A DNA stretch of 64,000 nt from Carpediemonas membranifera BICM. Its lineage: Eukaryota; Protista; Fornicata. Positions 1-64,000 of the stretch are shown here, in pieces (positions within the stretch are counted from its first letter, which is position 1; every line of letters starts with the position of its first letter). The notes below the pieces were generated by a model that did no database searches, had not been told where the DNA came from, and saw only the letters and a program-made list of their open reading frames with translations. Location: contig JAHDYR010000020.1 in the NCBI GenBank assembly GCA_019828565.1, positions 62,001 through 126,000 on the forward strand. The letters run 5' to 3'. Made by a program: the position numbers and the translations under genes.

Positions 1-627
1 CGTTCGGGCGCATTTTGATGACTTTTGCCGACTTACGGCCTCTATGAATACCTAGCGCAGCTGAAATCGTTTTAGGGATGAGCACAATGAGAGCAGATGA
101 TTCAGCTCCAGCGCTTGCACATAAACTGCGAAGGAAGATCGCCCCAAATTGGCGGCTACAGCACAGAACTCGAACCTTCTATGCTGAGAGTCAGGACTAT
201 CTGGGCGTGTCTGAGTTTTCAGAAACTGCGAGGCCTCTTCCCGAATTTGCGAAGAACTTTTGCGTGCACTTTTGCGTGTCAAAAGTTGTGATGAAATCAT
301 TTCCTGTCATGCAGCCTTAGGTACCATGGCATCCCTCGCACGCTACTGGAACGAACAGCGGTGCTTTCTCTTTAAACTCTTCCAGGGAAGATTGAGCGCA
401 ATTTCGAAAAACATCATTTACTGTTGGCTGTATCACTGCTTAGAGGAAGTTGGCACCAGGGATTCGGGCCTGCTGTACCTTCAACACCCAGTTCTGGCTC
501 ACGGTGAGGCGGGTCACCATGAGGGCAGATGCAAACGCGAGACGGACATCGGCCCGCATTTCGATATGATTTTGATTCGGTCGACATCGACTGGACAATT
601 TTCGATTTTACTCGATTGTGTGTAAAG

Positions 628-1100
628 CCAGTACATGGCGAAAGGCAGGCGTTGTGGAGCTAGCCATCCGAGCCGCGGCGCCACTCGGCCGTTCGGCCCA
701 CACGACCTGGTCACCCACACAGGCCAGATCCAGATGGTCGGGTCAGGAAAACTCGTCAGGCTAACCCGATGATGCCCAACTTGGCAGCGGTCGGGCGAAA
801 CTGCGTCCATTCAGGATGTCGGGGATGAGAGAAAGAGGGGACCTGGGCAGGCTGCGCTTCGACTGTGGCTCCATTTGTTGGAGCAGGCATAGTCGAGGCC
901 GGACAGGCCTGGCGACGATTCGTGGTTCGCATGATGGCGTCATGAATCGCCTGGGCTGTGACTTCGAGTGACTCCGCCGGGGTGACTCCCTTGAGAAAAC
1001 TTATCACATTTTGATGATCTCGAGAACTGTTGAGTCTGCATTAAAGATATGAGCAGAAGGGATCTTTATGGCATGCACACAGTACCGTTCTGTTCTTACC
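628..1100. repeat. ~473-bp dispersed repeat, copy 1 (copy 2 at 6419-6891)
   Basis: Appears identical by eye from CCAGTACATGG to CTGTTCTTACC; the ORF track gives identical peptides in both copies. Confidence 0.95.
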
Positions 1101-1278
1101 TCTCGTGTCGACTCGACAAATTTCGAGACGCACCATCCGAGGTGTCATAGCCGGCACGTCTCCTGCGCCCATCTCCTCCAGATAGCGCCCATCCCGCACC
1201 AATGTTAGCAACTACTTGTTTGCACATTTTGCGCATGTTTAATCGTAGAAAAGCACAGACCCTGAAACTAGCACGCAG

Positions 1279-4200
1279 CTAAGGCAGGGCAATCCGACCA
1301 ACGGGCACGTCCTCGTCGTCCGACTCCTCGTCGCTCTCCTCTGAGTTGGGGACGGCGAGGTACACCAGCCACATGTCCATCAGCTCCTGCGACCCCAGCT
1401 CAATGAAGTCAACCGGGCCGTCGTTCGACTCGACTCTCAGGGTCATTGCCGGGTCAGTAACTGCGGCGGGCAGGGTCATGTCCGGCTGGCAGGGTCCAAC
1501 CGTGTGTATGGACATGGCGGGGATGGCGATGGTGTGCTCGGCGGTGGCGATCTCGAGCACGGCCGGGAATTTGGAGACCACGCAGGGCTTGAACGCGCCA
1601 TGCTCGAGCACACTGGCAGCCGACCGCACCTCGCCTCTCGGGCCGATGACGCTGACCCTGCCGACCGTCTGGTCCTTGCTACCGTCCTTCATCATCAGCT
1701 TATGGTCGTCAAAGGGAATCGTGGCCACTTGCTTCTTCTCCTCATCAATAAAATAATAAAACTGCACTGGTCCTGAAGCGTGTGGCCTGAAGCGGTCCAT
1801 TTTCAGTGGTGGGAGGGCGAGAGAGAAGGGAATATCCTCGTCCTCCTCCTCCTCGTGCTCCTCGCGCGACGCCGCGACCAATGAGCGTGGCGAGTCGAGC
1901 TCCTCCTCCTCGCGCTCCTCGCGCGACGCCGCGACCAATGAGCGTGGCGAGTCGAGCTCCTCCTCCTCGCGCGACGCCGCGACCAATGAGCGTGGCGAGT
2001 CGAGCTCCTCCTCCTCGTGCGACGCCGCGACCAATGAGCGTGGCGAGTCGAGCTCCTCCTCCCTCGTGCGACGCCGCGACCAATGAGCGTGGCGAGTCGA
2101 GCTCCTCCTCCTCGCGCGACGCCGCGACCAATGAGCGTGGCGAGTCGAGCTCCTCCTCCTCGCGCTCCTCGCGCGACGCCGCGACCAATGAGCGTGGCGA
2201 GTCGAGCTCCTCCTCCTCGTGCGACGCCGCGACCAATGAGCGTGGCGAGTCGAGCTCCTCCTCCTCGCGCGACGCCGCGACCAATGAGCGTGGCGAGTCG
2301 AGCTCCTCCTCCTCGTGCGACGCCGCGACCAATGAGCGTGGCGAGTCGAGCTCCTCCTCCTCGCGCGACGCCGCGACCAATGAGCGTGGCGAGTCGAGCT
2401 CCTCCTCCTCGTGCGACGCCGCGACCAATGAGCGTGGCGAGTCGAGCTCCTCCTCCTCGCGCGACGCCGCGACCAATGAGCGTGGCGAGTCGAGCTCCTC
2501 CTCCTCGCGCGACGCCGCGACCAATGAGCGTGGCGAGTCGAGCTCCTCCTCCTCGCGCGACGCCGCGACCAATGAGCGTGGCGAGTCGAGCTCCTCCTCC
2601 TCGCGCGACGCCGCGACCAATGAGCGTGGCGAGTCGAGCTCCTCCTCCTCGCGCGACGCCGCGACCAATGAGCGTGGCGAGTCGAGCTCCTCCTCCTCGC
2701 GCGACGCCGCGACCAATGAGCGTGGCGAGTCGAGCTCCTCCTCGCGCTCCTCGCGCGACGCCGCGACCAATGAGCGTGGCGAGTCGAGCTCCTCCTCCTC
2801 GCGCGACGCCGCGACCAATGAGCGTGGCGAGTCGAGCTCCTCCTCCTCGTGCGACGCCGCGACCAATGAGCGTGGCGAGTCGAGCTCCTCCTCCTCGCGC
2901 TCCTCGCGCGACGCTGCGACCAATGAGCGTGGCGAGTCGAGCTCCTCCTCCTCGCGCGACGCCGCGACCAATGAGCGTGGCGAGTCGAGCTCCTCCTCCT
3001 CGCGCGACGCCGCGACCAATGAGCGTGGCGAGTCGAGCTCCTCCTCCTCGTGCTCCTCGCACGACTCCGCGTCAATATCGAGGGGTGTGGCGACTGGCGT
3101 TGCCTCTTCCACCGGGGCCGGGCCATCAGAGATGGTGCCGAGGTCCCGGTCACGCCCGGCCTCTGGCTGCATCGGACTGGCCAGGACCTGCAGGGGCGGG
3201 GAGTCGTGGGGCTCGACGACTGACTCCCCCAACCCGCGGCTGGACGGCGACTGGATCATCGACCAAATCGCACCGCTGATCTCCACCTCCGTCTCTGACT
3301 CGGGGTCGTCGTCCATTGACAGCGGGGTCGCCTTCATGTCGAACTGTGGGGAGAGCACGGAGAAGCTGGAGACGGGGAAGCCGCCAGGCCGGGCTGAGCG
3401 ATTGTGTGTGGGTGGGAGTCTCAGAGGGGTGTGGGCCGGCTCAGCGGTCACTCGCTCGGGCGGGGGACCAAAGGCACGCGTACTAGGCGCCGGGCTGGGG
3501 CTCGGGCGGGTCTCGGGGACGGTCTGGGGCTCCATGTTGTGGGGACTGGGCATGCTGGGCGTATGGGCTATCGCCTGGGGCGACGTCCCCCCATTGCTCG
3601 GGGGTGCGGGGCCCTGCAGCACCGGGGGCGGGCTGAACACAGTCGCGGCGCCCCTCGGCTGCTTGGGTGTGAGCTCGATGTACTCATCGCCGGTCATCTC
3701 GTCGATGTAGCGGCCTCCGTCGGCAATAGCGTCGGCGAATTTGATCATCTGGGGACCAGGCGGGCATCTTCCAGGAAGATATGGAGAAGATACGGTGATT
3801 GGGCCCATAGATACGAATCCAAGATCCATTCTGACAATCTCAGGGTCGTGAATGAGTCGGAGCAGGTCGTTCCAGCTGTTGGCGTCGACGAGCAGCCCGT
3901 GGTCCCGATGGAAGAGGGAGACGCCGAGGGCCCTTATCCGGCCCTGCTCGGCACAGGCCTTGAGGAGCTCCGACAGCCCAGGCCCACTAATCGGGTTGCC
4001 CAGCACGTCTACCTCGAGCAAGCTCTCGTTCTCCCTTACAGCTGCGGCTAGTATCAGACCGGCGTCCGCGTCGAGTGCGTTTCCGTGGTCTGCACTGAAG
4101 CTGAACGACTGGTTCATTCCATGGACCACGACAGACCTCCGCTCATCGACTGTCGCGGTCAGCGCCTGGGCCAGCTTGCCGCAGGGGCCCTCGTGAAGAA

Positions 4201-4754
4201 CCCTGGGGTGACCGGCGGGCGAGCCCGTGGTCCTGAGGCTGAGCACCTCCAGAGACTTGGTGGACGCTATGTAGTCTGCTATCGCCTGCGCTGACCCTGT
4301 GGTGAGCCTGTTGTCGCCGATGTACAGCCGCTCGAGGGGCACGTCTGACATGGCCAGGGATTCGCATAAAAGCGTCGCCCCCTCGTCTCCGAGGAGGTTA
4401 TTCGATAGATGGAGCTCTCTGAGACGCGTGAATGCGATACGGACGAGGTTCATGAGGCTAAGAACTCCTTCTGCTGATAGCCGATTACCGTCGTATTCAA
4501 TACTGCGGAGGTTGATTAAAGAGGGAAGAGCGGCCGGCGCTCGCCAAATTGACTTGTACATGATCGAAAGAAGTTCATCTCCGTCTGTGTAAGTTCAAGC
4601 TGATGGACAAACTTTGTGATGGTAGGAATACTGCGCGAAGGGATTGCTCCTCGTCGCTTCTTTCTATATGATCGAGTACACTAATAATAGAATGCTCTAA
4701 TGCACAGTTTGCTGCATTACATTCCTGAATGAATACGTCTGTTAGCTTGCGCAT
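1279..4754 (-). CDS. RNI-like leucine-rich repeat protein with Pro-rich linker and acidic tandem-repeat region; intron 4585-4612; apparent frameshift at ~2061
   Basis: LRR motifs (LRELHLSNNLLGDEG, LERLYIGDNRLT). Upstream exon MRKLTDVF... joins in frame through a 28-nt GTTTGT..ACAG intron. An extra C in one repeat unit moves the frame to the ORF ending at 1279. Confidence 0.75.
1840..3065 (-). repeat. Coding minisatellite, ~25 copies of a 48-bp unit (EEEELDSPRSLVAAS[R/H])
   Basis: Direct tandem units with only R/H variation and occasional EER insertions. Confidence 0.95.
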
Positions 4755-4994
4755 TGCATCGCAATATTGTGCAGGTTAAGGTAAAATGCCGAGAACGCTG
4801 GCAGGAGGTCTGCTCCAACGCTTGGTTGCGGGGTACTATGCCGCGACCCGCAAGATAGACAGCAGGGCACTCGAGACAAAAGAACACACCCACTGGTCGC
4901 AACAGAGCATGGCTAGAAGCATGAATACCGTGCTTTATCTCGGATTCTGGGCAGTGGGTAGAGGCACCCGTCGTCTGGTGGATGCCACTCGCCA

Positions 4995-6233
4995 CTACGC
5001 CTGGTTCGTCGGGATCCCGGCGTCGATGAGGCGGTAAAGGGGCTGGAGGGGACTCAGCAGCTGCCGGTCCTGTTGGTACACCTTAAGCAGGGCCCGGCAC
5101 ACCTTGCTGGTCTGCTCCGAGGTCAGGAACCACGCCAGGGCCGTGAGGGCGACGTACAGGTCGTCCGCCAGTGTCTGGATCTCTTGGGTCGACAGAAAGT
5201 GCGTCTTAGTGTCCCGGAAGTCGCCCCGGATCTTGGCAAAGCGGGCAGCCATGTGCCGGGCGACCTCGCGTGTGTCGGTGACACCCACACCGGCGAGCCT
5301 GACGACAGTGTCCTTGGCCGCGCGCTTGAGCACTGCGTTGACACCGAGGCCATCGGGCCCGACGCAGATCACACGAACGACCTCGGCCTGGAGCAGGGGT
5401 GGGAGTTCAGACACGCCCTCTGCGACAGCCGCCGCGAGCTGCTTGGCGTCGTAGTCGGCCCGGACGTCAGCGGGGGCGGCCGCCAGCAGGGTCTCAAGGG
5501 ACTCTGCGGCTCTACGGGCCACCATAGCGCACGTGGGGTCGACTCCGGCGGTGCGGATGACCGGGTCAGCGGCGAGGGCGAGGGCCTTGACGACGACGTC
5601 GAGGCCAGTCTCCGCAACATCGGCGAAGGCGACAGCGGGGCGGTCTATCCTGAACAAGTGGGCGGCCATACCAACGAAGAGTACGGGCGGCAGGACCGAC
5701 TCCGCTGCCCAGCCGAGGCCGGGGCGGACCGGGCTGGACGAGATGGCCCCGAGCAGCTCAAGCATGGCTCCGTAGTCGGGGCACAGGGGCATCGAGCTCT
5801 CACGCTCCTGGATGGCCTTCTTGGCGCGCATGCTGGCGACGAAGAGCTTCCCTCTGGCCATCGGGGGGATGGTGCCAAAGGCATCCTTGCTAGCCCAGCA
5901 ATCATCGGCCAGTGAGCCTAGAAGGATCTCGGCTACGCCCTTGACGGTGCTATCCATCGCGTTGAGGCGGGTTTGAAGATGGCTTGCTGCCATGAGAACA
6001 AAGGAGTCCGAAGCTTCGAGGATCGAGGGCACAGCAGTCTTAATATCGATAGAAGTAACGTTGGACTGGCAAATACCTTCATCGTTCTGAGAAAGGATCG
6101 GGGAATCAATCGGGTTGGGCAGGACACTATAGTGTGACATTGTATCGAGCAGCTGAACAGAGAGTGGTACATCATCGGATGGATCCTCCTTCTTCCGCTT
6201 TTGAGGCTTTGTAGATTCGGCCTTTCTAACCAT
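4995..6233 (-). CDS. Hypothetical alpha-helical protein
   Basis: Long ORF with host-like codon usage; first ATG at 6233. Confidence 0.65.
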   Translation of the reverse strand: MVRKAESTKPQKRKKEDPSDDVPLSVQLLDTMSHYSVLPNPIDSPILSQNDEGICQSNVTSIDIKTAVPSILEASDSFVLMAASHLQTRLNAMDSTVKGVAEILLGSLADDCWASKDAFGTIPPMARGKLFVASMRAKKAIQERESSMPLCPDYGAMLELLGAISSSPVRPGLGWAAESVLPPVLFVGMAAHLFRIDRPAVAFADVAETGLDVVVKALALAADPVIRTAGVDPTCAMVARRAAESLETLLAAAPADVRADYDAKQLAAAVAEGVSELPPLLQAEVVRVICVGPDGLGVNAVLKRAAKDTVVRLAGVGVTDTREVARHMAARFAKIRGDFRDTKTHFLSTQEIQTLADDLYVALTALAWFLTSEQTSKVCRALLKVYQQDRQLLSPLQPLYRLIDAGIPTNQA

Positions 6234-6418
6234 AGTTGGTGCTTTAAGACCGAATTGGTGCTTCAAATCGCTTCGACTTTCGCGACTCCAGTGATCGTGG
6301 TTCAATATGAGACGACATTTTACGGTGCAGAAAGAGGCCAACTAGCCAGCATAGCTGGAAGCCTATGAATCCCCGTTGATTCGGGTCAGCGGGCTCAGCG
6401 GAGGTCGCCCTGCATTTT

Positions 6419-6891
6419 CCAGTACATGGCGAAAGGCAGGCGTTGTGGAGCTAGCCATCCGAGCCGCGGCGCCACTCGGCCGTTCGGCCCACACGACCTG
6501 GTCACCCACACAGGCCAGATCCAGATGGTCGGGTCAGGAAAACTCGTCAGGCTAACCCGATGATGCCCAACTTGGCAGCGGTCGGGCGAAACTGCGTCCA
6601 TTCAGGATGTCGGGGATGAGAGAAAGAGGGGACCTGGGCAGGCTGCGCTTCGACTGTGGCTCCATTTGTTGGAGCAGGCATAGTCGAGGCCGGACAGGCC
6701 TGGCGACGATTCGTGGTTCGCATGATGGCGTCATGAATCGCCTGGGCTGTGACTTCGAGTGACTCCGCCGGGGTGACTCCCTTGAGAAAACTTATCACAT
6801 TTTGATGATCTCGAGAACTGTTGAGTCTGCATTAAAGATATGAGCAGAAGGGATCTTTATGGCATGCACACAGTACCGTTCTGTTCTTACC
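6419..6891. repeat. ~473-bp dispersed repeat, copy 2
   Basis: Direct copy of 628-1100. Confidence 0.95.
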
Positions 6892-7070
6892 ATTAATGTC
6901 GACTCAACAGTTTTCAAAGAAGAATGCCATGAAGTGTTTTGCCCAACAGTGCCACGAGTGGCAGACCACTACGTGGTCGAAGTGAGACAGCCACTCTGCG
7001 CAAGGCTCCTGCTGGGCTAAAGAAGAGGTCGTCAGTGAAGAAGATGGAGAAGAATCAATTTATCATATAT

Positions 7071-7763
7071 TTACTCGTCGTCTGAGTTCTGCTCATTGTC
7101 ATGCTCGTGGTCGGAGCCAGAGTCGGAGCCAGAGTCGGAGGAAGAAGAAGAGGAAGAAGAGGAGGAAGAGTCTTCCTCCTCCTGGGGGACATCTACAGGC
7201 TCCATCTCAAGCTCCTCGGCAGCCTGTGCATCAAGTGCATCGAGGTCGAGCTCGGCACCGTCATCAACACCATGCTGGCGCCTCGTACGGCGCACGGACC
7301 GCTTTGGACTAAACTCTGATATCTGTTCGACGCGCTGCTCATTGATCTCGAAGTCACGCTCGAGGGCCACGCGGGAGATTGAAGGCTTCTTGGACTGGAG
7401 GCGCTGGAGGAGCTTGGCATTCTCCACTGTGATCTTCTCCAACTCCCTCACACGATAGGAGCGGTTCAGGCTATCGGCAGGGCCTCTTGCAGGGGCCGAC
7501 ATGTCTACACCACCGCGAGAAGCCATGATGTGGGACATCTTGCCCAGAAGAATGTTGTTCTCGCGCTGGATCTCATAGTAGCGTTCTTCTTGAAGTTGCT
7601 GCTTCTTCTTGTTGTTCTTAAAATGGTTGAATTGTTTCGGAGCGCTGTTATCAATTGAAGGCTTGATGCCTGCAAGTTTCTTGCGGTGAAGCTCGAAGGC
7701 ACGATCATCCCATTTCTTTGAGCATATCTTGCTTGCAACGGGGATTGCTCGGAAGGCACACAT
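7071..7763 (-). CDS. CFAP97/Hemingway (KIAA1430)-family cilia protein
   Basis: HRKKL..IKPSIDN..P, EIQRENNILLGKM, SLN...R..E..KI..EN..LL.RL...KP motifs; acidic tail. Confidence 0.75.
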   Translation of the reverse strand: MCAFRAIPVASKICSKKWDDRAFELHRKKLAGIKPSIDNSAPKQFNHFKNNKKKQQLQEERYYEIQRENNILLGKMSHIMASRGGVDMSAPARGPADSLNRSYRVRELEKITVENAKLLQRLQSKKPSISRVALERDFEINEQRVEQISEFSPKRSVRRTRRQHGVDDGAELDLDALDAQAAEELEMEPVDVPQEEEDSSSSSSSSSSSDSGSDSGSDHEHDNEQNSDDE

Positions 7764-8074
7764 GTTCAAAAATCAGTTGTTGCGACTGAGGCAAAACTGC
7801 GCGAAATACTCGACCGTCATCCAGGAGAAGGAGGGCTCATGACAATGGTCGGTCGTCACTTCTGACCTCAATGGCCAGTGTTTTGTTCACTGTTACAATC
7901 ATTGCTCATCGAGAAATGACCGGCCATAATAACGCACGTTTAGCCGGCTTCAGCCTCAAGGATCGACTGACTGACGTCAATGCTTGTCTGCCTTTGTTCA
8001 AATGGACATTTGCGGTGGCTGAATTCTGACATATCAATGCTGGCGCGATACCATCACCCGGAAGACTTTATTGC

Positions 8075-8516
8075 TTACTCCTGGACAATGTCGAGGATAT
8101 CGGAGTCACCCTGGTCGAGAATGGCCATGGTGCCGATGCGGAAGTAGCGGCCGCAGGCGGTGCCGAGGTCGGTGTTGGTGCCAGTGTAGTGCTCAACGGG
8201 GACGCGAGCGAGCATGCCGTAGTACTCGAGCTCAGACTTGCGGAGAGCGGGGCAGTTGGCAGCGACGATAACGAGCTTAGCCTCACCTGCGCGCATGGCC
8301 TTAAGGGTCTGCTTGTAGCCAAGGGCGAACTTGCCGCTCTTGGTAACGAGCTGGAGGCGGGAGTTGATGGACTCAAGGGTCTTCTTGGTGGACTATGTTA
8401 GATGATGACGCGATGCACCAAAACTGGCAAGGACTTCCCGCAAATTGGGGTATTAGAGGGATTCCCAACACGGATTACTCCTCAATTTTGATGTTTCATT
8501 AACGTACAGTGGACAT
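8075..8516 (-). CDS. RPL30: 60S ribosomal protein eL30; intron 8393-8507
   Basis: Spliced MST|[34 protein letters not shown]...[10 protein letters not shown]; GTACGT donor, CTAAC-ATAG acceptor. Confidence 0.95.
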
Positions 8517-8811
8517 TGGTCTTTGTTCTGGGTTGAACTCGCAACGTGATCAAGGGACCATTTTTGTCGGCAGAAGGTTTGAACCTCATCTAATTAAAAA
8601 GTAGGGTGGGAAAGGGATATCGTGCATGAGCATGCCAGGCAGGCCATGAGTTGAATACTTCGCGGGCTGTGGGGAACTTGAGGGATTGTCGTGGTGAGAT
8701 TGGCAACCCAACTGCAGGCTCCGTCCCCATTCCCCAAACCCAACTCACCTCACACAAGACAATAAACAACCAAACAGAATGCGACCACTGGCGGCATCGT
8801 TTACAATCAAC

Positions 8812-9163
8812 TTACCCAAGGATGATGGCAGACTTCTTCTGCTTGCGCTCGGCGCCGAGCTCGAAGTGCTTCGCGCGCTTGAGGACAACAAAGTGACGGT
8901 GCTTGCACTTGCTGCACTCAAGACGGAGAAGGATCTTCTTGGTGGTCTTGGCCTTGTTGTGCTGAACGGGCTTGGTCTGGCCACCGAAACCACGCTGCTT
9001 GCGCACATAACGGCGCTGACCAAGAGCGGTATCGCGACGGGCACCAGACTTGCACTGAGTGACCTTGTGGACAGTGTGAGCGTTGTCGACGGTGCAGTGG
9101 GTCTATATGAGCAGAAAGAAACGAAAAAGGACATACACGACGGGTCTTAGGGATGTTAACCAT
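8812..9163 (-). CDS. RPL36A: 60S ribosomal protein eL42 (L44/L36a); intron 9103-9136, probable 5'UTR intron 9167-9199
   Basis: MVNIPKTRR|THC...[13 protein letters not shown]...[14 protein letters not shown]. Confidence 0.95.
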
Positions 9164-9367
9164 TAACTGAGTGAGAAATATGGTTCGAATGCAACATACG
9201 GCGAGGACCAAGCAGCGTTGTTTTTTTTCGTCAAAAAAACACAAAGAAGTCGGCCGGAGAATTCTATAATTCAGCCAATCGAAGCCATGCTGGACCTATT
9301 GATGAGACCGTGCGAACAATTTAAACATCCCCCTCACGTATATACGAAGTTTTATCCACACACCACT

Positions 9368-12300
9368 CTACAGCGCATCCTCACCCAGGTAATCCGCGTT
9401 CTGAACACCGCGAAGGAGACCAAACTCCTCGTCGGCCCGGTCAACCACTGATGCCATCGAGCGGCCCGTGCTGGATGGGATGCCCTTGCCGATTACAACG
9501 CCATAGAGGACGCCGCCAGCAGCAACGACTGCACCGCCAATGAGCCCTACGCAGGCGATGAGCAAGCCGAGTACGAGGGCAGTCACGGCGAGGGCGACCT
9601 CAATACCACTCCCGGAGAAGGAGCTTCCACTGCCGCCCGTGGACGTGGGTACCGCCTTGACAGCGAACGTACCGCCACCCATGAGAGTCTGGAGGCCGTT
9701 GAACGTCGCAGAGTAGGTGTACTGGCCGGGTAGGAAGGCGACGGAGACACAGTAGTCGCCAGTCGCGGGGACGAGGTTGGGGTTGAGCACAAGGCTGTTG
9801 CCGGTGTCCTGGTTGAAAAAGAAGAAGTCAAACGCGAGCGGAGGGGCGCTGGTGATCTTACGGACAGCCTGAATGTCATATGCGTTGGCACAGAACGTCA
9901 CGGGGACGTCAGCGGTGAGAACGGACTCCTGGTCGACCATGATGATGGCGCTCTTGGTCGAGTCTGCCCGCATCTGGACAAACTTCTCGCGGCCGATGAT
10001 CTGGCCCTTGTACTTGGCCTGAATCTGCCCAGAGACGGGGAAGTTGGTCTGGACAGCAACGCAGTAGCGCTCGTGGTCCTCGTCGTAGATGAAGGTGGGG
10101 GCGTGACCCATAAAGAAGAGCTCCTGGGTCTGCTCGGAGGAGACAGTAGTGGGGTAAACTGCGACAAACTGGGTGTTGGCGACGAGGTCGGCGTTCTTCA
10201 TGGGGAGGAACCGGTTGTAGTCGTCACGAGGGCCGATGCATGCGTTCATCTGGCCGCCGTAGTGGACATAGGGGGATTCCATCTTGAGGGAGAACGTGGA
10301 GAGCGTCTCATCAAGGGCAAGAGGAGTGCCAATGTCGCCCTGGTACATGGTCACGCCGTCAATAGTCAGCGTGCACTGGGAGTAGTAGGAGTACAGCATC
10401 CTGGTCTTGCCGCCGATGATTTGCATGGCAGACAGCCTGAGGTCCCAGGCGGACCCCGCGCCCACGTCCATGGCGTTGAGTGTGATCTGGTGCGACACCA
10501 GCCCCATGCAGTCCATGGAGACCTGAGACATTAGGGGGTTGATGACGCCGTGGGTCAGGTCGAGGGCCACGTTCCATGCTGCGCCGTCGAAGGAGAGGTC
10601 GATGGAGCGGACCTTGGGCTTGATGGTGACGCAGGCGGGGATTGCGAAACGGAATGATTTCTCGCGAGCCTCGTTGCGGATAGTGAATTGGAGAATCTCG
10701 TCAGTAACAGGATAGTGCGAATCGGACCAGATCCAGAAGATATCGTCAACCATATCTACTGTAGCAGAGTGCACAGAAGAGTACGTCGCGCCGTACTGCT
10801 CGACCGCCCCAAGGATAGACTTGCCGACCGTGCCAGAGAGCGAAGCCACTCTGACCATGCCGTCGGGGTAAATCTCGTAAAAGGCCTGATCGTGCATGTC
10901 CGTCGACTCCATAGCAATGGTGTGCTCCTGGCCGGCATACACTCGGCTAAAGGGGCGGGACTGGGTGGCCGTGCCCGAGAGGGCTGGGACCATGGTGGGG
11001 GTGACCGTGGACTTGGCGCCCTCACCCTGGGCGAGCTGGCCGGAACCGTTGTCGCCCCAGGTGTAGACTGATGCGGTGTCGCCGGTGACTAGGGCCACGA
11101 CGTGAACGTAGCCAGTAGAGATGGCGGCGGTGTTGGGTGGGACGAGGGTAGACTTGGCGAAGGCCTTGATGTACTTGCCAGTGACGACGGCGGGATCGGT
11201 GCCTGTGTACTTGACGTTGCCGACGCCGTAGACCTGGAGCCCGTCATCAGAGAGGGCGAGGGTGAAGTCCTTACCGGCCGCCACGTGGATGGCAGAGCCG
11301 CTGACACCGCTGACGTAGGTGGGGGTGCCCTGGTACTGGGCGTCGGAGTTGATGCCGAGCTGGCCGACAGAGTTGTCACCCCAGGCGGCAACCTTGCCTG
11401 CAGAGTTGATGGCAAACATGTTGTCACCGCGGGCCTGGCCGAGAGCGTAGGGGATAAAGCCAGCGGGGAGGTTGACGGGCTTGAACTGGGAGCGGGAGAC
11501 AGTGGTGCCGTCACCGAGCTGGCCGAGGGAGTTGTCACCGCAAGCATAGAGCGTGCCGTCGGCAAGGAGGATGTACGATGCTCTGGATGTGGCCTCGATG
11601 TCTACAACGTCGAGGTCGTTGAACTGGGTGAGTTCGGTGAGCTTGTACTTGTTCGGAGTCGTGCAGTTTGTGGCAAGGCCAGTGCCGGCGACGTACACAT
11701 ATGTGCGGAGGGTGATGCTGTCGTAGGCCTTGAACAGGGCGTGGTTATCACCGACAGTGACGCCGTCGAAGAGGATGTTGGCGTTGCCGTTGGGAGCAAA
11801 CACCTGAAGCCAGACATCAGTGGTGGCCAGCGTCCGGCCGGGGTACTTGCTGCCGCCCAGCGTCCAGAGCTCGCCCTCGTTGGTGATCACAAACGTGCTG
11901 TCGCCGACTTCCACGTAGTCGACAGTGTGGTACTCGAACGGGGCGGTGCTCCAGTGGTTCGAGGGGGAATCGTAAGTCTTCTCGCCAGTGTTGGTGTCAA
12001 TCTGGCCGGCAGAGTTGTCGCCGGCGACGTAGACGATGTTGGTGTTGGCGTCAAAGGTGACCGTGCCGTGGGTCATGGAAAGAAGCGTGTCCATGGCGAT
12101 GGAATACGAACCAGTGGTGAAGGTAAACTTCCAGTTGCAGTCGTAGTACGCGTAAACGGGATTGGCGGGGTCGGGAACGGTGAAAGTGGCGTGGTAGATG
12201 TAGATCTCACGGACGTTCGTGCCAATGTGGGTGTAGCCGACGTTCGTGGAAGTGCCAAAGGTCGTAGTAACCGTTGTAACGGGGTTTGTCGTGGGCAAAT

Positions 12301-12490
12301 CGATCCTTGTGCCAAAGAAGTAGCATGTAATCTGGTTCTCGTTGCCGCTAATGCCAATAATCTCTTGCTGGCAGCTGACAAAGATATCCACATCATCCTC
12401 CAGCGCCTTTTCATAGAAGGCGGGGTTAATGTCCTGTGTTGCGCTTACTGCAACCAGGAAAAGCGCAAGGACTAACGCTATGAGCCGCAT
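9368..12490 (-). CDS. Type I membrane/surface protein with RCC1/BLIP-II beta-propeller repeats
   Basis: Signal peptide MRLIALVLALFLVAVSA; repeated (W/C)GDN..GQLG motifs; C-terminal hydrophobic segment. Confidence 0.85.
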   Translation of the reverse strand: MRLIALVLALFLVAVSATQDINPAFYEKALEDDVDIFVSCQQEIIGISGNENQITCYFFGTRIDLPTTNPVTTVTTTFGTSTNVGYTHIGTNVREIYIYHATFTVPDPANPVYAYYDCNWKFTFTTGSYSIAMDTLLSMTHGTVTFDANTNIVYVAGDNSAGQIDTNTGEKTYDSPSNHWSTAPFEYHTVDYVEVGDSTFVITNEGELWTLGGSKYPGRTLATTDVWLQVFAPNGNANILFDGVTVGDNHALFKAYDSITLRTYVYVAGTGLATNCTTPNKYKLTELTQFNDLDVVDIEATSRASYILLADGTLYACGDNSLGQLGDGTTVSRSQFKPVNLPAGFIPYALGQARGDNMFAINSAGKVAAWGDNSVGQLGINSDAQYQGTPTYVSGVSGSAIHVAAGKDFTLALSDDGLQVYGVGNVKYTGTDPAVVTGKYIKAFAKSTLVPPNTAAISTGYVHVVALVTGDTASVYTWGDNGSGQLAQGEGAKSTVTPTMVPALSGTATQSRPFSRVYAGQEHTIAMESTDMHDQAFYEIYPDGMVRVASLSGTVGKSILGAVEQYGATYSSVHSATVDMVDDIFWIWSDSHYPVTDEILQFTIRNEAREKSFRFAIPACVTIKPKVRSIDLSFDGAAWNVALDLTHGVINPLMSQVSMDCMGLVSHQITLNAMDVGAGSAWDLRLSAMQIIGGKTRMLYSYYSQCTLTIDGVTMYQGDIGTPLALDETLSTFSLKMESPYVHYGGQMNACIGPRDDYNRFLPMKNADLVANTQFVAVYPTTVSSEQTQELFFMGHAPTFIYDEDHERYCVAVQTNFPVSGQIQAKYKGQIIGREKFVQMRADSTKSAIIMVDQESVLTADVPVTFCANAYDIQAVRKITSAPPLAFDFFFFNQDTGNSLVLNPNLVPATGDYCVSVAFLPGQYTYSATFNGLQTLMGGGTFAVKAVPTSTGGSGSSFSGSGIEVALAVTALVLGLLIACVGLIGGAVVAAGGVLYGVVIGKGIPSSTGRSMASVVDRADEEFGLLRGVQNADYLGEDAL

Positions 12491-12736
12491 AAGACAAGGA
12501 GAAGGGATTTGACCGTGGGCGACTCCAAATGATCTGCCACCTGACGCACTCGGACTCGAGTGACGCAGCGCCTGTCGGCTCCAGAGCTGCTATAGCTTGT
12601 ACCCCGGCTGATTTTCAATTTTGTTCTCGGAGTCAATGATTGTCAACCCTTCCCAAAGCAAGTCACGCAAGGGAGAACTTCAGCCCTCGCACATCACCCA
12701 ACCCTCCATACATCTCCGCATGTTACTTTATGTATA

Positions 12737-13741
12737 TTACGCGCTGCACGCCATGGCTGCGAGCACCTTAGCAGGAATCTCTGCGTCTGCCAGACCCATG
12801 AGCGGCTCCTCGGCCTCACCCCCGTCAACCCACAGTGCAACGCCGCTGTCAGTCACGCTAAATGAATCTGTGCTGACGACCATGGTGTGGGTCCCAGCCC
12901 CGTCGTTCAGGGGGAAAGTCTGGATCGTGTTCACTCGGTGTCGGTGGCAGCGTTGTACGGCAACGTCGATGTCTTCAAGGGTGCCTCTTACGACGTGGAT
13001 GTTGCCGAGACTGTCGCCAACGTAAATGGTGCCGCCGCACACGTGCATGCAAGTCCATAGGCCACCGGTAGGGACCTCCAGTGAGAACGTGGGGACACTG
13101 AAGTTGTCCGCGAGAGAGTAAACGTCCACAGACTCGCGACACAGGGAGACTGCGGCGTTAGGCTCTGCGGCGGGCTCGCCGCCTTCTTCAACGGGGAAGT
13201 AGACGAACTGGACATCATTGTATCTCGCCCGGTCGAGCTTGACTGTGAGCGCGCTCTTCTTGTGTTCCAGATCCCACATGGTAAGCACCCGGCCGCCGTT
13301 GACGGAGAGAGCAAGCCTGCCGGATGGGTGGGCGGCGAGAGAGGGGTATATGCGACGGCTGGGGCTTTTCGTGGTCACGTGGTCGATGAGGCCGTTCTCC
13401 ACGTCCACGATAGCGATGTTACCGTCCGCTGCGGCCGCGAGGATGGAGTTACCGCGGACAGAGAGCGATGTGATCGCATCTGAGTGGAGCTCCATCGTGT
13501 CGGAGTCGTCTTTGTGCATGTTCAGCATGTGGATGGAGCCTCTATCGTCGCCGGCGATAATGCTCTTGCGCTCGGGGCAATGAGCGAGGCATTTCACCGA
13601 GCATCCGATCTCTGTGGACGCCTGGTGGTCAATGGACCATGTGCCCTCGCCGCTATCGTCCATGCCGTATTTCACGGCAAACTGATGTACCGCACCGGTT
13701 CTAGCATACGTCCCAACAGCGATGTAGCCAACTACGTTCAT
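12737..13741 (-). CDS. WD40 protein, Mak11/PAK1IP1-like (60S biogenesis)
   Basis: N-terminal VGTY; AHPSGRLALSV...LTMWDL. Confidence 0.7.
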   Translation of the reverse strand: MNVVGYIAVGTYARTGAVHQFAVKYGMDDSGEGTWSIDHQASTEIGCSVKCLAHCPERKSIIAGDDRGSIHMLNMHKDDSDTMELHSDAITSLSVRGNSILAAAADGNIAIVDVENGLIDHVTTKSPSRRIYPSLAAHPSGRLALSVNGGRVLTMWDLEHKKSALTVKLDRARYNDVQFVYFPVEEGGEPAAEPNAAVSLCRESVDVYSLADNFSVPTFSLEVPTGGLWTCMHVCGGTIYVGDSLGNIHVVRGTLEDIDVAVQRCHRHRVNTIQTFPLNDGAGTHTMVVSTDSFSVTDSGVALWVDGGEAEEPLMGLADAEIPAKVLAAMACSA

Positions 13742-14003
13742 ATCGCTTCAAAGTCGCCGAGTCACACCCACCGCACGACAGAAGTGCCCACCACCTCAAA
13801 GTAAGCTCCACCCAAGCCTGTCACATTCGCTGTCACTCAACAAACATCAAAAGGGCGCTTTTGTCTCCCCCATCAGCGCCGGATGCCAAGACGGGAACGC
13901 TCCAGCAGTTATATGTACGTATGATCTCACATAAAGGCTCTCAATCCTCGACTACAGACACGCCGACTAAAAGGTCAGTTTACTGACACTGGATCTATCC
14001 GAT

Positions 14004-14954
14004 CTAATGAACCGGCAGCAGAAGCACCGCCGACATGATTCCAAACCCGACAAGCACAAATAGGAGGTGCAGCAGCTTGCCCCAGAAGGGCGCCCCTGCC
14101 CCCTTATGGATGCTCTCAGCGAGCATCTCGACCACGCCCACATAGACGAAGGTACCAGCACTGGCAGCGGTCCCAACCATGACGATACCGTCCTTGAGCT
14201 TCCCCTCGGCGACTGTGTGGCACAGGGTCCCGAGGATGATGCCGATGGGTGTGATCCACCCGAAGCAGAGGAGTACAACGATGGCGATGATAGGGGAGGT
14301 ACCGTGGGACATGATCGAGGCTATCAGCGCCATGACCTCGAAGCTCTTGTGGGAGACGATGGCGATGAGGAAGGCCAGCGCCTGGCCGTGGTTGGACGCG
14401 AAGTCGTTGACTCCCAGGCCGAAGCCGGTGACGAACGAGTGGAAGGAGAGGGCGAGGAGGAGGAAGAGCGACGTAATCCCAAACTTGAAACCGCTCGCCT
14501 TCGATCCGACCTCGGAGGACGTGTCAAGCCCGCTATCGCTCTCGACGGCCAGCAGGGCCTGCTCCTCGTCTTCGTCGTCCGAGTGCTTCCCGTGGTCGTG
14601 TTCATGCGCGTGGCCTTCCATACGGGCGTGGGCGTTGGACAGGTGGTCTATGGTGACCATGGCAAGGCAGGTGAGCGCGGCGATCATCTCGGGAGTGGGC
14701 ATATCGTGCCACCACGAGCCCTCGGCAACAAGGCCGCTATAGTCATCAATGCAGTCAGGGAGAAGGTGGAGAAAGCCGCCGCCGATGAATACACCAGCAG
14801 CGAAGAGATTCATGTGCAGAAAGAGCTGATCGAGGGAGATGTGCTTGATCTTGAGCAAGCTGAAGGCGATGGGGACAGAACCGCCAAGAAGCGACAGAGC
14901 ATATATCAAAATACAGCAGAAAACAACCCAGATGAGGTTGATAAGAAGGTCCAT
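14004..14954 (-). CDS. ZIP (SLC39) zinc/iron transporter
   Basis: FAAGVFIGGGFLHLLPD, His-rich loop, ALSFHSFVTG, IVSHKSFE, AGTFVYV. Confidence 0.92.
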   Translation of the reverse strand: MDLLINLIWVVFCCILIYALSLLGGSVPIAFSLLKIKHISLDQLFLHMNLFAAGVFIGGGFLHLLPDCIDDYSGLVAEGSWWHDMPTPEMIAALTCLAMVTIDHLSNAHARMEGHAHEHDHGKHSDDEDEEQALLAVESDSGLDTSSEVGSKASGFKFGITSLFLLLALSFHSFVTGFGLGVNDFASNHGQALAFLIAIVSHKSFEVMALIASIMSHGTSPIIAIVVLLCFGWITPIGIILGTLCHTVAEGKLKDGIVMVGTAASAGTFVYVGVVEMLAESIHKGAGAPFWGKLLHLLFVLVGFGIMSAVLLLPVH

Positions 14955-15092
14955 TGGATTCTGCAGGGATGCGATGCCCAGAGTTTAAAAGTGCTCGATC
15001 TACCAGACGGCGACCAAGTTTGACCAGTAGTTTGACTTCGTCAAGCATAGATCTCTGTCCATGCCATGACCTAGAGTGACCACGGACACAGC

Positions 15093-15623
15093 TTACGCCT
15101 TGTCGAGCTGTACCACCTCTACCAGCGACAGGCCGCCGTACAATTGGTTCGGCACGGCTCTTGCCAACGTACTAGGGTTGGCCTTGTTCACGTCGTCGGT
15201 CACCGCGTCGGCCATTTGGATCATCGGCTTGGGGACGATGACGTGACGGCCAGGGTGCTGGGCGGCAACGCGAGCAGCTCGCTCTTTGAGGTCTGCGATG
15301 GAAACACAAGCCATTCCGCTGATGAATGGGTTGATATCTGGGTTTGCACGAGATCTCATGGCTCTCGAGATGTACTTGATCGTCGTCTTGTGGGTCTGAA
15401 GCATGTGGGTCTTCAAAGCCGAAACTGATGCAAAAGTCTTGTGGCAGGATCTTGATTGGCAACGGAAATGCACAGCGCGTTGATGGAATTGCAGCGTGCG
15501 CTCGTCAACGAACTCACGGTCACAATACCAGCAGAACGGCTTCAAAAGAAGCTTTTTCTTCTTGTGATTCGACTTCTCGGTCATTTTGCCTTTCGATTTG
15601 GCATTGAGCTCTCTTGTCGACAT
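15093..15623 (-). CDS. ZNF207/BuGZ-like C2H2 zinc finger protein
   Basis: KKKK..KPFCWYCDREFVDERTLQFHQRAVHFRC...CHK. Confidence 0.85.
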   Translation of the reverse strand: MSTRELNAKSKGKMTEKSNHKKKKLLLKPFCWYCDREFVDERTLQFHQRAVHFRCQSRSCHKTFASVSALKTHMLQTHKTTIKYISRAMRSRANPDINPFISGMACVSIADLKERAARVAAQHPGRHVIVPKPMIQMADAVTDDVNKANPSTLARAVPNQLYGGLSLVEVVQLDKA

Positions 15624-15626
15624 TTG

Positions 15627-15988
15627 TGTTGCGCAGTATAAACGCGCGGTTTTGCTGATGTTTACGTGAGCGTATATAAAAAAAAAGCGGAGTCAGCGTG
15701 GAGGCGCTTCGGCGCCCCGCAATGGGTGAATAATTGTATGTACATGTTTACATACAATCGAGTAAATTCATAAATTGAGTGTAAACACATTGTTTTTCGA
15801 ACCTCCAAGACAGGCCCTGAAAGGAACGATCAAAGTGCCAAACTGTACAACATAATCCGTCCGTAGACGAATGTTGGCGGTTAGCCAATTGATGATACTG
15901 GAATGAAGTTGGAAGACGTGGGATCAATGTGCGACTGAATGGAGAGCCACTGAGCTCATCTTCCGTGGCAAGAGAACGCCACAGGATG
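15627..15988 (-). mobile_element. Fanzor element family A, 3'-end fragment (last codons, candidate omegaRNA scaffold, terminus)
   Basis: 15782-15988 is near-identical to 63556-63756; both share the TGTTGCGCAGTATAAAC terminus. Confidence 0.8.
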
Positions 15989-16297
15989 CCGCGAGCCCCC
16001 GAGACCCGTATCGGGCTGCGGGAAATCCCCTACCTGGGGTGCTTAGTGAGTGGCACCGGTGTCCGCATTGACCCAGACCGCCTGAACTCACTCGACCCGC
16101 TGATAGTCCCCAAGACCGTGGAGGCTGCACACCATCTGGTCCGTGTGTTTGGATTCATCCGACGCGTCCGCTTGTTCGACCCCCTTGAGAGGAAGAAGAA
16201 CGGTGAAGACGTGCCTGAGGCTGAGCTGGCTGGCGCTCTGGACGCGCTGAGGCCCAGAAAGCAGGGCCCAAGTAAATTAGCTCATATAAACGCCTGA
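15987..16297 (+). pseudogene. Ty3/Gypsy-type reverse transcriptase C-terminal relic
   Basis: IGLREIPYLGCLVSGTGVRIDPDRLNSL....PKT...FGFIRR resembles the Gypsy F...EV.YLG..IS..G...DP.K..AI....P.T...YYRR motif. Confidence 0.7.
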
Positions 16298-16367
16298 GAG
16301 TAAATACCTCTTCAATGAAACAGGCTGAGATTTATCATTCGACGTGCATATTCGACAGGCTGCGTCG

Positions 16368-17750
16368 TCATTCAACGCGTGCTTCGAGACGCTTGATCTT
16401 GGCATTCAGCGTCTCATTCAAACGTCGGGCCGTCCGCAGCTCGCTCTCCATCGCCCCGGCACGTGTATTTGGCTCACGTTCCGCCTCCAGCTGCTGTATC
16501 CTCTCCCGGAGCTCGGCAACGAGCGTCTCCTTCTGTTGCAGGGTCTGCTCGAGCTCGGCGACTCTTTCCCGGGCAGCAGCAGACTCAGCTCGCGCTGTGT
16601 CAAGGGCTGCGGTCTGAGAGCCGAGCTCTCGCTGGATCTCGGCCAGTGACCGGTCTAGCCTCTTGTTCGTGGCGTCCAGATCCATCACTGTCGCCGCAGC
16701 GTTGTCGCGCTCACGTTGGATGGCTGCCAGTCGGGCCGGGCTGACCGACCTGTCCTCCGTGTTGGACGGGGACACGCGGGGCGATGCAAGGAAGGACAGC
16801 TGCGTATACGAGGCACTGACTCCGTGCAGTTTTGACCCGAGCTCGGTCATGCGACTCGCCGCGGCCTCTCGCACGGCGAGGAGCTCGTGTCTCACCCGCA
16901 CCAAATCCTGGCCCCGCTCTGTGCTCTCCGCCTGTAGCCGGGCGATGTCTGCTGCATGTAGCTTGTGCAGCTCGGCCATCTTTTCCCTGTCCTCGCGGTG
17001 CTGGTTCTTGTGGCGCTCGATGTCTGCCCGGAGTTGCTCGATTGTGCCCTCCACCTGTTTCACTGGAGTGTTCCGGCAAAATTTCTCAGCTTCAACGACT
17101 TGCTGCGTTAAAAGCTGCTTCTCGTGCTCGAAGAGACGCTCCATTGACTCGATTTTGTCGCAGTCCTCACGATGCTGTGCCTTGTGCTGCTCGATTTCTG
17201 ACCTGAGATGCTCAATCGTCTCCTCTGCCTGCTGGGTTGTCGCGTTCCGGCAGAAGGTTTCGGCTTCCTCGATCTGCTGCGTCAGAAGCTGCTTCTCTTG
17301 TTCGAAGAGACGCTCCATTGACTCGATTTTGTCGCAGTCCTCACGATGCTGTGCCTTGTGCTGCTCGATTTCTGACCTGAGATGCTCAATCGTCTCCTCT
17401 GCCTGCTGGGTTGTCGCGTTCCGGCAGAAGGTTTCGGCTTCCTCGATCTGCTGCGTCAGAAGCTGCTTCTCTTGTTCGAAGAGACGCTCCATTGACTTCA
17501 TTTTGTCGCAGTCCTCGTGGTGTTGCGCCTTGTGCTGTTCAATCTCCGTTTTGAGCTGCTCTAAAACACCTTCATCCTGTTTGACTGGTGTGATTCGGCC
17601 GAAATTCTCTGCTTCCACAACCTGCTGTGATAGGAGCTCTCTTTCCCGCTCGAACAGACGTTCCATGGTTTCAATCTTCTCCTCCAACTCAGCAATGTAG
17701 AGAGCAGAAGATTTCGCGTCCGTTTCGTCCATTTGGGAATATCTTGACAT
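16368..17750 (-). CDS. Coiled-coil protein with four 58-aa internal repeats
   Basis: 174-bp tandem units (MERLFEQEKQLLTQQ...); heptad-rich. Confidence 0.8.
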   Translation of the reverse strand: MSRYSQMDETDAKSSALYIAELEEKIETMERLFERERELLSQQVVEAENFGRITPVKQDEGVLEQLKTEIEQHKAQHHEDCDKMKSMERLFEQEKQLLTQQIEEAETFCRNATTQQAEETIEHLRSEIEQHKAQHREDCDKIESMERLFEQEKQLLTQQIEEAETFCRNATTQQAEETIEHLRSEIEQHKAQHREDCDKIESMERLFEHEKQLLTQQVVEAEKFCRNTPVKQVEGTIEQLRADIERHKNQHREDREKMAELHKLHAADIARLQAESTERGQDLVRVRHELLAVREAAASRMTELGSKLHGVSASYTQLSFLASPRVSPSNTEDRSVSPARLAAIQRERDNAAATVMDLDATNKRLDRSLAEIQRELGSQTAALDTARAESAAARERVAELEQTLQQKETLVAELRERIQQLEAEREPNTRAGAMESELRTARRLNETLNAKIKRLEARVE

Positions 17751-18851
17751 AAACTGCACGATACGACAAGGCCGCGGATACGGAGCATCTGCGGTCCATG
17801 GTGCTGTGTGTGAGTGCTACTGGGCTACCGGCGATCACCGCGAATTCCTACCCTCGGACTCGAGCCGAGTTTGGAAGTCGAGTCATCAGTCACAAAACCA
17901 ACAATGTCGCAGTCAAGCCCGTGCACCAGCTGAACAGCACACTTGTCATCGACGCCATGTTTACCGCCAGTCTACTACACACGGTGACTCCGCTACAAGT
18001 CAGTGCTTTCAGAGCTGTCTAGGAAGCTGAGACACGACCCGAAGAGTGGGAACCCACAGAGCAGCCATGCCACGATCAGGATAACCACCAGCACCACAGC
18101 GATGAGCATCAGCGTCAGCTTCATGTTCTTCCGCCAAAAGTGGATTCGGAGATCATTTGTCCCAGCCTTGAAGGAGGCCGCGTCGCTCTTCAGCGCTGAA
18201 GCTTGCTCAACGAGAATGTCGAGCTTCTCTTGCCGCGCGAGGAGCTTGTTGATGTTCTCCACCATCACAGACTTGACTTCGTCCACCTGGAGTTGCATGC
18301 GGTTGATCTGGTCGGCGTTGACGTTGTTGGAGAAGTACTCCATCTGGGCTGCGAGCGTGCCGCTGAAGTCCTGGTTGAATGCGTACTGGCCGGCCGTGTG
18401 GACTCTGTTCCCGTATTCGTTGGAGAAACGCTTTTGGATGTCTGAGAGGAAAGCAAAGGGAATCCTGCGCACAGCGCTCTGATCTGTGAGGCACATGTAG
18501 CAAATTCCATCGACTATGCTGTAATGGAACATGTGTGCGGGATCGTACAGAAGGGAGCGACGATCGTCGTCGCTGGACAGCTTCTCAAGAATGCTGCGAG
18601 CAACGACGGTAAAATTGCCCTGAACTAACGAGTGTTCGGCTAGAATGGTGGAGTTTCTCGCAATGCACGCGTAGAGGACCTGCTGTTCCATCTGCTGCTT
18701 GCTGCTTCGTGATGATTATTAAAGTGCACTGAAGCTCTGTCGAGTCCAAATGTGAATGGTTCCCGGCCCTTTCAGGCTCTCAGGCCTTCGCCAGCGCCCT
18801 CTCCGCCCAGCCCCGACTTCTTCTTGCGTCTGATGCTGTTCTTCACCTCCC
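17726..18851. repeat. ~1.12-kb segmental duplication, copy 1 (copy 2 at 23687-24812)
   Basis: Near-identical; one coding SNP seen (S14/F14 in VAMP7). Confidence 0.95.
17993..18691 (-). CDS. VAMP7: VAMP7-type longin R-SNARE, copy 1
   Basis: Longin domain (ILAEH, RRIPFAFL), SNARE coil VK.VM.ENI.K.L.R.EKL, C-terminal TM. Confidence 0.92.
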   Translation of the reverse strand: MEQQVLYACIARNSTILAEHSLVQGNFTVVARSILEKLSSDDDRRSLLYDPAHMFHYSIVDGICYMCLTDQSAVRRIPFAFLSDIQKRFSNEYGNRVHTAGQYAFNQDFSGTLAAQMEYFSNNVNADQINRMQLQVDEVKSVMVENINKLLARQEKLDILVEQASALKSDAASFKAGTNDLRIHFWRKNMKLTLMLIAVVLVVILIVAWLLCGFPLFGSCLSFLDSSESTDL

Positions 18852-18926
18852 GGTCACTATCATGCACTCAGCGCTGCAAGCAATGTATCCACAAGAAATG
18901 GAAAGTTTAAAATCCGGCGTCGGTTG

Positions 18927-21900
18927 TTACTGAGGGAGGTCCTTCTTGCTCTTGACATCGCTGGGCCACGCCATCGGTGCGATGAGGGTGATGACAGCCG
19001 GGGAGAAGGCGAGGCCGTGGATGATACCAGACAGGATGATGACAATGAGCAGCGTGCCGATGGACTGGATGCTCTTCAAGTCACTGAAGAGCAGCATGCT
19101 GATGCCGAGGAAGGTCGACAGGGCGCCCTGGGCGATCGGCTGGCCCATGACGGACAGGGCGAACTCTGCTCTGCGGCCCCGGGACGGGTTATCGACGGGG
19201 TTGGCCTCGTTGTAGCCGAAGACGATGTGGGCAACGTAGTCAGCGCTGAACCCGATGCCGATGACGAGTACTACCACGGCGATCGTGTTGAGCTTGAGGT
19301 CGAGGAAGTACATCACGGTAATCACGGCGCAGTCAATGGAGAAGACGGTAAGAACGACGATGAAGCTCATCCAGGGCGACTTGAGGAAGATGGTGAACAC
19401 TACAAAGCAGGCGAGCATGGCGAGGGAGATGTTGCTGATGATGTCCTGCATCTGGCGGGCATCGAGCTCGTCGTACATGAACTTTGAGTCGTAGACCCAG
19501 GCCGAGATGCCGTACTGCTCGCTGATTGATTCAAAGTCGTCTCTTGTCTGCTCCATGTAGTCGACCTTGGCGGCAGACGTGTTGTACGAAATATGGTCGA
19601 CCTTGGTCTTCACCGCATTGACGACAAACGTGCTGATAAACCCAGAGGGGTCTGTCACGGCGTTGGAGATGTCTGGGGTCGTGGCGAAGTCCGCAGAGTA
19701 TTGCTGAGACACTGACCCGACGAACACGACGAGGGACTCCCGCAGGTATGCGTCATTGGAGGGCAGGCCGTCGAGGTCGAGGACAGGAGCGTATGCCGAG
19801 GTCGGGAGCCATGCCTCGTAGGGCTTGACGAACCCGGCCCTGGAGGAGCCCATGTACCAGCGCCACTCGGTCTGCATGCCGTCCAGCATGGCCCTGTACT
19901 GCTTGTAGCCAGAGAGCGTGAGCATGTCGTGCTCGCTGCTGTCGAACTCGGTGACGATCTCGACTGTCGAGCTGGCAAAGAACTCGTCCCTTGCGTTGAT
20001 GTAATCCATCGCGCTCGATGAGGTGGCAATGACATCCTCAGGGGCAATGCCCGTCTCGAGGTCGTTGATGTGGTATAGTCCGAAGGCACCAAAGCAAGCA
20101 AAGACGACGATAATGACGGGGGCGACGTAGATGTTGGTCACGATCTTGGCGAGCACCTGGCCGACGAGGAACTGCAGCCTGAAGACCTTCAGGTACTTGG
20201 CCCAGCGCCAGAAGTTGAAGATGTCCTGGACGAATGGCCGGTCGAACACGTCGATGCCCATGATCGTGCGGGGGGCGGGGGAGGTCACGATCTCGAGCTC
20301 ATGGGACACGGGTGTGGCTGGGGCAGTCGGGGCCTCCTCCTCGGCGGTGAGGAACTCCTCGCTGTCGTAGTCCTCCGTCAGGGCAGTCTCAACGTCCTGC
20401 AGCTCGGCGTTCATGTCGACGTGCTCGACACTGATTGCAGCCTCAGACTCAGACGCGCCCTCCTCCACGGCGGGGGACAGCACCTGGGGGTACGAGGGCG
20501 GTGTGGGGGCCCGGCTGGCAGCCCGGGAGAGCATGGGTGAGGCGAGGGCGCGGAGCTGCTGGCGACGCTTCTGGACACGCGCGAACATTCGCTGGATAAT
20601 GGCGTCGATCTGCTCATATCTCAGGAAGAAAATCTCAACACGGCCGGAAGCCTGGCGGAGATTGTCAAGGTAAAGGAAGAATGAGAATATGAATGTCTGG
20701 AAGCAGTAAACAGAGACGATGGAGCAGGCGGCCATGATGCAGAACGACCGGATGGCGTTGAGCTTGGAGGTTGCTCCCACCATGAATGAGAGCGTGTCGG
20801 TAATGGTGGTCATGGTGATGGAGGGGCCGGTGCCGCGGTACGAGTGCTTCGTGATAGACCTGACGTCGTCCTTGGTGATCATCTCAGGGTAGCGGGACCG
20901 CTCACGGTCGTATTCAGAGCACGCGATAAACGTGTTGTCAATACCGACACCGAGCACGACGAACGGGATGGCGAAGAAGATGGCACTGATTGTCGACCCG
21001 AAGATGAGAGACCCGCCGAGACCGGTTGCCAGGGCGAGACCAATGCCGCTGAGCCCGATGACCGTGAGAGTCAGTCTGGACTTGATCGGGGTGCACTCGC
21101 CCAGGGAGATGAGGGTGAAGACAAACATCATCGTGAGGGAGGCGGCGACCATGGCAATGGTGCTGGGCAGGTCGGGGTTGGCGCCGTCACTGACAGAGCG
21201 GGTGGCGTAGAAGTGGATGTCGATGAAGTCGGTGGAGTAGTCCTCGGCGTAGTCCACGTACTTCTTTTCGAACGACTCGGCTGACTCCGACGATCTCTTG
21301 AGAAGGAACATCATCGAGAGGGCGCCAATGGAGGAGTACTCGCCCGAGGAGGGGTCCGTGGTCACGGTGCCGCCGATGTACGTCTCGAGGAAGGGTGCGG
21401 CGTCCACGAGGGTCTTGACAGTGCCACCGAGGTCAGTGTCGCCTTCAATGGCCGTGTCGTTGGCCCAGGCGGCCGTGATGGTGTACTGGAGGCACTGGGA
21501 TGTAGAGGGGTTCTCATAGCAGATGTCGGTGTAGAGGTCATCGTCGACGGAGAGCTGCGTGATGCCTTGCTCAAAGGCACGGATCTCCTTGAGGATGTCC
21601 GCGTCAAGCATGTTGTTCTTGTCGCCCTTGGGGGCATAGATGGCCATCACGTAGCGGGGAGTGTCGCCGAAGATGTCCTTGTAGCTGTCCCGTTCAGCGA
21701 TGGCGGTGGAGCCCTCGACGGCCCACTGCTCATCGATGTTGGACGAGAAGTTCCACGTTAGGATGGAGCTGAAGCTGATAACAAGCATCACCGCAATCAC
21801 AGCAGGAACAGAAACGAAGAAAAAGCGCATGTTGACCGAGATCACAAGCACGAAGAACTGTCCTACAAGCCACACGGCAAAAGTACCGATGAGCTGGAAG

Positions 21901-21995
21901 GGGAGCATCAACGTTCTCGTGAGCTTGGTCCCCACATATAATATGCGGTCAATTGTGTCCAAACCCTTCTCAATATCGAAGGGAACCTTCACCAT
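18927..21995 (-). CDS. Patched/NPC1-family sterol-sensing-domain RND transporter
   Basis: PFVVLGVGIDNTF, GPSITMTTITD..SF.VG, IGIGFSADYVAH, HGL.F.P. Confidence 0.9.
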   Translation of the reverse strand: MVKVPFDIEKGLDTIDRILYVGTKLTRTLMLPFQLIGTFAVWLVGQFFVLVISVNMRFFFVSVPAVIAVMLVISFSSILTWNFSSNIDEQWAVEGSTAIAERDSYKDIFGDTPRYVMAIYAPKGDKNNMLDADILKEIRAFEQGITQLSVDDDLYTDICYENPSTSQCLQYTITAAWANDTAIEGDTDLGGTVKTLVDAAPFLETYIGGTVTTDPSSGEYSSIGALSMMFLLKRSSESAESFEKKYVDYAEDYSTDFIDIHFYATRSVSDGANPDLPSTIAMVAASLTMMFVFTLISLGECTPIKSRLTLTVIGLSGIGLALATGLGGSLIFGSTISAIFFAIPFVVLGVGIDNTFIACSEYDRERSRYPEMITKDDVRSITKHSYRGTGPSITMTTITDTLSFMVGATSKLNAIRSFCIMAACSIVSVYCFQTFIFSFFLYLDNLRQASGRVEIFFLRYEQIDAIIQRMFARVQKRRQQLRALASPMLSRAASRAPTPPSYPQVLSPAVEEGASESEAAISVEHVDMNAELQDVETALTEDYDSEEFLTAEEEAPTAPATPVSHELEIVTSPAPRTIMGIDVFDRPFVQDIFNFWRWAKYLKVFRLQFLVGQVLAKIVTNIYVAPVIIVVFACFGAFGLYHINDLETGIAPEDVIATSSSAMDYINARDEFFASSTVEIVTEFDSSEHDMLTLSGYKQYRAMLDGMQTEWRWYMGSSRAGFVKPYEAWLPTSAYAPVLDLDGLPSNDAYLRESLVVFVGSVSQQYSADFATTPDISNAVTDPSGFISTFVVNAVKTKVDHISYNTSAAKVDYMEQTRDDFESISEQYGISAWVYDSKFMYDELDARQMQDIISNISLAMLACFVVFTIFLKSPWMSFIVVLTVFSIDCAVITVMYFLDLKLNTIAVVVLVIGIGFSADYVAHIVFGYNEANPVDNPSRGRRAEFALSVMGQPIAQGALSTFLGISMLLFSDLKSIQSIGTLLIVIILSGIIHGLAFSPAVITLIAPMAWPSDVKSKKDLPQ

Positions 21996-22250
21996 GCAGG
22001 TATTGGCGTCACAATCTTTTTTCTTGCATCGAAAAAAGTGAGATGCTGAGATCGAGTGCAATCAACAACCAGTAGCAATCAAACACTCCTTTAAAAAGTG
22101 ATGCCAGGCTCGCTTGGGGTTGTCGCGGGCTGGATAGCCATGGAATTAAAGTTGAGTTGATAAAAACATTGCGCGGCTAGTTGCAGTGCCGACATCAGCT
22201 CGGACCATGTGACAGTGAGTTTGGCCGTAAAATGTCCCGACTAATAACAA

Positions 22251-23711
22251 TTACCGACTCCGCGTGGAGTAAATGCGCCGGAACCCGGCCGTGACGAACC
22301 CCAGCACGAAGTCCGACTCCAGCCCCATGGCCCCACCCGCGACTGTGACCAGGTCAGTCGGCTCCAGTGCCGCGACCTGTGCCTCGAGCGTGCTGACAAA
22401 CTGCTCCCGTCTCCGGAGAACATCTATGTGGGCGATCGTCAAGGGCTCCTCGTCTGTGGGCCGGGCGACCTGGACCTTTGTCCGGCCGTCGAGGTCCCGC
22501 AGCAGGTCGAGCACCCCAGGCACCATGATTCCCGCGAACCTAGGACCGCTGGGTGCGGTGTTTCCAATCCACTTCTCCTCCCATGCCGTCTCCCGTCGGT
22601 TCCACTCAGCCCAGCCCGCCGGCCCCTCGATGTCGGCCGGTGCGGCAGGGTTGGCGGTGACGGTGTACATGGTGCCCTGGTGCCCGGACCCGTACGAGTA
22701 AACCAGCACGCGGTCCCCGGGGCGCAGTCCGGTCAGCACAGTGCTCATCAGGGCGGTGAACACGGAGGCCGTGTACGAGTTGCCGGTGCGCCGTGGGATG
22801 CGGAGGGCGGGCAGGAGGCGGGACTGGAGCTCCTGGGCCCGGGCCTCGGTCAGCTCGACCCCGGTACGTTCAGAGTGAAGCTCGATAAATTTCCCCATGG
22901 CCTTGAGCGCTTGGCGGCCAAAGGGCACGTGCATGACAACCCTGGCGCAGTCGTCAAGCGAGAGACCGGTGCGGTCGGCCCAGCGGGTGTAGCAGTCGGC
23001 CGCGTTGGCCATGTACGCATCTATAGACTCCCTGCCGTTCACGATGGGGTACTCGGACCCGAGGTGGGGCTTGAAGAAGTCCCAGTAGTGGGCCCCGGCG
23101 TACACGGGGTCGGGGTTGGCGATCAGAGGGGCGTCGGGGCCGACGAGGACGCACACCGCACCCGCACCGCCAGAAGGGATGGCCTTCTCCCCTTGATAGA
23201 CGGCTATGTCAGTTGCAACGACGAGGCCGTAGCGTTTGGCCGGGTCCCAGAAGGGGGAGGACATCTCCTTGACGCACGCCAGGAAGGCGTCTGTCCCGCC
23301 ATAGCAGGCGTGCACGTGGTCACAACTGCCAACATTCGTGGCCTCAGCGAGCTCTGGGAGCTGGCGAATAAAGGAGCTGATCGACTTGGACTTGTCGACA
23401 GAGGACTCGGTCCCAACGTGGAGAAAGCCTATCAAAGGGGCGATCCCGGGGTGCTTTGCGAGGAGCTTCCTCGTGGCGGACAGCCCGAGGGATACAGAGT
23501 CGTCCTCCGGGCCGCACACCGCCATCTCGCGAATGATGAGGCCTTCGAGGCTCCTGGCGGGATTCAGCGGCTCCATATCGCTTACAAGGGCGTATGTCGG
23601 TGGCACATAGAGCACCATATCGACGATACCCACATTTCGCCTAACCTTCGTCTCGTTTCGACCAAGCGCCTCTCTCACGGCGAGGACGTCCATTTGGGAA
23701 TATCTTGACAT
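22251..23711 (-). CDS. HMGS: Hydroxymethylglutaryl-CoA synthase
   Basis: NVGI, VGTESSVDKSKS, catalytic ACYGGT, GAGAV, DFFKP, GNSYTAS. Confidence 0.92.
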   Translation of the reverse strand: MSRYSQMDVLAVREALGRNETKVRRNVGIVDMVLYVPPTYALVSDMEPLNPARSLEGLIIREMAVCGPEDDSVSLGLSATRKLLAKHPGIAPLIGFLHVGTESSVDKSKSISSFIRQLPELAEATNVGSCDHVHACYGGTDAFLACVKEMSSPFWDPAKRYGLVVATDIAVYQGEKAIPSGGAGAVCVLVGPDAPLIANPDPVYAGAHYWDFFKPHLGSEYPIVNGRESIDAYMANAADCYTRWADRTGLSLDDCARVVMHVPFGRQALKAMGKFIELHSERTGVELTEARAQELQSRLLPALRIPRRTGNSYTASVFTALMSTVLTGLRPGDRVLVYSYGSGHQGTMYTVTANPAAPADIEGPAGWAEWNRRETAWEEKWIGNTAPSGPRFAGIMVPGVLDLLRDLDGRTKVQVARPTDEEPLTIAHIDVLRRREQFVSTLEAQVAALEPTDLVTVAGGAMGLESDFVLGFVTAGFRRIYSTRSR

Positions 23712-24812
23712 AAACTGCACGATACGACAAGGCCGCGGATACGGAGCATCTGCGGTCCATGGTGCTGTGTGTGAGTGCTACTGGGCTACCGGCGATCACC
23801 GCGAATTCCTACCCTCGGACTCGAGCCGAGTTTGGAAGTCGAGTCATCAGTCACAAAACCAACAATGTCGCAGTCAAGCCCGTGCACCAGCTGAACAGCA
23901 CACTTGTCATCGACGCCATGTTTACCGCCAGTCTACTACACACGGTGACTCCGCTACAAGTCAGTGCTTTCAGAGCTGTCTAGGAAGCTGAGACACGACC
24001 CGAAGAGTGGGAACCCACAGAGCAGCCATGCCACGATCAGGATAACCACCAGCACCACAGCGATGAGCATCAGCGTCAGCTTCATGTTCTTCCGCCAAAA
24101 GTGGATTCGGAGATCATTTGTCCCAGCCTTGAAGGAGGCCGCGTCGCTCTTCAGCGCTGAAGCTTGCTCAACGAGAATGTCGAGCTTCTCTTGCCGCGCG
24201 AGGAGCTTGTTGATGTTCTCCACCATCACAGACTTGACTTCGTCCACCTGGAGTTGCATGCGGTTGATCTGGTCGGCGTTGACGTTGTTGGAGAAGTACT
24301 CCATCTGGGCTGCGAGCGTGCCGCTGAAGTCCTGGTTGAATGCGTACTGGCCGGCCGTGTGGACTCTGTTCCCGTATTCGTTGGAGAAACGCTTTTGGAT
24401 GTCTGAGAGGAAAGCAAAGGGAATCCTGCGCACAGCGCTCTGATCTGTGAGGCACATGTAGCAAATTCCATCGACTATGCTGTAATGGAACATGTGTGCG
24501 GGATCGTACAGAAGGGAGCGACGATCGTCGTCGCTGGACAGCTTCTCAAGAATGCTGCGAGCAACGACGGTAAAATTGCCCTGAACTAACGAGTGTTCGG
24601 CTAGAATGGTGAAGTTTCTCGCAATGCACGCGTAGAGGACCTGCTGTTCCATCTGCTGCTTGCTGCTTCGTGATGATTATTAAAGTGCACTGAAGCTCTG
24701 TCGAGTCCAAATGTGAATGGTTCCCGGCCCTTTCAGGCTCTCAGGCCTTCGCCAGCGCCCTCTCCGCCCAGCCCCGACTTCTTCTTGCGTCTGATGCTGT
24801 TCTTCTCCTCCC
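23687..24812. repeat. ~1.12-kb segmental duplication, copy 2
   Basis: Direct copy of 17726-18851. Confidence 0.95.
23954..24652 (-). CDS. VAMP7: VAMP7-type longin R-SNARE, copy 2
   Basis: Identical to copy 1 except S14F. Confidence 0.92.
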   Translation of the reverse strand: MEQQVLYACIARNFTILAEHSLVQGNFTVVARSILEKLSSDDDRRSLLYDPAHMFHYSIVDGICYMCLTDQSAVRRIPFAFLSDIQKRFSNEYGNRVHTAGQYAFNQDFSGTLAAQMEYFSNNVNADQINRMQLQVDEVKSVMVENINKLLARQEKLDILVEQASALKSDAASFKAGTNDLRIHFWRKNMKLTLMLIAVVLVVILIVAWLLCGFPLFGSCLSFLDSSESTDL

Positions 24813-25807
24813 TCCAGGCGTCTTCTCCGGACCCGGAGGCATTCAGCTGCCACGCCGTTAGTCTGCTCCGAGCGTCGTCCGCTCATGTGGACTGATCGAG
24901 CTCCACGCGGCCAGACTGCCGATCGGCTGTGCTGACCGGCAACCCCGACAAAACCATACAGAGATGACATGTGGCTGGATGCGGGTCTTGCTGGGCATAC
25001 ACGGCACTCCCTACTTCTGAGACGGAATCACGGCAACACTAGCGCTGGCTAACGTCAGGTTCGAACGCCAGGAGTTGCGCCGCGTCGTCAGATATCGCTA
25101 TCAACGCCGTCAAACTCATTGAGCTGCTGCTACTGCGACGAGATCTTCGAGGAATTGGAGGCTGGTCGTCTCTGGCGAGAAGCAGGTTGAGCGGGAGGGA
25201 GAGGCATCACGATCTCTCCGTCCTGGCTCAACGTGAGCGACGGTTGATTAGTTATTTATCCAGTTATCGTTGTTGATGTTGTTATTGTGTTGATCTGAAC
25301 AATCAGCTTGGCGTGCAAATGATGCAAGTGTTCCGCATGCGAACAGTGTGTCCTGAGTAAGAAATGAGGGGTCGTTCAGATTTCCAAGGATATGAATCTT
25401 CACTGTGAATCGGTGCGCCCTGCGGACTTTAGGATTCGGGCAAAGTGTATCATCTTCAAGGACCATGAAGAACAAACTTATGCGGTTAGAACAACCAAGG
25501 GGGTGTAAGGATGAACAGCAGCGTTCATGAACATCTAGCTAGCCAGCACTGTCTATGAGCGCAAATTAGCGGATTGGGTACTAGGTAAGAAATGGATGGT
25601 GCGCTCAGCGATCTTGGTGGTAAGTTTTCCGCAATGCTGTTCAGTAGTAGCAAAATAATCCTCCTTGCGCGATGAACAAACCCTCATTTGGCTCAATTGC
25701 TAATCACGGTATCGACGATAACCAATGAGCTCTTGAAGAAAAACCTTCTGGCAAAAATGGCGCAAACCTGTTAAGGCAATTTAGGCAAGTAAGTTCAAGT
25801 GGACAAT

Positions 25808-26409
25808 TTAATCTGAATCCGAGCTATCCGAGCTATCCGAGCTATCCGAGCTATCCGAGCTGTCTTCCTTGACAGCGGCGGGCTCCACGAGAGGGGGCTG
25901 GGCGATGACCTCAGGCTTGTTCGGGGGAACACCCTCTTCAGTGGAATCCTGTGCATGCAGGATGGTCATGATAGCTCTGTAGATGGCGTAGATCTTGAAG
26001 GTAATGCCACCGACGATGAAAACAAAAAGACCACCAAAGATGAGAGTAAAGATTGAGCCAAGGACGACCATCGCGATGAGCATGTAGAAGATCCAGCCGA
26101 TGAAGGGGATGAGATTGAGGAGGGCGGAGAAGACCACAATGATGAAGCCGAAGGGGAGGAGAAGAATCCCGACAAGAGGCCACGGGATAGCGGTGAGAAG
26201 AGAGATGAGGCCAATAGCCACAGTCTCCTTGTGTCCCGACATAAAGCCTACTAGAATGGAACCGATGCCTGTGTGATTTGTTCGGAAACAGGGTTGGTGG
26301 TGAACAAACCGGTGGGAAGGAAGACATCGCCGATAAGCATAACGATGCCAAGAAGAGGCGAAGAAATCTTAGGAGTGTCCTGTCCAAGAATTGCTGCGAT
26401 AAAAGTCAT
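25808..26409 (-). CDS. Small multi-TM protein (possibly Spec3/Stum-like), paralog 1; intron 26269-26309
   Basis: MTFIAAILGQ...FLPTG|IGSILVG; intron at the same position as in paralog 2; SDS-repeat tail. The family label is tentative. Confidence 0.75.
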
Positions 26410-26679
26410 CTGTTTGATGTTGACGTTTCTGATTGTTAAGATTCAGGAGTCGAGCCGAGTCAATTGTCGCCCGAATCGGCGATCAGACCGAAATAGACTT
26501 TCCCGAACGCACACCATCACATCACAGCTGCTGGCCAGGCCGAGTGCCCCGGCGTGCGTGATGATCGGGTTGGCTCTGTGGTCATCTGATGTGCAGGGGC
26601 AGCGGGTACCGTGCTAACAGATAATGAAAGTCATCAAATCATTCCACTCGATAAGGCGGTCAACTATCATATGACGTTT

Positions 26680-27250
26680 TTAGTAAGCGCCCTGGAAGCC
26701 AGTGTCGGGCGGAGGGGCGCTGGCGGCTTCCCCGGGCATCGTAAGGGGGTTAACCACGGGCTTATCGGCTTGGCCACTCTCAGCTGCATCATTGGCAGCC
26801 TGGAATGTCATGATGCCGCGGTAAACAGCGTAGATTTTTCCACCGATAAATCCAACGAAGAAGAAGGCCATGCCGCCAAAGATGAGGAGCATGATGAGGC
26901 CAACAAGAAGGAAGTTCAGGAACATAGTGATAAGGGCACCGAGGAAGGGGATAATGGCCCACAGCATGTTGAGAATGAAGAGGGGGATAGCGATGGGGAT
27001 AAGAATGATGCCAACAAGAGGCCACGGGACGACAGTGAGAAGGGAGAGGAAGCCGATAATCACGGTTTCCTTGTGGCCAGACATATAGCCAATGATGATT
27101 GAGCCAAGGCCTGTGTGAGAGCATTGCAAGCTGAATGTTAAAAATCAAACCAGTTGGAAGAAGAAGGTCGAGAAGAAGCATGATCAGAGCATGCTCGGGG
27201 CTTTCTACTTGCGGTACTTCCTGGCCCTTCACGGCCGCGATGAAAGACAT
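26680..27250 (-). CDS. Small multi-TM protein, paralog 2; intron 27111-27150
   Basis: MSFIAAVKGQ...LLPTG|LGSIIIGYMSGHKETV; diverged tandem paralog. Confidence 0.75.
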
Positions 27251-27384
27251 GGTGTGTGTTGGATCGACTCGAGCATGACTTGGATCCGAATCAAAGATTG
27301 AATCAAGGTGAGGGCTGGTATTTGGCGTGCAACGCGCGTAACACACGTAGAGAGCGACACAATTTACGTCCAAGCTCCTTCCGC

Positions 27385-27816
27385 TCATGGGAGGAACTGC
27401 TCGAGATCTCTCATCTGGGCAAGGATGACCTCTTTCCCCGTCTCCTGGATCTCACCGGCAAGGAACATCTCGTCCACAATGGCATACACCTTGAGGAAGT
27501 TGAACACGAGGTCCAGCTCACACACGTTGCCGAAGAACTTGTCGAGGACTTCGACGAAGAGATGAATCACCTCAAGATGCGCAAGCTCGTTATCATCCTC
27601 GTCAATGCCCATTGTGAAGAAAAGTCCTGCATACCTTCTGTATATTACTTTGAATGTCCTATATTCCACGAAATTGGTGAAGCGAGGGCTGCGTGTGGTT
27701 ACAAGCGAGTGTACTTCAGCTTCTACTTTGTGCTGCTCGTCTTCTTCGTATGGGATATACCATTTGGACAGACGAGTGCGCCCCTGGCGGTTCTGTATGA
27801 GGAAAAAACGGATCAT
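27385..27816 (-). CDS. AP2S1: AP-2 complex sigma subunit
   Basis: [20 protein letters not shown]...YRRYAGLFF...[16 protein letters not shown]. Confidence 0.9.
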
Positions 27817-28942
27817 TAGCTTTTGACAGCTCGTGCAGAATAAGCCATACATGAGTTACATGGTGGTCATATAAATATGATTTTAAGCATGCTAGAGGCC
27901 TAAAGAGTGACAATCGGCCGTCTTCTTATGGTTAGGTGCGAACTGGGGGTCCTCCGTGGACAGTGGTGCCAAAGGCCTGTCCGGCTTCTGTGCGAGCCGA
28001 ACACCAGGTCCAGGTGGCGCGCTTCGATCGAGTGCGGAGTGGGACGAACCCAAGGCTGTCAGCAGTCCCCTCTGCCGTCTCATCGCACGGTCCCCTCATC
28101 AAGGCCATTCTCTGGCAGAGTTCATCCTCCCTGAACCACCTCGCCATGACCCTCTCCGCGGCGTCCAGGGGTCTGGCCGTCAGGTCGGTCTCGTCAATGT
28201 GTGGACGGCTGTCATGCACCGCTTAAAGGGCCACATGATACCGAACTTGCCTTTCCGACTTCAAGGTTTGCCACTTCTGTACAAAACTGCACCGAGTTAC
28301 AATCTCACTCCGGTGCTTCATGTAGACGTCCATACACTATTCACCGCTCACTGGAACACTATATCAGGCATCTGTTCGCATGGTCTGGAGACGTCTACGT
28401 CCGCTGGAATTGGTTAAGATTGCTGGGAAAAACGACCAGTCACCCAACCCTGCGTCCACGTTCATTCATCAGCGGCCCTGACCAGTATACCCTCGTTGTT
28501 ACTTTTGGCCACAAGCGAACCCGCCTTACTCCATGACCCACACGACTGTGGCCAAGTCATCTTTCCCAACTTGCACCATTCCGTATGCATCCAAAGGCGG
28601 TAACTCTCCCCGCCATTGCGCCGTGCTAGCCACGCGGAGATGAACAACACAACAGTGACAGACACCAGCATGCCGACTCGACGCCGGCCCCTGCTCGCCG
28701 TCACAGTCCGCCTTCCCCAGCTATCTGTGCCGGGCCGACAAGACCGGCTTCTCCCTCCGCTCACGCCCGAAAGCTCCAACCGCAACGGCCAGGTCAGCCC
28801 CGGATGGAAGGAAACTGCCTCATGACAATTTTGGTAACTTCATGTTCCGGAACTGGCCTGGTCAGGGGTACCAGATGGCCAAGCATCGCTCGGCCGAGAT
28901 GTTGGCGTGTGGGTGAGCCATATTAACTGCTTTAATTGTTGT

Positions 28943-29893
28943 TTACTCAAATTCCTGGAGGTAGGCACCGGCGTCAAGGGCGGCCTTGCAACCCATGCCG
29001 GCAGCCGTGATGGCCTGGCGATACTGACTGTCAGTGACATCACCAGCGGCAAAGACGCCAGGCAGGCTAGTCTTTGTAGTGACGCCCTCGACAAGAACGA
29101 AGCCGTGCGCGTCCAGAGCCACCTGATCCTTGACGAGGTCGACATTAGGGACGTGCCCGATGGCTACGAAGATGTTATCGCACTCGACCTCCTTCTTCGA
29201 CCCGTCCACAGTCGAGGTGAGCTCAACGCCGACAACATGATCATCGCCCTTGATGTCGCTGACGACGGCATTCCACTCGAAAGAGATCTTAGGGTTAGCC
29301 CGTGCTCTGGCGTCCATGATCTTCGAGGCGCGGAGCTGGTCTCTGCGGTGGACGATGATGACGTGGCTGGCGAACTTAGTGAGGAACAGGGCTTCCGTGA
29401 TGGCCGAGTCGCCCCCGCCCACCACGACCACGCGCTTGTCGCGGCAGAGGGCGGCGTCACAGGTGGCGCAGTAAGAGACGCCCTTATTGTTGAGACGGGT
29501 CTCGGCCTCGATGCCGATGTGGCGGTGGGAGCAGCCGGTGCTGAGAATCACAACCTTGGATCGGTACTCCTGGTCACCGACCATGACGATGTGCTCGCCG
29601 CCGGGGACGTTGGTGAGCTTGAGCTCGGTGACAGTTTCCCAGAGGGTCTCGGCGCCAAAGTGCTCGGCCTGCTGCTGCATCTTCTCCATCAGTTCCCAGC
29701 CACCGATGCCGACGTTTCCTTCAGCATCAATCGTGCTTGGGAAGTTCTCAATCTGATCAGTGGTTGCGATGAGGCCGCCAAAAGCTTGCCCGGTGATGAC
29801 AAGAGGCTTCATGTTCGCTCTTGCGAGGTAAAGCGCGGCTGTGTATCCAGCAGGGCCGGATCCTACGATAATAGCGTCTTTCGTCTGAGACAT
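28943..29893 (-). CDS. trxB: Low-molecular-weight thioredoxin reductase
   Basis: IVGSGPAG, GVSYCATCD, VGGGDSA..EA, HRRD, PGVFAAGDV.D..YRQAITAAG. Confidence 0.95.
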   Translation of the reverse strand: MSQTKDAIIVGSGPAGYTAALYLARANMKPLVITGQAFGGLIATTDQIENFPSTIDAEGNVGIGGWELMEKMQQQAEHFGAETLWETVTELKLTNVPGGEHIVMVGDQEYRSKVVILSTGCSHRHIGIEAETRLNNKGVSYCATCDAALCRDKRVVVVGGGDSAITEALFLTKFASHVIIVHRRDQLRASKIMDARARANPKISFEWNAVVSDIKGDDHVVGVELTSTVDGSKKEVECDNIFVAIGHVPNVDLVKDQVALDAHGFVLVEGVTTKTSLPGVFAAGDVTDSQYRQAITAAGMGCKAALDAGAYLQEFE

Positions 29894-30243
29894 CTGTGGT
29901 CTTCTTGTTGTTTGTTTGTTGCTTCTGAGTCGAGGCAGTCGTTAGATCAGATCAATCTCCCAGGGCACTCCCGGGTGATCGCCCAAGACAGTGTTGGTTG
30001 CGGCGGTGTATGTGCTGTATATCGTGCCTAATGATACAGTGAGTGTCGGCGTGCCTCAGATCATTTCATATTCCTAGATATGCAGTCAAAACGCCAATAC
30101 AGTCCGCAGACCCAGACTTTACCGACAGACGGCAGCGGGATTATGCCAGATGACGACCGCGCTGCTCCACATGCCGGCAGCCACCTCAGGATGAACACCA
30201 TGCCATCTGGCCCAAGTGTAAGAGTCAGAGCCTAGAGTACACT

Positions 30244-31291
30244 TTATCTCGGTGACCCGGACTGCCCCACGTTGACGCCCACCAGCCCCATGTCCAGGGC
30301 CGGTACGTCTAACGCGGACCTGGGCTGGGGCGGCGGGTCCGCAGCTAATGGCCCGCTTCCTAACCCAGCGAGGTCGAGAGCAAAGGCCGCAACTATCTCG
30401 GCAGCCATCTCCTCATTACGGCGCATTTCCTCCTCCATCTCCGGGGTCATGGTCTTGGTCTCCGTTTTCACCCTCAACGCGATGTCGTTCTCGAGGTCGC
30501 GCCTCCGGACGTTCCGCTTCACCGCCACACCCGACTCCTCCGCCTGCTGCTCTCTGAGCTGCAGTATAAAGTCCTCGACTGCCCTGGAGTCGATGTTGTG
30601 GACTGACCGGAGCAGGTGCTGCTTCATGTGGCTGATGAGGCCGCATCGGTAGGTGCAGTCCGGCACTGGGCACAGGAACCCCTTGCGGTGCACCATCTTC
30701 TTGTGGCGGCCCAGGTTCTCGAACATCCGCCCGCATTCCTCGCACCAAAACCGCCCCTTCGCGTTGGGGGGGACCTTCTCGGGGTGGTGAGCCGCGTAGT
30801 GGCGACACAACTCATAAATCGGACGCTGGCATATGTCACACCAGTACTTCTTCCTCTGCTCCGCCGACAGGGTCTCGGGGTGGTATGCGATGATGTGCCG
30901 CACAAGTCTGGGTGAGGGGGCGCGTTGGGACAAACACGTTGGGGAGATGGGCCGCGTAGTCGCCGCAGAAGGGGCAGATGAGGTGCTTATGGTTGTCTGT
31001 GCTGCGCATGTGGGCCATCATCTCTTCGTAGGAGTCGAAGCCCTTCCCGCAATACCTGCATGACTAAGATTCGGGGGAAACAAACTGATGGATGCAAACA
31101 ACCTTGCCATGCTCCTGTTCTACGTGTATATCGCGAGCTCCTGGATGAGAAAGGGAGGAATCTGACAAACCTTTGCTTTGGAAACGCATCCCACACTCTT
31201 CCATGCCATCTGGACGGCAATCTCCTTTTGATCGCCCTGATGGCCCACTTGAGACCAAGCAGCGGCACTTATATACCGCTCTTCCTCCCAT
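30244..31291 (-). CDS. Multi-C2H2 zinc finger protein; predicted introns 31141-31170, 31056-31085, 30908-30935
   Basis: Three 28-30 nt GTTTGT..CAG introns join partial ORFs into a continuous C2H2 array. Confidence 0.75.
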
Positions 31292-31764
31292 TATGATATG
31301 TTATCACCGCTCGCTTCTGGGACTTCGAAGTCGTTCTCAGTCACTGCCGCGGGAAATGGCGAGGGTCAACGGCCGTCTTTGACACGCCAAGAACACCTTC
31401 ATTTCGCCCGCAATAATGGTTCCGGGTCGATTTGTTTGCTTTCCCATCTTCAACCAAATTTAGAGATGTTTAGATTATCTCGACCTCGTGTTTCAAGATA
31501 CTGTTGGCGTCTCCTGTAAAACTTCAGTACTTGACGAATTCACACATGAAGCTCTCGGGTTGACCGATTCTAACCGTCAAGGTCGAGTTGATGATGTCAT
31601 ACTAGAATGACACCTCTCGTGATATTTGGATCGATCGTCGAATCTTTCAGCAGGGTAGCGCCAGACCGCAGTACAAGAGGCCCTGACCCTTCAAGGGCAG
31701 TCGAACGACTGTCTATGGGCGTGCACATGTCCGAGTCACGGACGGCAGATCATGCTAGCGAAAT

Positions 31765-32515
31765 TTACTCCAGCCCGTCGAGCTGCTCGGTCACCTCGGC
31801 GTCGGTCATCATCCGGAAGAAGCCATCCTCCGTCGAGATGATGCCGACCTCACAGTGCTCCGCCTTCAACAGGCCGTCGAACACCTCCTTCAGCGAGAGC
31901 AATGCGATCTTCACCGCGTCGTCAAGGCTTATATCTGGCGTTACGCGCTTCTCCAGGAACGTCTTGCAAGTCCTTGAGTTCTTCCCGATCGCCGTCGCCT
32001 TCCAGCGGATGGACGACCCGGAGGGGTCCACCTGCCACAGCGAGGGCCCAGCAGGGTCCACGCCGCCGACGAGGAGGGAGCATCCGAAGGGCCGGACCCC
32101 GCCGCTCTGGGTGTAGGACTGCATCTTGGCGGTGAGATCCTTGGCCACGGTGTCGACGCCGGGGTTTTCGCCGAATTGCCGACGGTATACCTCGCCGTTC
32201 TTGCGTCCGCTACGAACGAGGACGGCTGAGTCGGCGCCAATGCCGCTGTATACGCAGCCGACGTTGTCTGCGAGGATTTGAACCTTCTTGATGCTGTCCT
32301 TGTCGATGAGCGCAGACTTGAGCTTCTTTTCGGACACTAATACAATACCGTCGTGTGCTGTGTGAGATTTCTGCCGCTAAATACACACATTTGATGCCAA
32401 TAGAGGTACTTCCATTGTTCACGGCTGCAAGCGCGTGATCAATCTGGCCAAGCTTGCCAGAAGGAGAAAATGTCGTCAGGGAGAAACTATAGCGATCAGA
32501 ATCGAAGCCGCTCAT
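31765..32515 (-). CDS. PSMA2: 20S proteasome subunit alpha-2; intron 32358-32388
   Basis: [20 protein letters not shown]; [11 protein letters not shown]; WKATAIGKN. Confidence 0.95.
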
Positions 32516-32890
32516 GCTTTCAAATGGGCGTTATCGATCAATCGAGTCGTTTGACAACGGGAAATGAACTCGTCAAACTGCCAAGACGAACCGACACGCG
32601 TTCTACACAGCTTCCTGACCTACGACACACCCGAAGCCCGACTCTGGCCATCACCGACTCGAAACCCTCTCGCTGTCTCGAGAGTCTGCCTCAACTGAAA
32701 GGCCTTCCTCGCCACAGGAGGCAGAGTCACACGCAGAGTGGTTGGTTGTTTCACACGTCAGAACTTGATCCTTATCGTTGCCCGTCGGAGTCCAGGAGTC
32801 CTCGAATATGTTCGGGAAAATGAAGGAAGAACCTACCAGGTACACGCGACAATTTCTCCGGGTAAAGTTTATGACGGACGACATGCCACC

Positions 32891-33766
32891 CTATTCCTCC
32901 TTGTTCGCAACGTAGTCCACCGTCTCCGCGTGTATGTCGGTGAGCATCCACCGCACCTCCTCCTTGGCGTCGCCCTCAGTCAGGTCGACCCACTGCCCCT
33001 TCTCGGGGGAGATCGTGGCCGTGTACGTGTAGTCGCGGCCCTTCTTACTCCCATGGAGACAGTGGCCCCGGGGGTCGTTGACCCGGAAGAAGTGGCTCAG
33101 AGTGAAGTTCACGGTCAGCGTGGGCCTGTCGTCGCCGCCAACGCGGGCCAGGTCAGTCGTGCCGATACGGTAAGTGCGCCCTTGTACGCTGAGGTGCTTG
33201 TCTCGCTGCTCCTTCAAGCCTTGCAGAAGAATAGACAAAGCTCCGTCGGCACAGCACTCACGGAGCGTCGCCACGTCGTTCATGAAGTACGCTTCCATGA
33301 TCTGGGCGACAAACTGCGGGATCCACGCGGACACGAGGCCGACGTTGATACCAAGTTCCGTGCCCTTGCCCCACTGACTGTTACCGAGCTTGAGCCATCC
33401 CTCATTGTCGTCTTGATCGTAGAGAAACCGATCAAAGAAGAACCCGACGATCGGGGTCAGCGAGAGGGCCTTGTAGAGGCGTCTGCGTGCGGGAGAGAGC
33501 CCAGGGGTGTATGTACGGCCGACAGCGACAAGGGGGCCCGCTTTGTATGCAATGGCGCTATGTTCAGGTGCATCCTCGGCAGTAAAAACCTCCTCTTCTT
33601 CGTCAGGGACGTCCAAATCAACGTTTTCTAGTGAGAGCTGCGCAAACGGCTCAAATTCTGGTTCAATAACGTTAGATATAGTGTTTGTAAGCTTAAAAAA
33701 CGACGAAGAGATGCTATCAGCAAACAACGCTGTCGAAAAGTGTCTATAGGCCACAGTATTCAGCAT
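32891..33766 (-). CDS. Tim44-like import protein of a mitochondrion-related organelle
   Basis: C-terminal pattern IMEAY...DV..LR..C...GR...I...DL...PTL.V.F...DP.G...G...W.L.DI; MLNTVAYRHFST resembles a presequence. Confidence 0.65.
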   Translation of the reverse strand: MLNTVAYRHFSTALFADSISSSFFKLTNTISNVIEPEFEPFAQLSLENVDLDVPDEEEEVFTAEDAPEHSAIAYKAGPLVAVGRTYTPGLSPARRRLYKALSLTPIVGFFFDRFLYDQDDNEGWLKLGNSQWGKGTELGINVGLVSAWIPQFVAQIMEAYFMNDVATLRECCADGALSILLQGLKEQRDKHLSVQGRTYRIGTTDLARVGGDDRPTLTVNFTLSHFFRVNDPRGHCLHGSKKGRDYTYTATISPEKGQWVDLTEGDAKEEVRWMLTDIHAETVDYVANKEE

Positions 33767-33998
33767 TCTGTCATGGACCATACATGACGGGCTCATAAAC
33801 CATAAATGGAGCATCATCGCAGTCACAATCCAATACAATGTCAGAGTGTGTCAACAGCTCCAACCTCGTCGTCAGCGGGAACAATAGCTGCTCTTATCGT
33901 CTTTACGGTACAGCAGATACAAACCCAGTGAAGTTCAATGGTATAACACAGCAGCTGTACATAGCCTATCATATATATAGCCTTATATATATAGCCTA

Positions 33999-34580
33999 TC
34001 ACTCAGCCCACGCCTTCTTGCACACGGCCTGGAACACGGCGGTGAACATGTCGGCCACACCCTCGCCGCTCTTCGCTGAGGCCTCAAAGAACGCAAAGCC
34101 ATTGGTTTCAGCCAGCCGCTTGCCCTCGTCGGTGGAGATGGCTCTAGTCTTGTCAGTCTTTGTACCAACGAGGACGATGGTCGAGCGTGCCTGGTCGAAG
34201 CCGCATTCAACCGCTTCGGTCAACCACTTGCCGATATTGGAGAAGGACTGGCGGTTGGAGATGTCGTAGATGACTATGATGCACTGGCTGTCGCTGTAGA
34301 ATTCGTTCCTGATCTCGAGATACTGTGGATGGCCTGAGACGTCCCAGAAGTTCACCTTGACGGACTTTCCTGCCACACGGACTTCCCGAACACCATAATC
34401 TATTCCTATCGTCGAGATGTACTTCTCAAGGAAGCGGCCTTCACAGAAACGCTTGATGAGGCATGATTTTCCGACCCCTGGGTCCCCGAGTGCCATGATC
34501 TTCACACGATTGACCGATTCTGGCATCATGGAAGAAAGATCTGGCATCTTTCGCTGGATAGGCTTGAACAGGCTCTCCAT
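33999..34580 (-). CDS. RJL: RJL-family (DnaJC27-related) Ras-superfamily GTPase
   Basis: GVGKSCLIKRFCE.RF...YISTIGIDYGV, VNFWDVSGH...EIRNEFY; no prenylation motif. Confidence 0.88.
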   Translation of the reverse strand: MESLFKPIQRKMPDLSSMMPESVNRVKIMALGDPGVGKSCLIKRFCEGRFLEKYISTIGIDYGVREVRVAGKSVKVNFWDVSGHPQYLEIRNEFYSDSQCIIVIYDISNRQSFSNIGKWLTEAVECGFDQARSTIVLVGTKTDKTRAISTDEGKRLAETNGFAFFEASAKSGEGVADMFTAVFQAVCKKAWAE

Positions 34581-34600
34581 CTCCTCCGAAAAAGGCTTTC

Positions 34601-34615
34601 TGTTGCGCAGTATAA
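34601..34615. mobile_element. Isolated copy of the TGTTGCGCAGTATAA terminus motif
   Basis: 15/15 match to 15627-15641 and 63545-63559. Confidence 0.55.
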
Positions 34616-35098
34616 CGTGAGGATCTGGTCCATCCGCCAGCCATCACCAGCATTGAACGGCCCTGAGTGCCGTTATAGGCCGTCCTGCTGTCTTCATAGA
34701 GGCCTTCTCCCACACTACCCTCGGCGAGGTGATCCTGGCACCTTACCCTGGCCCAGGCCCTGGACGCTCCGGTCATGGATGCACAATAACGACATCGCCC
34801 TCATCGAGGTAAGGTAAGGTTACAGCAGCTGAATGTGACGCGTTGTACAGCTGGAGCATAGAAGAAAGACAGTTACCGTTATTAAGGCCGCCCCATCATT
34901 GAAGCCCTCAACCCGCGTTTATAACAAGGATAAGACTGATGACCGGGTTATCTCCCCCCTTTACGAACTTGTGAACTTGGTCGAATTGAATTGGCTCCCC
35001 AAATCACCGCGTAGATAGTTTGGGCGATGGCCAATTGGTCACGTGCGATATCAGTCAGCTGTATGAATGAGCTGATGGGCCGACATAGACATAACGGC

Positions 35099-35404
35099 TC
35101 AGTGCATGCTAGCCTGGATCATGCGAGCCACTGCACGCTTCGTTTCACGCCCAGCGCTCATATGGAGGTCGCTCGAGAGGCATTTGACGTCATCGTCGAC
35201 TTTGATGGATACAAGACCCTCTGCAGTGATACTTCGAAGTTCCATGTATGCCTTCTTGCACTCGTCGGCAAACTGCCTATCCAAATCCGGCATTTCGGGG
35301 AAGCTGTCCATGTTCTCGCACAACGCGGCATTATCTAGAATATATGAACGAAAACCCAGCGTCTTCGGAACCTCTTTAGTCGGCTCCAATGACTCAAAGC
35401 TCAT
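35099..35404 (-). CDS. Hypothetical protein (may be partial)
   Basis: 101-aa ORF on the coding strand; no motif recognised. Confidence 0.35.
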   Translation of the reverse strand: MSFESLEPTKEVPKTLGFRSYILDNAALCENMDSFPEMPDLDRQFADECKKAYMELRSITAEGLVSIKVDDDVKCLSSDLHMSAGRETKRAVARMIQASMH

Positions 35405-35685
35405 GAATGCGGCAATCGCTCACTGCACCGATAATCGTGCGCATAAACTGCACGTCCAGAAGTGGATTTAACATGATGCAGTCACAAACATCACATAACA
35501 TAACAGTCGTGGCTGATGTGGGAGACATGCATGGCCTGCTAAGCACCAGAATGTGCCCACACCGACGCGCCGGTGGGGCATCGCCCGACCGTGTCGGGGG
35601 CCGCGCTGTGGTTGTTCCGGTAGCCTGGTAGTTCCGTGCAAAGAAGAATCTGTCCATGTGACGGAGTGTTGGGAATAACAGCCCA

Positions 35686-36357
35686 TCACTTATGGCTGAG
35701 CATGTCGATGAGCCCCCTCTGCTCCTGGGCCAGTCTCGTCAGCTCAGTGAGACTCGTCTTCAGTCTCTTGACCTCGGCCTTGGCCTTTCTCAACGCCTCC
35801 TTGGTCGGCTGTCTGGCGTTTTGCCTCGCCTTGAGCATGGCTGCCACCCTGTCCCTGTCCCGCCTGAGCTCGCGGCCGGTCTCTCTCTCCACGTCAAGCT
35901 GGGACCTCAGCTGCCTCACAGTCGCCTCAAGGTTCCTGATGTGGTGCTCATCGAACCTTGGCGCCGGGGACCTGCTCCGGGACCGACGGCGACGGCCCAT
36001 GGGAGGGCGGGATGGTGTGGATGGTTTGCTTGGGGTCTTGGACTTCTTGTCCGCTCTCTCCACGTCTGTTTTGATCTTGGCGAGGTGGGCCTGGAGTGAG
36101 GCGAGCTGGGCATCAAAGTCGGACGACATGTGGTCTCCAAACTGCTCGAGTGCGGGAATTTCTTCATCCAGAGCTGATTCGTCAACAGAGAATGCATAGG
36201 AGGAGAGAACGGAGGATTCGTCGATCGAGACGTCCGAACCGGGGCTCGAAGCTGATGGTGAATGAAATGAGACGCCGGGAGCAGAATTTCTGACCGATTC
36301 TCCAAATTCACCTAGTTTTTGATCCAGAAGACTGTTCAATCTCGCGCGAATGTCCAT
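35686..36357 (-). CDS. Hypothetical coiled-coil protein
   Basis: ORF with heptad-rich C-terminus. Confidence 0.65.
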   Translation of the reverse strand: MDIRARLNSLLDQKLGEFGESVRNSAPGVSFHSPSASSPGSDVSIDESSVLSSYAFSVDESALDEEIPALEQFGDHMSSDFDAQLASLQAHLAKIKTDVERADKKSKTPSKPSTPSRPPMGRRRRSRSRSPAPRFDEHHIRNLEATVRQLRSQLDVERETGRELRRDRDRVAAMLKARQNARQPTKEALRKAKAEVKRLKTSLTELTRLAQEQRGLIDMLSHK

Positions 36358-36555
36358 GGTCACCGTTGTCCGCCGTCTTTCTAGGTGCAGTTTATGCAGA
36401 AATTTTCTTGTCTGTTTCAGCCCTCTCGTCGGAGCACACGCGGCAGTGCATGCCTAGCCTGCTCGTTCGATTGATAAATACGTCAAAATCTCCCCCCTCA
36501 TCATCAGCAGAACAATGACTATTGCGAAAGAGACACATTACCACCAGCCCTTTAC

Positions 36556-38019
36556 TCACGCGTGGAGTCCCAGCATTTGCACAAGGTTGACACTGCCTTC
36601 CACCTTCCTCGGGGGCCGGGGCACACTGCCGTTCTTGGCCTTGTTCTCGTTGGCGAAGCGGCCTCTGCTGAAAAGCGCAGCCGCTGCCTGGCTGAACGAC
36701 CGGGGTCCGAGCCGCAGGATCTGCTGGATGTCGTACTCCTGCGGCAGGGCCAGACGGCTCGGGTCCGGCATCTGGCCGCCGTGCGCGGGTACGACTGTGG
36801 GGGCGAGGGCCACGACGCCGGGTGTGGGCGGGGCCGTGATTGCTGTGGGGCGGGCGGGAGTCGGCGCGGTGCCGGCCCAAGTGGACGCTGTCTGCTGCTG
36901 CATCTGGACGGCGTTCATGAGCAGGCCCTGGGGGGTGGGGCCGGCGGGGAAGCCCGGAGGCAGGTCGGGCGGGGGATTCTGTCGCGAGCGGCTCGTCGAT
37001 GCTGCTCTCGACTGGCTCTGGCTCTGGCTGCCCTTCTTCTTCTGCCCGAGGGCCTCTGCAGGAGTGGGGAAGTCCGTCTTGGAGTTGCTGTCAGGAATGG
37101 GTGTCGCGGGCTTGCTCTTCGACTTCCCGACATTTGCCCAGGGCGCGGGCGAGCTGCTGATGGGTGCAACCGAGCTCTCCTTCTTGCCACTGCCGGGCGG
37201 GGGCGGGAAGCACTTGTCCTGATCAGGGGTGGCAGCGAACGTCACTCGCCCAGACGGCAGTGTCGGCTTCACAAGCTGGTTGAACGACGTCCGCGCGGGC
37301 CCGTGTGCCTTGTCCCTGGCCCCAAGCACCTCCTCGCCCAGCTCGTGGAGGTACATGCACTCCGGGTTGGAGCAGGAGCGGTGCTGCAGGAAGTTCGAAC
37401 AGTACTTTGTAGTCCCAAACGACGCCTGGATCTGCTTGCCGCCGAAGTACGTTCCATCGACTGCTACGATCGCCGTCGTGGCATCCTCGGACTTAGCAAA
37501 TGTCGCATACGCGCAGGCAGAGTCGTGCGACGTGTTGCCGCTGTTGATAATGATCTTCGTGATCTTGCCGTACTGTCCCAACATCGAATGCTGCCTGAGG
37601 ATGGACTCCCGGGCGATATTCGAGGGCAGATTCACGAGATAGACGAGGTTTCGTTGCAACACACGGACATTCGTCAAATGTGACAGATCATCCTGCCGGT
37701 TCCACACACTGTCCTGCGAGTGAGTCCGGTAGAAGCTTCCTCCACCGTTCCGGGACATACTTTGCTTGTTTGACCTCGTTACGGGCTCCACGTTGACTTG
37801 GACGTCCTCGTAGTGCGCATCCTTGTCGTCGTATGGTTTCCTGCACGCTGGGCACCGGGCATCTGTCTGCTTCAATTTGTGAAGGCAGAAACGACACACC
37901 TGGTACTTGCAGGGGCAGGGGAAGAAGCATATCTCAGTTGTGTCCAGTTTCTCTCCGCATAGCGGACACAGTGGCTCATCGTCATCAATTTCGTCCAAAA
38001 GTGTTTGCCATTTCTCCAT
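36556..38019 (-). CDS. NOT4: CCR4-NOT subunit 4 (RING + RRM E3 ligase)
   Basis: CPLC...FFPCPCKYQVCRFC...CPACRKPY; RVLQRNLVY; SFGTTKYC; CMYLHE. Confidence 0.95.
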   Translation of the reverse strand: MEKWQTLLDEIDDDEPLCPLCGEKLDTTEICFFPCPCKYQVCRFCLHKLKQTDARCPACRKPYDDKDAHYEDVQVNVEPVTRSNKQSMSRNGGGSFYRTHSQDSVWNRQDDLSHLTNVRVLQRNLVYLVNLPSNIARESILRQHSMLGQYGKITKIIINSGNTSHDSACAYATFAKSEDATTAIVAVDGTYFGGKQIQASFGTTKYCSNFLQHRSCSNPECMYLHELGEEVLGARDKAHGPARTSFNQLVKPTLPSGRVTFAATPDQDKCFPPPPGSGKKESSVAPISSSPAPWANVGKSKSKPATPIPDSNSKTDFPTPAEALGQKKKGSQSQSQSRAASTSRSRQNPPPDLPPGFPAGPTPQGLLMNAVQMQQQTASTWAGTAPTPARPTAITAPPTPGVVALAPTVVPAHGGQMPDPSRLALPQEYDIQQILRLGPRSFSQAAAALFSRGRFANENKAKNGSVPRPPRKVEGSVNLVQMLGLHA

Positions 38020-38086
38020 TTTGGGCTATGTAGTTCTCCTTCTGAGAATCCTTCCAAGCGCAATAGCAGAACGTGCACTTTAAGGT

Positions 38087-38204
38087 TGTTGCGCAGGCAG
38101 GGGGGCTTACCGCCAACATTCGTCCTGACGGATGATATTGTACAGTTTGGCACTTATATCGTTCCTTTCAGGCCCTGTCTTGGAGGTTCGATCACTGCAC
38201 AACA
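38087..38204 (+). mobile_element. Miniature non-coding Fanzor-A derivative bounded by imperfect inverted repeats
   Basis: 38109-38191 is the reverse complement of the 63.57-63.65 kb module; flanked by TGTTGCGCAG and CTGCACAACA; no TSD seen. Confidence 0.7.
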
Positions 38205-38568
38205 GCGCAGGGGACTCGAAGAAGGCACATTGTACCCCGGGCGACAGATCTATACAGTATATACGCTGTTCTCTCATATTGCCGCGTTTTTTTGATTTCG
38301 CAATTCTGCGCCAAACTATGGCGCGAAGAATTGGTCGCAAGCGATGTCCCACAAATATTTGCGACACCGATTGTGTGCTCTAAAGCGACAAACAAACAAT
38401 TGGGGGCTTTAATAATTAACAGGGGTCGACACCAATGTGTCGAGCTGATTGGATTGCCAATCAAATTATGAATGACACTTGACAACGGGCCGGAAATCAC
38501 CGCCAGCAGACGACCATCGCTGTCACTAAAGAAATGTGTAACACTGCTGAAACAACAGGACAGCACCG

Positions 38569-39705
38569 TCACCGGCCAAGGTCCTCGAGCCGCATTCTCC
38601 TATGGGGGACACCCTTTCCTCTCCCTCCCTGCTCAAGCTCCACTGGGCCGACGATGGTGCCCTCATCAGGGGACCTAGGGACGACGGGGAAACGGCCACG
38701 GACACCCACAGATGAGCTGCGGGCCTTATCATCGCCCAGGTCGACTCTGGGGCGGGCTGGGCGGGCCCTCGTGTCGTTGGCGGCTGGGGCACGGGCTCGG
38801 TCGGCAAGCTTGTGGCTGATAAGGCTGGGCGTGGGTCGAGGCACGCCGGACTGGCCCTTCGCCCGTTCATAGCCCAAGCCGTGTCCGACGCTAGGCCCTG
38901 GCTGGACCTGGATCGGCGGGGGTGCCCGCTGTGTCGGGGCGACGGCCTGCTGCGGCCTCTCGTTCTCATCGGGCTTGGAGGGCAGCTCCTTTCCGCGGGT
39001 CGCGTAGGAAGCATACCCCTCCCTGCGTCTGGGGGCACTGGCCTTGGCAGGCTTCACAGTCTTCTTCTTAGCGACAGTCTGGACCCCTACTGAGGCCATA
39101 CTAGGCGACACAGCCGTCTGTGTATCCGCGTCTGTGCCCGCTGGCCTTGGGGCTGAGCCATGGACGAAGCCGGCGAGTTCCTCCTTGAGGGTCTCAATCT
39201 TGGTAGTCTGCAGCTTCACCACTACCTGGAGCTTCTCCTTGGACATCTTCAGGAGTCCGGCGAGCTTCTCTAGCCGGGCTACCTCTGCCCTGAGGTCCTC
39301 GAGCTCGGCAGACGCACCCTCGCCGACACTCTGACTCTTCTGGGCGACAGGCGATGTTGTCTTGTCCAGTGTCAGTGACACAGGGCTGGTGGGACCCACA
39401 GACCGGTCGACGAAGCTCCTACGGGCGATCGGGGGGGTCTGGATCGGATGCATGCTTGGCTCGGTTGGTTCAGGTGTTGCGGTGTGCATAAGGCGCTCTT
39501 CCATTGTATCTACCAAGTCCTGCTCCTGGATGACGGGAATTGGCTCTTGTTTCGGTTTTGCTGGCGTCTCTATCTGAATGTCGGTGAGGCGCTTGAGCAC
39601 GCTGTCTAACATATCAGAATCCAGCGATCTGTCATTAGTTGATATGCTTTCCGCTCCAGCTTCATCTGGATCACCTTTGAAACTGCTCCAAAGCCTCGCA
39701 AACAT
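38569..39705 (-). CDS. Hypothetical protein, central coiled coil, disordered
   Basis: 378-aa ATG-initiated ORF. Confidence 0.65.
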   Translation of the reverse strand: MFARLWSSFKGDPDEAGAESISTNDRSLDSDMLDSVLKRLTDIQIETPAKPKQEPIPVIQEQDLVDTMEERLMHTATPEPTEPSMHPIQTPPIARRSFVDRSVGPTSPVSLTLDKTTSPVAQKSQSVGEGASAELEDLRAEVARLEKLAGLLKMSKEKLQVVVKLQTTKIETLKEELAGFVHGSAPRPAGTDADTQTAVSPSMASVGVQTVAKKKTVKPAKASAPRRREGYASYATRGKELPSKPDENERPQQAVAPTQRAPPPIQVQPGPSVGHGLGYERAKGQSGVPRPTPSLISHKLADRARAPAANDTRARPARPRVDLGDDKARSSSVGVRGRFPVVPRSPDEGTIVGPVELEQGGRGKGVPHRRMRLEDLGR

Positions 39706-39880
39706 TTGCTTAACTCGCGTCCTCCTGTGAATGTCGCTCGAACGACACGGCTGTTCTGTAGTAGAAGCTGTGTTCCTTATGGTTGTTGCACAACGCCATT
39801 TCGTAGCCCTTGGCCAAACCCCACCCCTTTCCGGGCTGAGTACTCCGACGTATCTTCGACGAATTAACAGTATTCATGCT

Positions 39881-40663
39881 TTATTCTCCGCACGCGGCAC
39901 GTCTCTTCGCAAGCAGGGCCTGCAACTGGTTATCCATGGGGTTGACCATGCCCATGCCGCCGACACGGGGCTTGGGCTTGGGCTTCGGCTTGGGCACAGG
40001 AGCTTCGCCTTCAGCTTCAGCTTCGGCCTCACCTTCCTCGGTGGGAGCCACAGGGGCCTCGCCATCCTCGGGAACAGCGGCGGGGGCTGTCTCTTCACTC
40101 TCGGGCAGGCCCTCGTCAGGCAGAGCCTCCTCGGTCTCCTCAGTGGGTTCGGCAGGTTCGGCGAGTTCGGCAGGCTCAGCGGGTTCGTGCTTCTCCTCAG
40201 GTTCCTTCTCTACCTCCTGGTCATCCTGCTCCTCAACCTGCGTCTCAGGCTGAGTCTCTTCGGCGGGTTCGACTGGGTCTGCCACCTCCTCCTCTTTTGG
40301 CTCCTCAGGTTCCGTCAGCGCAGCAGCAATCACAGACGGCGGGGGTCTACGGCGTCTAGTTGCTACGCGCGGCCGCGTGGTGGTGAGCGGGGGGAGGATG
40401 TCTTCCCGCTTCCTCTGAGCTTGGATGAACTCAGAAACAACGAATGCAGCAAATAAGAGTGGGTTCTGCTTCGGGATTTCCGAAACAAGATGAGGTCTGT
40501 TGTCGTTGATCCACACCTGGATCGCGTTCGAGCCGTTCTCCGTCAGAAAGCTCAGGAACTTGTCCACCTCGTACTGGCAGTTTGTCAATGTCTTGAAAGC
40601 CTTGTCTATCGTGTCATACAGCCCTTGTACTTCATCCACTGCGGTAGTAAAACCTGCCTGCAT
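39881..40663 (-). CDS. Hypothetical Glu/Pro-rich protein
   Basis: 260-aa ORF; C-terminal QLQALLAKRR may be an actin-binding-type motif (speculative). Confidence 0.65.
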   Translation of the reverse strand: MQAGFTTAVDEVQGLYDTIDKAFKTLTNCQYEVDKFLSFLTENGSNAIQVWINDNRPHLVSEIPKQNPLLFAAFVVSEFIQAQRKREDILPPLTTTRPRVATRRRRPPPSVIAAALTEPEEPKEEEVADPVEPAEETQPETQVEEQDDQEVEKEPEEKHEPAEPAELAEPAEPTEETEEALPDEGLPESEETAPAAVPEDGEAPVAPTEEGEAEAEAEGEAPVPKPKPKPKPRVGGMGMVNPMDNQLQALLAKRRAACGE

Positions 40664-40972
40664 GATATCTTTGCGTCTTGTCTTGAAGTTCGTAGTCTTG
40701 TGGTTAAAGTGCGTCGCAAGAAAAATTCACCGCATGATGCTCAAGTAGAATACATACATGACTGATCAGATGGTAGACCCGTCAACCTTCCGACTCCTTA
40801 TTCGTGGAAAAAACTTAATTAATAACAGGTCGACCAACTGCCCTGAGAAACAGACTGAGTCGACGGGTAAAGGCTAATGCCGCACACTGATAGGCCAGCG
40901 ACTGCAGGCACCAGTAAAATCGATTGTCAGAATATTTTACCGGAATTTTCCCAGAAAACGTGACAAAAAAAG

Positions 40973-41656
40973 TTAAACATAGAATAGGCTGTGCGTCAGG
41001 CTCTGCTCGTACGCCAGCCCCACACCGGCCAAAACCCCGTCCGCAACAGACGGCCACTGATTCGGATGATACGCACCGAGCTTAGTGGCAATGTCGAAGG
41101 CGACAATGGCCCCAAGAGAGGCCCCGGCGATAGAGTCCACGGTGGCAATGTTGACAAGAAGCAGCTCGTCCACGTCGCCCCGCTGCAGCTCCATGGCAAT
41201 GAACTGGGCGAGTTCGGAATAGACGATGCGGTCAAACGTGATGACGAGCGACGGTAGTGCCACATGCCGTCCTCGGAACGTTTGCTGGAAGCTCTCGGGG
41301 CAGTCCTTAACGGTCATATCCCGCTCGAGCATGGCAATTATGCCCTCGCGAGTGTAAAAATCGGCACCGCGGCGCATGCATTCGTCGATAAGGCGTTGAT
41401 AGGTTGTCTTGCTGCCGGGCGACCGCGCGAGGCCACTGGGGCTGAACTGTGCTGTAAGGGGGAAGCCAGTGGGTGATGGAAGCCGAATAGCGTCCGCAGC
41501 ACCATAGCTTCCGATGAGTTCCGCCGGATAACCCTGTTCCAAGAAGAACCGATGGGCTTCGATACTTCTATTGACGTTACTCGCACATACAAGTGCTGTC
41601 CTGAATAATATAGGCCCAGGATCATCAATCATCGTCCCACTGTCCCCCTGCACCAT
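40973..41656 (-). CDS. SSU72: RNA polymerase II CTD phosphatase Ssu72
   Basis: VCASNVNRSIEAH, SYG....IRLP, Y...GI..ML.R...K..PE.FQ. Confidence 0.9.
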   Translation of the reverse strand: MVQGDSGTMIDDPGPILFRTALVCASNVNRSIEAHRFFLEQGYPAELIGSYGAADAIRLPSPTGFPLTAQFSPSGLARSPGSKTTYQRLIDECMRRGADFYTREGIIAMLERDMTVKDCPESFQQTFRGRHVALPSLVITFDRIVYSELAQFIAMELQRGDVDELLLVNIATVDSIAGASLGAIVAFDIATKLGAYHPNQWPSVADGVLAGVGLAYEQSLTHSLFYV

Positions 41657-41877
41657 TGTACTTCGTTATTTGTGTATCGTTACGGCGAGCATTTTTGGCG
41701 GAGACATGAAGAGTGCTTTCTGCGCGAGGCTGCCTCAGCCGGGCATCAGGAAGGTGTCGATTGTCCAGAAGAACGCGCTAACGGGGAACACAGGGTGTAT
41801 GACGCTGACCAAGCCCCGCGATCGACTGAGAGCAGATCAGCACGTTTATGTGAGACATGAAACAGCCACACCTGCCC

Positions 41878-42597
41878 TCAGGCCTCCTCGTCCTTCTTCT
41901 TCCAGCTATTCTTCTCGAGCGCGCTGAGCTGCGAGGACACGATGGCGATAAACAGCGCCGTGCCGTCCACCGTTACAAAGGTGTACGTGGGGATGAAGCC
42001 GACCGCAGTGAGGAGGGTGATACACAACCAAAGCGTCCCACACAGCATCAGCACCTCCCGCAGTCCATCGAAGCACACCCGGTCCCAGAAGGTGAGCCCA
42101 AACAGCATCACCACGACGAGGGTGTTCATCCCGTAACCGAGCCAGTAGCCAGTATCGCCGTCCCACCACCAGTCGGTGACCTTGGCGCCAGACCAGCATG
42201 CACCGATGATGATTGCGCGAATGAGCATCCATGCGTTCCACTTGCCCAGGACGGCACGGGGAAAGAGGGCTGGGAAGCCAAGGCGGCGCCACTTGCCCTC
42301 GCGGTAGATCACTATGGGGCGGATGTGGAGGGCTCGACCGACGGCACAGCCGAAGATGGTGCCAACGATGCCCTGGAGAGGATCGCCGATGAGGGAATCG
42401 TAATGGTTCTCGATGGACTCGTTGCCGCCGAAATACGAGCCGATGGAGATGAATGAGAGCGCTTCTAACAGTTCCCAGATGAATGCCATTGCGATGGAGA
42501 TGGAAACATCTTGTGTGAGGAAGTACAGAAACAGGGGGTTGAGGATGTGCTGCACTGGCCATGCATCCATTTCAAGGGCAAATTCAAAGCGATCCAT
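41878..42597 (-). CDS. Hypothetical multi-pass membrane protein
   Basis: Several hydrophobic segments; WELLE...ES......IGD pattern. Confidence 0.7.
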   Translation of the reverse strand: MDRFEFALEMDAWPVQHILNPLFLYFLTQDVSISIAMAFIWELLEALSFISIGSYFGGNESIENHYDSLIGDPLQGIVGTIFGCAVGRALHIRPIVIYREGKWRRLGFPALFPRAVLGKWNAWMLIRAIIIGACWSGAKVTDWWWDGDTGYWLGYGMNTLVVVMLFGLTFWDRVCFDGLREVLMLCGTLWLCITLLTAVGFIPTYTFVTVDGTALFIAIVSSQLSALEKNSWKKKDEEA

Positions 42598-42926
42598 GGC
42601 AAGTAGTGCTCCTATGGGTGTGTAGGCGTGTCATTGCGGAATGACGCGTTTTGTCAGAAAAGATCTTGGAATCTTGTGCGAGTTGTTAGGACGCGCGGAT
42701 GTTGGATAAACTACTGTAGAGGTTCGCAGAGGCGTCGTTCATACCCAAACTAGCGTTGAAGCTGCGCGTTGACAGCTGTGTATCTGCAGTGAACGTCTGC
42801 CCGATCAACAAAGAAAAAGCTTCCACGAGACAGCAACTCGATATTCTTTGATGTATTGTCGTCATTATCGACATTGCATCCTCTGCACCATCGCCGTAGA
42901 GTGCTTGCGGCTGTGAATCCCATCCC

Positions 42927-43175
42927 TCAGTCCTTTCTCTGGGTGTAGTACGATGCACTGGGGAGCGGAGGCATGAAGTGCTTATACCAGTCTGTATAAG
43001 AGGCAACAAGCGTTAAAACGAACTGATGACGTTCTCACGGTGCTTCACACCGGAATCGTGGTCTCGGCGAGCACTCATAGAGTCGTGAGCAAGGTAAACT
43101 GTGTTAGTGCATCACATAGCCGTAGCATGCTAACATACCGTCACAGTACGGACAGTAATAACGATTCTTCGTCAT
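42927..43175 (-). CDS. SNRPC: U1 snRNP protein C (not in the ORF track); introns 43099-43138 and 42992-43023
   Basis: Spliced MTKNRYYCPYCDVYLAHDSMSARRDHDSGVKHRENVINWYKHFMPPLPSASYYTQRKD matches the U1-C zinc finger YCDYCD.YL.HDS.S.R..H..G.KH.ENV. Confidence 0.9.
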
Positions 43176-43184
43176 TTTAATCGA

Positions 43185-43320
43185 AGGGTTTTTGAATGAA
43201 GTATCATAATGTGCACAGTGCAAGCACTGCGTCTCTCCACTTCAATTAGCTTGCCCGGAGGCGAAGACAAGCGGCTGGTTAGCCATAATTGGTGTATTGG
43301 GGTTATAGTTGGGAAGACGG
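43185..43320 (-). ncRNA. Candidate omegaRNA scaffold of Fanzor family B
   Basis: Overlaps the ORF end; shares CGTCTTCC.AACT...GGCTAACC.GCC with family A, followed by hairpins GCTTGTCT/GGGCAAGC and CAGTG-CTTG-CACTG. Confidence 0.55.
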
Positions 43321-44815
43321 GCTGGAGGTCTTGGATTTCTGAAAGCACTGGCTTGATGCTGTGCATCCGTCATGAGGCCGCAATCCAAGATGTTCTGTGC
43401 AGCAGTCTTGTCTCTGTGGGAGAGATTGAGCCAAGTGGTGGTACACTTTCTCGTCCCCTCGTTGATGATCTGAACGATGTTCTCATGGACAAACCTAATC
43501 GACTGTTTGAGAGCCTCTAGACTTGTCGTTTTGAACGATGCTGCGCTCATATTCACGCGGAAAGAGGGGGTGGCAGTGTAGCCACACTTAGCGAGTACGC
43601 CAGATACACTCTGCCCGTCTGGGCGGCGGATCGTGTAGCCGCCCAGCGACCGAGCACCAGGGTCGAAGCCCATGAGAGCTTGAATGTCCGGGGCAGGAGT
43701 AGCCTCGGCGTCATCCTGACAGAGCCGAGCCCGCTTGTTGCTGCTACCCTTTTTGTACGTGGGCCGTTCAGCCACCCGACCGCCACGGTATTTCTCGCGA
43801 ACCACCCAAACCGTCACAGCAACAGAGACCCCGTCAGTCTTCACAGAGAGCACTCTGCGGAGCTTGGTGATGTCGCCGTGATCACGCTCGTATCTATCAA
43901 CCTGCTCGTCGGTCAAGTTGCTCTTCGCTGACCAATCCCGATAGACACGGAGGCGCCTCTTCATCGCTGGGGTGAGCGACATATAACCGTACTCGATGGT
44001 CATGAACCCAGGCCTGACCGGCGCCATCGGCACGAACGGAACGAGCTTCGGCTCTGGCAGGGCCTGACTGAGCTCGAGGTTCACGGCACGAGTGAGTGTG
44101 ACCAGCTTGGTCACTGCAGCACTCATGCGCGTGACGCACGACAGCACGCCGACAAGGGCCTCGGCCACGGTACCAGTGCGACCCACCCGTTGCCCCTCGG
44201 GCGATGCATGCATTTGACGATGATGCATGCCATGATCGGCGGCTATGGCGGCAACCTCAGTGTCGAGCTCGCCTTGGGTGTCGAGAAAATCCTGTCGAAC
44301 ACCCGGCCGATCATGGAGGAGCGGACGCACCCGTTCTAATCCAGCACGAAGACGGGTCAGGTACCCGGGTGACGCGCGCGAGAGCCAGACCCGGGTGGCT
44401 GTGGAGTACTCGCCCAACCAGCTCTGAAATGGCGCTGCAATTCCAACGTAGGCTTCCCTGAAGTCCCGGACGAGTGGGGTTATGTCAGGGTCCCTCCACA
44501 TCTCCAGGTCGCCAATCCACCTGCACCGATCCGCTGCCTTTGCCTTCGACACCTTTTGCTGAGCAATGCTGACGATCTGCTTGAGGACCTCCTGGTCGAA
44601 CAGGTTGACCGTCCTCGGTGGGTCAACGCGTGCGCAGATGCAGAGACGCACGCAAGCAGGCAAGTGAATGTGTACTTAGCCTGCGTGAGAGAACGCATGC
44701 CGGGTTCAAGATTTCCTCGCCGCGGCGCGTTGTTATCGCCTCCACCGTTAATCTCGCCAATGGCCTTGTTAACGGAAGCCTTCACCGTGTATATCTTGGA
44801 AGGTATTGGAGTCTA
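43242..44815 (-). pseudogene. Fanzor1-like (TnpB/Cas12-related) nuclease, family B; frameshifted near 44660 and internally deleted
   Basis: SVKTDGVSVAV, RuvC-I MGFDPG, RuvC-III HRDKTAAQNIL; N-terminal IYTVKASVNKAI in another frame; zinc finger missing. Confidence 0.8.
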
Positions 44816-45550
44816 TTGAGCTGCCTGCATCGATCATTTCTTTTCAGGGTTCATCAGCTAGCAGCATCCCTCAAAACACAAGAAACCAGCATCATACAGC
44901 ACAAAGCGTCTTTACTACTAGCTACAACCGCTTTCCACCACTAGTGTCTCTCACAACAGACGAAGACGACGAAGACGACGACGTCATGAGCTTCAGACGC
45001 CGGCAATGGACGACAGATGAGCGCGTAACAGACGAGCACAGACGCGACTGTGAGTCTCGCAGTTGTCGCGCCAATCACTAGCAGCGGCTTGCTGTCAACC
45101 GTAAACAGCTCTGGGGGGACAGGGATGCTTGTGATCTTGAGCCGCGCCCGGTTGGCCTCGGCCTCTGATAGCAGCAGCGAACAGTCTGCCCCCGAGTCCG
45201 GGTCAATCATACGGTAAACTCTCCGCAGCGTCGTGGTCGCTCGGGAGGCAGCCAAAGAGGTCTGTGATGTGTGATCGTGGGTGAGCATGGTGAACGGGCT
45301 GAAGGGAAGTCATTTAATCCCGCCCCAAAGATGCATTGAGAACAAGTCAGCCAAGGTGACCTCGCCCCCGGATGAAGACGGTCAAAGGCAACGACTTCGC
45401 ATGAGCAGAAAGATACCCCTATACGAGGCGCATGTCTCCAGGACCCAACCCCACCGCAGCTGAGTAGACCTTGGACCACCGGGACAATGACTGCGGCAAC
45501 GACAGTGCCACCGCTGACGTTGTCCCCGCCCCTTCACGTCAACGTCACCT

Positions 45551-48037
45551 TTACAGTCCGAGCCTCCGCATCCTGCCCTGCTTCCCGATGGCCCGCTCGA
45601 GCTCCACGGCCGGGACGAACGACCGGCCCCCGTACTCCACCCGCGTCGACCACGGCCGCAGTTTAGCCAGGAACTTCCCGACCTGCTGCCGCACGCGCTG
45701 GATGACGTCAGGGGAGATGGCGCCCGTGTAGATCTCGAGGGCGACCTCTGCCTCGATAGCAGCCAGCATCGTCAGCGAGTGGGCCAGCAGACTCGACAGC
45801 TTGAACAGGTCCTGCGGGGCAGGGATCTCCTCGGCCTTGTTGGCCTCGACGTCATTGAACCCGCCCACTGGCACGGTGTGGGCGCCGACCTCGGCGAACT
45901 CCACACGGATCTCGACGCGGAGGAGCCCGCGGACGGCAGCCTTGGCAAGCATCATCAGGTTGATGCAGACGTCGAACTGTATGTTCAGATTCTCCGGCTC
46001 GAGGTGCAGGGCGTCCAGCAGCGCCGCATGGCACCCCGAGTGGTCCCCGCTGTCGTAGCACGCCGTCGCGATCCAATGCAGCAGAGTCCCGCGGCTGACC
46101 CGGCACCCGGATAGGGCTAGGGCCTGGCGGTAGAGGGCGAGGGCCCGGGGCGCCTGGTGCGGCAGGCAGAGCCGCGTGTGCGCCTCGTTGAGGAGGGCGT
46201 CGACAAAGGTGCTGCCCGATGCCTCGAACAGGTCTCCGAAGAGTGTCGCGACGCGGGGCTGCGGGGCGAAGTTACCCGCCCGCATCATGTCGATGATGAG
46301 GCCGTTGGCCGCAGCGATGTGGCCCTTGTCGAGCTGCTCCAGCACATGCCGGAACTGGGTCGTCGCCTGGTCTGCGGTGGCGAGAGCCTTGGCCCTGGCC
46401 GCGCGGAACTGCTGTGCGGCGATGTCTAGGGTCGCCTGGTCCGCCGTCGTCTGCCTCTGAACGCGGTGGTGGCGGGCACTGGCCTCGAGGGCCTCGGGGA
46501 ACTCCTGGTACGACATCCGCATGTACATGATGCACCCCTTCAGCACCATGGCGTGCGACCGGTGCTCGGCGTCCGTCTCGGCCAGCAGGTCGTCTGCGAC
46601 GGTCTCTGCCTCCTCCCACAGGCCGTTCCGCCCGGCGATCTCGGCCTTGCAGTACATCGGCAGGAACGCCTTCCGCCCGGCCCGTCTGGCGCACTCCGCG
46701 GCGTGCCCCAGGATGTCCATGGCCTTCCGGGGCTGGCCCGTCTCCAGCGTGATGAACGCGACACGGACCAGCGCCTCGAACAGCGCGGGCACTGCCCTGA
46801 ACAGCGCGCCGTACAGCCCCAGCGCCTCCTTCAGCCGCCGGTCGGCCTCGAGGCTGAGCCCGATGGCGTAGTACGTCGGGACGGTGCTCAGGTGGGCGTC
46901 CAGCCGAATCTCGGCCAGGTCGGCCATGGCGATGGGCTGGCCGAGGCACACACTCAGGGACCGCAGCAGCAGGGCCCGGGCTCTGTCTGTGGCCGCCCTC
47001 TTGTTTTGGCCCTGTGCGAAGTGGAGCTCGAGGCAGCCGATGTTGTGGTACGTCGCCGCGTCAAACTCGGCGGACGTGTACCCCGCCTTAACTGTGAGGT
47101 CGTTAGTCTGCAGTGCGAGTCGATACGACTCAAGCGCACCCTTGGGGTCTGACTCCACCAGCAGAGTCGCCTGGACGAGATGAAGCAGGGTCGACCGGGG
47201 CTGGACGTGTGTGGCGGTGTCCAGCGCCTCCTTCGCCCTTGCCCGTACAGTGGGGTCCGTCCGCCCGAGGAGGCCGAGGATGACGGCCTCGACAACGCCG
47301 CGCTCCTGGGTCCGCTCCTTGGGCAGCGCGTCCAACGCCTGGCGGTACTGGCCGACGATCACGTAGCACTGGGCCATCCGCACGGCGACAGTGGCGGCGC
47401 GCGGGTCGGTGGGGGAGGGAAGCTTCTTGGCGACGAGGGTGTAGCTCGTCAGCGCCTGCTGGGGGCGGCCGGCGATGTGGTGGGCCAGGCCGGTGACGTA
47501 GTGAATGTATGCGTCGGCGTCCTGGTTGGTGGTCGTGCCGAGGGCGTTCTTGAGCATGGCGAGGAGGGACGAGGCGACGTTCTGGTCAAACGAGTTCGAC
47601 AGGATGCCCCATCGGGTGAGCATAGACGTCTCCAGGAGCTTGCCGATGTTGGAGATGTCGCTGCCGACGCCTGCAATGGCTGCACCGACGAGGCTGATGG
47701 CCTTTGAGATCGAGTGGGGCTCATACCACGGCGTCGCGATGATGCAGAGCGCCTTCAACATTAGCGCATACGGATCATCCTTTTGAACCTCGAGAGCTCT
47801 ATCAGCAAAGTGGACCGCGTCCTTGGGCTGCAGCTGAAGCATGCAGAGGCCCATCGCTGTACGAACCGCGTTGGGGCAGCTACGAGGCCAGTTAGAAAGG
47901 ATCTGGCTGAGATAGCTCAGTGAAATGCTGTATTGCCTGTTGCTGTATGCAGCCCAGGCCTGTTGAAGTAGTGTCTGCATATCGCAATTTGTCCTGAGGA
48001 TTTCCCCTTTACGTGTAACATAATGTCTATGTGACAT
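45551..48037 (-). CDS. CTR9: TPR protein, Ctr9 (PAF1 complex)-like
   Basis: CP..VR..MGLC, YHNIGCL, HIAAANGL, LNEAH...A..LY, P.N....F..; ATG at 48037. Confidence 0.75.
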   Translation of the reverse strand: MSHRHYVTRKGEILRTNCDMQTLLQQAWAAYSNRQYSISLSYLSQILSNWPRSCPNAVRTAMGLCMLQLQPKDAVHFADRALEVQKDDPYALMLKALCIIATPWYEPHSISKAISLVGAAIAGVGSDISNIGKLLETSMLTRWGILSNSFDQNVASSLLAMLKNALGTTTNQDADAYIHYVTGLAHHIAGRPQQALTSYTLVAKKLPSPTDPRAATVAVRMAQCYVIVGQYRQALDALPKERTQERGVVEAVILGLLGRTDPTVRARAKEALDTATHVQPRSTLLHLVQATLLVESDPKGALESYRLALQTNDLTVKAGYTSAEFDAATYHNIGCLELHFAQGQNKRAATDRARALLLRSLSVCLGQPIAMADLAEIRLDAHLSTVPTYYAIGLSLEADRRLKEALGLYGALFRAVPALFEALVRVAFITLETGQPRKAMDILGHAAECARRAGRKAFLPMYCKAEIAGRNGLWEEAETVADDLLAETDAEHRSHAMVLKGCIMYMRMSYQEFPEALEASARHHRVQRQTTADQATLDIAAQQFRAARAKALATADQATTQFRHVLEQLDKGHIAAANGLIIDMMRAGNFAPQPRVATLFGDLFEASGSTFVDALLNEAHTRLCLPHQAPRALALYRQALALSGCRVSRGTLLHWIATACYDSGDHSGCHAALLDALHLEPENLNIQFDVCINLMMLAKAAVRGLLRVEIRVEFAEVGAHTVPVGGFNDVEANKAEEIPAPQDLFKLSSLLAHSLTMLAAIEAEVALEIYTGAISPDVIQRVRQQVGKFLAKLRPWSTRVEYGGRSFVPAVELERAIGKQGRMRRLGL

Positions 48038-48080
48038 CCCACAGTCTACCAGATACACTGAATCCACATAAATTCGCCAA

Positions 48081-49142
48081 TTACCACCGTTCCTGCCTAT
48101 CCCGAGGCTCCCGCCGGTCATCCCGCCTGTTGCCGCGGTGATCATCCCAGTGGCTTGGGCGGTCGTCACGCCTATCATCGCGCCACCTGTCCCCGCGGTC
48201 AAACCGGTCGTACGAACCGCGGGAGCCCCAACAGCCCTCTCGATCATCGCGCATAAAGTCGGGACGGTCATGACGAGAATCGTCCCATCTGTCCTCTCTT
48301 CTGTCGCCCCACCGATCTTCTCTTCGGTCGTCTCTTCTGTCATCCCGCCTGTATCCACGGTTATCATCCCGTCGGTCATCGCGTCGGTCGCCCCGTCTCT
48401 CATCTCTTCTGTCATCCCGCCTATGCTCATGTCTGTCGTCCATACTTTCCCTCCGCTCCCACCTGTCGTCTCTGCGGCCGAAGTCCCGCCGGTCCCCCCT
48501 GCCGTCCCGGCCCTCTGCCCGCCTCCGCTGGGGCTGGGACCGAATGACGGGCTCGGGAAGCCCGTGCTCCTTTCTGTAGGCCGCCCAGAACTCCCGGTTG
48601 AAACGGTAGAGGGACTCGGCCAGCTCGGGCGACGGCTGCCGTACATGGAGATAGTTGCACTCTGCGCCTCTGCTACACCCGCCCTCCTCGAACTGCTGGC
48701 ACCGGGCGGCCCTGAAGTTCGTGACGGGACTGTACTGCGCCACGATAGCCTTGCCCTCGTAGAAACGACGATTCAGATCCTGGTGCGCTTTCTCGGCGTC
48801 ATTCTCGTCGATGAACTTGACAAATACACCGCCCAGGAGGTGCTCGCAAAGGTTTGCGGCGATGTGAAGCTCGTCGATCTGTCCATACTTCGTCAGCTCG
48901 AGAAACAGGTCCTCGTAGTACTTGTCGATGTGCTCTTTCAGGTAAACATCCGGGAGAAGGTTCTCACTCGCGTGCTCGGGCGTCGGATACAGCCCGATCA
49001 TGCTGATCGTCTGCGACAGCACGGGGCGGATGTGTCTCTTGCTGCATTTGTCTCCATGGCGACATGCGCCAGTTTTCTGAAAGAATGAACAGTGGCTCCG
49101 ATCATACTCGGTTCCGTGGAGCCTGGAAAGACGCGACGCCAT
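48081..49142 (-). CDS. U2AF1: Splicing factor U2AF small subunit with RD-rich tail
   Basis: GTE.DR..CSFF.K.GACRHGDKCS..H, HL.G.V.VKF, SPVT.FR.A.C.Q......CSRG..CNYLH. Confidence 0.95.
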   Translation of the reverse strand: MASRLSRLHGTEYDRSHCSFFQKTGACRHGDKCSKRHIRPVLSQTISMIGLYPTPEHASENLLPDVYLKEHIDKYYEDLFLELTKYGQIDELHIAANLCEHLLGGVFVKFIDENDAEKAHQDLNRRFYEGKAIVAQYSPVTNFRAARCQQFEEGGCSRGAECNYLHVRQPSPELAESLYRFNREFWAAYRKEHGLPEPVIRSQPQRRRAEGRDGRGDRRDFGRRDDRWERRESMDDRHEHRRDDRRDERRGDRRDDRRDDNRGYRRDDRRDDRREDRWGDRREDRWDDSRHDRPDFMRDDREGCWGSRGSYDRFDRGDRWRDDRRDDRPSHWDDHRGNRRDDRREPRDRQERW

Positions 49143-49550
49143 TTGGCGAGGTGTTAAAGTGCACCGAGCAGGACAGGTCCATTAGCCGCCGTACGGACGT
49201 GGAAAGGACTGGAGCTCCTCCTCAGTCCCAGGCTCGTCACTTGCGGGACGAGTCTCAATACTGTGGTTGGCCCGCTACACATCGACAGACGGAGGGTCGA
49301 CCAGACTCGACAAATTGACCATCGTGACCAGCCGTCGTAAGCTCCTTGACCGCAAGCACGTCAAGGGTTCAAGCCTGTCAAAGTCCAGTTGGGCAGCAGC
49401 TTCTGCTCGAGTCCTGGGGTTTCTCGTTAATGGTCCACCAATAGCAAGAAGGCCTGGAGATCTTGGCAAGTGCAGACGAGGTCGCTGAATGTTTATACTC
49501 CGCGTGTATCGCACTATGGCGCTATATCTGTGTCTATTTCTATCTAAACC

Positions 49551-50654
49551 CTATCCCAGGAACTCAACATCTGACCTATCGAAATCTCCAATCTCATCAA
49601 AATCTAAAAGATCGAAATCGCATCCAATATACTCTGTCAGACACCCGATACGGGCTGCAATCTCCACGCATTCCGGCCGTGCCTCGCTGAAGAAGCTCTC
49701 CACGGCATGGCTGACGTTACAATCAAGCGTCTCGTCCACGAACGAGCAGTTCACCCCAATGGCGGGCGAGGGAATATGCCGTGAGCACCGAGGCGGGACT
49801 GGCGGGTACCTGGTCGGGGTGTGTGGTCGATCAGGGCTCCTCTCCCGGGGCTCCTCCGGGTCCGTGCCGACCGAGACCACGGCTGGGCGAGTCGTCTGCG
49901 AGTCTGCATCGACTACGGCTGGTTCAGCAGTTATCCCGCACTCTACTGCCTCCACATGCTCGGTCTGGGTCTCCTGCTCAATCATGTCGGGCACGGGCTT
50001 AGCAACCGGGAGCGACCCGTCGCTACTTTCGTCGGAGTCGTCTAGCGTGGTGATCTCCGGCATCTCTGTCTCTCTCGGGGGGAGGTTTGGCAGACTCCGG
50101 ATGTCCGGCAGCGCGGGGAGCTTGGTGAACAGCTTGAACGAGCCTGCTCTAGTCCTACCAATGGGCGATGCGAACGCACTATCACTCCATGTGGATGGGC
50201 TCTCTGCCGGAGTCAGTGGGTTGGGCATGTCGTCGTCTTCGAGGGTCCTTTCGAGAATATCTCGGGGTGACCCTGCGGACGACAGCTCCTGCTCGATTTC
50301 TAGCGAACGAAGGCTGCTGTTCATCATTGCTACAACGTTGCGGGCGGTAGTTGTGGTGTTCGCGACGCTTGTGGAGTTGAGGGCCCCAATGATTTGTGAT
50401 CTTCTCGCAGTCTTTCTCGTCGAATGCGCGCTTTGGGATGATCGAAGTGTCGAAGGCGAACCTTGCGGTGAAACATGATGAACTCTATGAGAAATAGACG
50501 ACACTGGACGCTTGTTATCAGCCACATCTCCTTTTCCGCGCCGCAAAAGCGTGGTGCTCTTTGGACGACTTTGGCGCGATGGTTCATTCGAAACAGAGGC
50601 GCTATTATTCATCTCTGGGGGAAAGGAAAGCGTCACAGTTGACATAAACGACAT
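49551..50654 (-). CDS. Hypothetical disordered Ser/Thr/Pro-rich protein
   Basis: 367-aa ATG-initiated ORF. Confidence 0.6.
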   Translation of the reverse strand: MSFMSTVTLSFPPEMNNSASVSNEPSRQSRPKSTTLLRRGKGDVADNKRPVSSISHRVHHVSPQGSPSTLRSSQSAHSTRKTARRSQIIGALNSTSVANTTTTARNVVAMMNSSLRSLEIEQELSSAGSPRDILERTLEDDDMPNPLTPAESPSTWSDSAFASPIGRTRAGSFKLFTKLPALPDIRSLPNLPPRETEMPEITTLDDSDESSDGSLPVAKPVPDMIEQETQTEHVEAVECGITAEPAVVDADSQTTRPAVVSVGTDPEEPRERSPDRPHTPTRYPPVPPRCSRHIPSPAIGVNCSFVDETLDCNVSHAVESFFSEARPECVEIAARIGCLTEYIGCDFDLLDFDEIGDFDRSDVEFLG

Positions 50655-51109
50655 TTCGACGATTTCCTCGAGGTGTGTGAAGGATTACGCTAGAAGATTT
50701 CGCGTCAAAGATTTTCTCCAGCGAGCGGTTATGACAAGTTGAGACACCGAATTTGCTCTTCAACAGGGCATAGCATGTCATGCAAACATGTGGAATCTTG
50801 CTTTTGTCCTGTCTTAGAGAGTTGTGGCTGCAAGATCAAAAGAAATTCTGATTGAATCAATCAGGACAAAGTTTGATTCAACACGATCGGTTCCATCAAG
50901 TGTCCCACAGTGCCATGGGCTGACTCCACAGCAACCAGAGCCCATCCGTGCAGTGGATGGAGTCCCCGGTCGACCCCTCCCGGGCGCCCATTCAGAGACT
51001 GGCTGATCGCAATCGAATGAGCAAAATAGTCGGGAGAGACTTTACTGATTTAATCAAATCTAGACCACAGCCATGCAGGCTGTGACATCGGCCAAGCTCT
51101 ACACCCGAC

Positions 51110-51997
51110 TCACACCACCGGGATGGACGACGACGGCGGCGACAGGTTCATGTACGGGCTGCATGCCAGGGCAGACCCGCCGAAGGACTCGAGCTGGTCT
51201 AGGATGTCCCGGTGCCGGGGCGCCTTCGACCCGATGTTCAGCAGGTGCGACCGGCACATGGACTCGAGCGCGATGGCGGGGTTGTCCGCGGACTCAAGGT
51301 CAGCCCCCGAGCAGGCCACGAGCTGCCGTGCGTCCAGCCAGAGCAGTCGGGACGCCTTGGCCGACTCGACCTTGGAGGGCGACACGACCCTGTAGCCCTG
51401 GCCAGTGACGTCTGACACGATGGGGTCCACGGTGTGCGGGGCGAATGACACTGGGTGCCGCAGCCGCACGCCGAGGATGGTCGCCAGGGTCTGCAGTAGG
51501 ATGCACAGGAGGGCAGTGGAGTGGGCTGGCCTGGCCGGGGAGTACTCCTCGTTGTTGATGAAGACCTTGGGCGGCCGCTGTTCCATGATCTTGACCGACA
51601 GCATCGTCGTCAGCAGTGCATTCGTCGCCTGGCACTGCTCAGTGCACACCGTGCGGAAGAGGTCCTGAAGCTCGCCGCGGCTGGAACGGGACGCGGACGG
51701 CGTCTGTACGGGGGAACACTCGAGCAGGGTAAGGCGCCGGCCGACTAAGCTGGATGCTGCGTCGATCTCTTCGCACAGGTCATCAATGGAGAAACGCATC
51801 TCATCAGTCTTTCTCCTTGCATACTCGATTCGCTCCCTTAACTTTGTTTCCCGGGCTAAACTAGCTCGACCATGCTTGATCTCTCGAAGCCGGGAACCCA
51901 ACGAAGTCATTGCCTTGTCATTGGAGTCTAATGTATGTTTGTGCTGTGTTCGAAGAGTCTTCAGGATACTCTGGCGCAAACAGATGACCTGGCTCAT
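51110..51997 (-). CDS. Atg14/UVRAG (Vps38)-like coiled-coil protein
   Basis: Coiled coil followed by STAL...L..LA.ILGV.LRHPV.F and ..LL..D..QL...G, a BARA2-like pattern. Confidence 0.55.
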   Translation of the reverse strand: MSQVICLRQSILKTLRTQHKHTLDSNDKAMTSLGSRLREIKHGRASLARETKLRERIEYARRKTDEMRFSIDDLCEEIDAASSLVGRRLTLLECSPVQTPSASRSSRGELQDLFRTVCTEQCQATNALLTTMLSVKIMEQRPPKVFINNEEYSPARPAHSTALLCILLQTLATILGVRLRHPVSFAPHTVDPIVSDVTGQGYRVVSPSKVESAKASRLLWLDARQLVACSGADLESADNPAIALESMCRSHLLNIGSKAPRHRDILDQLESFGGSALACSPYMNLSPPSSSIPVV

Positions 51998-52615
51998 GAG
52001 GAAAGCCAAGGGTTATCCTGCGAAATCGATCGATTGCCTGACATCGGCTTGGCCAGGTGTGGCAGCGAAATATGTCCCTGAGAAGTGGTTGTTCTGTCGC
52101 GCAGACCTCGGTCTTTAACCTTGGTGTGAGACCACCTTCATCCTCCTCGCGATGCCCTCCAGCACCAGCTAGGTAAACATCGCTCACGGCTCTGGAATTT
52201 TGTGGGCTTTCCAAGGTGTCCGGACATCTGCCTGGGACCTGACAAGAATCTTACCCAGGATGCTGTCGTAAATGATCATAAATCATGAAGACCCAGTCCT
52301 CTATTAAACTCGGCAGTGGCGTCCGCAGCAAGAGACTTTACCCAAAGATCCCATAGCAAACTTATACACCTAGTCTACAGAGAGCAGCACTAACACAGGA
52401 CACGGTTGATGGCGGTCAGACTGACTGGGGCGTGATGCAAATCTACTGTTACCCGCGCCACGAACTTCCGGGTTTCCGTCCATCTGGGTCACGCCGTCAG
52501 TATCCCGTGGTTTGGCGATCATCCCATGCCTCAGGGTTGACCATGCCGCAGTTCGATCGGGCACAAGCCGCGGGATTAAACAATAGAGTCCGGAGCTATT
52601 AATTTAGTACATGTC

Positions 52616-53512
52616 TTACCAGGCCAGTACGCTGCCGAACAATAAATGCTGAACGACCACAAACTTATCGAGTACCTCGCCGCGCCACATCTTCATCATT
52701 CCTTCGCAGATCTTTTTCCAGGTCTTGACGGCGCTGACGTCATACAGTATCGGGGCACACTCTGCGAGGTATGCGGACTTTGACTCCGTGATATACTTGA
52801 CAGCATCAAAATACATGTAATCCTCCGCGTTGGCGAGGATGCTGGACCGCTCACGGATGTCCTCTGGTACAACCAGCGGGTTGTCTATCAGCTGGCTAGC
52901 ACCAATGATGAACGGGGCGTGCTGGAAGTCGTCTAGGCCCCAGACGCCGTGTGACCCGGCGGGCTCCATCGTGTACTGTGTCTGCAGACGCCGTACGAGT
53001 GTGAGGTAGGCGTTGAACACCGTGATGGCGATCACATCGCCCTGCACTGGGGTGAGGAAGCCGATTTCCATGAGGATGAAGAGCCACGTGATGAATGAAA
53101 GCTCATGGCCGGTGCCATAGTCGATACGCGATGGCTGGCCCATGCTCTGCATGAAGTACGGGACGAGCTCGATAATGGCGCCGTGCTTGTGCTCTGGGAG
53201 CATCTGTTTGTGCACATCAACGATGACGGTCTCCAGGTACTCGTAAAACTCAACAAACGCCCCGTTACCGAAGCGGAGACGTTTCTCGTGCGGGGGGAAG
53301 TCGTCTATAATGTGATAGACGTCGTCTATCATGTCTAAAAGCTTCTGCGTGTTCTCATTTGGCTTTCCCACGCTGCTGTTCGGCATTCCCTGCACAGATT
53401 GCATTAGAAGCTCCATGAAGCCACAGAGCTTCTTGTATCCTGTAGAGCGCTTGAAATGGCTCATATCATTGGCGCTATGTATCTTCTTTTCAGGCTCTGA
53501 GTAATTGGACAT
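52616..53512 (-). CDS. PTPA: PP2A activator PTPA (Rrd1/2)
   Basis: RFGN.AF, RIDYGTGHELSF, EPAGSHGVWGLDDFQH.PFI.G, EVL.KF.VVQH..FG. Confidence 0.95.
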   Translation of the reverse strand: MSNYSEPEKKIHSANDMSHFKRSTGYKKLCGFMELLMQSVQGMPNSSVGKPNENTQKLLDMIDDVYHIIDDFPPHEKRLRFGNGAFVEFYEYLETVIVDVHKQMLPEHKHGAIIELVPYFMQSMGQPSRIDYGTGHELSFITWLFILMEIGFLTPVQGDVIAITVFNAYLTLVRRLQTQYTMEPAGSHGVWGLDDFQHAPFIIGASQLIDNPLVVPEDIRERSSILANAEDYMYFDAVKYITESKSAYLAECAPILYDVSAVKTWKKICEGMMKMWRGEVLDKFVVVQHLLFGSVLAW

Positions 53513-53897
53513 GGTTCGGATCCATTTACGAGTTAAAGTGAATGAATGTATATCATTTGGAGGAGCCTTGAGGCTCGGAGTGGATGGGATAACGTTCCAT
53601 CTTGGGTGGCCAGGCTACCACGGAAAAGATTAGTCAAGACTTGACTCACCAAGGAACGTGGTTCCGGCAAATCTTCAACACCGCCCATATCGACTCTTGT
53701 GGGAGACCATTCGGCGACAATATTCCGGCAACGAAGAACAAGCATGTTAGCATGAAGATGTTGACTAAGTGGCGAACTGACTCGAATGCCAGGAGGACTG
53801 TAATATCTACTCAAGTCAAAACAGCGTTTCTTGGCCGGATGAGTGAGGATACTACAGTATCGGTACCACAACACACCTGTAAGGTCATTTAGAGCGT

Positions 53898-54487
53898 TTA
53901 GAGCACAAGGCCGTCAAACTTGGTCTTGAAGTACTCCATAGCCTCCTCGCGGCCGACACGGTGAGAGCAGCCGATCTTGGCGTTGGCACGCTTGCGCTGG
54001 CAGACACGGTTGCCGGGGCGGGTGAGCTGGACGTAGAAGTCAGCACCGAAGATACCGGTAGCGGGGTCGTACTTGATGCCCATATCGATGTGCTCAGTGA
54101 TGCCGAAGCCGAAGCAGCCGTTGTTGTTGAAGTTCTTAGCGGAGAGCTCGAAATCCTTGCAACGGAGGCCACGCTCGATGATCTCAGCGGCCTTCTCGCC
54201 ACGGACAGTGACGTGAGTAGAGATCTTCTCGTTACGGCGGATGGAGAAGCCACGGATGGTCAGACGGGAGCGGGAGAAAACGGGCTTCTGGCCAGTGAGC
54301 TGCTCAAGAACCTTAGCAGCGCGGGTAAGGCGATCACCACTGCGTAAACTCTCTTAAAGGGCGCTTGAATCAGCAAATCCTAAACCACGTCGGGGTACAA
54401 CGTGCTGATCGAATCCAAGCGCCATGAAACGTACCTCTCACCAACACAGATGTTGAGAACAAGCTTTTCGATGCGGATGTCGTTCAT
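53898..54487 (-). CDS. RPL11: 60S ribosomal protein uL5 (L11); intron 54340-54434
   Basis: [13 protein letters not shown]|[14 protein letters not shown]...GIKYDP..GIFG.DFYV. Confidence 0.95.
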
Positions 54488-55057
54488 CTCGGGGTGTATG
54501 GCACAGCTGAAGCTCCTCGAGCAGTTTAAGTGGGAGGAGAAACCCATACACGTGAAAAATGGCTTAAACACGTCGAGACAAATTCTAGCCCCTGACACAG
54601 ATAAGACCTACCATGGCCACTTCTGTCAGCGATGGTAATCCGAGAAAATTCGTCAAGCTTATCAGCCATTATTTGGTGCAGTTTAGGAGTGAATGATTTG
54701 AAGATGTCTGGATGTAATAGCGGACAAGTTAGAGTGTAATATTCAATGGCTTACTGGATGTAGGATGGGGAGAACTATTTCGTGTTCGTTGTGCAACATT
54801 ACCAACCAATCCAGTCAACCCAACCCAGTGCATTCTTTCTAATCAGCAACATCAGCAAACTGTCTTAAGGGCCTATTAGCTTCGCCGTATCTCAGTATGG
54901 TCCACCATGGATCGACTTGCACGGGCACGCACAACACATAGGCTCCACATGGAAGAGAGAGAGTGCTGTCAACACGCTTTGACTTTTACCACACGATGGA
55001 TCAGGTTATCCGTGCCACATACGGCTCAGCTATGAGTCCCTGCCAGGCCTGGTACAG

Positions 55058-55555
55058 CTTACTGGAGGCCGTACTTCTTCGTCTTGGTGTAGTCTCTGCC
55101 CTGGGAGGCCTTGAGGAGCTTGAGGTTCTCTCTGTTGCGGGTACACTTAGCGATTGCCGCGCGCTCAACAATATTGTTCATGTTGGACTCGAACTTGCCC
55201 TTCATGGACTTGTTCTTGATGGCGGTATTGATACGCTTCATCTTCGCCTTTCCCGTGGTGGATTTGTTGAACTTCTTGCCATTTGCCTTGCTCGGGGCGA
55301 CTTTCTTCGCCTTCTTCACAGCTCCCTGTGCCATGCGCAACTCGTGGCAATCGTCAGACTTTTTTTACTCAACCCAAAACTGCCACTGCCGGAAAGGGGC
55401 GCGTGAGGGATGTCTCCCGCTGCGAGTGGGTGTCTCGCTGGTACAGTGGCCTCAGAAGTCCCGATGGATATTTGCCATGGCCACCACTAGCGCAGGCCGA
55501 CCCACATGGTGGGCGAGCACAAGAGTACGTAAACCGTTTACTTAGGCGACGATCT
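55058..55555. repeat. ~500-bp duplication, source copy (derived copy at 61591-62088)
   Basis: Near-identical; two substitutions near the right end. Confidence 0.95.
55059..55334 (-). CDS. Small basic UPF0390/DUF2462-like protein, copy 1
   Basis: MAQG start, Lys-rich, ..E.....A......LKLLKA. Confidence 0.7.
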   Translation of the reverse strand: MAQGAVKKAKKVAPSKANGKKFNKSTTGKAKMKRINTAIKNKSMKGKFESNMNNIVERAAIAKCTRNRENLKLLKASQGRDYTKTKKYGLQ

Positions 55556-55997
55556 GGTTGGCAGTGGCAGCCTCGTACTTGAAAGAGGGAGCAACCTTCT
55601 TGGTAGCACGGTAGTAGCGGGAAAGGCGGTGGATGCGGCTCTCGATAAGGATGAGTCTATACTTGCTGTCCTTATCACGGGGGTTACGCTCGATGTGCTT
55701 ACGGATAGAAACAGCGCGCTTGATCATCATGTAAAGGTCCTCGGGGATCTCGGGGGCAAGGCCCTGAGAGCGAAGCATACGGACGATCTTGTTGCCAGTG
55801 ACGGCGTGGATCTGGCCAACACCGTGCTGATCACGGAGAATGGTGCCAATGCGGGAAGGGTTCACGCCCTTGCGAGCCATACCAGCAATGATGGTGTTCA
55901 GCTCCTCGGTGGTCATCTTAGCCCACTCAGGAGCGGAGCGGTTGTAGGGAATGGCGGACTGCGCCACGCCCTTGCCGTTAGAATGCATTCTGCCCAT
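55542..55997 (-). CDS. RPS13: 40S ribosomal protein uS15 (S13)
   Basis: MGRMHS.GKG...SA.PY; PEDLY..IK.AV.IRKH; [21 protein letters not shown]. Confidence 0.97.
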
Positions 55998-56339
55998 CTT
56001 CTCGAACGCTCAAAGCAAAAGGACCAACTTTTTTCGCGTAAAAAAAAATGTGGCGAAAAAAGGAAGGGAGGTATGCTGTTCCACAGCAACTCATGCCGTC
56101 AGCTAGGTCTCGGCATTCCGTGTCTCCGGGTACAACATCTAGGCAAGAAAAGGGAGCATAGAAAAATCACCGGCCTGTCAGCCAGGGAATCCAAGGCAAT
56201 CCACAGCTTGACAAAAATACGCCACCAACACAACTTCTACGGAAGTACTGTTCCCCTTCGGCTAAGTTTCCTCAACTCAGCGCTTCACCACCCCGACAGT
56301 AATAAAAGTGAACAACAATGGCATGCAAGCAGAGCTCAT

Positions 56340-56547
56340 TTAAAGGGAGATAGCCTCCTCTAGAGGTAAGGGGTGGAAAGGGGTACATACCGGGGCAAGC
56401 CTCGATGCAGGCCTCGCACTCGACGCAAGCGTCGGCGTTGATGACGACAGCCTTATCGTCCTGCATCTCGAAAACCTCCTCGGGGCAGGTATCGACGCAA
56501 GCGCCGCAACCAACACACTTCTCAACATCAATAGTAGGGCCAGCCAT
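56340..56547 (-). CDS. 2[4Fe-4S] ferredoxin, 58 aa; intron 56360-56390
   Basis: Two CxxCxxCxxxCP motifs; splicing gives ...EACPEEAISL*. Confidence 0.92.
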
Positions 56548-57111
56548 TCTGAGTAAGAGAGCAAGGCAGGAGGCTTCAGCTGTCCGAAAAATCTCAAGTC
56601 ACATGCGCGCAAAACGCCGTAGACGATGTCAAATATGGCGTAAAACAACATGCGAGAAGGAGAGACGGATCCATCGGCCACAAGGCATACAAGAACAAGA
56701 ACTCTCAATTGAGGATGCAAGAAAAAACGTCAAAACTTTTCTTGCACCTCGCGGATCGAACGAGATTAACCCAAGTGTCTGCAAAATCGGGACTCGCCTT
56801 GAGTGATTCAGGTGAGATTGGCGTGTAATTATCTCATTTATGAAGTATTGACCCGGTAACTACCGTTGGGTCGGACGATATTCTTGATTGAATCAGCGAC
56901 GGCGTTTGCTAAGTTCTGGTGCTCGAATGTACCTGAAAGTAAATGTCGCTAGACCACCCAGGTATCCCATTACCAACAATTTTCTGCACCTTGAATGGCT
57001 GCACCCGCAGTGAAGTTGACACAATTCTCGACAGTCCAACTCAACTTTTCCAGATCCATTTTCTCGAATCAAATTATTCGCACAGTACCACACTCATCGG
57101 CACCCCAGCCT

Positions 57112-58350
57112 TTACTGCATGCCCAGGCCGACCTGCGTCTGGTCTACCTGACCTCCGAAGTCCTTGGCGCCAATGAATGCCAGCTCGGCCCGGATTAAGG
57201 CCTCAGCTGAGGCGGGGGAGTCCTCGCCATCAGCGTTCTTGACTGGGGCAAACTCGTGCTCGCGGGCAGCCAGGAAGACGCCGACTCGGTCAGCATAGGT
57301 GAGGCCGTCGAAGATGAACATCTCCAGCTTGTATCCATTGGGAGCGTCGGGGCGCACGGTCTTCCCGGTGGCCTCGTCGTAGTAAGGGATGGCCTTCTTC
57401 GCAACATGCCAAGGTAGGCGGCCGAGGGCGGCCCTTTTGATGAACTCAACGGTAAACATGTGATTCGCGATGTTGCCGCATGAGAAGAGCAGCTTGCCGT
57501 CGTCATCGGTGGCCTCGCGGAGGTCCTGGGGCAGCTCGGTATACTCCGCCACGACCGTCCGGGTCCCGTTGCGGCAGATGACACCGGTCTTCTCCTCGGG
57601 GGACCGCTTGGGAACGGCCTTCAGAGCTACGTCGTAGCGCTGGGTGACAAACTGGCCGACGAGTTCTGGGTCGCATATACGTGTGAGTGGGTTATCAACG
57701 GTAAATACGTGAATGTACCTCACCCCGCGCCGCTCAATGTCAAGCCAGGCTGTCGATGTACCAGGGCCGTTGGGCCCGTTGAACAGCGCGGAGTAGAGCC
57801 CGCCGTTGCCGTCAGCTGCGGTGACGAGGCTGTCGGGACCAGACTTGAGCGGCTGATAGTCGAGATCAAAGCATGGCACCTCGCCCTGAGTGAAGAAGAC
57901 CACCTGGGTCGGCTCCAGGCCAAAGAACGGCTGGTACTTCCCATGGGCCCCAGTCTCGAAGAACTCGCGCGTCTCGAGTATGTTGTCGGCACTGCACATG
58001 ACATAGAAGGGGACGGTGCCGCCCGAGAGCCGCTCCAGGGCAAGAATACGCATGGCCTGGATGACGAAGATGGGTGTCATGGTGCCCAAGACGCTGATGG
58101 GGAAGGTCCCCTTCGGGTGTGGGTACTTGAGGCGGGAGCCCATACCGCCGGCCATGACGAGGGCGGCTACACGGTCTTGCTTGAGCTCGTTGAGGCCTAC
58201 TTGGTAGATATTGTTGGAATCGGTGGCGTATTCGGGGGTGTAGGTGTCCTCTTTCGGGAAGGGAGTGAACGAGGCAATTTCGTTCGGAGCAACGCCTGAA
58301 AGAGCATTCTTCAGCTCGAAACGGAGCATATCCACGCTATTCAATGCCAT
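57112..58350 (-). CDS. UAP1: UDP-N-acetylglucosamine pyrophosphorylase
   Basis: MAGGMGSRL...PKG, DGNGGLY, VDN.L, VAEYTE, GNIANH, KLEMFIFD, EFAPVKNA. Confidence 0.93.
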   Translation of the reverse strand: MALNSVDMLRFELKNALSGVAPNEIASFTPFPKEDTYTPEYATDSNNIYQVGLNELKQDRVAALVMAGGMGSRLKYPHPKGTFPISVLGTMTPIFVIQAMRILALERLSGGTVPFYVMCSADNILETREFFETGAHGKYQPFFGLEPTQVVFFTQGEVPCFDLDYQPLKSGPDSLVTAADGNGGLYSALFNGPNGPGTSTAWLDIERRGVRYIHVFTVDNPLTRICDPELVGQFVTQRYDVALKAVPKRSPEEKTGVICRNGTRTVVAEYTELPQDLREATDDDGKLLFSCGNIANHMFTVEFIKRAALGRLPWHVAKKAIPYYDEATGKTVRPDAPNGYKLEMFIFDGLTYADRVGVFLAAREHEFAPVKNADGEDSPASAEALIRAELAFIGAKDFGGQVDQTQVGLGMQ

Positions 58351-58633
58351 GTCGGTTGTTCTACCACTGTATGATTTCCAGTTGCGAACCTCTTCGAGAC
58401 ACTACAGCATTGTGTTGGCCAACAGGGCAAAGCTGCACCGGGCATCAGACAAATGGGGCCATGGTAAGTAGTAGTAGACACGACAGTCATGCCAGCGATG
58501 CTCAGCAGCTTAGGGCCAGTGGCTCGGTGTGGTTGGGTCGACTGTCAAGTGACGCTGTTGCATGGCACGGCTCAACTGACAGAGGATCCTGCCCAGCACT
58601 ATCCAATGGCCGGTATGCGACTATTTTACCAGA

Positions 58634-59197
58634 TCATTCCTTGAATGTGGGGTTGCGGGTGTATTGGCGGCCGTTGACAACGCCGCCGAGTAGGGAGTCC
58701 CTCACAAGACGCTTGTATTGCTCAGGGTCCCTCTCAAGATCCGCACCGACCTCCTTGTTCAGCGGGTCGTACGACGTGGGTTCCTGCAGGATGAACTGGA
58801 GCCCGGCGATAAAAGCGCTCAGATCAAGAGCGGAGGAGTGATCCTCGCGCAGGATGTTGAGACAGACGTTGCCCTCCCAGTCTATGTTGGGGTGGTAGAG
58901 CGGGAGGGTCTTACAGTGCACCTTCGGGGGCTTGATCGGGTATGTGTCGGGAATCTCGAAGAGGAAGTCTATAGTGGCGGTAGCGTAGGGACCACGACGA
59001 ACAATGATCTTCACAATAAAGCTCGCAAGGTCATCAGAGCCGTCGGGCTTCTTGTTGAACTCGATCACATAATCATCGCTCTTAAGAAGGTTTGTGAAGT
59101 CTTGCTGGATGTGAAGAAGGGCGCTACGGCGAGATTCGCCAAATTGGGACCTGCCGGTCTCCTGTTCTTTCTTAGCAGCTGCACGGAGGCGGAGCAT
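58634..59197 (-). CDS. UBC12: NEDD8-conjugating E2
   Basis: YP..PPKV.C.T..YHPNID.EGNVCLNILRED; DPLNKE; basic N-terminal extension. Confidence 0.9.
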   Translation of the reverse strand: MLRLRAAAKKEQETGRSQFGESRRSALLHIQQDFTNLLKSDDYVIEFNKKPDGSDDLASFIVKIIVRRGPYATATIDFLFEIPDTYPIKPPKVHCKTLPLYHPNIDWEGNVCLNILREDHSSALDLSAFIAGLQFILQEPTSYDPLNKEVGADLERDPEQYKRLVRDSLLGGVVNGRQYTRNPTFKE

Positions 59198-59289
59198 GGA
59201 CGTCCAACAGGGTGCAGTTTATGATCAACGTCACTTCGATCAATCTGGTGACACAGCAAGGTCAGACCAAGTAATGTGTCCTGTAGGGT

Positions 59290-59390
59290 CGCTTCATTTC
59301 TCTACTATCCTGTTTCGATCAAGGGAAAAACTGCACTTGACAACATTTACCACGGGGCAGACCTCCCTCTTGCTGACCCACGCGTTGATG
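59290..59390 (-). pseudogene. Possible 3' fragment of an Rbx1-like RING gene (intron 59310-59350)
   Basis: Spliced INAWVSKREVCPV|DSREM resembles ISRWLKTRQVCPLDNREW; upstream RING ligands are absent. Confidence 0.35.
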
Positions 59391-59621
59391 TTGCTCGCCA
59401 TAACCTGCCCGAGCACAGTAGCGCCGATGAGCATAAGCTCGCTGTGTACTGCATCGGTGTGTCTTAAAGTGCGGTGGAGACTATGGTGGAGACACTGCGG
59501 TTGGGGTAGAAATAGTTCTACCGTTGAGGTGCTGATTGTAAATCCGAAACTGCATCGTGAGCTCACTAATCATTTGATTGCCCGCGTTCAGCACAGGTCA
59601 GTCGCCCGGGACTGGTTCGAC

Positions 59622-60471
59622 TCAAGTCACCCGCTTCAGCCGGTTGACCCGCTTCCTCCTGAACAGCAGCGGCCTGTTCTGCATGATCGCCCCCATGCCA
59701 GGCCCCGTCGCGTCGTCCTCGTCCCCGAAGTCGAACACCACGCCATGCATCTCCCCATGGACCCTCTCCGCCGTCTTCCAGCTGAATCTAATACACGGCG
59801 GGAACCCGAAGACCCTGTCGTGGTACGTCCTCAGGAACGCCTTGGTCTTGGGGTCGCCCGGATAGCCGCTGCCGGTCACAACGGGGCCTGGGTCTGATGT
59901 GCTCATGCTCTCAGACGCCTTGGCGACCCAGTCGGGCCCGATGGCCTCGCCCTCGCACAGCTCCTCAACGGCCGAGTCTCGGGAAGTCTTGGCTGCAATA
60001 GAGGCTGCTGCGGTGACCGGGTATGTCCCGTCGGCCTTAGGCTCGACTGTGAGCTTGATGTGCTGAGGAATGCGCCGCCTGAGGAACTCGGCGTACCGAC
60101 CAGGGTCCCCGACAGTGTCGATGTAGGCGTGGGTCACGTGGTGGCCGAGGGATACTACGTGGTTGATCAGGGAGGCGGCGGCCTCGTGGGAGACGCTGTT
60201 GAGGTTGGCGGTTCGGGGGATGGCGAGCATCTTCTCGCTCAGGAACTCGGGAGTGAGATGCGTGACCTTGAAGCCAACGCCATGTGTTTCTTCAAGCTCG
60301 GAAAGCTTCTTGACGAGCTCACTGCGCTTGGCGTGGTCCAGTTGCTTCGAATCGTTCATGCCCACCTCGCGGAGATACTGATGGTGCTCTTCAGGGCTCC
60401 AGCAGATCCCGTAGACCATGGGGCCGATAACTGGACCTCTACCGGCCATAGTTCACACTGTCATCCGCCAT
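59622..60471 (-). CDS. RNASEH2A: Ribonuclease H2 subunit A with disrupted N-terminal catalytic motif
   Basis: AGRGPVIGPMVY, DSKQL, LN.VSH, YIDTVG, KAD..YP...AASI.AK..RD, GSGYPGDP.T, RFSW.T; the G-x-D-E before AGRG is missing. Confidence 0.85.
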
Positions 60472-60783
60472 CTCGCGCGTCTTCGCGCCATAGAGTGCAC
60501 CGACGAAAGGACGAAAGTCATGACCAGAAGTGGGTCAGGCCAGGCTGCACTTGGACTGATACACACGGACAGTATATTTAGTATTCGGTGCTTGCACCTA
60601 CGGTCATTGATCTGGCCAGGTTGCATCCACAGGACAGGGCTACGACGGATGGAGCCCGCAACCACACGCAATCAGCTCGGCCATGACTCCCCTATCAGAC
60701 TACTTCAGAACCAGCAGTCTGCGTTCTCGATTCCACAGTGTTCATTGCTTCAAACCTTCTTCTTCACTCCTTTTCTTCTTGCT

Positions 60784-61281
60784 TCAGAACTCTCGCAGCC
60801 TCAGACCGTAGTACAAGTGCGAGCACGTCTGCCCGTCGAAGTCAGCAACATCGGGCAGCATGCCCCACCTCTCGAACTGGTACTTCTCGAGCAGGGCAAC
60901 ACTGCCCTCGTTGGTGTTGAGGAGGATCGCCACAAGCTGCCTGTACCCAAGCTGCCTCGCCATGTTGATGGCGAATGCCAGGAGTTGACTGCCGTACCCT
61001 TGGCGCTGGAAGCTGTCGTGGACGTAGTAGCTAACCTCGGCAAGGTAGCGCATGGCCTTTCGTCCGGGCCGGTAAGCCGTCAAGTACACATATCCAACGC
61101 ACTGGCCCTCGTGTTCGAGCACATAGAGCGGATATGCGGAATCCCTGTGGGCATCGAGGAATCCTTGCCGCTGCTCAACTGTGAAGGGGTCCGTATCGGC
61201 AGTGCACCGTCTGGCAATGGCCTGGTTGTAGATCTCCGTCAAAGCGGAAATATCACGCTGTTCCGCCAAACGTAAACCCAT
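60784..61281 (-). CDS. GNAT acetyltransferase, phosphinothricin/YncA-like
   Basis: EIYNQAI...TAD..P, E.SYYV....Q.QGYGS.LL, N..S..L.EK..F..WG. Confidence 0.88.
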   Translation of the reverse strand: MGLRLAEQRDISALTEIYNQAIARRCTADTDPFTVEQRQGFLDAHRDSAYPLYVLEHEGQCVGYVYLTAYRPGRKAMRYLAEVSYYVHDSFQRQGYGSQLLAFAINMARQLGYRQLVAILLNTNEGSVALLEKYQFERWGMLPDVADFDGQTCSHLYYGLRLREF

Positions 61282-61591
61282 TCTATCGGCACCGTGAGGC
61301 TGGACTGATGCCGAAAGGCGAATTGACTTTATCTGGCAAAACCTCGCATATATGCGTCTTCACCTCAACTGATGGGCTGAGCTGCGAGAAACAAGCGCGT
61401 TCGATTGTGTGTACAACTGGACACACTCTCTGATCGCCTCCGGCCATGATGCGCACTGAGCGAACTGACATGCCTCGGGTCCTACGCCTTCCAACAATAT
61501 TCCCCGTAATCCTTCGCATAGACCGCATAGACGCAAGGCGGTGGTGTAGATGCACGAGTATAAAGCAGCTGCACAACGCGCCTAGAACAAC

Positions 61592-61867
61592 TTACTGGAG
61601 GCCGTACTTCTTCGTCTTGGTGTAGTCTCTGCCCTGGGAGGCCTTGAGGAGCTTGAGGTTCTCTCTGTTGCGGGTACACTTAGCGATTGCCGCGCGCTCA
61701 ACAATATTGTTCATGTTGGACTCGAACTTGCCCTTCATGGACTTGTTCTTGATGGCGGTATTGATACGCTTCATCTTCGCCTTTCCCGTGGTGGATTTGT
61801 TGAACTTCTTGCCATTTGCCTTGCTCGGGGCGACTTTCTTCGCCTTCTTCACAGCTCCCTGTGCCAT
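61592..61867 (-). CDS. Small basic UPF0390/DUF2462-like protein, copy 2 (within duplication 61591-62088)
   Basis: Protein identical to copy 1. Confidence 0.7.
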   Translation of the reverse strand: MAQGAVKKAKKVAPSKANGKKFNKSTTGKAKMKRINTAIKNKSMKGKFESNMNNIVERAAIAKCTRNRENLKLLKASQGRDYTKTKKYGLQ

Positions 61868-62882
61868 GCGCAACTCGTGGCAATCGTCAGACTTTTTTTA
61901 CTCAACCCAAAACTGCCACTGCCGGAAAGGGGCGCGTGAGGGATGTCTCCCGCTGCGAGTGGGTGTCTCGCTGGTACAGTGGCCTCAGAAGTCCCGATGG
62001 ATATTTGCCATGGCCACCACTAGCGCAGGCCGACCCACATGGTGGGCGAGCACAAGAGTACGTGAACCGTTTACTAAGGCGACGATCTATCAAGTACTAG
62101 TTGCTGTGTTTGAGCCAACAAGTGTGAGTGCTGAGGGTGGATTGAGTCAACTGAGTCGTAATCTTCGACGACTTCAGAAATTAAGGTTGGCAGTTTAAAA
62201 ATAAAGATGGGCCAACCATCCTATATGAGCTTGTATCCTGATGCGATGGTGTGAGTTTCAGCCCACAATGATATCTATTCGTCAAGTTCGATGCCGGTCG
62301 AAATCGAAGTTTGGGCCGACTCCAAACGCATACTTCCAGTGTGCGCCCGCTGGTAATGGCCCGGATCCAGATGTTAGAGAACTATACAAGCTTTATGGCA
62401 GAGCGACAGCGGTTCGATGGTTGTAGTCGAGGTGACAGTATCGCTCAGCTTCGGACCCGCAGACTCGGAACGATTTCGAAAGTCAGGTGAACATGTCGCC
62501 AACCAGATTGATGGCATGTATAGCTTCAGAATGGCATATGAATCGAGCATGCTCGCCCCATTTCGAGTGATCGAGCTCGGGGTGTGGGGTCTGTCTGTCT
62601 GGAAATGTGGTCGACCCCCAAACCGCGATCTGGGTGTTCCAGGACTGCGCGCTCCTGGAATCAACAGGGCGAATAACACCCTGCGTATTCCAGTGGCGCG
62701 CGGTTCTGGCGCACTTTACCCACCTCGCCCGCGACCCGACCTCGATGCACCGAACGCTCTGCCGCAAGAGTAACCACAGCTCATCGATCTAATGCATCAG
62801 ATTCACATGACTCAACTTCATCAGGCGAATATTTATGCGTTGCCGGCATGTATCAGTTGTGATGAATCAGCACCAGCCTGCC

Positions 62883-63509
62883 TCACCACGACCTGGGGGG
62901 CTCCGGGACAACCATGTTCCTCATCGGACTCCTGCTCTTGGGGTCGACCTTGAGGCCCTCTGTGACGTCCGTGTGGAAGCAGTGGCGGCAGACGGCGACG
63001 TACATGTCCGCACCGCCAATCACCTCGACGTCGGTGTCTGCCGTGATCCGTCTGGAGAAGGGCGCGTTCCTCCCGCAGATGTGGCAGACGGCGCTGAGCT
63101 TCGTGACATGCTCAGCCCGGGGAAGCAGGTCAATCACACGCGACGGGAAGGGGTCGCGGCGGAAGGTACCGTCCAGCGCGGCCACGATGACGTGTTTGCC
63201 GGCGTTGGCCATGTCGTCTGCGAACTGGACAATGTCGGGGAAGAACTGGCCCTCGTCGATGCCGATGACCTCGGCGTCAAGGGCTGCATCGAGGATTGAG
63301 AACAGATTGTCCGTCGGAATCGCCGGCAACTTGTGCCCTACATGCGTTGATACCTCATTGTTAGCTGTGTAGCGCGTATCCTTGGAGTATTTGATGACGA
63401 GGACCTTTCGTCCAGCTAGTTGCTGTCTGTCGCACAATCTAATCAGCTCTGTCGTCTTTCCACTGAACATTGGCCCGAATACGAGCGTTATTGACCCTCC
63501 GAAGTTCAT
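62883..63509 (-). CDS. TK1: Thymidine kinase (TK1 type)
   Basis: GPMFSGKTTEL, IGIDEGQFF, VIVAALDGTF.R.PF, KL.AVC..C, IGGAD.Y...CR.C. Confidence 0.95.
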   Translation of the reverse strand: MNFGGSITLVFGPMFSGKTTELIRLCDRQQLAGRKVLVIKYSKDTRYTANNEVSTHVGHKLPAIPTDNLFSILDAALDAEVIGIDEGQFFPDIVQFADDMANAGKHVIVAALDGTFRRDPFPSRVIDLLPRAEHVTKLSAVCHICGRNAPFSRRITADTDVEVIGGADMYVAVCRHCFHTDVTEGLKVDPKSRSPMRNMVVPEPPRSW

Positions 63510-63544
63510 GGATGGCGATTCCTTGTGATGGCGCAATTCGATCC

Positions 63545-64000
63545 TGTTGCGCAGTATAAACACATTTTTCGAACCTCCAAGACAGGGCCTGAAAGGAACG
63601 ATCAAAGTGCCAAACTGTACAATATCATCCGTCCGTAGACGAATGTTGGCGGTTAGCCAATTGATGATACTGGAATGAAGTTTGAAGACGTGGGATGTGC
63701 GACTGAACGGAGAGCCACTGAGCTCATCTTCCGTGGCAAGAGAACGCCACAGGATGTTCTCTGCAGCACTCTTGTCCCGATGATCAACATTCGGAGCATC
63801 AGGAATTGTTGCGCGCCACTGAGCACCACGGCACTGTCGATTTTCGCAGAGCATCACACGATGTGGGTGAACGTGCTGGTCATCACGCGGACGAACTCGC
63901 TTGTAGGTGGCGTGGCAGTGAGGGCAGACGACGGTGGTGCGATCCTCGTTAACCATGTTAAGATCGACGACAATGTTATACCCCTTGAGAAGGGAACTAT
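63545..64000 (-). mobile_element. Fanzor element family A: nuclease C-terminus (frame open to the window edge), candidate omegaRNA and terminus
   Basis: VNEDRTTVVCPHC (Glu plus first CxxC), CENRQC, RuvC-III HRDKSAAENIL; the 3' module is repeated at 15.8 and 38.1 kb. Confidence 0.85.

Follow-up and report, generated by a model that had tools for sequence, protein, structure and literature searches.

The 64,000-nucleotide stretch of Carpediemonas membranifera DNA analyzed here (the window) raises the question of whether genes that all lie on one strand are transcribed together, as in the clusters of kinetoplastids, or one by one. A codon-usage model trained on long open reading frames (ORFs) of the same contig placed all 38 high-confidence coding ORFs of the window (score >30) on the minus strand, and the genes for U2AF1, RPL11 and a ferredoxin, which come in addition to these scored ORFs, have the same orientation. 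About 30 window genes are backed by Pfam or RNA, and about 29 are unrelated eukaryotic genes according to Pfam, all on the minus strand (Table 1). The model itself carries no genome-strand bias: outside the window, Ty3 elements and a host gene of this contig were called on the plus strand. A Pfam search with 15 plus-strand ORFs of the window, taken from among the longest, gave no matches, and three of the 15 overlap minus-strand transcripts mapped by RNA. A reading made from the sequence alone had proposed that only relics of transposable elements point the other way; we found no supported plus-strand feature of any kind in the window, and its identified mobile-element ORF (43242-44663) is itself on the minus strand, with plus-strand copies elsewhere on the contig.

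The head-to-tail order of all host genes described in that reading is confirmed, and was understated. On the contig (C21) the run spans 32.1-231.8 kb, where the codon-usage model puts 112 of 115 ORF calls on the minus strand and only three on the plus strand, namely the mobile-element ORF in two copies and a TPH-domain gene duplicate that is inverted. If genes were oriented independently at 50:50, finding 38 of 38 on one strand would have a probability of about 7e-12. Spacers are mostly a few hundred bases long and the shortest in the array measure 42-43 nt. The 43-nt gap reported downstream of U2AF1 is exact, as its stop codon TAA lies at 48083-48081 and the ATG of the next gene at 48037, leaving a spacer at 48038-48080; codons upstream of 48037 correspond to an alternative frame of the U2AF1 tail. 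A retroelement-rich region adjoins one end of the run, mobile elements are few within it, and no divergent strand switch was found on the contig. Two further copies of the mobile-element ORF on this contig (62-97% identity) are both on the plus strand, and the 1.05-kb mobile segment has at least 35 copies (93-100% identity) on both strands of the genome, which measures 24.24 Mb in 69 contigs.

Table 1. Genes, mapped mRNAs and mobile element of the window (aa, amino acids).
Feature	Position	Strand	Evidence
LRR protein gene, 938 aa	1745..4561	-	Pfam LRR_6; codon score 103
ORF 412 aa, no family	4995..6233	-	codon score 118; no Pfam/NCBIfam match
CFAP97/Hemingway gene	7071..7763	-	Pfam 1.6e-25
RPL30 (L7Ae family), 3' exon	8075..8296	-	Pfam 7e-14
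RCC1-repeat protein gene	9368..12490	-	Pfam RCC1; codon score 389
WD40 protein gene	12737..13741	-	Pfam
ZIP zinc transporter gene	14004..14954	-	Pfam 6e-42
C2H2 zinc-finger gene	15093..15623	-	Pfam
Coiled-coil ORF 460 aa	16368..17750	-	codon score 108; weak SMC-like matches only
Longin SNARE (VAMP7-like) gene, copy 1	17993..18691	-	Pfam Synaptobrevin + Longin
NPC1/Patched-like sterol-sensing membrane protein gene	18927..21995	-	Pfam; codon score 415
HMG-CoA synthase gene	22251..23711	-	Pfam
Longin SNARE gene, copy 2	23954..24652	-	blastp, 99.6% identical to copy 1
Two paralogous small ORFs, 144 + 134 aa	25808..27084	-	codon scores 45, 46; 44% mutual identity
Clathrin adaptor sigma subunit gene	27385..27852	-	Pfam 7e-54
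Thioredoxin-reductase-like flavoprotein gene	28943..29893	-	Pfam Pyr_redox_2
ORF 160 aa, no family	30244..30726	-	codon score 39
Proteasome subunit, 3' exon	31765..32124	-	Pfam 6e-28
Tim44-like domain protein gene	32891..33817	-	Pfam
Rab/Ras GTPase gene	33999..34580	-	Pfam 3e-44
ORF 223 aa	35686..36357	-	codon score 32; weak Ku_C match below cut-off
RING + RRM (NOT4-like) gene	36556..38019	-	Pfam
Two ORFs, 378 + 260 aa, no family	38569..40663	-	codon scores 55, 60
Ssu72 CTD phosphatase gene	40973..41656	-	Pfam 7e-29
ORF 239 aa, no family	41878..42597	-	codon score 67
Mobile element (putative Fanzor in the sequence-only reading): ORF 43242-44663 + high-copy 1.05-kb segment 44001-45047	43242..45047	-	copies in genome
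TPR-repeat protein gene (putative CTR9 in the sequence-only reading), probable ATG 48037	45551..48037	-	Pfam TPR
U2AF1, CCCH-RRM-CCCH + RD-rich tail	48081..49142	-	Pfam
ORF 295 aa, no family	51110..51997	-	codon score 48; 90% identical copy on contig C63
PTPA gene, mRNA 5' end 53514	52616..53514	-	Pfam 1.6e-102
RPL11 (uL5) mRNA, poly(A) site 53880, 5' ends 54508/54514, intron 54340-54434	53880..54514	-	cDNA joint, poly(T) + adapter ends; Pfam on exon 2
mRNA of 91-aa basic protein, poly(A) site 54974, 5' ends 55357/55366	54974..55366	-	cDNA; weak DUF2462 match
RPS13 mRNA, poly(A) site 55526/55530, 5' end 56021	55526..56021	-	cDNA; Pfam
2[4Fe-4S] ferredoxin mRNA, poly(A) site 56330, intron 56360-56390 (31 nt)	56330..56710	-	cDNA; Pfam Fer4 on exon 1
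UDP-sugar pyrophosphorylase gene	57112..58350	-	Pfam UDPGP
Ubiquitin-conjugating enzyme gene (UBC)	58634..59197	-	Pfam
RNase HII/H2A gene	59622..60449	-	Pfam
GNAT acetyltransferase gene	60784..61281	-	Pfam
91-aa protein gene, second identical copy	61592..61867	-	blastp 100%
Thymidine kinase gene with N-terminal extension	62883..63956	-	Pfam TK 1e-59

Transcript ends were read from cDNA contigs over 52001-58000 (6 kb, mostly very highly expressed genes); these are assembled contigs from old, small libraries, and nascent RNA lies outside their reach. Poly(T) contig ends mark the four poly(A) sites, and adapter-tagged 5' ends, reproducible between runs, were recovered at PTPA, RPL11, the gene of the 91-aa basic protein and RPS13 (Table 1). 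The distances by which mRNA 5' ends precede the ATG in this set are 2, 24, 23-32 and 53-59 nt (not in the order of the genes just named); the 2-nt value is that of PTPA, whose adapter-bearing contigs derive from a paralogous copy about 3% different from the window. Contigs of the ferredoxin gene, unlike these four, stop on the upstream side near 56703-56710 without an adapter. Both introns resolved by cDNA, in RPL11 and the ferredoxin gene, read GT..AG on the minus strand. Several spacers have no cDNA coverage, and depth differs more than 100-fold between neighboring genes. Contigs of one run (X1) bridge 55300-55796, 54676-55086 and 53532-53931 at about 0.5-7% of the depth of the upstream gene; therefore some read-through exists, at a low level and seen only downstream of very highly expressed genes. 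If the adapter ligation was not cap-dependent, the tagged 5' ends could in principle stem from RNA processing.

The cDNA contigs share a 5' tag that includes the 18-mer GACCTTGGCTGTCACTCA. This 18-mer is missing from the genome at up to two mismatches, is named as an adapter trimmed from Roche 454 dRNA-seq libraries (PMC4176332) and turns up in five unrelated papers; the tag was consequently rejected as a spliced leader and is attributed to the library adapter. Between adapter and genome there are merely 2-5 extra A-rich letters at the junctions, and no common trans-spliced leader was found on the mRNAs of the 6-kb interval. The earlier observation that no uniform trans-splice acceptor precedes the ATGs also holds, as upstream composition is flat and neither a pyrimidine tract, an AG acceptor nor a motif common to all genes was found there.

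At the other end of the genes, TAAA occurs within 60 nt of the stop codon in 93 of 126 genes (74%) vs. 33 of 126 in the antisense control. Within coding sequence it is depleted ten-fold on the sense strand, and each of the four mapped cleavage sites has a TAAA 10-16 nt upstream. We infer that about three quarters of the genes have a TAAA-type poly(A) signal of their own just 3' of the stop codon, as directly observed at these four sites. On the upstream side, 11 genes (about one in ten ATGs) have a sense-strand ATAAACTGCAC at a distance of 18-60 nt from the ATG, and A-rich tracts lie at three start sites. The kinetoplastid type of polycistronic expression that the sequence-only reading had offered is not supported by these data, in which mRNAs have their own adapter-tagged 5' ends, poly(A) tails and signals and share no leader.

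Beyond this contig, we examined the surroundings of 27 Ras-family genes spread over 20 contigs; neighbors lie on the same strand in 49 of 60 pairs, or in 36 of 47 when possible split genes are merged. Among 294 Pfam-domain hits the same-strand rate was 0.78 for pairs closer than 10 kb, 0.67-0.73 for those 10-25 kb apart and about 0.5 at greater distance. Neighbor co-orientation is thus 0.72-0.82, or roughly 75-80% of neighboring genes on a common strand. These samples are small (about 0.1 Mb of neighbor DNA and the 294 hits), and the bias is weaker when kinases are left out (0.62 below 25 kb, n = 29). The orientation bias is real genome-wide but local. Random orientation elsewhere had been named as the observation that would speak against a general rule: beyond about 25 kb there is indeed no correlation, but closer neighbors are biased, and because the bias elsewhere extends only over about 25 kb, very long clusters are not a genome-wide rule. 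As strand correlation elsewhere is gone beyond this distance, the 200-kb run is an extreme outlier. With a neighbor bias of 0.8 the window run has a probability of about 3e-4 and the 112-gene run of the contig one of about 1e-11; a homogeneous bias of this size cannot yield the latter, and something more than the genome-wide habit acts at this run.

Taken together, the window probably lies midway in an array of more than 110 ordinary, unrelated nuclear genes that follow one another head to tail over at least 200 kb, each its own transcription unit where RNA was examined, and the array is probably the extreme tail of a short-range, genome-wide habit of placing neighbors on the same strand. Each gene would be transcribed separately, from a 5' end close upstream of its own ATG to its own poly(A) site. 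The reason for the habit may lie in spacers of a few hundred bases combined with RNA polymerase II running past poly(A) sites, since a tandem layout may then keep read-through in the sense direction and avoid clashes between promoters and terminators; few inversions could then let a run persist.

Polycistronic primary transcription might also do without a spliced leader, with rare Pol II starts, and with cleavage and polyadenylation at each TAAA releasing the individual mRNAs. The long unidirectional array, the bridged spacers and spacer lengths down to 42-43 nt would suit such a scheme, as would the avoidance of TAAA in sense coding sequence, by which read-through is not halted inside the downstream gene. 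We nevertheless regard it as very improbable, given the discrete, reproducible 5' ends shortly upstream of ATGs, the depth differences and uncovered spacers between neighbors, and the ATAAACTGCAC motif, which may reflect per-gene promoters; we also know of no route by which internal cleavage products would be capped without a leader. History without selection, in which an old block escaped inversions and tandem or sense-oriented gene duplication produced local bias, is only slightly easier to accept. It would account for the local same-strand duplicates (SNARE, 91-aa gene), for the many single-gene copies of 90-96% identity scattered over the genome and for the scarcity of mobile elements in the run. 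However, duplication cannot be the reason why these genes share a strand, since they are unrelated; orientation would drift to 50:50 without a directional force, yet about 77% of neighbors are co-oriented genome-wide; and the inverted duplicate within the run indicates that inversions do occur.

Co-orientation with replication is unlikely in our judgment, if less so than either of these schemes. Forks would start at few, perhaps transcription-linked sites, genes would be selected to follow the fork, and a directional block would be a replicon arm. Yeast origins are spaced at distances comparable to the 20-40 kb of the directional blocks. Copies of the mobile element show no preference relative to host genes (9 in the same and 9 in the opposite orientation, counted by eye), which confines the bias to expressed host genes. 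The genome paper of C. membranifera reported that ORC and Cdc6 are missing, which makes this the only free-living eukaryote with such a report, and proposed that replication is initiated by recombination or transcription; neither it nor its supplements mention gene orientation, and in the searchable literature we found no published link between Carpediemonas and gene orientation. Against this explanation, spacer cores in the run have no strand skew (GC skew -0.010, AT skew -0.007 over 38.7 kb), unlike bacterial replichores, the bulk strand skew coming from codon positions; one fork would need to cross at least 200 kb; and the contig has no tRNA genes, hence no independent Pol III test. Somewhat more doubtful is the extended version, in which directional blocks, with a typical length of 20-60 kb and a maximum of at least 200 kb, would make up the whole genome, each block holding independently transcribed genes and corresponding to a replicon arm; forks would leave transcription-linked divergent switches and end at convergent ones or transposon islands, and orientation would be selected against head-on conflicts. 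If it were true, gene order would be a readable map of a replication program free of origin recognition. The strand switches and the 200-kb run offer defined sites at which fork direction and initiation could be sought, and directional blocks turn the question of how this genome replicates into a mapping experiment.

Very long co-oriented runs are textbook features of trypanosomes and dinoflagellates, where they go with polycistronic transcription and spliced leaders. The C. membranifera array resembles kinetoplastid clusters in its tens to more than 100 unrelated head-to-tail genes over hundreds of kilobases and in abutting a retroelement-rich region at one end. In kinetoplastids, however, the genome consists of few very long clusters that cover whole chromosomes, Pol II starts only at divergent strand-switch regions, and a pyrimidine tract and AG acceptor precede each ORF, with no per-gene poly(A) signal; here the cDNA shows no spliced leader, genes come with poly(A) signals and 5' ends of their own, splicing of introns is in cis, and strand correlation is lost beyond about 25 kb genome-wide. 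Dinoflagellate unidirectional arrays and the operons of nematodes and tunicates likewise have co-oriented neighbors and short spacers, but their transcripts are resolved by spliced-leader trans-splicing, of which none was seen in the 6 kb covered by cDNA. The same layout occurs here with conventional, separately started and polyadenylated mRNAs, and layout and mode of expression can thus be uncoupled. The pronounced preference for one strand over such a distance also recalls the leading-strand gene bias of bacteria, whose strand skew was not seen here in spacer cores. Comparable in gene structure are the compact monocistronic genes of Giardia, also a member of the Metamonada, with short 5' and 3' UTRs and small spacers, although to our knowledge runs of about a hundred co-oriented genes have not been described there. 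The signal found here, UAAA preceded by G or A and located 10-16 nt before cleavage, resembles the Giardia poly(A) signal WGURAA (PMC11529991).

The sequence-only reading had placed every gene of the window on one strand, and this is borne out both by codon usage and by protein domains. A codon log-odds model was trained on the long ORFs of C21, the 231,768-bp contig that carries the window at 62001-126000 and that was analyzed in full; it scores each ORF in its own orientation and is thus without genome-strand bias. Above the threshold score of 30 it recovered 38 ORFs in the window, 38/38 on the minus strand, as is every one of the approximately 29 unrelated eukaryotic genes with Pfam support (searched exon by exon for the spliced RPL11 and ferredoxin genes). 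None of 15 ORFs drawn from the longest on the plus strand matched Pfam, and three of the 15 overlie RNA-mapped minus-strand mRNAs. GC content is about 57%, so a raw list of ORFs is ambiguous: long spurious ORFs on the antisense strand are to be expected. The 43-nt gap claimed after the U2AF1 stop is exact (stop 48083-48081, next ATG 48037). A longer TPR ORF begins at 48646, its first 203 codons (48037-48646) being the repetitive, RD-rich U2AF1 tail read in an alternative frame; automatic annotation might here stretch the TPR gene wrongly over U2AF1.

The array continues well beyond the window. From 32.1 kb to the end of C21, 112 of the 115 calls scoring above 30 are on the minus strand, the exceptions being two copies of a multi-copy element ORF and one TPH-domain gene. 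The latter duplicates, in inverted orientation, a minus-strand gene 1 kb away and is the sole plus-strand host gene within the 200-kb run. The first 32 kb of C21 hold plus-strand Ty3/gypsy elements, together with a 185-aa ORF repeated in an inverted array. Telomere repeats are missing from both ends of C21, and at the right end the minus strand still looks coding, so that the run, limited by the transposon island on one side and the end of the assembly on the other, is at least 200 kb long. Copies of a 1.05-kb mobile element were compared with the closest host gene up to 10 kb away, and nine lie on its strand and nine on the opposite one (counted by eye); as the element has no orientation preference, the bias belongs to host genes and not to all DNA landing in the region. 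The mobile-element ORF itself had no match in a PDB sequence search or in NCBIfam. There is no tRNA gene in the 231.8 kb of C21, and Pol III genes therefore provide no independent test of orientation; no Rfam family reached its gathering score in the window.

Coordinates of features in the window and on L001, L014 and L015, pieces of C21 outside the window that are numbered locally.
Feature	Location	Strand	Remarks
RPL11 mRNA	poly(T) end 53880; adapter 5' ends 54508/54514	minus	cDNA contigs
91-aa gene mRNA (small basic protein)	poly(T) end 54974; adapter 5' ends 55357/55366	minus	cDNA contigs
RPS13 mRNA	poly(T) end 55526/55530; adapter 5' end 56021	minus	cDNA contigs
Ferredoxin mRNA	poly(T) end 56330; contigs stop near 56703-56710 without adapter	minus	cDNA contigs
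PTPA mRNA	adapter 5' end 53514	minus	cDNA contigs about 3% off the window, from the paralog on contig C39
GT..AG introns	54340-54434; 56360-56390	minus	cDNA contigs
ATAAACTGCAC example	54522-54528	sense (minus)	upstream of RPL11
Longin SNARE duplicates	17993-18691; 23954-24652	same strand	99.6% identical
91-aa basic protein gene duplicates	55059-55334; 61592-61867	same strand	100% identical
1.05-kb segment beside mobile-element ORF	44001-45047	copies on both strands	at least 35 genome copies, 93-100% identity
Window parts with dispersed copies	52544-53514; 45549-49172; 51053-51999; 59621-60585; 62876-63994		90-96% identity
185-aa ORF, five copies	L001:2650-9145	3 minus, 2 plus	98-100% identical; no Pfam match; adjoins Ty3/gypsy island
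TPH-domain gene	L014:7552-9027	plus	
TPH-domain gene	L015:56-1519	minus	

Strand bias in the rest of the assembly (24.24 Mb, 69 contigs) was assessed in two samples. At 27 loci, each of 3.5 kb and built around a Ras-family gene, on 20 contigs other than C21, 49/60 pairs of adjacent calls were on the same strand (0.82), or 36/47 (0.77, p = 3.5e-4) after calls possibly derived from one split gene were fused. The second sample used the coordinates and strands of 294 matches to seven Pfam families, with pairs compared within contigs; the same-strand fraction was 0.78 for pairs closer than 10 kb, 0.67-0.73 for those 10-25 kb apart and approximately 0.5 at greater distances. This decay with distance persisted when C21 or same-family pairs were left out; without kinases the short-range fraction was 0.62, from few pairs. 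As a general property of the genome, the one-strand layout thus stands in part: neighboring genes are mostly co-oriented, but the bias does not reach beyond about 25 kb. In this small sample of 27 loci and 294 matches the bias is real and local, each block extending over a few tens of kb. Under a homogeneous neighbor bias of 0.8 a 112-gene run would have a probability of about 1e-11, which makes C21 a strong outlier. The window's PTPA protein has its best database match, at 96% identity, in a protein named as that of Carpediemonas membranifera. In the closest relative (GCA_002919055.1), PTPA is 64% identical, and on its contig of only 2.8 kb the upstream neighbor is on the same strand and not syntenic.

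To see how genes of the run are expressed, assembled contigs from four small sequencing runs of 2017 were read over the 6 kb of window 52001-58000. The runs behave as cDNA, with poly(A) tails, spliced joints and differences in depth of more than 100-fold. Mapped 5' ends lie 2-59 nt upstream of the start codons (PTPA, 2 nt; RPS13, 24 nt; 91-aa gene, 23-32 nt; RPL11, 53-59 nt); these adapter-tagged ends repeat across independent runs, with adapter ligation not necessarily cap-dependent. The common 5' tag was considered as a spliced leader and rejected: its core 18-mer is not in the genome (up to 2 mismatches), turns up in five unrelated papers and is a known adapter, trimmed from Roche 454 dRNA-seq libraries (PMC4176332). 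Several spacers have zero coverage across all runs. Contigs of one run (X1) span three spacers, each immediately following a very highly expressed gene, at approximately 0.5-7% of the depth of that gene, which we read as ordinary run-on beyond the poly(A) site.

Each of the four mapped cleavage sites (53880, 54974, 55526-55530, 56330) has a TAAA(Y) motif, mostly after G or A, 10-16 nt upstream. Within 60 nt of the stop codon the motif was found in 93/126 C21 genes versus 33/126 in the antisense control, often overlapping the stop codon or directly following it; inside coding sequence it is ten times less frequent in the sense than in the antisense direction. The signal resembles the WGURAA of Giardia described in a 2024 survey of protist poly(A) signals, which did not include Carpediemonas among its species (PMC11529991). 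Whole-bin counts of TAAAY were dropped as a strand indicator; they did not discriminate because spacers hold the signal in sense orientation. The sequence upstream of the ATGs of C21 genes has neither a pyrimidine tract nor an AG acceptor and shares no universal motif, in agreement with the earlier view, in which no uniform trans-splice acceptor was seen. The motif ATAAACTGCAC occurs 20 times on the minus strand of the run; in 11 cases, at 11 genes, it stands on the sense strand 18-60 nt before the ATG, and it is a candidate core promoter element.

The proposed likeness to kinetoplastid clusters therefore holds for the head-to-tail layout but not for the expression features that define those clusters; in the 6 kb, four genes have a mapped 5' end of their own, four have a poly(A) site of their own and none carries a spliced leader, so polycistronic transcription of the kinetoplastid type is not supported. 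The C21 run behaves like the compact, monocistronically expressed genes known from other metamonads, set in unusually long tandem runs. Co-orientation may serve to avoid interference between transcription units in a compact genome where termination is leaky, and this is the cause that we favor. Selection to align transcription with replication is a minority reading that draws on the genome paper of C. membranifera, where loss of ORC and Cdc6 was reported and recombination- or transcription-initiated replication was proposed (PMC8516963; neither text nor supplements address gene orientation). The spacer cores of the run show no strand skew, and the GC skew seen in the window as a whole is a product of codon positions.

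Single genes and one gene pair of the window, among them PTPA, have copies on contigs C39, C14, C63, C7 and C1. The homology of PTPA to its copy stops exactly at the RNA-mapped 5' end, a hint of RNA-mediated duplication. The PTPA cDNA contigs match the C39 copy and not that of the window, so their expression evidence does not apply to the window copy. Many domain matches on different contigs have identical scores (e.g., C6:586103 and C21:33182; C8:974352 and C14:55645), which suggests either that many genes were recently duplicated to dispersed sites or that haplotypes are in part unmerged.

Follow-up and report, generated by a model that had tools for sequence, protein, structure and literature searches.

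Upstream of a thymidine kinase (TK) gene of Carpediemonas membranifera, the C-terminal part of a Fanzor-type nuclease reads without a stop into the kinase. Does this locus hold a working RNA-guided nuclease, a nuclease-kinase chimera or the remains of a mobile element? We examined it in a window of 64,000 nt (the whole stretch of DNA analysed) and in the DNA adjacent to it. The locus is very probably a dead, non-autonomous copy of a Fanzor1 element, inserted 35 bp ahead of the TK ATG in the orientation of the gene. No functional nuclease is encoded there, and the apparent "nuclease-kinase fusion" would be a chance product of the reading frames. We use the label family A for the Fanzor1-carrying mobile element of C. 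membranifera to which this copy belongs.

A shared reading frame and the element behind it

The features of the locus, in window coordinates, are as follows.

62883-63509, minus strand: thymidine kinase CDS, 208 aa plus stop (ATG 63509-63507, stop 62885-62883; Pfam PF00265, E=1.5e-59)
63510-63544, minus strand: TK leader, 35 nt between the right end of the element and the ATG (junction alignments)
63545-64000, minus strand: in-window part of the 828-bp non-autonomous element (comparison with L022 and other copies)
63545-63578, minus strand: right terminal repeat of the element, ending ...GTGTTTATACTGCGCAACA (junction comparison of copies)
63545-63724, minus strand: structured 3' region, putatively omegaRNA-like, overlapping the end of the Fanzor ORF and running up to the right end (RNA fold)
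63625-63627, minus strand: native Fanzor stop TGA, where copies with the 4 nt end in ...SSTDG
63696-63697, minus strand: site of a 4-nt deletion, GCAC/ATCCC against GCACATTGATCCC (copy alignment)
63700-63992, minus strand: Fanzor C-terminal coding remnant in its true frame, LLKGYNIVVDLNMVNEDRTT-CPHC-...-CENRQC-...-HRDKSAAENILWRSL...SRT (alignment)
63991-63992, minus strand: 1-nt deletion in a C run, with a frame shift between ...AREIVP and LLKGYNIV (frames 0 and 2)

The minus-strand frame is open from the TK stop (62883) past the window edge. Within the window its ATG-initiated ORF is 357 aa long (62883..63956), and with the adjacent DNA added the frame reaches 431 codons (L009 384..1679). It reads MVNEDRTTVVCPHC...CENRQC...HRDKSAAENIL and contains the Fanzor-type Glu, four Cys and the RuvC-III Asp. 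The PF00265 match covers frame residues 228-401 and profile positions 1-176 of 176, a full-length TK domain with its P-loop and Cys pairs. An earlier note on this DNA had described the open frame, the Fanzor-type C-terminus and a TK that keeps its own ATG, and on these points it was accurate.

The coding remnant carries the relocated RuvC-II Glu, the zinc finger and the RuvC-III Asp. In N-E-DRTTVV-CPHC, six residues separate the Glu from the first Cys, and the segment aligns with DEYKTSSVCPRC of SpuFz1. This is the position of the catalytic Glu that distinguishes Fanzor from canonical TnpB (PMC13565253). In an alignment of the remnant to full-length members of the family and to remote Fanzor relatives, the E, the T, three Cys, the D and the N are invariant.

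The element copy itself is 828 bp long and runs from window position 63545 to C21:126372 (L009 1046-1873). We number the element by the 2213-bp reference copy L022; the element is about 2.2 kb long, and L028 is also full length. The copy under study consists of nt 1-201 and 1578-2213 of this reference, with nt 202-1577 gone, so that only both ends are kept and most of the nuclease gene is absent. The RuvC-I motif FDPGARS is encoded at element nt 1322-1342, inside the deleted segment; the RuvC-I DPG is absent from every frame of the 828-bp copy. The left terminus is also aberrant, with GAATGCAC in place of the TGTGCTATTGAAGG seen in other copies. The right-end repeat (about 33 nt) recurs as a direct repeat at the left end, outside the window (L009 1845-1873). 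All copies compared end at ...GCGCAACA, and their flanks diverge from there. The first five nucleotides of the TK leader, GGATC (63544-63540), are the right-hand target-site duplication, and GGATC is also found directly outside the left end.

Two small lesions shape the open frame. The sequence is GCAC----ATCCC here and GCACAT(T/C)GATCCC in the 15.9-kb copy and in the copy on contig C1, and the alignment places the gap at 63696/63697, close to the ~63695 proposed in the earlier note. Where the 4 nt are retained, the frame reads ...LIPRLPTSFQYHQLANRQHSSTDG and ends at the position equivalent to TGA 63627-63625, which the note had also foreseen. Because of the 4-nt deletion the native TGA is out of frame here and the Fanzor frame is joined to the TK frame. 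Further upstream, other copies have an extra base in the C run at about 63991. Because of this 1-nt shift the open frame leaves the Fanzor frame above ~63991, and what it reads upstream of that point is not Fanzor. Since the run is a homopolymer, the 1-nt shift may be a sequencing or assembly error.

The 4-nt deletion recurs elsewhere. Among 24 distinct copies sampled, 12 are full at this site, 2 are 2 nt shorter, 3 have the deletion and 7 were unscored; L007, outside those three, is a fourth copy with the deletion. Three sister copies (L004, L005 and L007) are 98.3-98.9% identical to the copy under study, with identical breakpoints and the identical 4-nt deletion. They stand at separate sites: L005 is flanked by AAGCG and L007 by CCTCC (matching 5-nt flanks in each case), and L004 lies in different flanks again. 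Because three copies at other sites share both deletions, both predate the insertion at TK, and the source copy already carried them. Judged by these alignments, the 4-nt deletion is an inherited marker of the 828-bp subfamily. The earlier note was right that the deletion is real and joins the frames; the deletion is not private to the TK locus.

Family A has many such derivatives with varied breakpoints, and its termini repeat about 33-43 nt in direct orientation (TGT...ACA). Even the longest family-A copies encode no transposase, and the copy at TK would have been mobilised in trans by machinery encoded outside the element. The derivatives resemble internal-deletion derivatives of the Ac/Ds type in that both termini are retained, the middle is lost, breakpoints are many and derivatives reach new sites. 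Unlike in Ac/Ds-type derivatives, the termini are direct rather than inverted repeats and the longest copies lack a transposase.

Assignment of family A to Fanzor1

Judged by profile comparison, family A is Fanzor1. A profile of alignment A6 matched the solved Fanzor1 structures SpuFz1 (1.5e-14), PpFz1 (1e-10) and GtFz1 (4.8e-8) better than Cas12f (1.5e-5), although four remote non-Carpediemonas relatives taken into this profile may drive part of the match to the Fanzor1 structures. These relatives come from a profile search of 1.84 billion proteins, which returned five remote matches (E 4e-8 to 7e-4); four of the five (P0051 to P0054) pass the Pfam model Cas12f1-like_TNB (PF07282) with 30-38 bits. 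The Carpediemonas proteins score 12-15.5 bits against PF07282, under its gathering threshold of 26.3 bits, and direct Pfam and NCBIfam scans of them stayed below threshold. A single-sequence PDB search with the Carpediemonas protein gave no match. Their neighbours in the ESM Atlas are giant-virus clusters with DUF8286 or Cas12f1-like_TNB (score 0.98), and all close relatives found are from Carpediemonas only. An AlphaFold2 model of the full-length protein (10-sequence alignment) had a mean pLDDT of 44, with the RuvC half below 50, too poor for a fold search.

The catalytic residues support the assignment. RuvC-I (MGFDPGARS) is invariant in the 12-sequence alignment A2; the catalytic Glu, the RuvC-III D, the N and the Cys residues are invariant in A6, remote relatives included. 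Three Carpediemonas families and the remote relatives all share the catalytic D, E and D and the Cys residues, and full-length translations of family A overall contain the RuvC-I Asp, the RuvC-II Glu and the RuvC-III Asp. Family A shares with Fanzor1 (SpuFz1 8GKH, PpFz1 9CF0, GtFz1 9CER) the RuvC-I DPG, the RuvC-III RDxxAAxN, a Gly at the canonical RuvC-II position with the Glu six residues ahead of a CxxC...C...C zinc finger, and a structured, conserved 3' region that reaches the element end. It differs in that its sequences are very divergent and that the copy under study, lacking RuvC-I, has no nuclease gene. In the literature that could be searched, we found no report of a Fanzor element from Carpediemonas or any other metamonad.

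The 3' region, the target motif and two insertions at thymidine kinase genes

The 3' 180 nt of the element fold with -50.1 kcal/mol (z = -3.16), and 1 of 200 shuffles did as well. This region is kept in every deletion derivative and stands alone in a 108-bp mini-element at 38.1 kb that contains little else; an Rfam search with it gave no match. The copy at TK may at most still yield an omegaRNA-like transcript usable by nucleases from longer copies. A further reading, which we regard as possible though unlikely, would make the remnant an RNA-only module: the right-end scaffold and a guide taken from the TK leader would be loaded in trans by the Fanzor of a longer copy and would protect or re-home the insertion, and the right terminal repeat might in addition give TK a transcription start. 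Besides the fold and its retention, this reading is favoured by the existence of copies with open frames of 585-719 codons spanning RuvC-I to the C-terminus, and by known Fanzor1 systems, whose omegaRNA begins at the ORF's 3' end and extends 14-15 nt into the flank (PMC13565253). Against it, the 3' region has no covariation, because the copies are 95-99% alike, and the retained region may simply be a cis-sequence for transposition. In addition, the left terminus is damaged, so that excision and re-homing may no longer apply, and among the copies examined none was demonstrated to hold an intact, ATG-initiated full-length family-A gene.

The GGATC duplication lies exactly 5 bp downstream of the host motif GCAGCTTTGCG, a variant of YGCAGKTTWAGG. 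The latter motif stands at a fixed offset beside nearly all copies, and nearly all have matching 5-bp duplications. In flanks chosen regardless of the motif, GCAN occurs at the fixed offset in 20/22 left flanks, and the motif is found at N10 spacing beside 53 genomic left ends (0 in the control). The 11-mer motif occurs 298 times (3 times for the reversed control); several of these sites fall within coding regions (QFK) or within two further repeat families. The element left end itself resembles the motif at 8/11 positions. A promoter role is not supported: the motif lies within 100 nt upstream of the first ATG in 3/146 long ORFs and in 1/146 controls. The geometry of motif, N5 and duplication is at odds with a simple TAM abutting a guide match.

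New here is a second TK paralogue with an insertion. On contig C1 another derivative has inserted at an identical distance from a GCAG-TTT motif, and the 5-bp duplication there is CCCAA, not the GGATC of the locus under study. Because the motif offset is the same while derivative and duplication differ, the two TK insertions are, by this comparison, independent and motif-targeted. A single ancestral insertion before the duplication of TK was ruled out, because the TK flanks share only 56-64% identity whereas the elements match their family at 95-99%, and because the duplications differ. Gene conversion between the paralogues was likewise rejected, both flanking 5-mers differing between the loci, as was a TK carried inside a larger mobile unit: weak paralogy runs on both sides, and the upstream 750 bp matches other loci. 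Two TK paralogues with long-diverged flanks, young copies and one motif offset provide direct evidence for motif-based site choice by transposase-less Fanzor1 elements. A term search of the 2026 review PMC13565253 found no description of motif-targeted insertion.

We regard a bolder version of this idea as improbable. In it, family A would integrate exactly 5 bp past YGCAGKTTWAGG, in one orientation ahead of genes, steered by its own Fanzor/RNA machinery with no classical transposase, and the terminal repeat would replace the displaced promoter. If this were true, the terminal repeat would keep genes such as TK expressed, and the pair of TK paralogues would represent a natural replication of the targeting.

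Ty3-like LTR elements and Tn7/Mu-type ends are integrase-type and site-targeted. Family A may be likened to them in its 5-bp duplication, TG...CA termini, direct terminal repeats, solo repeats and fixed distance to a short host motif. In contrast to them, its repeats are only ~40 nt long and its cargo is a sense-orientation Fanzor gene; inspection by eye revealed no reverse transcriptase, integrase, primer-binding site or polypurine tract in family A. With the TnpB elements of the IS200/IS605-IS607 type it shares a TnpB-family nuclease and, putatively, an RNA at the right end. Those elements do not duplicate their target and end in hairpins next to a 4-5-nt target (PMC13565253), whereas family A has its 5-bp duplication, matching at nearly all copies, and an 11-nt motif 5 bp away.

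Status of the frame across nuclease and kinase

The TK gene is intact and one of three paralogues, with 95.5-96% CDS identity between them. Public annotation starts all three at their own ATG, with models of 208/209 aa, and public protein collections contain the exact 208-aa product as well as KAG9394174.1 and KAG9395255.1, which both carry the name thymidine kinase. TK would be translated from its own ATG, and the continuous frame into it would be a by-product of a stop-free element frame meeting a short stop-free leader in phase. Chance read-through ORFs between transposons and genes likewise arise where an element frame without stops happens to be in phase with the host leader next to it, as at the C1 paralogue and at L024, where the read-through frame has 1004 codons. 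The two TK insertions stand in the same phase with TK (35 and 38 nt). Chance would produce such agreement one time in three; alternatively, it might point to selection.

The alternative that a chimeric protein is made, with a zinc-finger/RuvC-III remnant and TK in 357 aa from ATG 63956 as an exapted N-terminal extension of the kinase, is in our judgement very improbable. The frame is unbroken and has an in-frame ATG, and both element-bearing TK paralogues hold the last ~50 codons of the element in phase with TK. However, the fusion sequences, including the 357-aa product, have no exact match in a collection of 15 billion proteins in which the 208-aa TK does match. The C1 paralogue also has an open extension, of 96 codons, but in a different upstream frame, where C21 has the Fanzor frame; the upstream frames differ and therefore no common extension is conserved. 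On a transcript entering from the left, a scanning ribosome would reach the ATG of a 93-codon ORF (L009 1636) first, and this overlaps ATG 63956. Moreover, the continuity of the frame stems from a deletion inherited from the source copy, and read-through frames recur at unrelated copies. Logan contigs of public runs, of uncertain RNA origin, are fragmentary at the repeat, and none spans the junction of element and TK. Of the chimera proposed in the earlier note, the open frame joining both parts stands and the protein finds no counterpart in public collections; read from the sequence, the chimera exists only as an open frame and the "fusion" is not worth pursuing as a chimeric enzyme.

We find it hardly credible that the 4-nt deletion and the 1-nt shift are both long-read assembly errors and that the real genome lacks the read-through. 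This genome is reported to have been sequenced on a nanopore instrument and assembled from long reads (PMC8516963), and the 1-nt difference sits in a C homopolymer, but the 4-nt difference lies outside any homopolymer. Four copies that were assembled separately share it and at least 14 others do not have it, a distribution that marks a subfamily and not random error.

The view of the earlier note that this is a potentially active nuclease locus, with the N-terminal part of an active or recently active Fanzor gene in the next window, has practically no chance of being right: the C-terminal catalytic motifs are intact, but in the adjacent DNA the element stops 372 bp past the window edge, followed by 750 bp of unrelated sequence and then a different gene, and RuvC-I is deleted and the left end damaged. 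The note had correctly seen a high-copy family. We found at least 40 DNA matches (95-99% identity) and 156 protein-level matches, and four Fanzor-derived loci lie in the 64-kb window, at 15.6-16.0, 38.1, 43.1-44.8 and 63.5-64.4 kb. According to PMC8516963, Carpediemonas membranifera has no canonical replication and segregation complexes, and hundreds of recent copies of an RNA-guided nuclease element in such a genome are of some interest.

The frame upstream of thymidine kinase

In the 24.2-Mb, 69-contig eukaryotic assembly that we examined, from the metamonad Carpediemonas membranifera according to its named relatives (window = C21:62001-126000), a minus-strand frame without stops runs from the end of the thymidine kinase (TK) gene at 62883 past the window edge. 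It holds a 357-aa ORF starting with ATG inside the window and reaches 431 codons with the adjoining DNA (locus L009, C21:124500-134499), with a complete TK at residues 228-401 (Pfam PF00265, E=1.5e-59). Upstream of TK the translation reads LLKGYNIVVDLNMVNEDRTTVVCPHC...CENRQC...HRDKSAAENIL; the letters in the earlier note are therefore correct, and the open frame, Fanzor-type motifs and complete TK described there were all confirmed on re-reading. The features concerned are:

62883-63509, minus strand: TK, with its own ATG at 63509
63545 to C21:126372 (L009 1046-1873), minus strand: the TK copy, an element of exactly 828 bp by comparison with other copies
15620-16002: 3' fragment only of the same element family
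38096-38203 (within 38075-38210): 108-bp mini-element
43143-44806, minus strand: near-full-length Fanzor of another family

The minus-strand DNA leftwards from 63545 is a repeat with at least 40 matches at 95-99% identity and 156 matches at the protein level, in agreement with the high-copy family proposed previously. All copies share the right end ...GTGTTTATACTGCGCAACA, beyond which the flanks diverge. Longer copies of this family (family A) measure 2213 bp (L022, the numbering reference), ~2264 bp (L028) and ~1.9 kb (L023 and L025). Relative to these, the TK copy consists of nt 1-201 and nt 1578-2213, the intervening 1.4 kb being absent. Family A is rich in deletion derivatives with varied breakpoints, among others 1-110 + 1271-2213, 1-237 + 905-2213 and 1-113 + 393-664 + 1714-2213.

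The suggestion of a potentially active nuclease locus was not borne out. The interval deleted from the TK copy includes the RuvC-I codons (element nt 1322-1342), and DPG is absent from every frame of its 828 bp; the check proposed in the earlier note, of the upstream sequence for truncation or loss of RuvC-I, thus came out against that reading. The remaining nuclease coding sequence starts ...QKHFARCGQQLAREFG. At ~63991 the TK copy differs by 1 nt within a C run, where other copies have an extra base, and the frame shifts ahead of LLKGYNIV; this could be an assembly error because the position lies within a homopolymer. A second frameshift, caused by a 4-nt deletion at 63696/63697, carries the frame past the native stop at 63627-63625. 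At the left terminus, which is damaged, GAATGCAC replaces the TGTGCTATTGAAGG of other copies. Judged from its sequence, the TK copy is a dead derivative, ordinary of its kind, of an unusual Fanzor1 element family.

The fragment at 15620-16002, the 15.9-kb copy of the earlier note, carries a ~140-bp insertion within its right terminal repeat; GTGTTTAYACT stands on either side of the insert. Between the TK copy and the next gene lie 750 bp (L009 1874-2621, C21:126373-127120) that share 110-177-bp pieces, 95% identical, with C1:1.807 Mb and C54:1.330 Mb and form another repeat, distinct from family A.

The predicted nuclease of full-length copies

Long family-A copies have a single open frame of 585-719 codons. 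This frame contains MGFDPGARS (RuvC-I), a Gly-rich KVFYGSSGF at the canonical TnpB position of the RuvC-II Glu, and NEDRTT-CPHC...C...C followed by HRDKSAAEN (RuvC-III), terminating in ...LIPRLPTSFQYHQLANRQHSSTDG and a stop. No transposase is encoded within the 2.2-kb element.

Among 5.8 billion proteins searched by word index, relatives came from C. membranifera only, in at least three families with mutual identity of 35-50%. Five remote matches (E 4e-8 to 7e-4) emerged when 1.84 billion cluster representatives were searched with a profile; four of these pass Pfam Cas12f1-like_TNB, and one matches SpuFz1 directly. A second profile, built from the C-terminal halves and the remote relatives, matched the solved Fanzor1 structures SpuFz1 (E=1.5e-14 over 250 positions, RuvC-I to C-terminus), PpFz1 (1e-10) and GtFz1 (4.8e-8), with Cas12f and TnpB-like proteins ranking below all three. 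Queried directly, the Carpediemonas proteins gave no accepted match in Pfam, in NCBIfam or in a single-sequence PDB search, and the AlphaFold model of the family-A protein was too poor for use. The family-A Glu lies six residues ahead of the zinc finger, a position given as the Fanzor hallmark in a 2026 review (PMC13565253). Language-model neighbors are giant-virus clusters with DUF8286 or Cas12f1-like_TNB. Because of the profile matches to solved Fanzor1 proteins, the Glu position and these neighbors, we file family A under Fanzor1, with the negative direct searches and the poor structure model as two caveats. The literature searched contained no paper linking Fanzor to Carpediemonas or Metamonada, C. 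membranifera is not among the organisms listed in the supplementary files searched for one survey, and the family is apparently undescribed.

The Fanzor at 43143-44806, the sole possibly coding-competent one within the window, is 75-85% identical to the proteins P0018 and P0012; because the match at its C-terminal end is to the P0011-type family, it may be a recombinant.

Origin of the deletion and the read-through frame

Three other copies (L004, L005 and L007) share 98.3-98.9% identity with the TK copy, have equal internal breakpoints and carry its GCAC----ATCCC. Matching 5-nt flanks are AAGCG at L005 and CCTCC at L007, and L004 lies in different flanks. Across 24 distinct copies the site is full in 12, shorter by 2 nt in two, deleted by 4 nt in three and unscorable in seven; L007 is a further deleted copy, additional to those three. 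Present at several separate sites, the deletion thus marks a subfamily still mobile after it arose, and the TK copy inherited it. The deletion noted earlier is real and causes the native stop to be missed, but it is not specific to the TK locus; of the wider interpretation, a Fanzor-derived remnant with deletion-caused read-through stands and a potentially active nuclease does not; nor did the deletion arise at TK.

The post-deletion frame is stop-free to the right end of the TK copy and in phase with the 35-nt TK leader, which has no stop. We nevertheless consider it highly improbable that a chimeric protein of Fanzor remnant and TK is made. By exact look-up, public collections contain the 208/209-aa TK of each of the three paralogues (two products are named thymidine kinase, KAG9394174.1 and KAG9395255.1), whereas the 357-aa and 305-aa read-through products were not found there; the public runs, as Logan contigs, end at the repeat and do not span the junction. 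Open read-through frames also occur elsewhere. The element at the C1 paralogue keeps the 4 nt, the TK frame there being open 96 codons into the element but continuing upstream in a non-Fanzor frame, and a 5'-truncated copy at C15:243 kb (L024 3587-6598) runs stop-free from its Fanzor frame into an 838-codon downstream ORF (1004 codons in total), a second such "fusion". The read-through at TK is not special.

Insertion sites and termini

Family-A elements begin TGTGCTATTGAAGG-GTCGAACAATGTGTTTATACTGCGCAACA and end ...GGAGG-TTCGAACAATGTGTTTATACTGCGCAACA, their termini forming a direct repeat, ~33-43 nt long, that has TGT...ACA ends. Almost all copies have a matching 5-bp duplication on both sides, and a host motif, YGCAGKTTWAGG, is conserved exactly 5 bp upstream of it. 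GCAN stands at this offset in 20 of 22 left flanks, chosen blind to the motif, and the motif at N10 spacing marks 53 genomic left ends (0 for the control).

The three TK paralogues (window 62883-63509; L040 3542-4168 on C1; L003 1502-2125 on C17) have coding sequences 95.5-96% identical and flanks 56-64% identical or unalignable, a contrast that suggests gene conversion or strong constraint confined to coding sequence. The order is GCAGCTTTGCG-CGGTT-[GGATC]-element-[GGATC]-30 nt-ATG at the window TK and GCAGTTTTGCG-CGGTC-[CCCAA]-element-[CCCAA]-33 nt-ATG on C1, where another derivative (1-113 + 393-664 + 1714-2213) is inserted; on C17 the motif is degenerate and the site empty. Between C21 and C1, the coding sequences are 96% alike and the non-coding flanks 56-64% identical with clear homologous blocks, whereas both elements are 95-99% like their family. 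The two insertions thus postdate the paralogues and occurred independently, at equal offset from the same motif. The pair serves as a replicate of motif-targeted insertion; the TK locus itself is of modest interest, and targeting at the family level is worth follow-up.

The geometry of motif and duplication does not fit a TAM abutting the guide match. The 5-bp duplication, TG...CA ends and solo repeats recall integrase-type machinery, a resemblance only, and inspection by eye revealed no primer-binding site or polypurine tract in the element. Solo terminal repeats occur genome-wide (~18 candidates among the first 100 matches listed), as at L027 279-321, where a left-end-type repeat passes directly into flank and AGAAT stands on either side; it is as if the two direct terminal repeats recombine.

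The exact 11-mer GCAGTTTAAGG occurs 298 times in the genome (3 for the reversed control), in places a few nt ahead of an ATG. It lies within 100 nt of the first ATG in only 3 of 146 long ORFs, and some occurrences are coding or part of other repeats. Part of the count comes from two other repeat families, with downstream sequences beginning TTTTGGTTTTTGACC... and ACAAGGAGCATTTC...; the element left terminus GCTATTGAAGG agrees with the motif at 8 of 11 positions.

The last 180 nt of the TK copy fold better than shuffles (z = -3.16), and this region is retained in every derivative. Both observations fit a putative omegaRNA module usable in trans, and fit no less well a cis-sequence that transposition requires. 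The mini-element at 38096-38203 is almost wholly omegaRNA-like right-end region; it is flanked on each side by a GCGCA duplication and has the host motif GCACTTTAAGG with a 5-nt spacer. On C65, copies L023 and L025 (at 306 kb and 329 kb) are inverted relative to each other and separated by 22 kb. The CTCAC left of one is the 5-mer right of the other, which inversion through inter-copy recombination would fit, but the reciprocal pair is mismatched.
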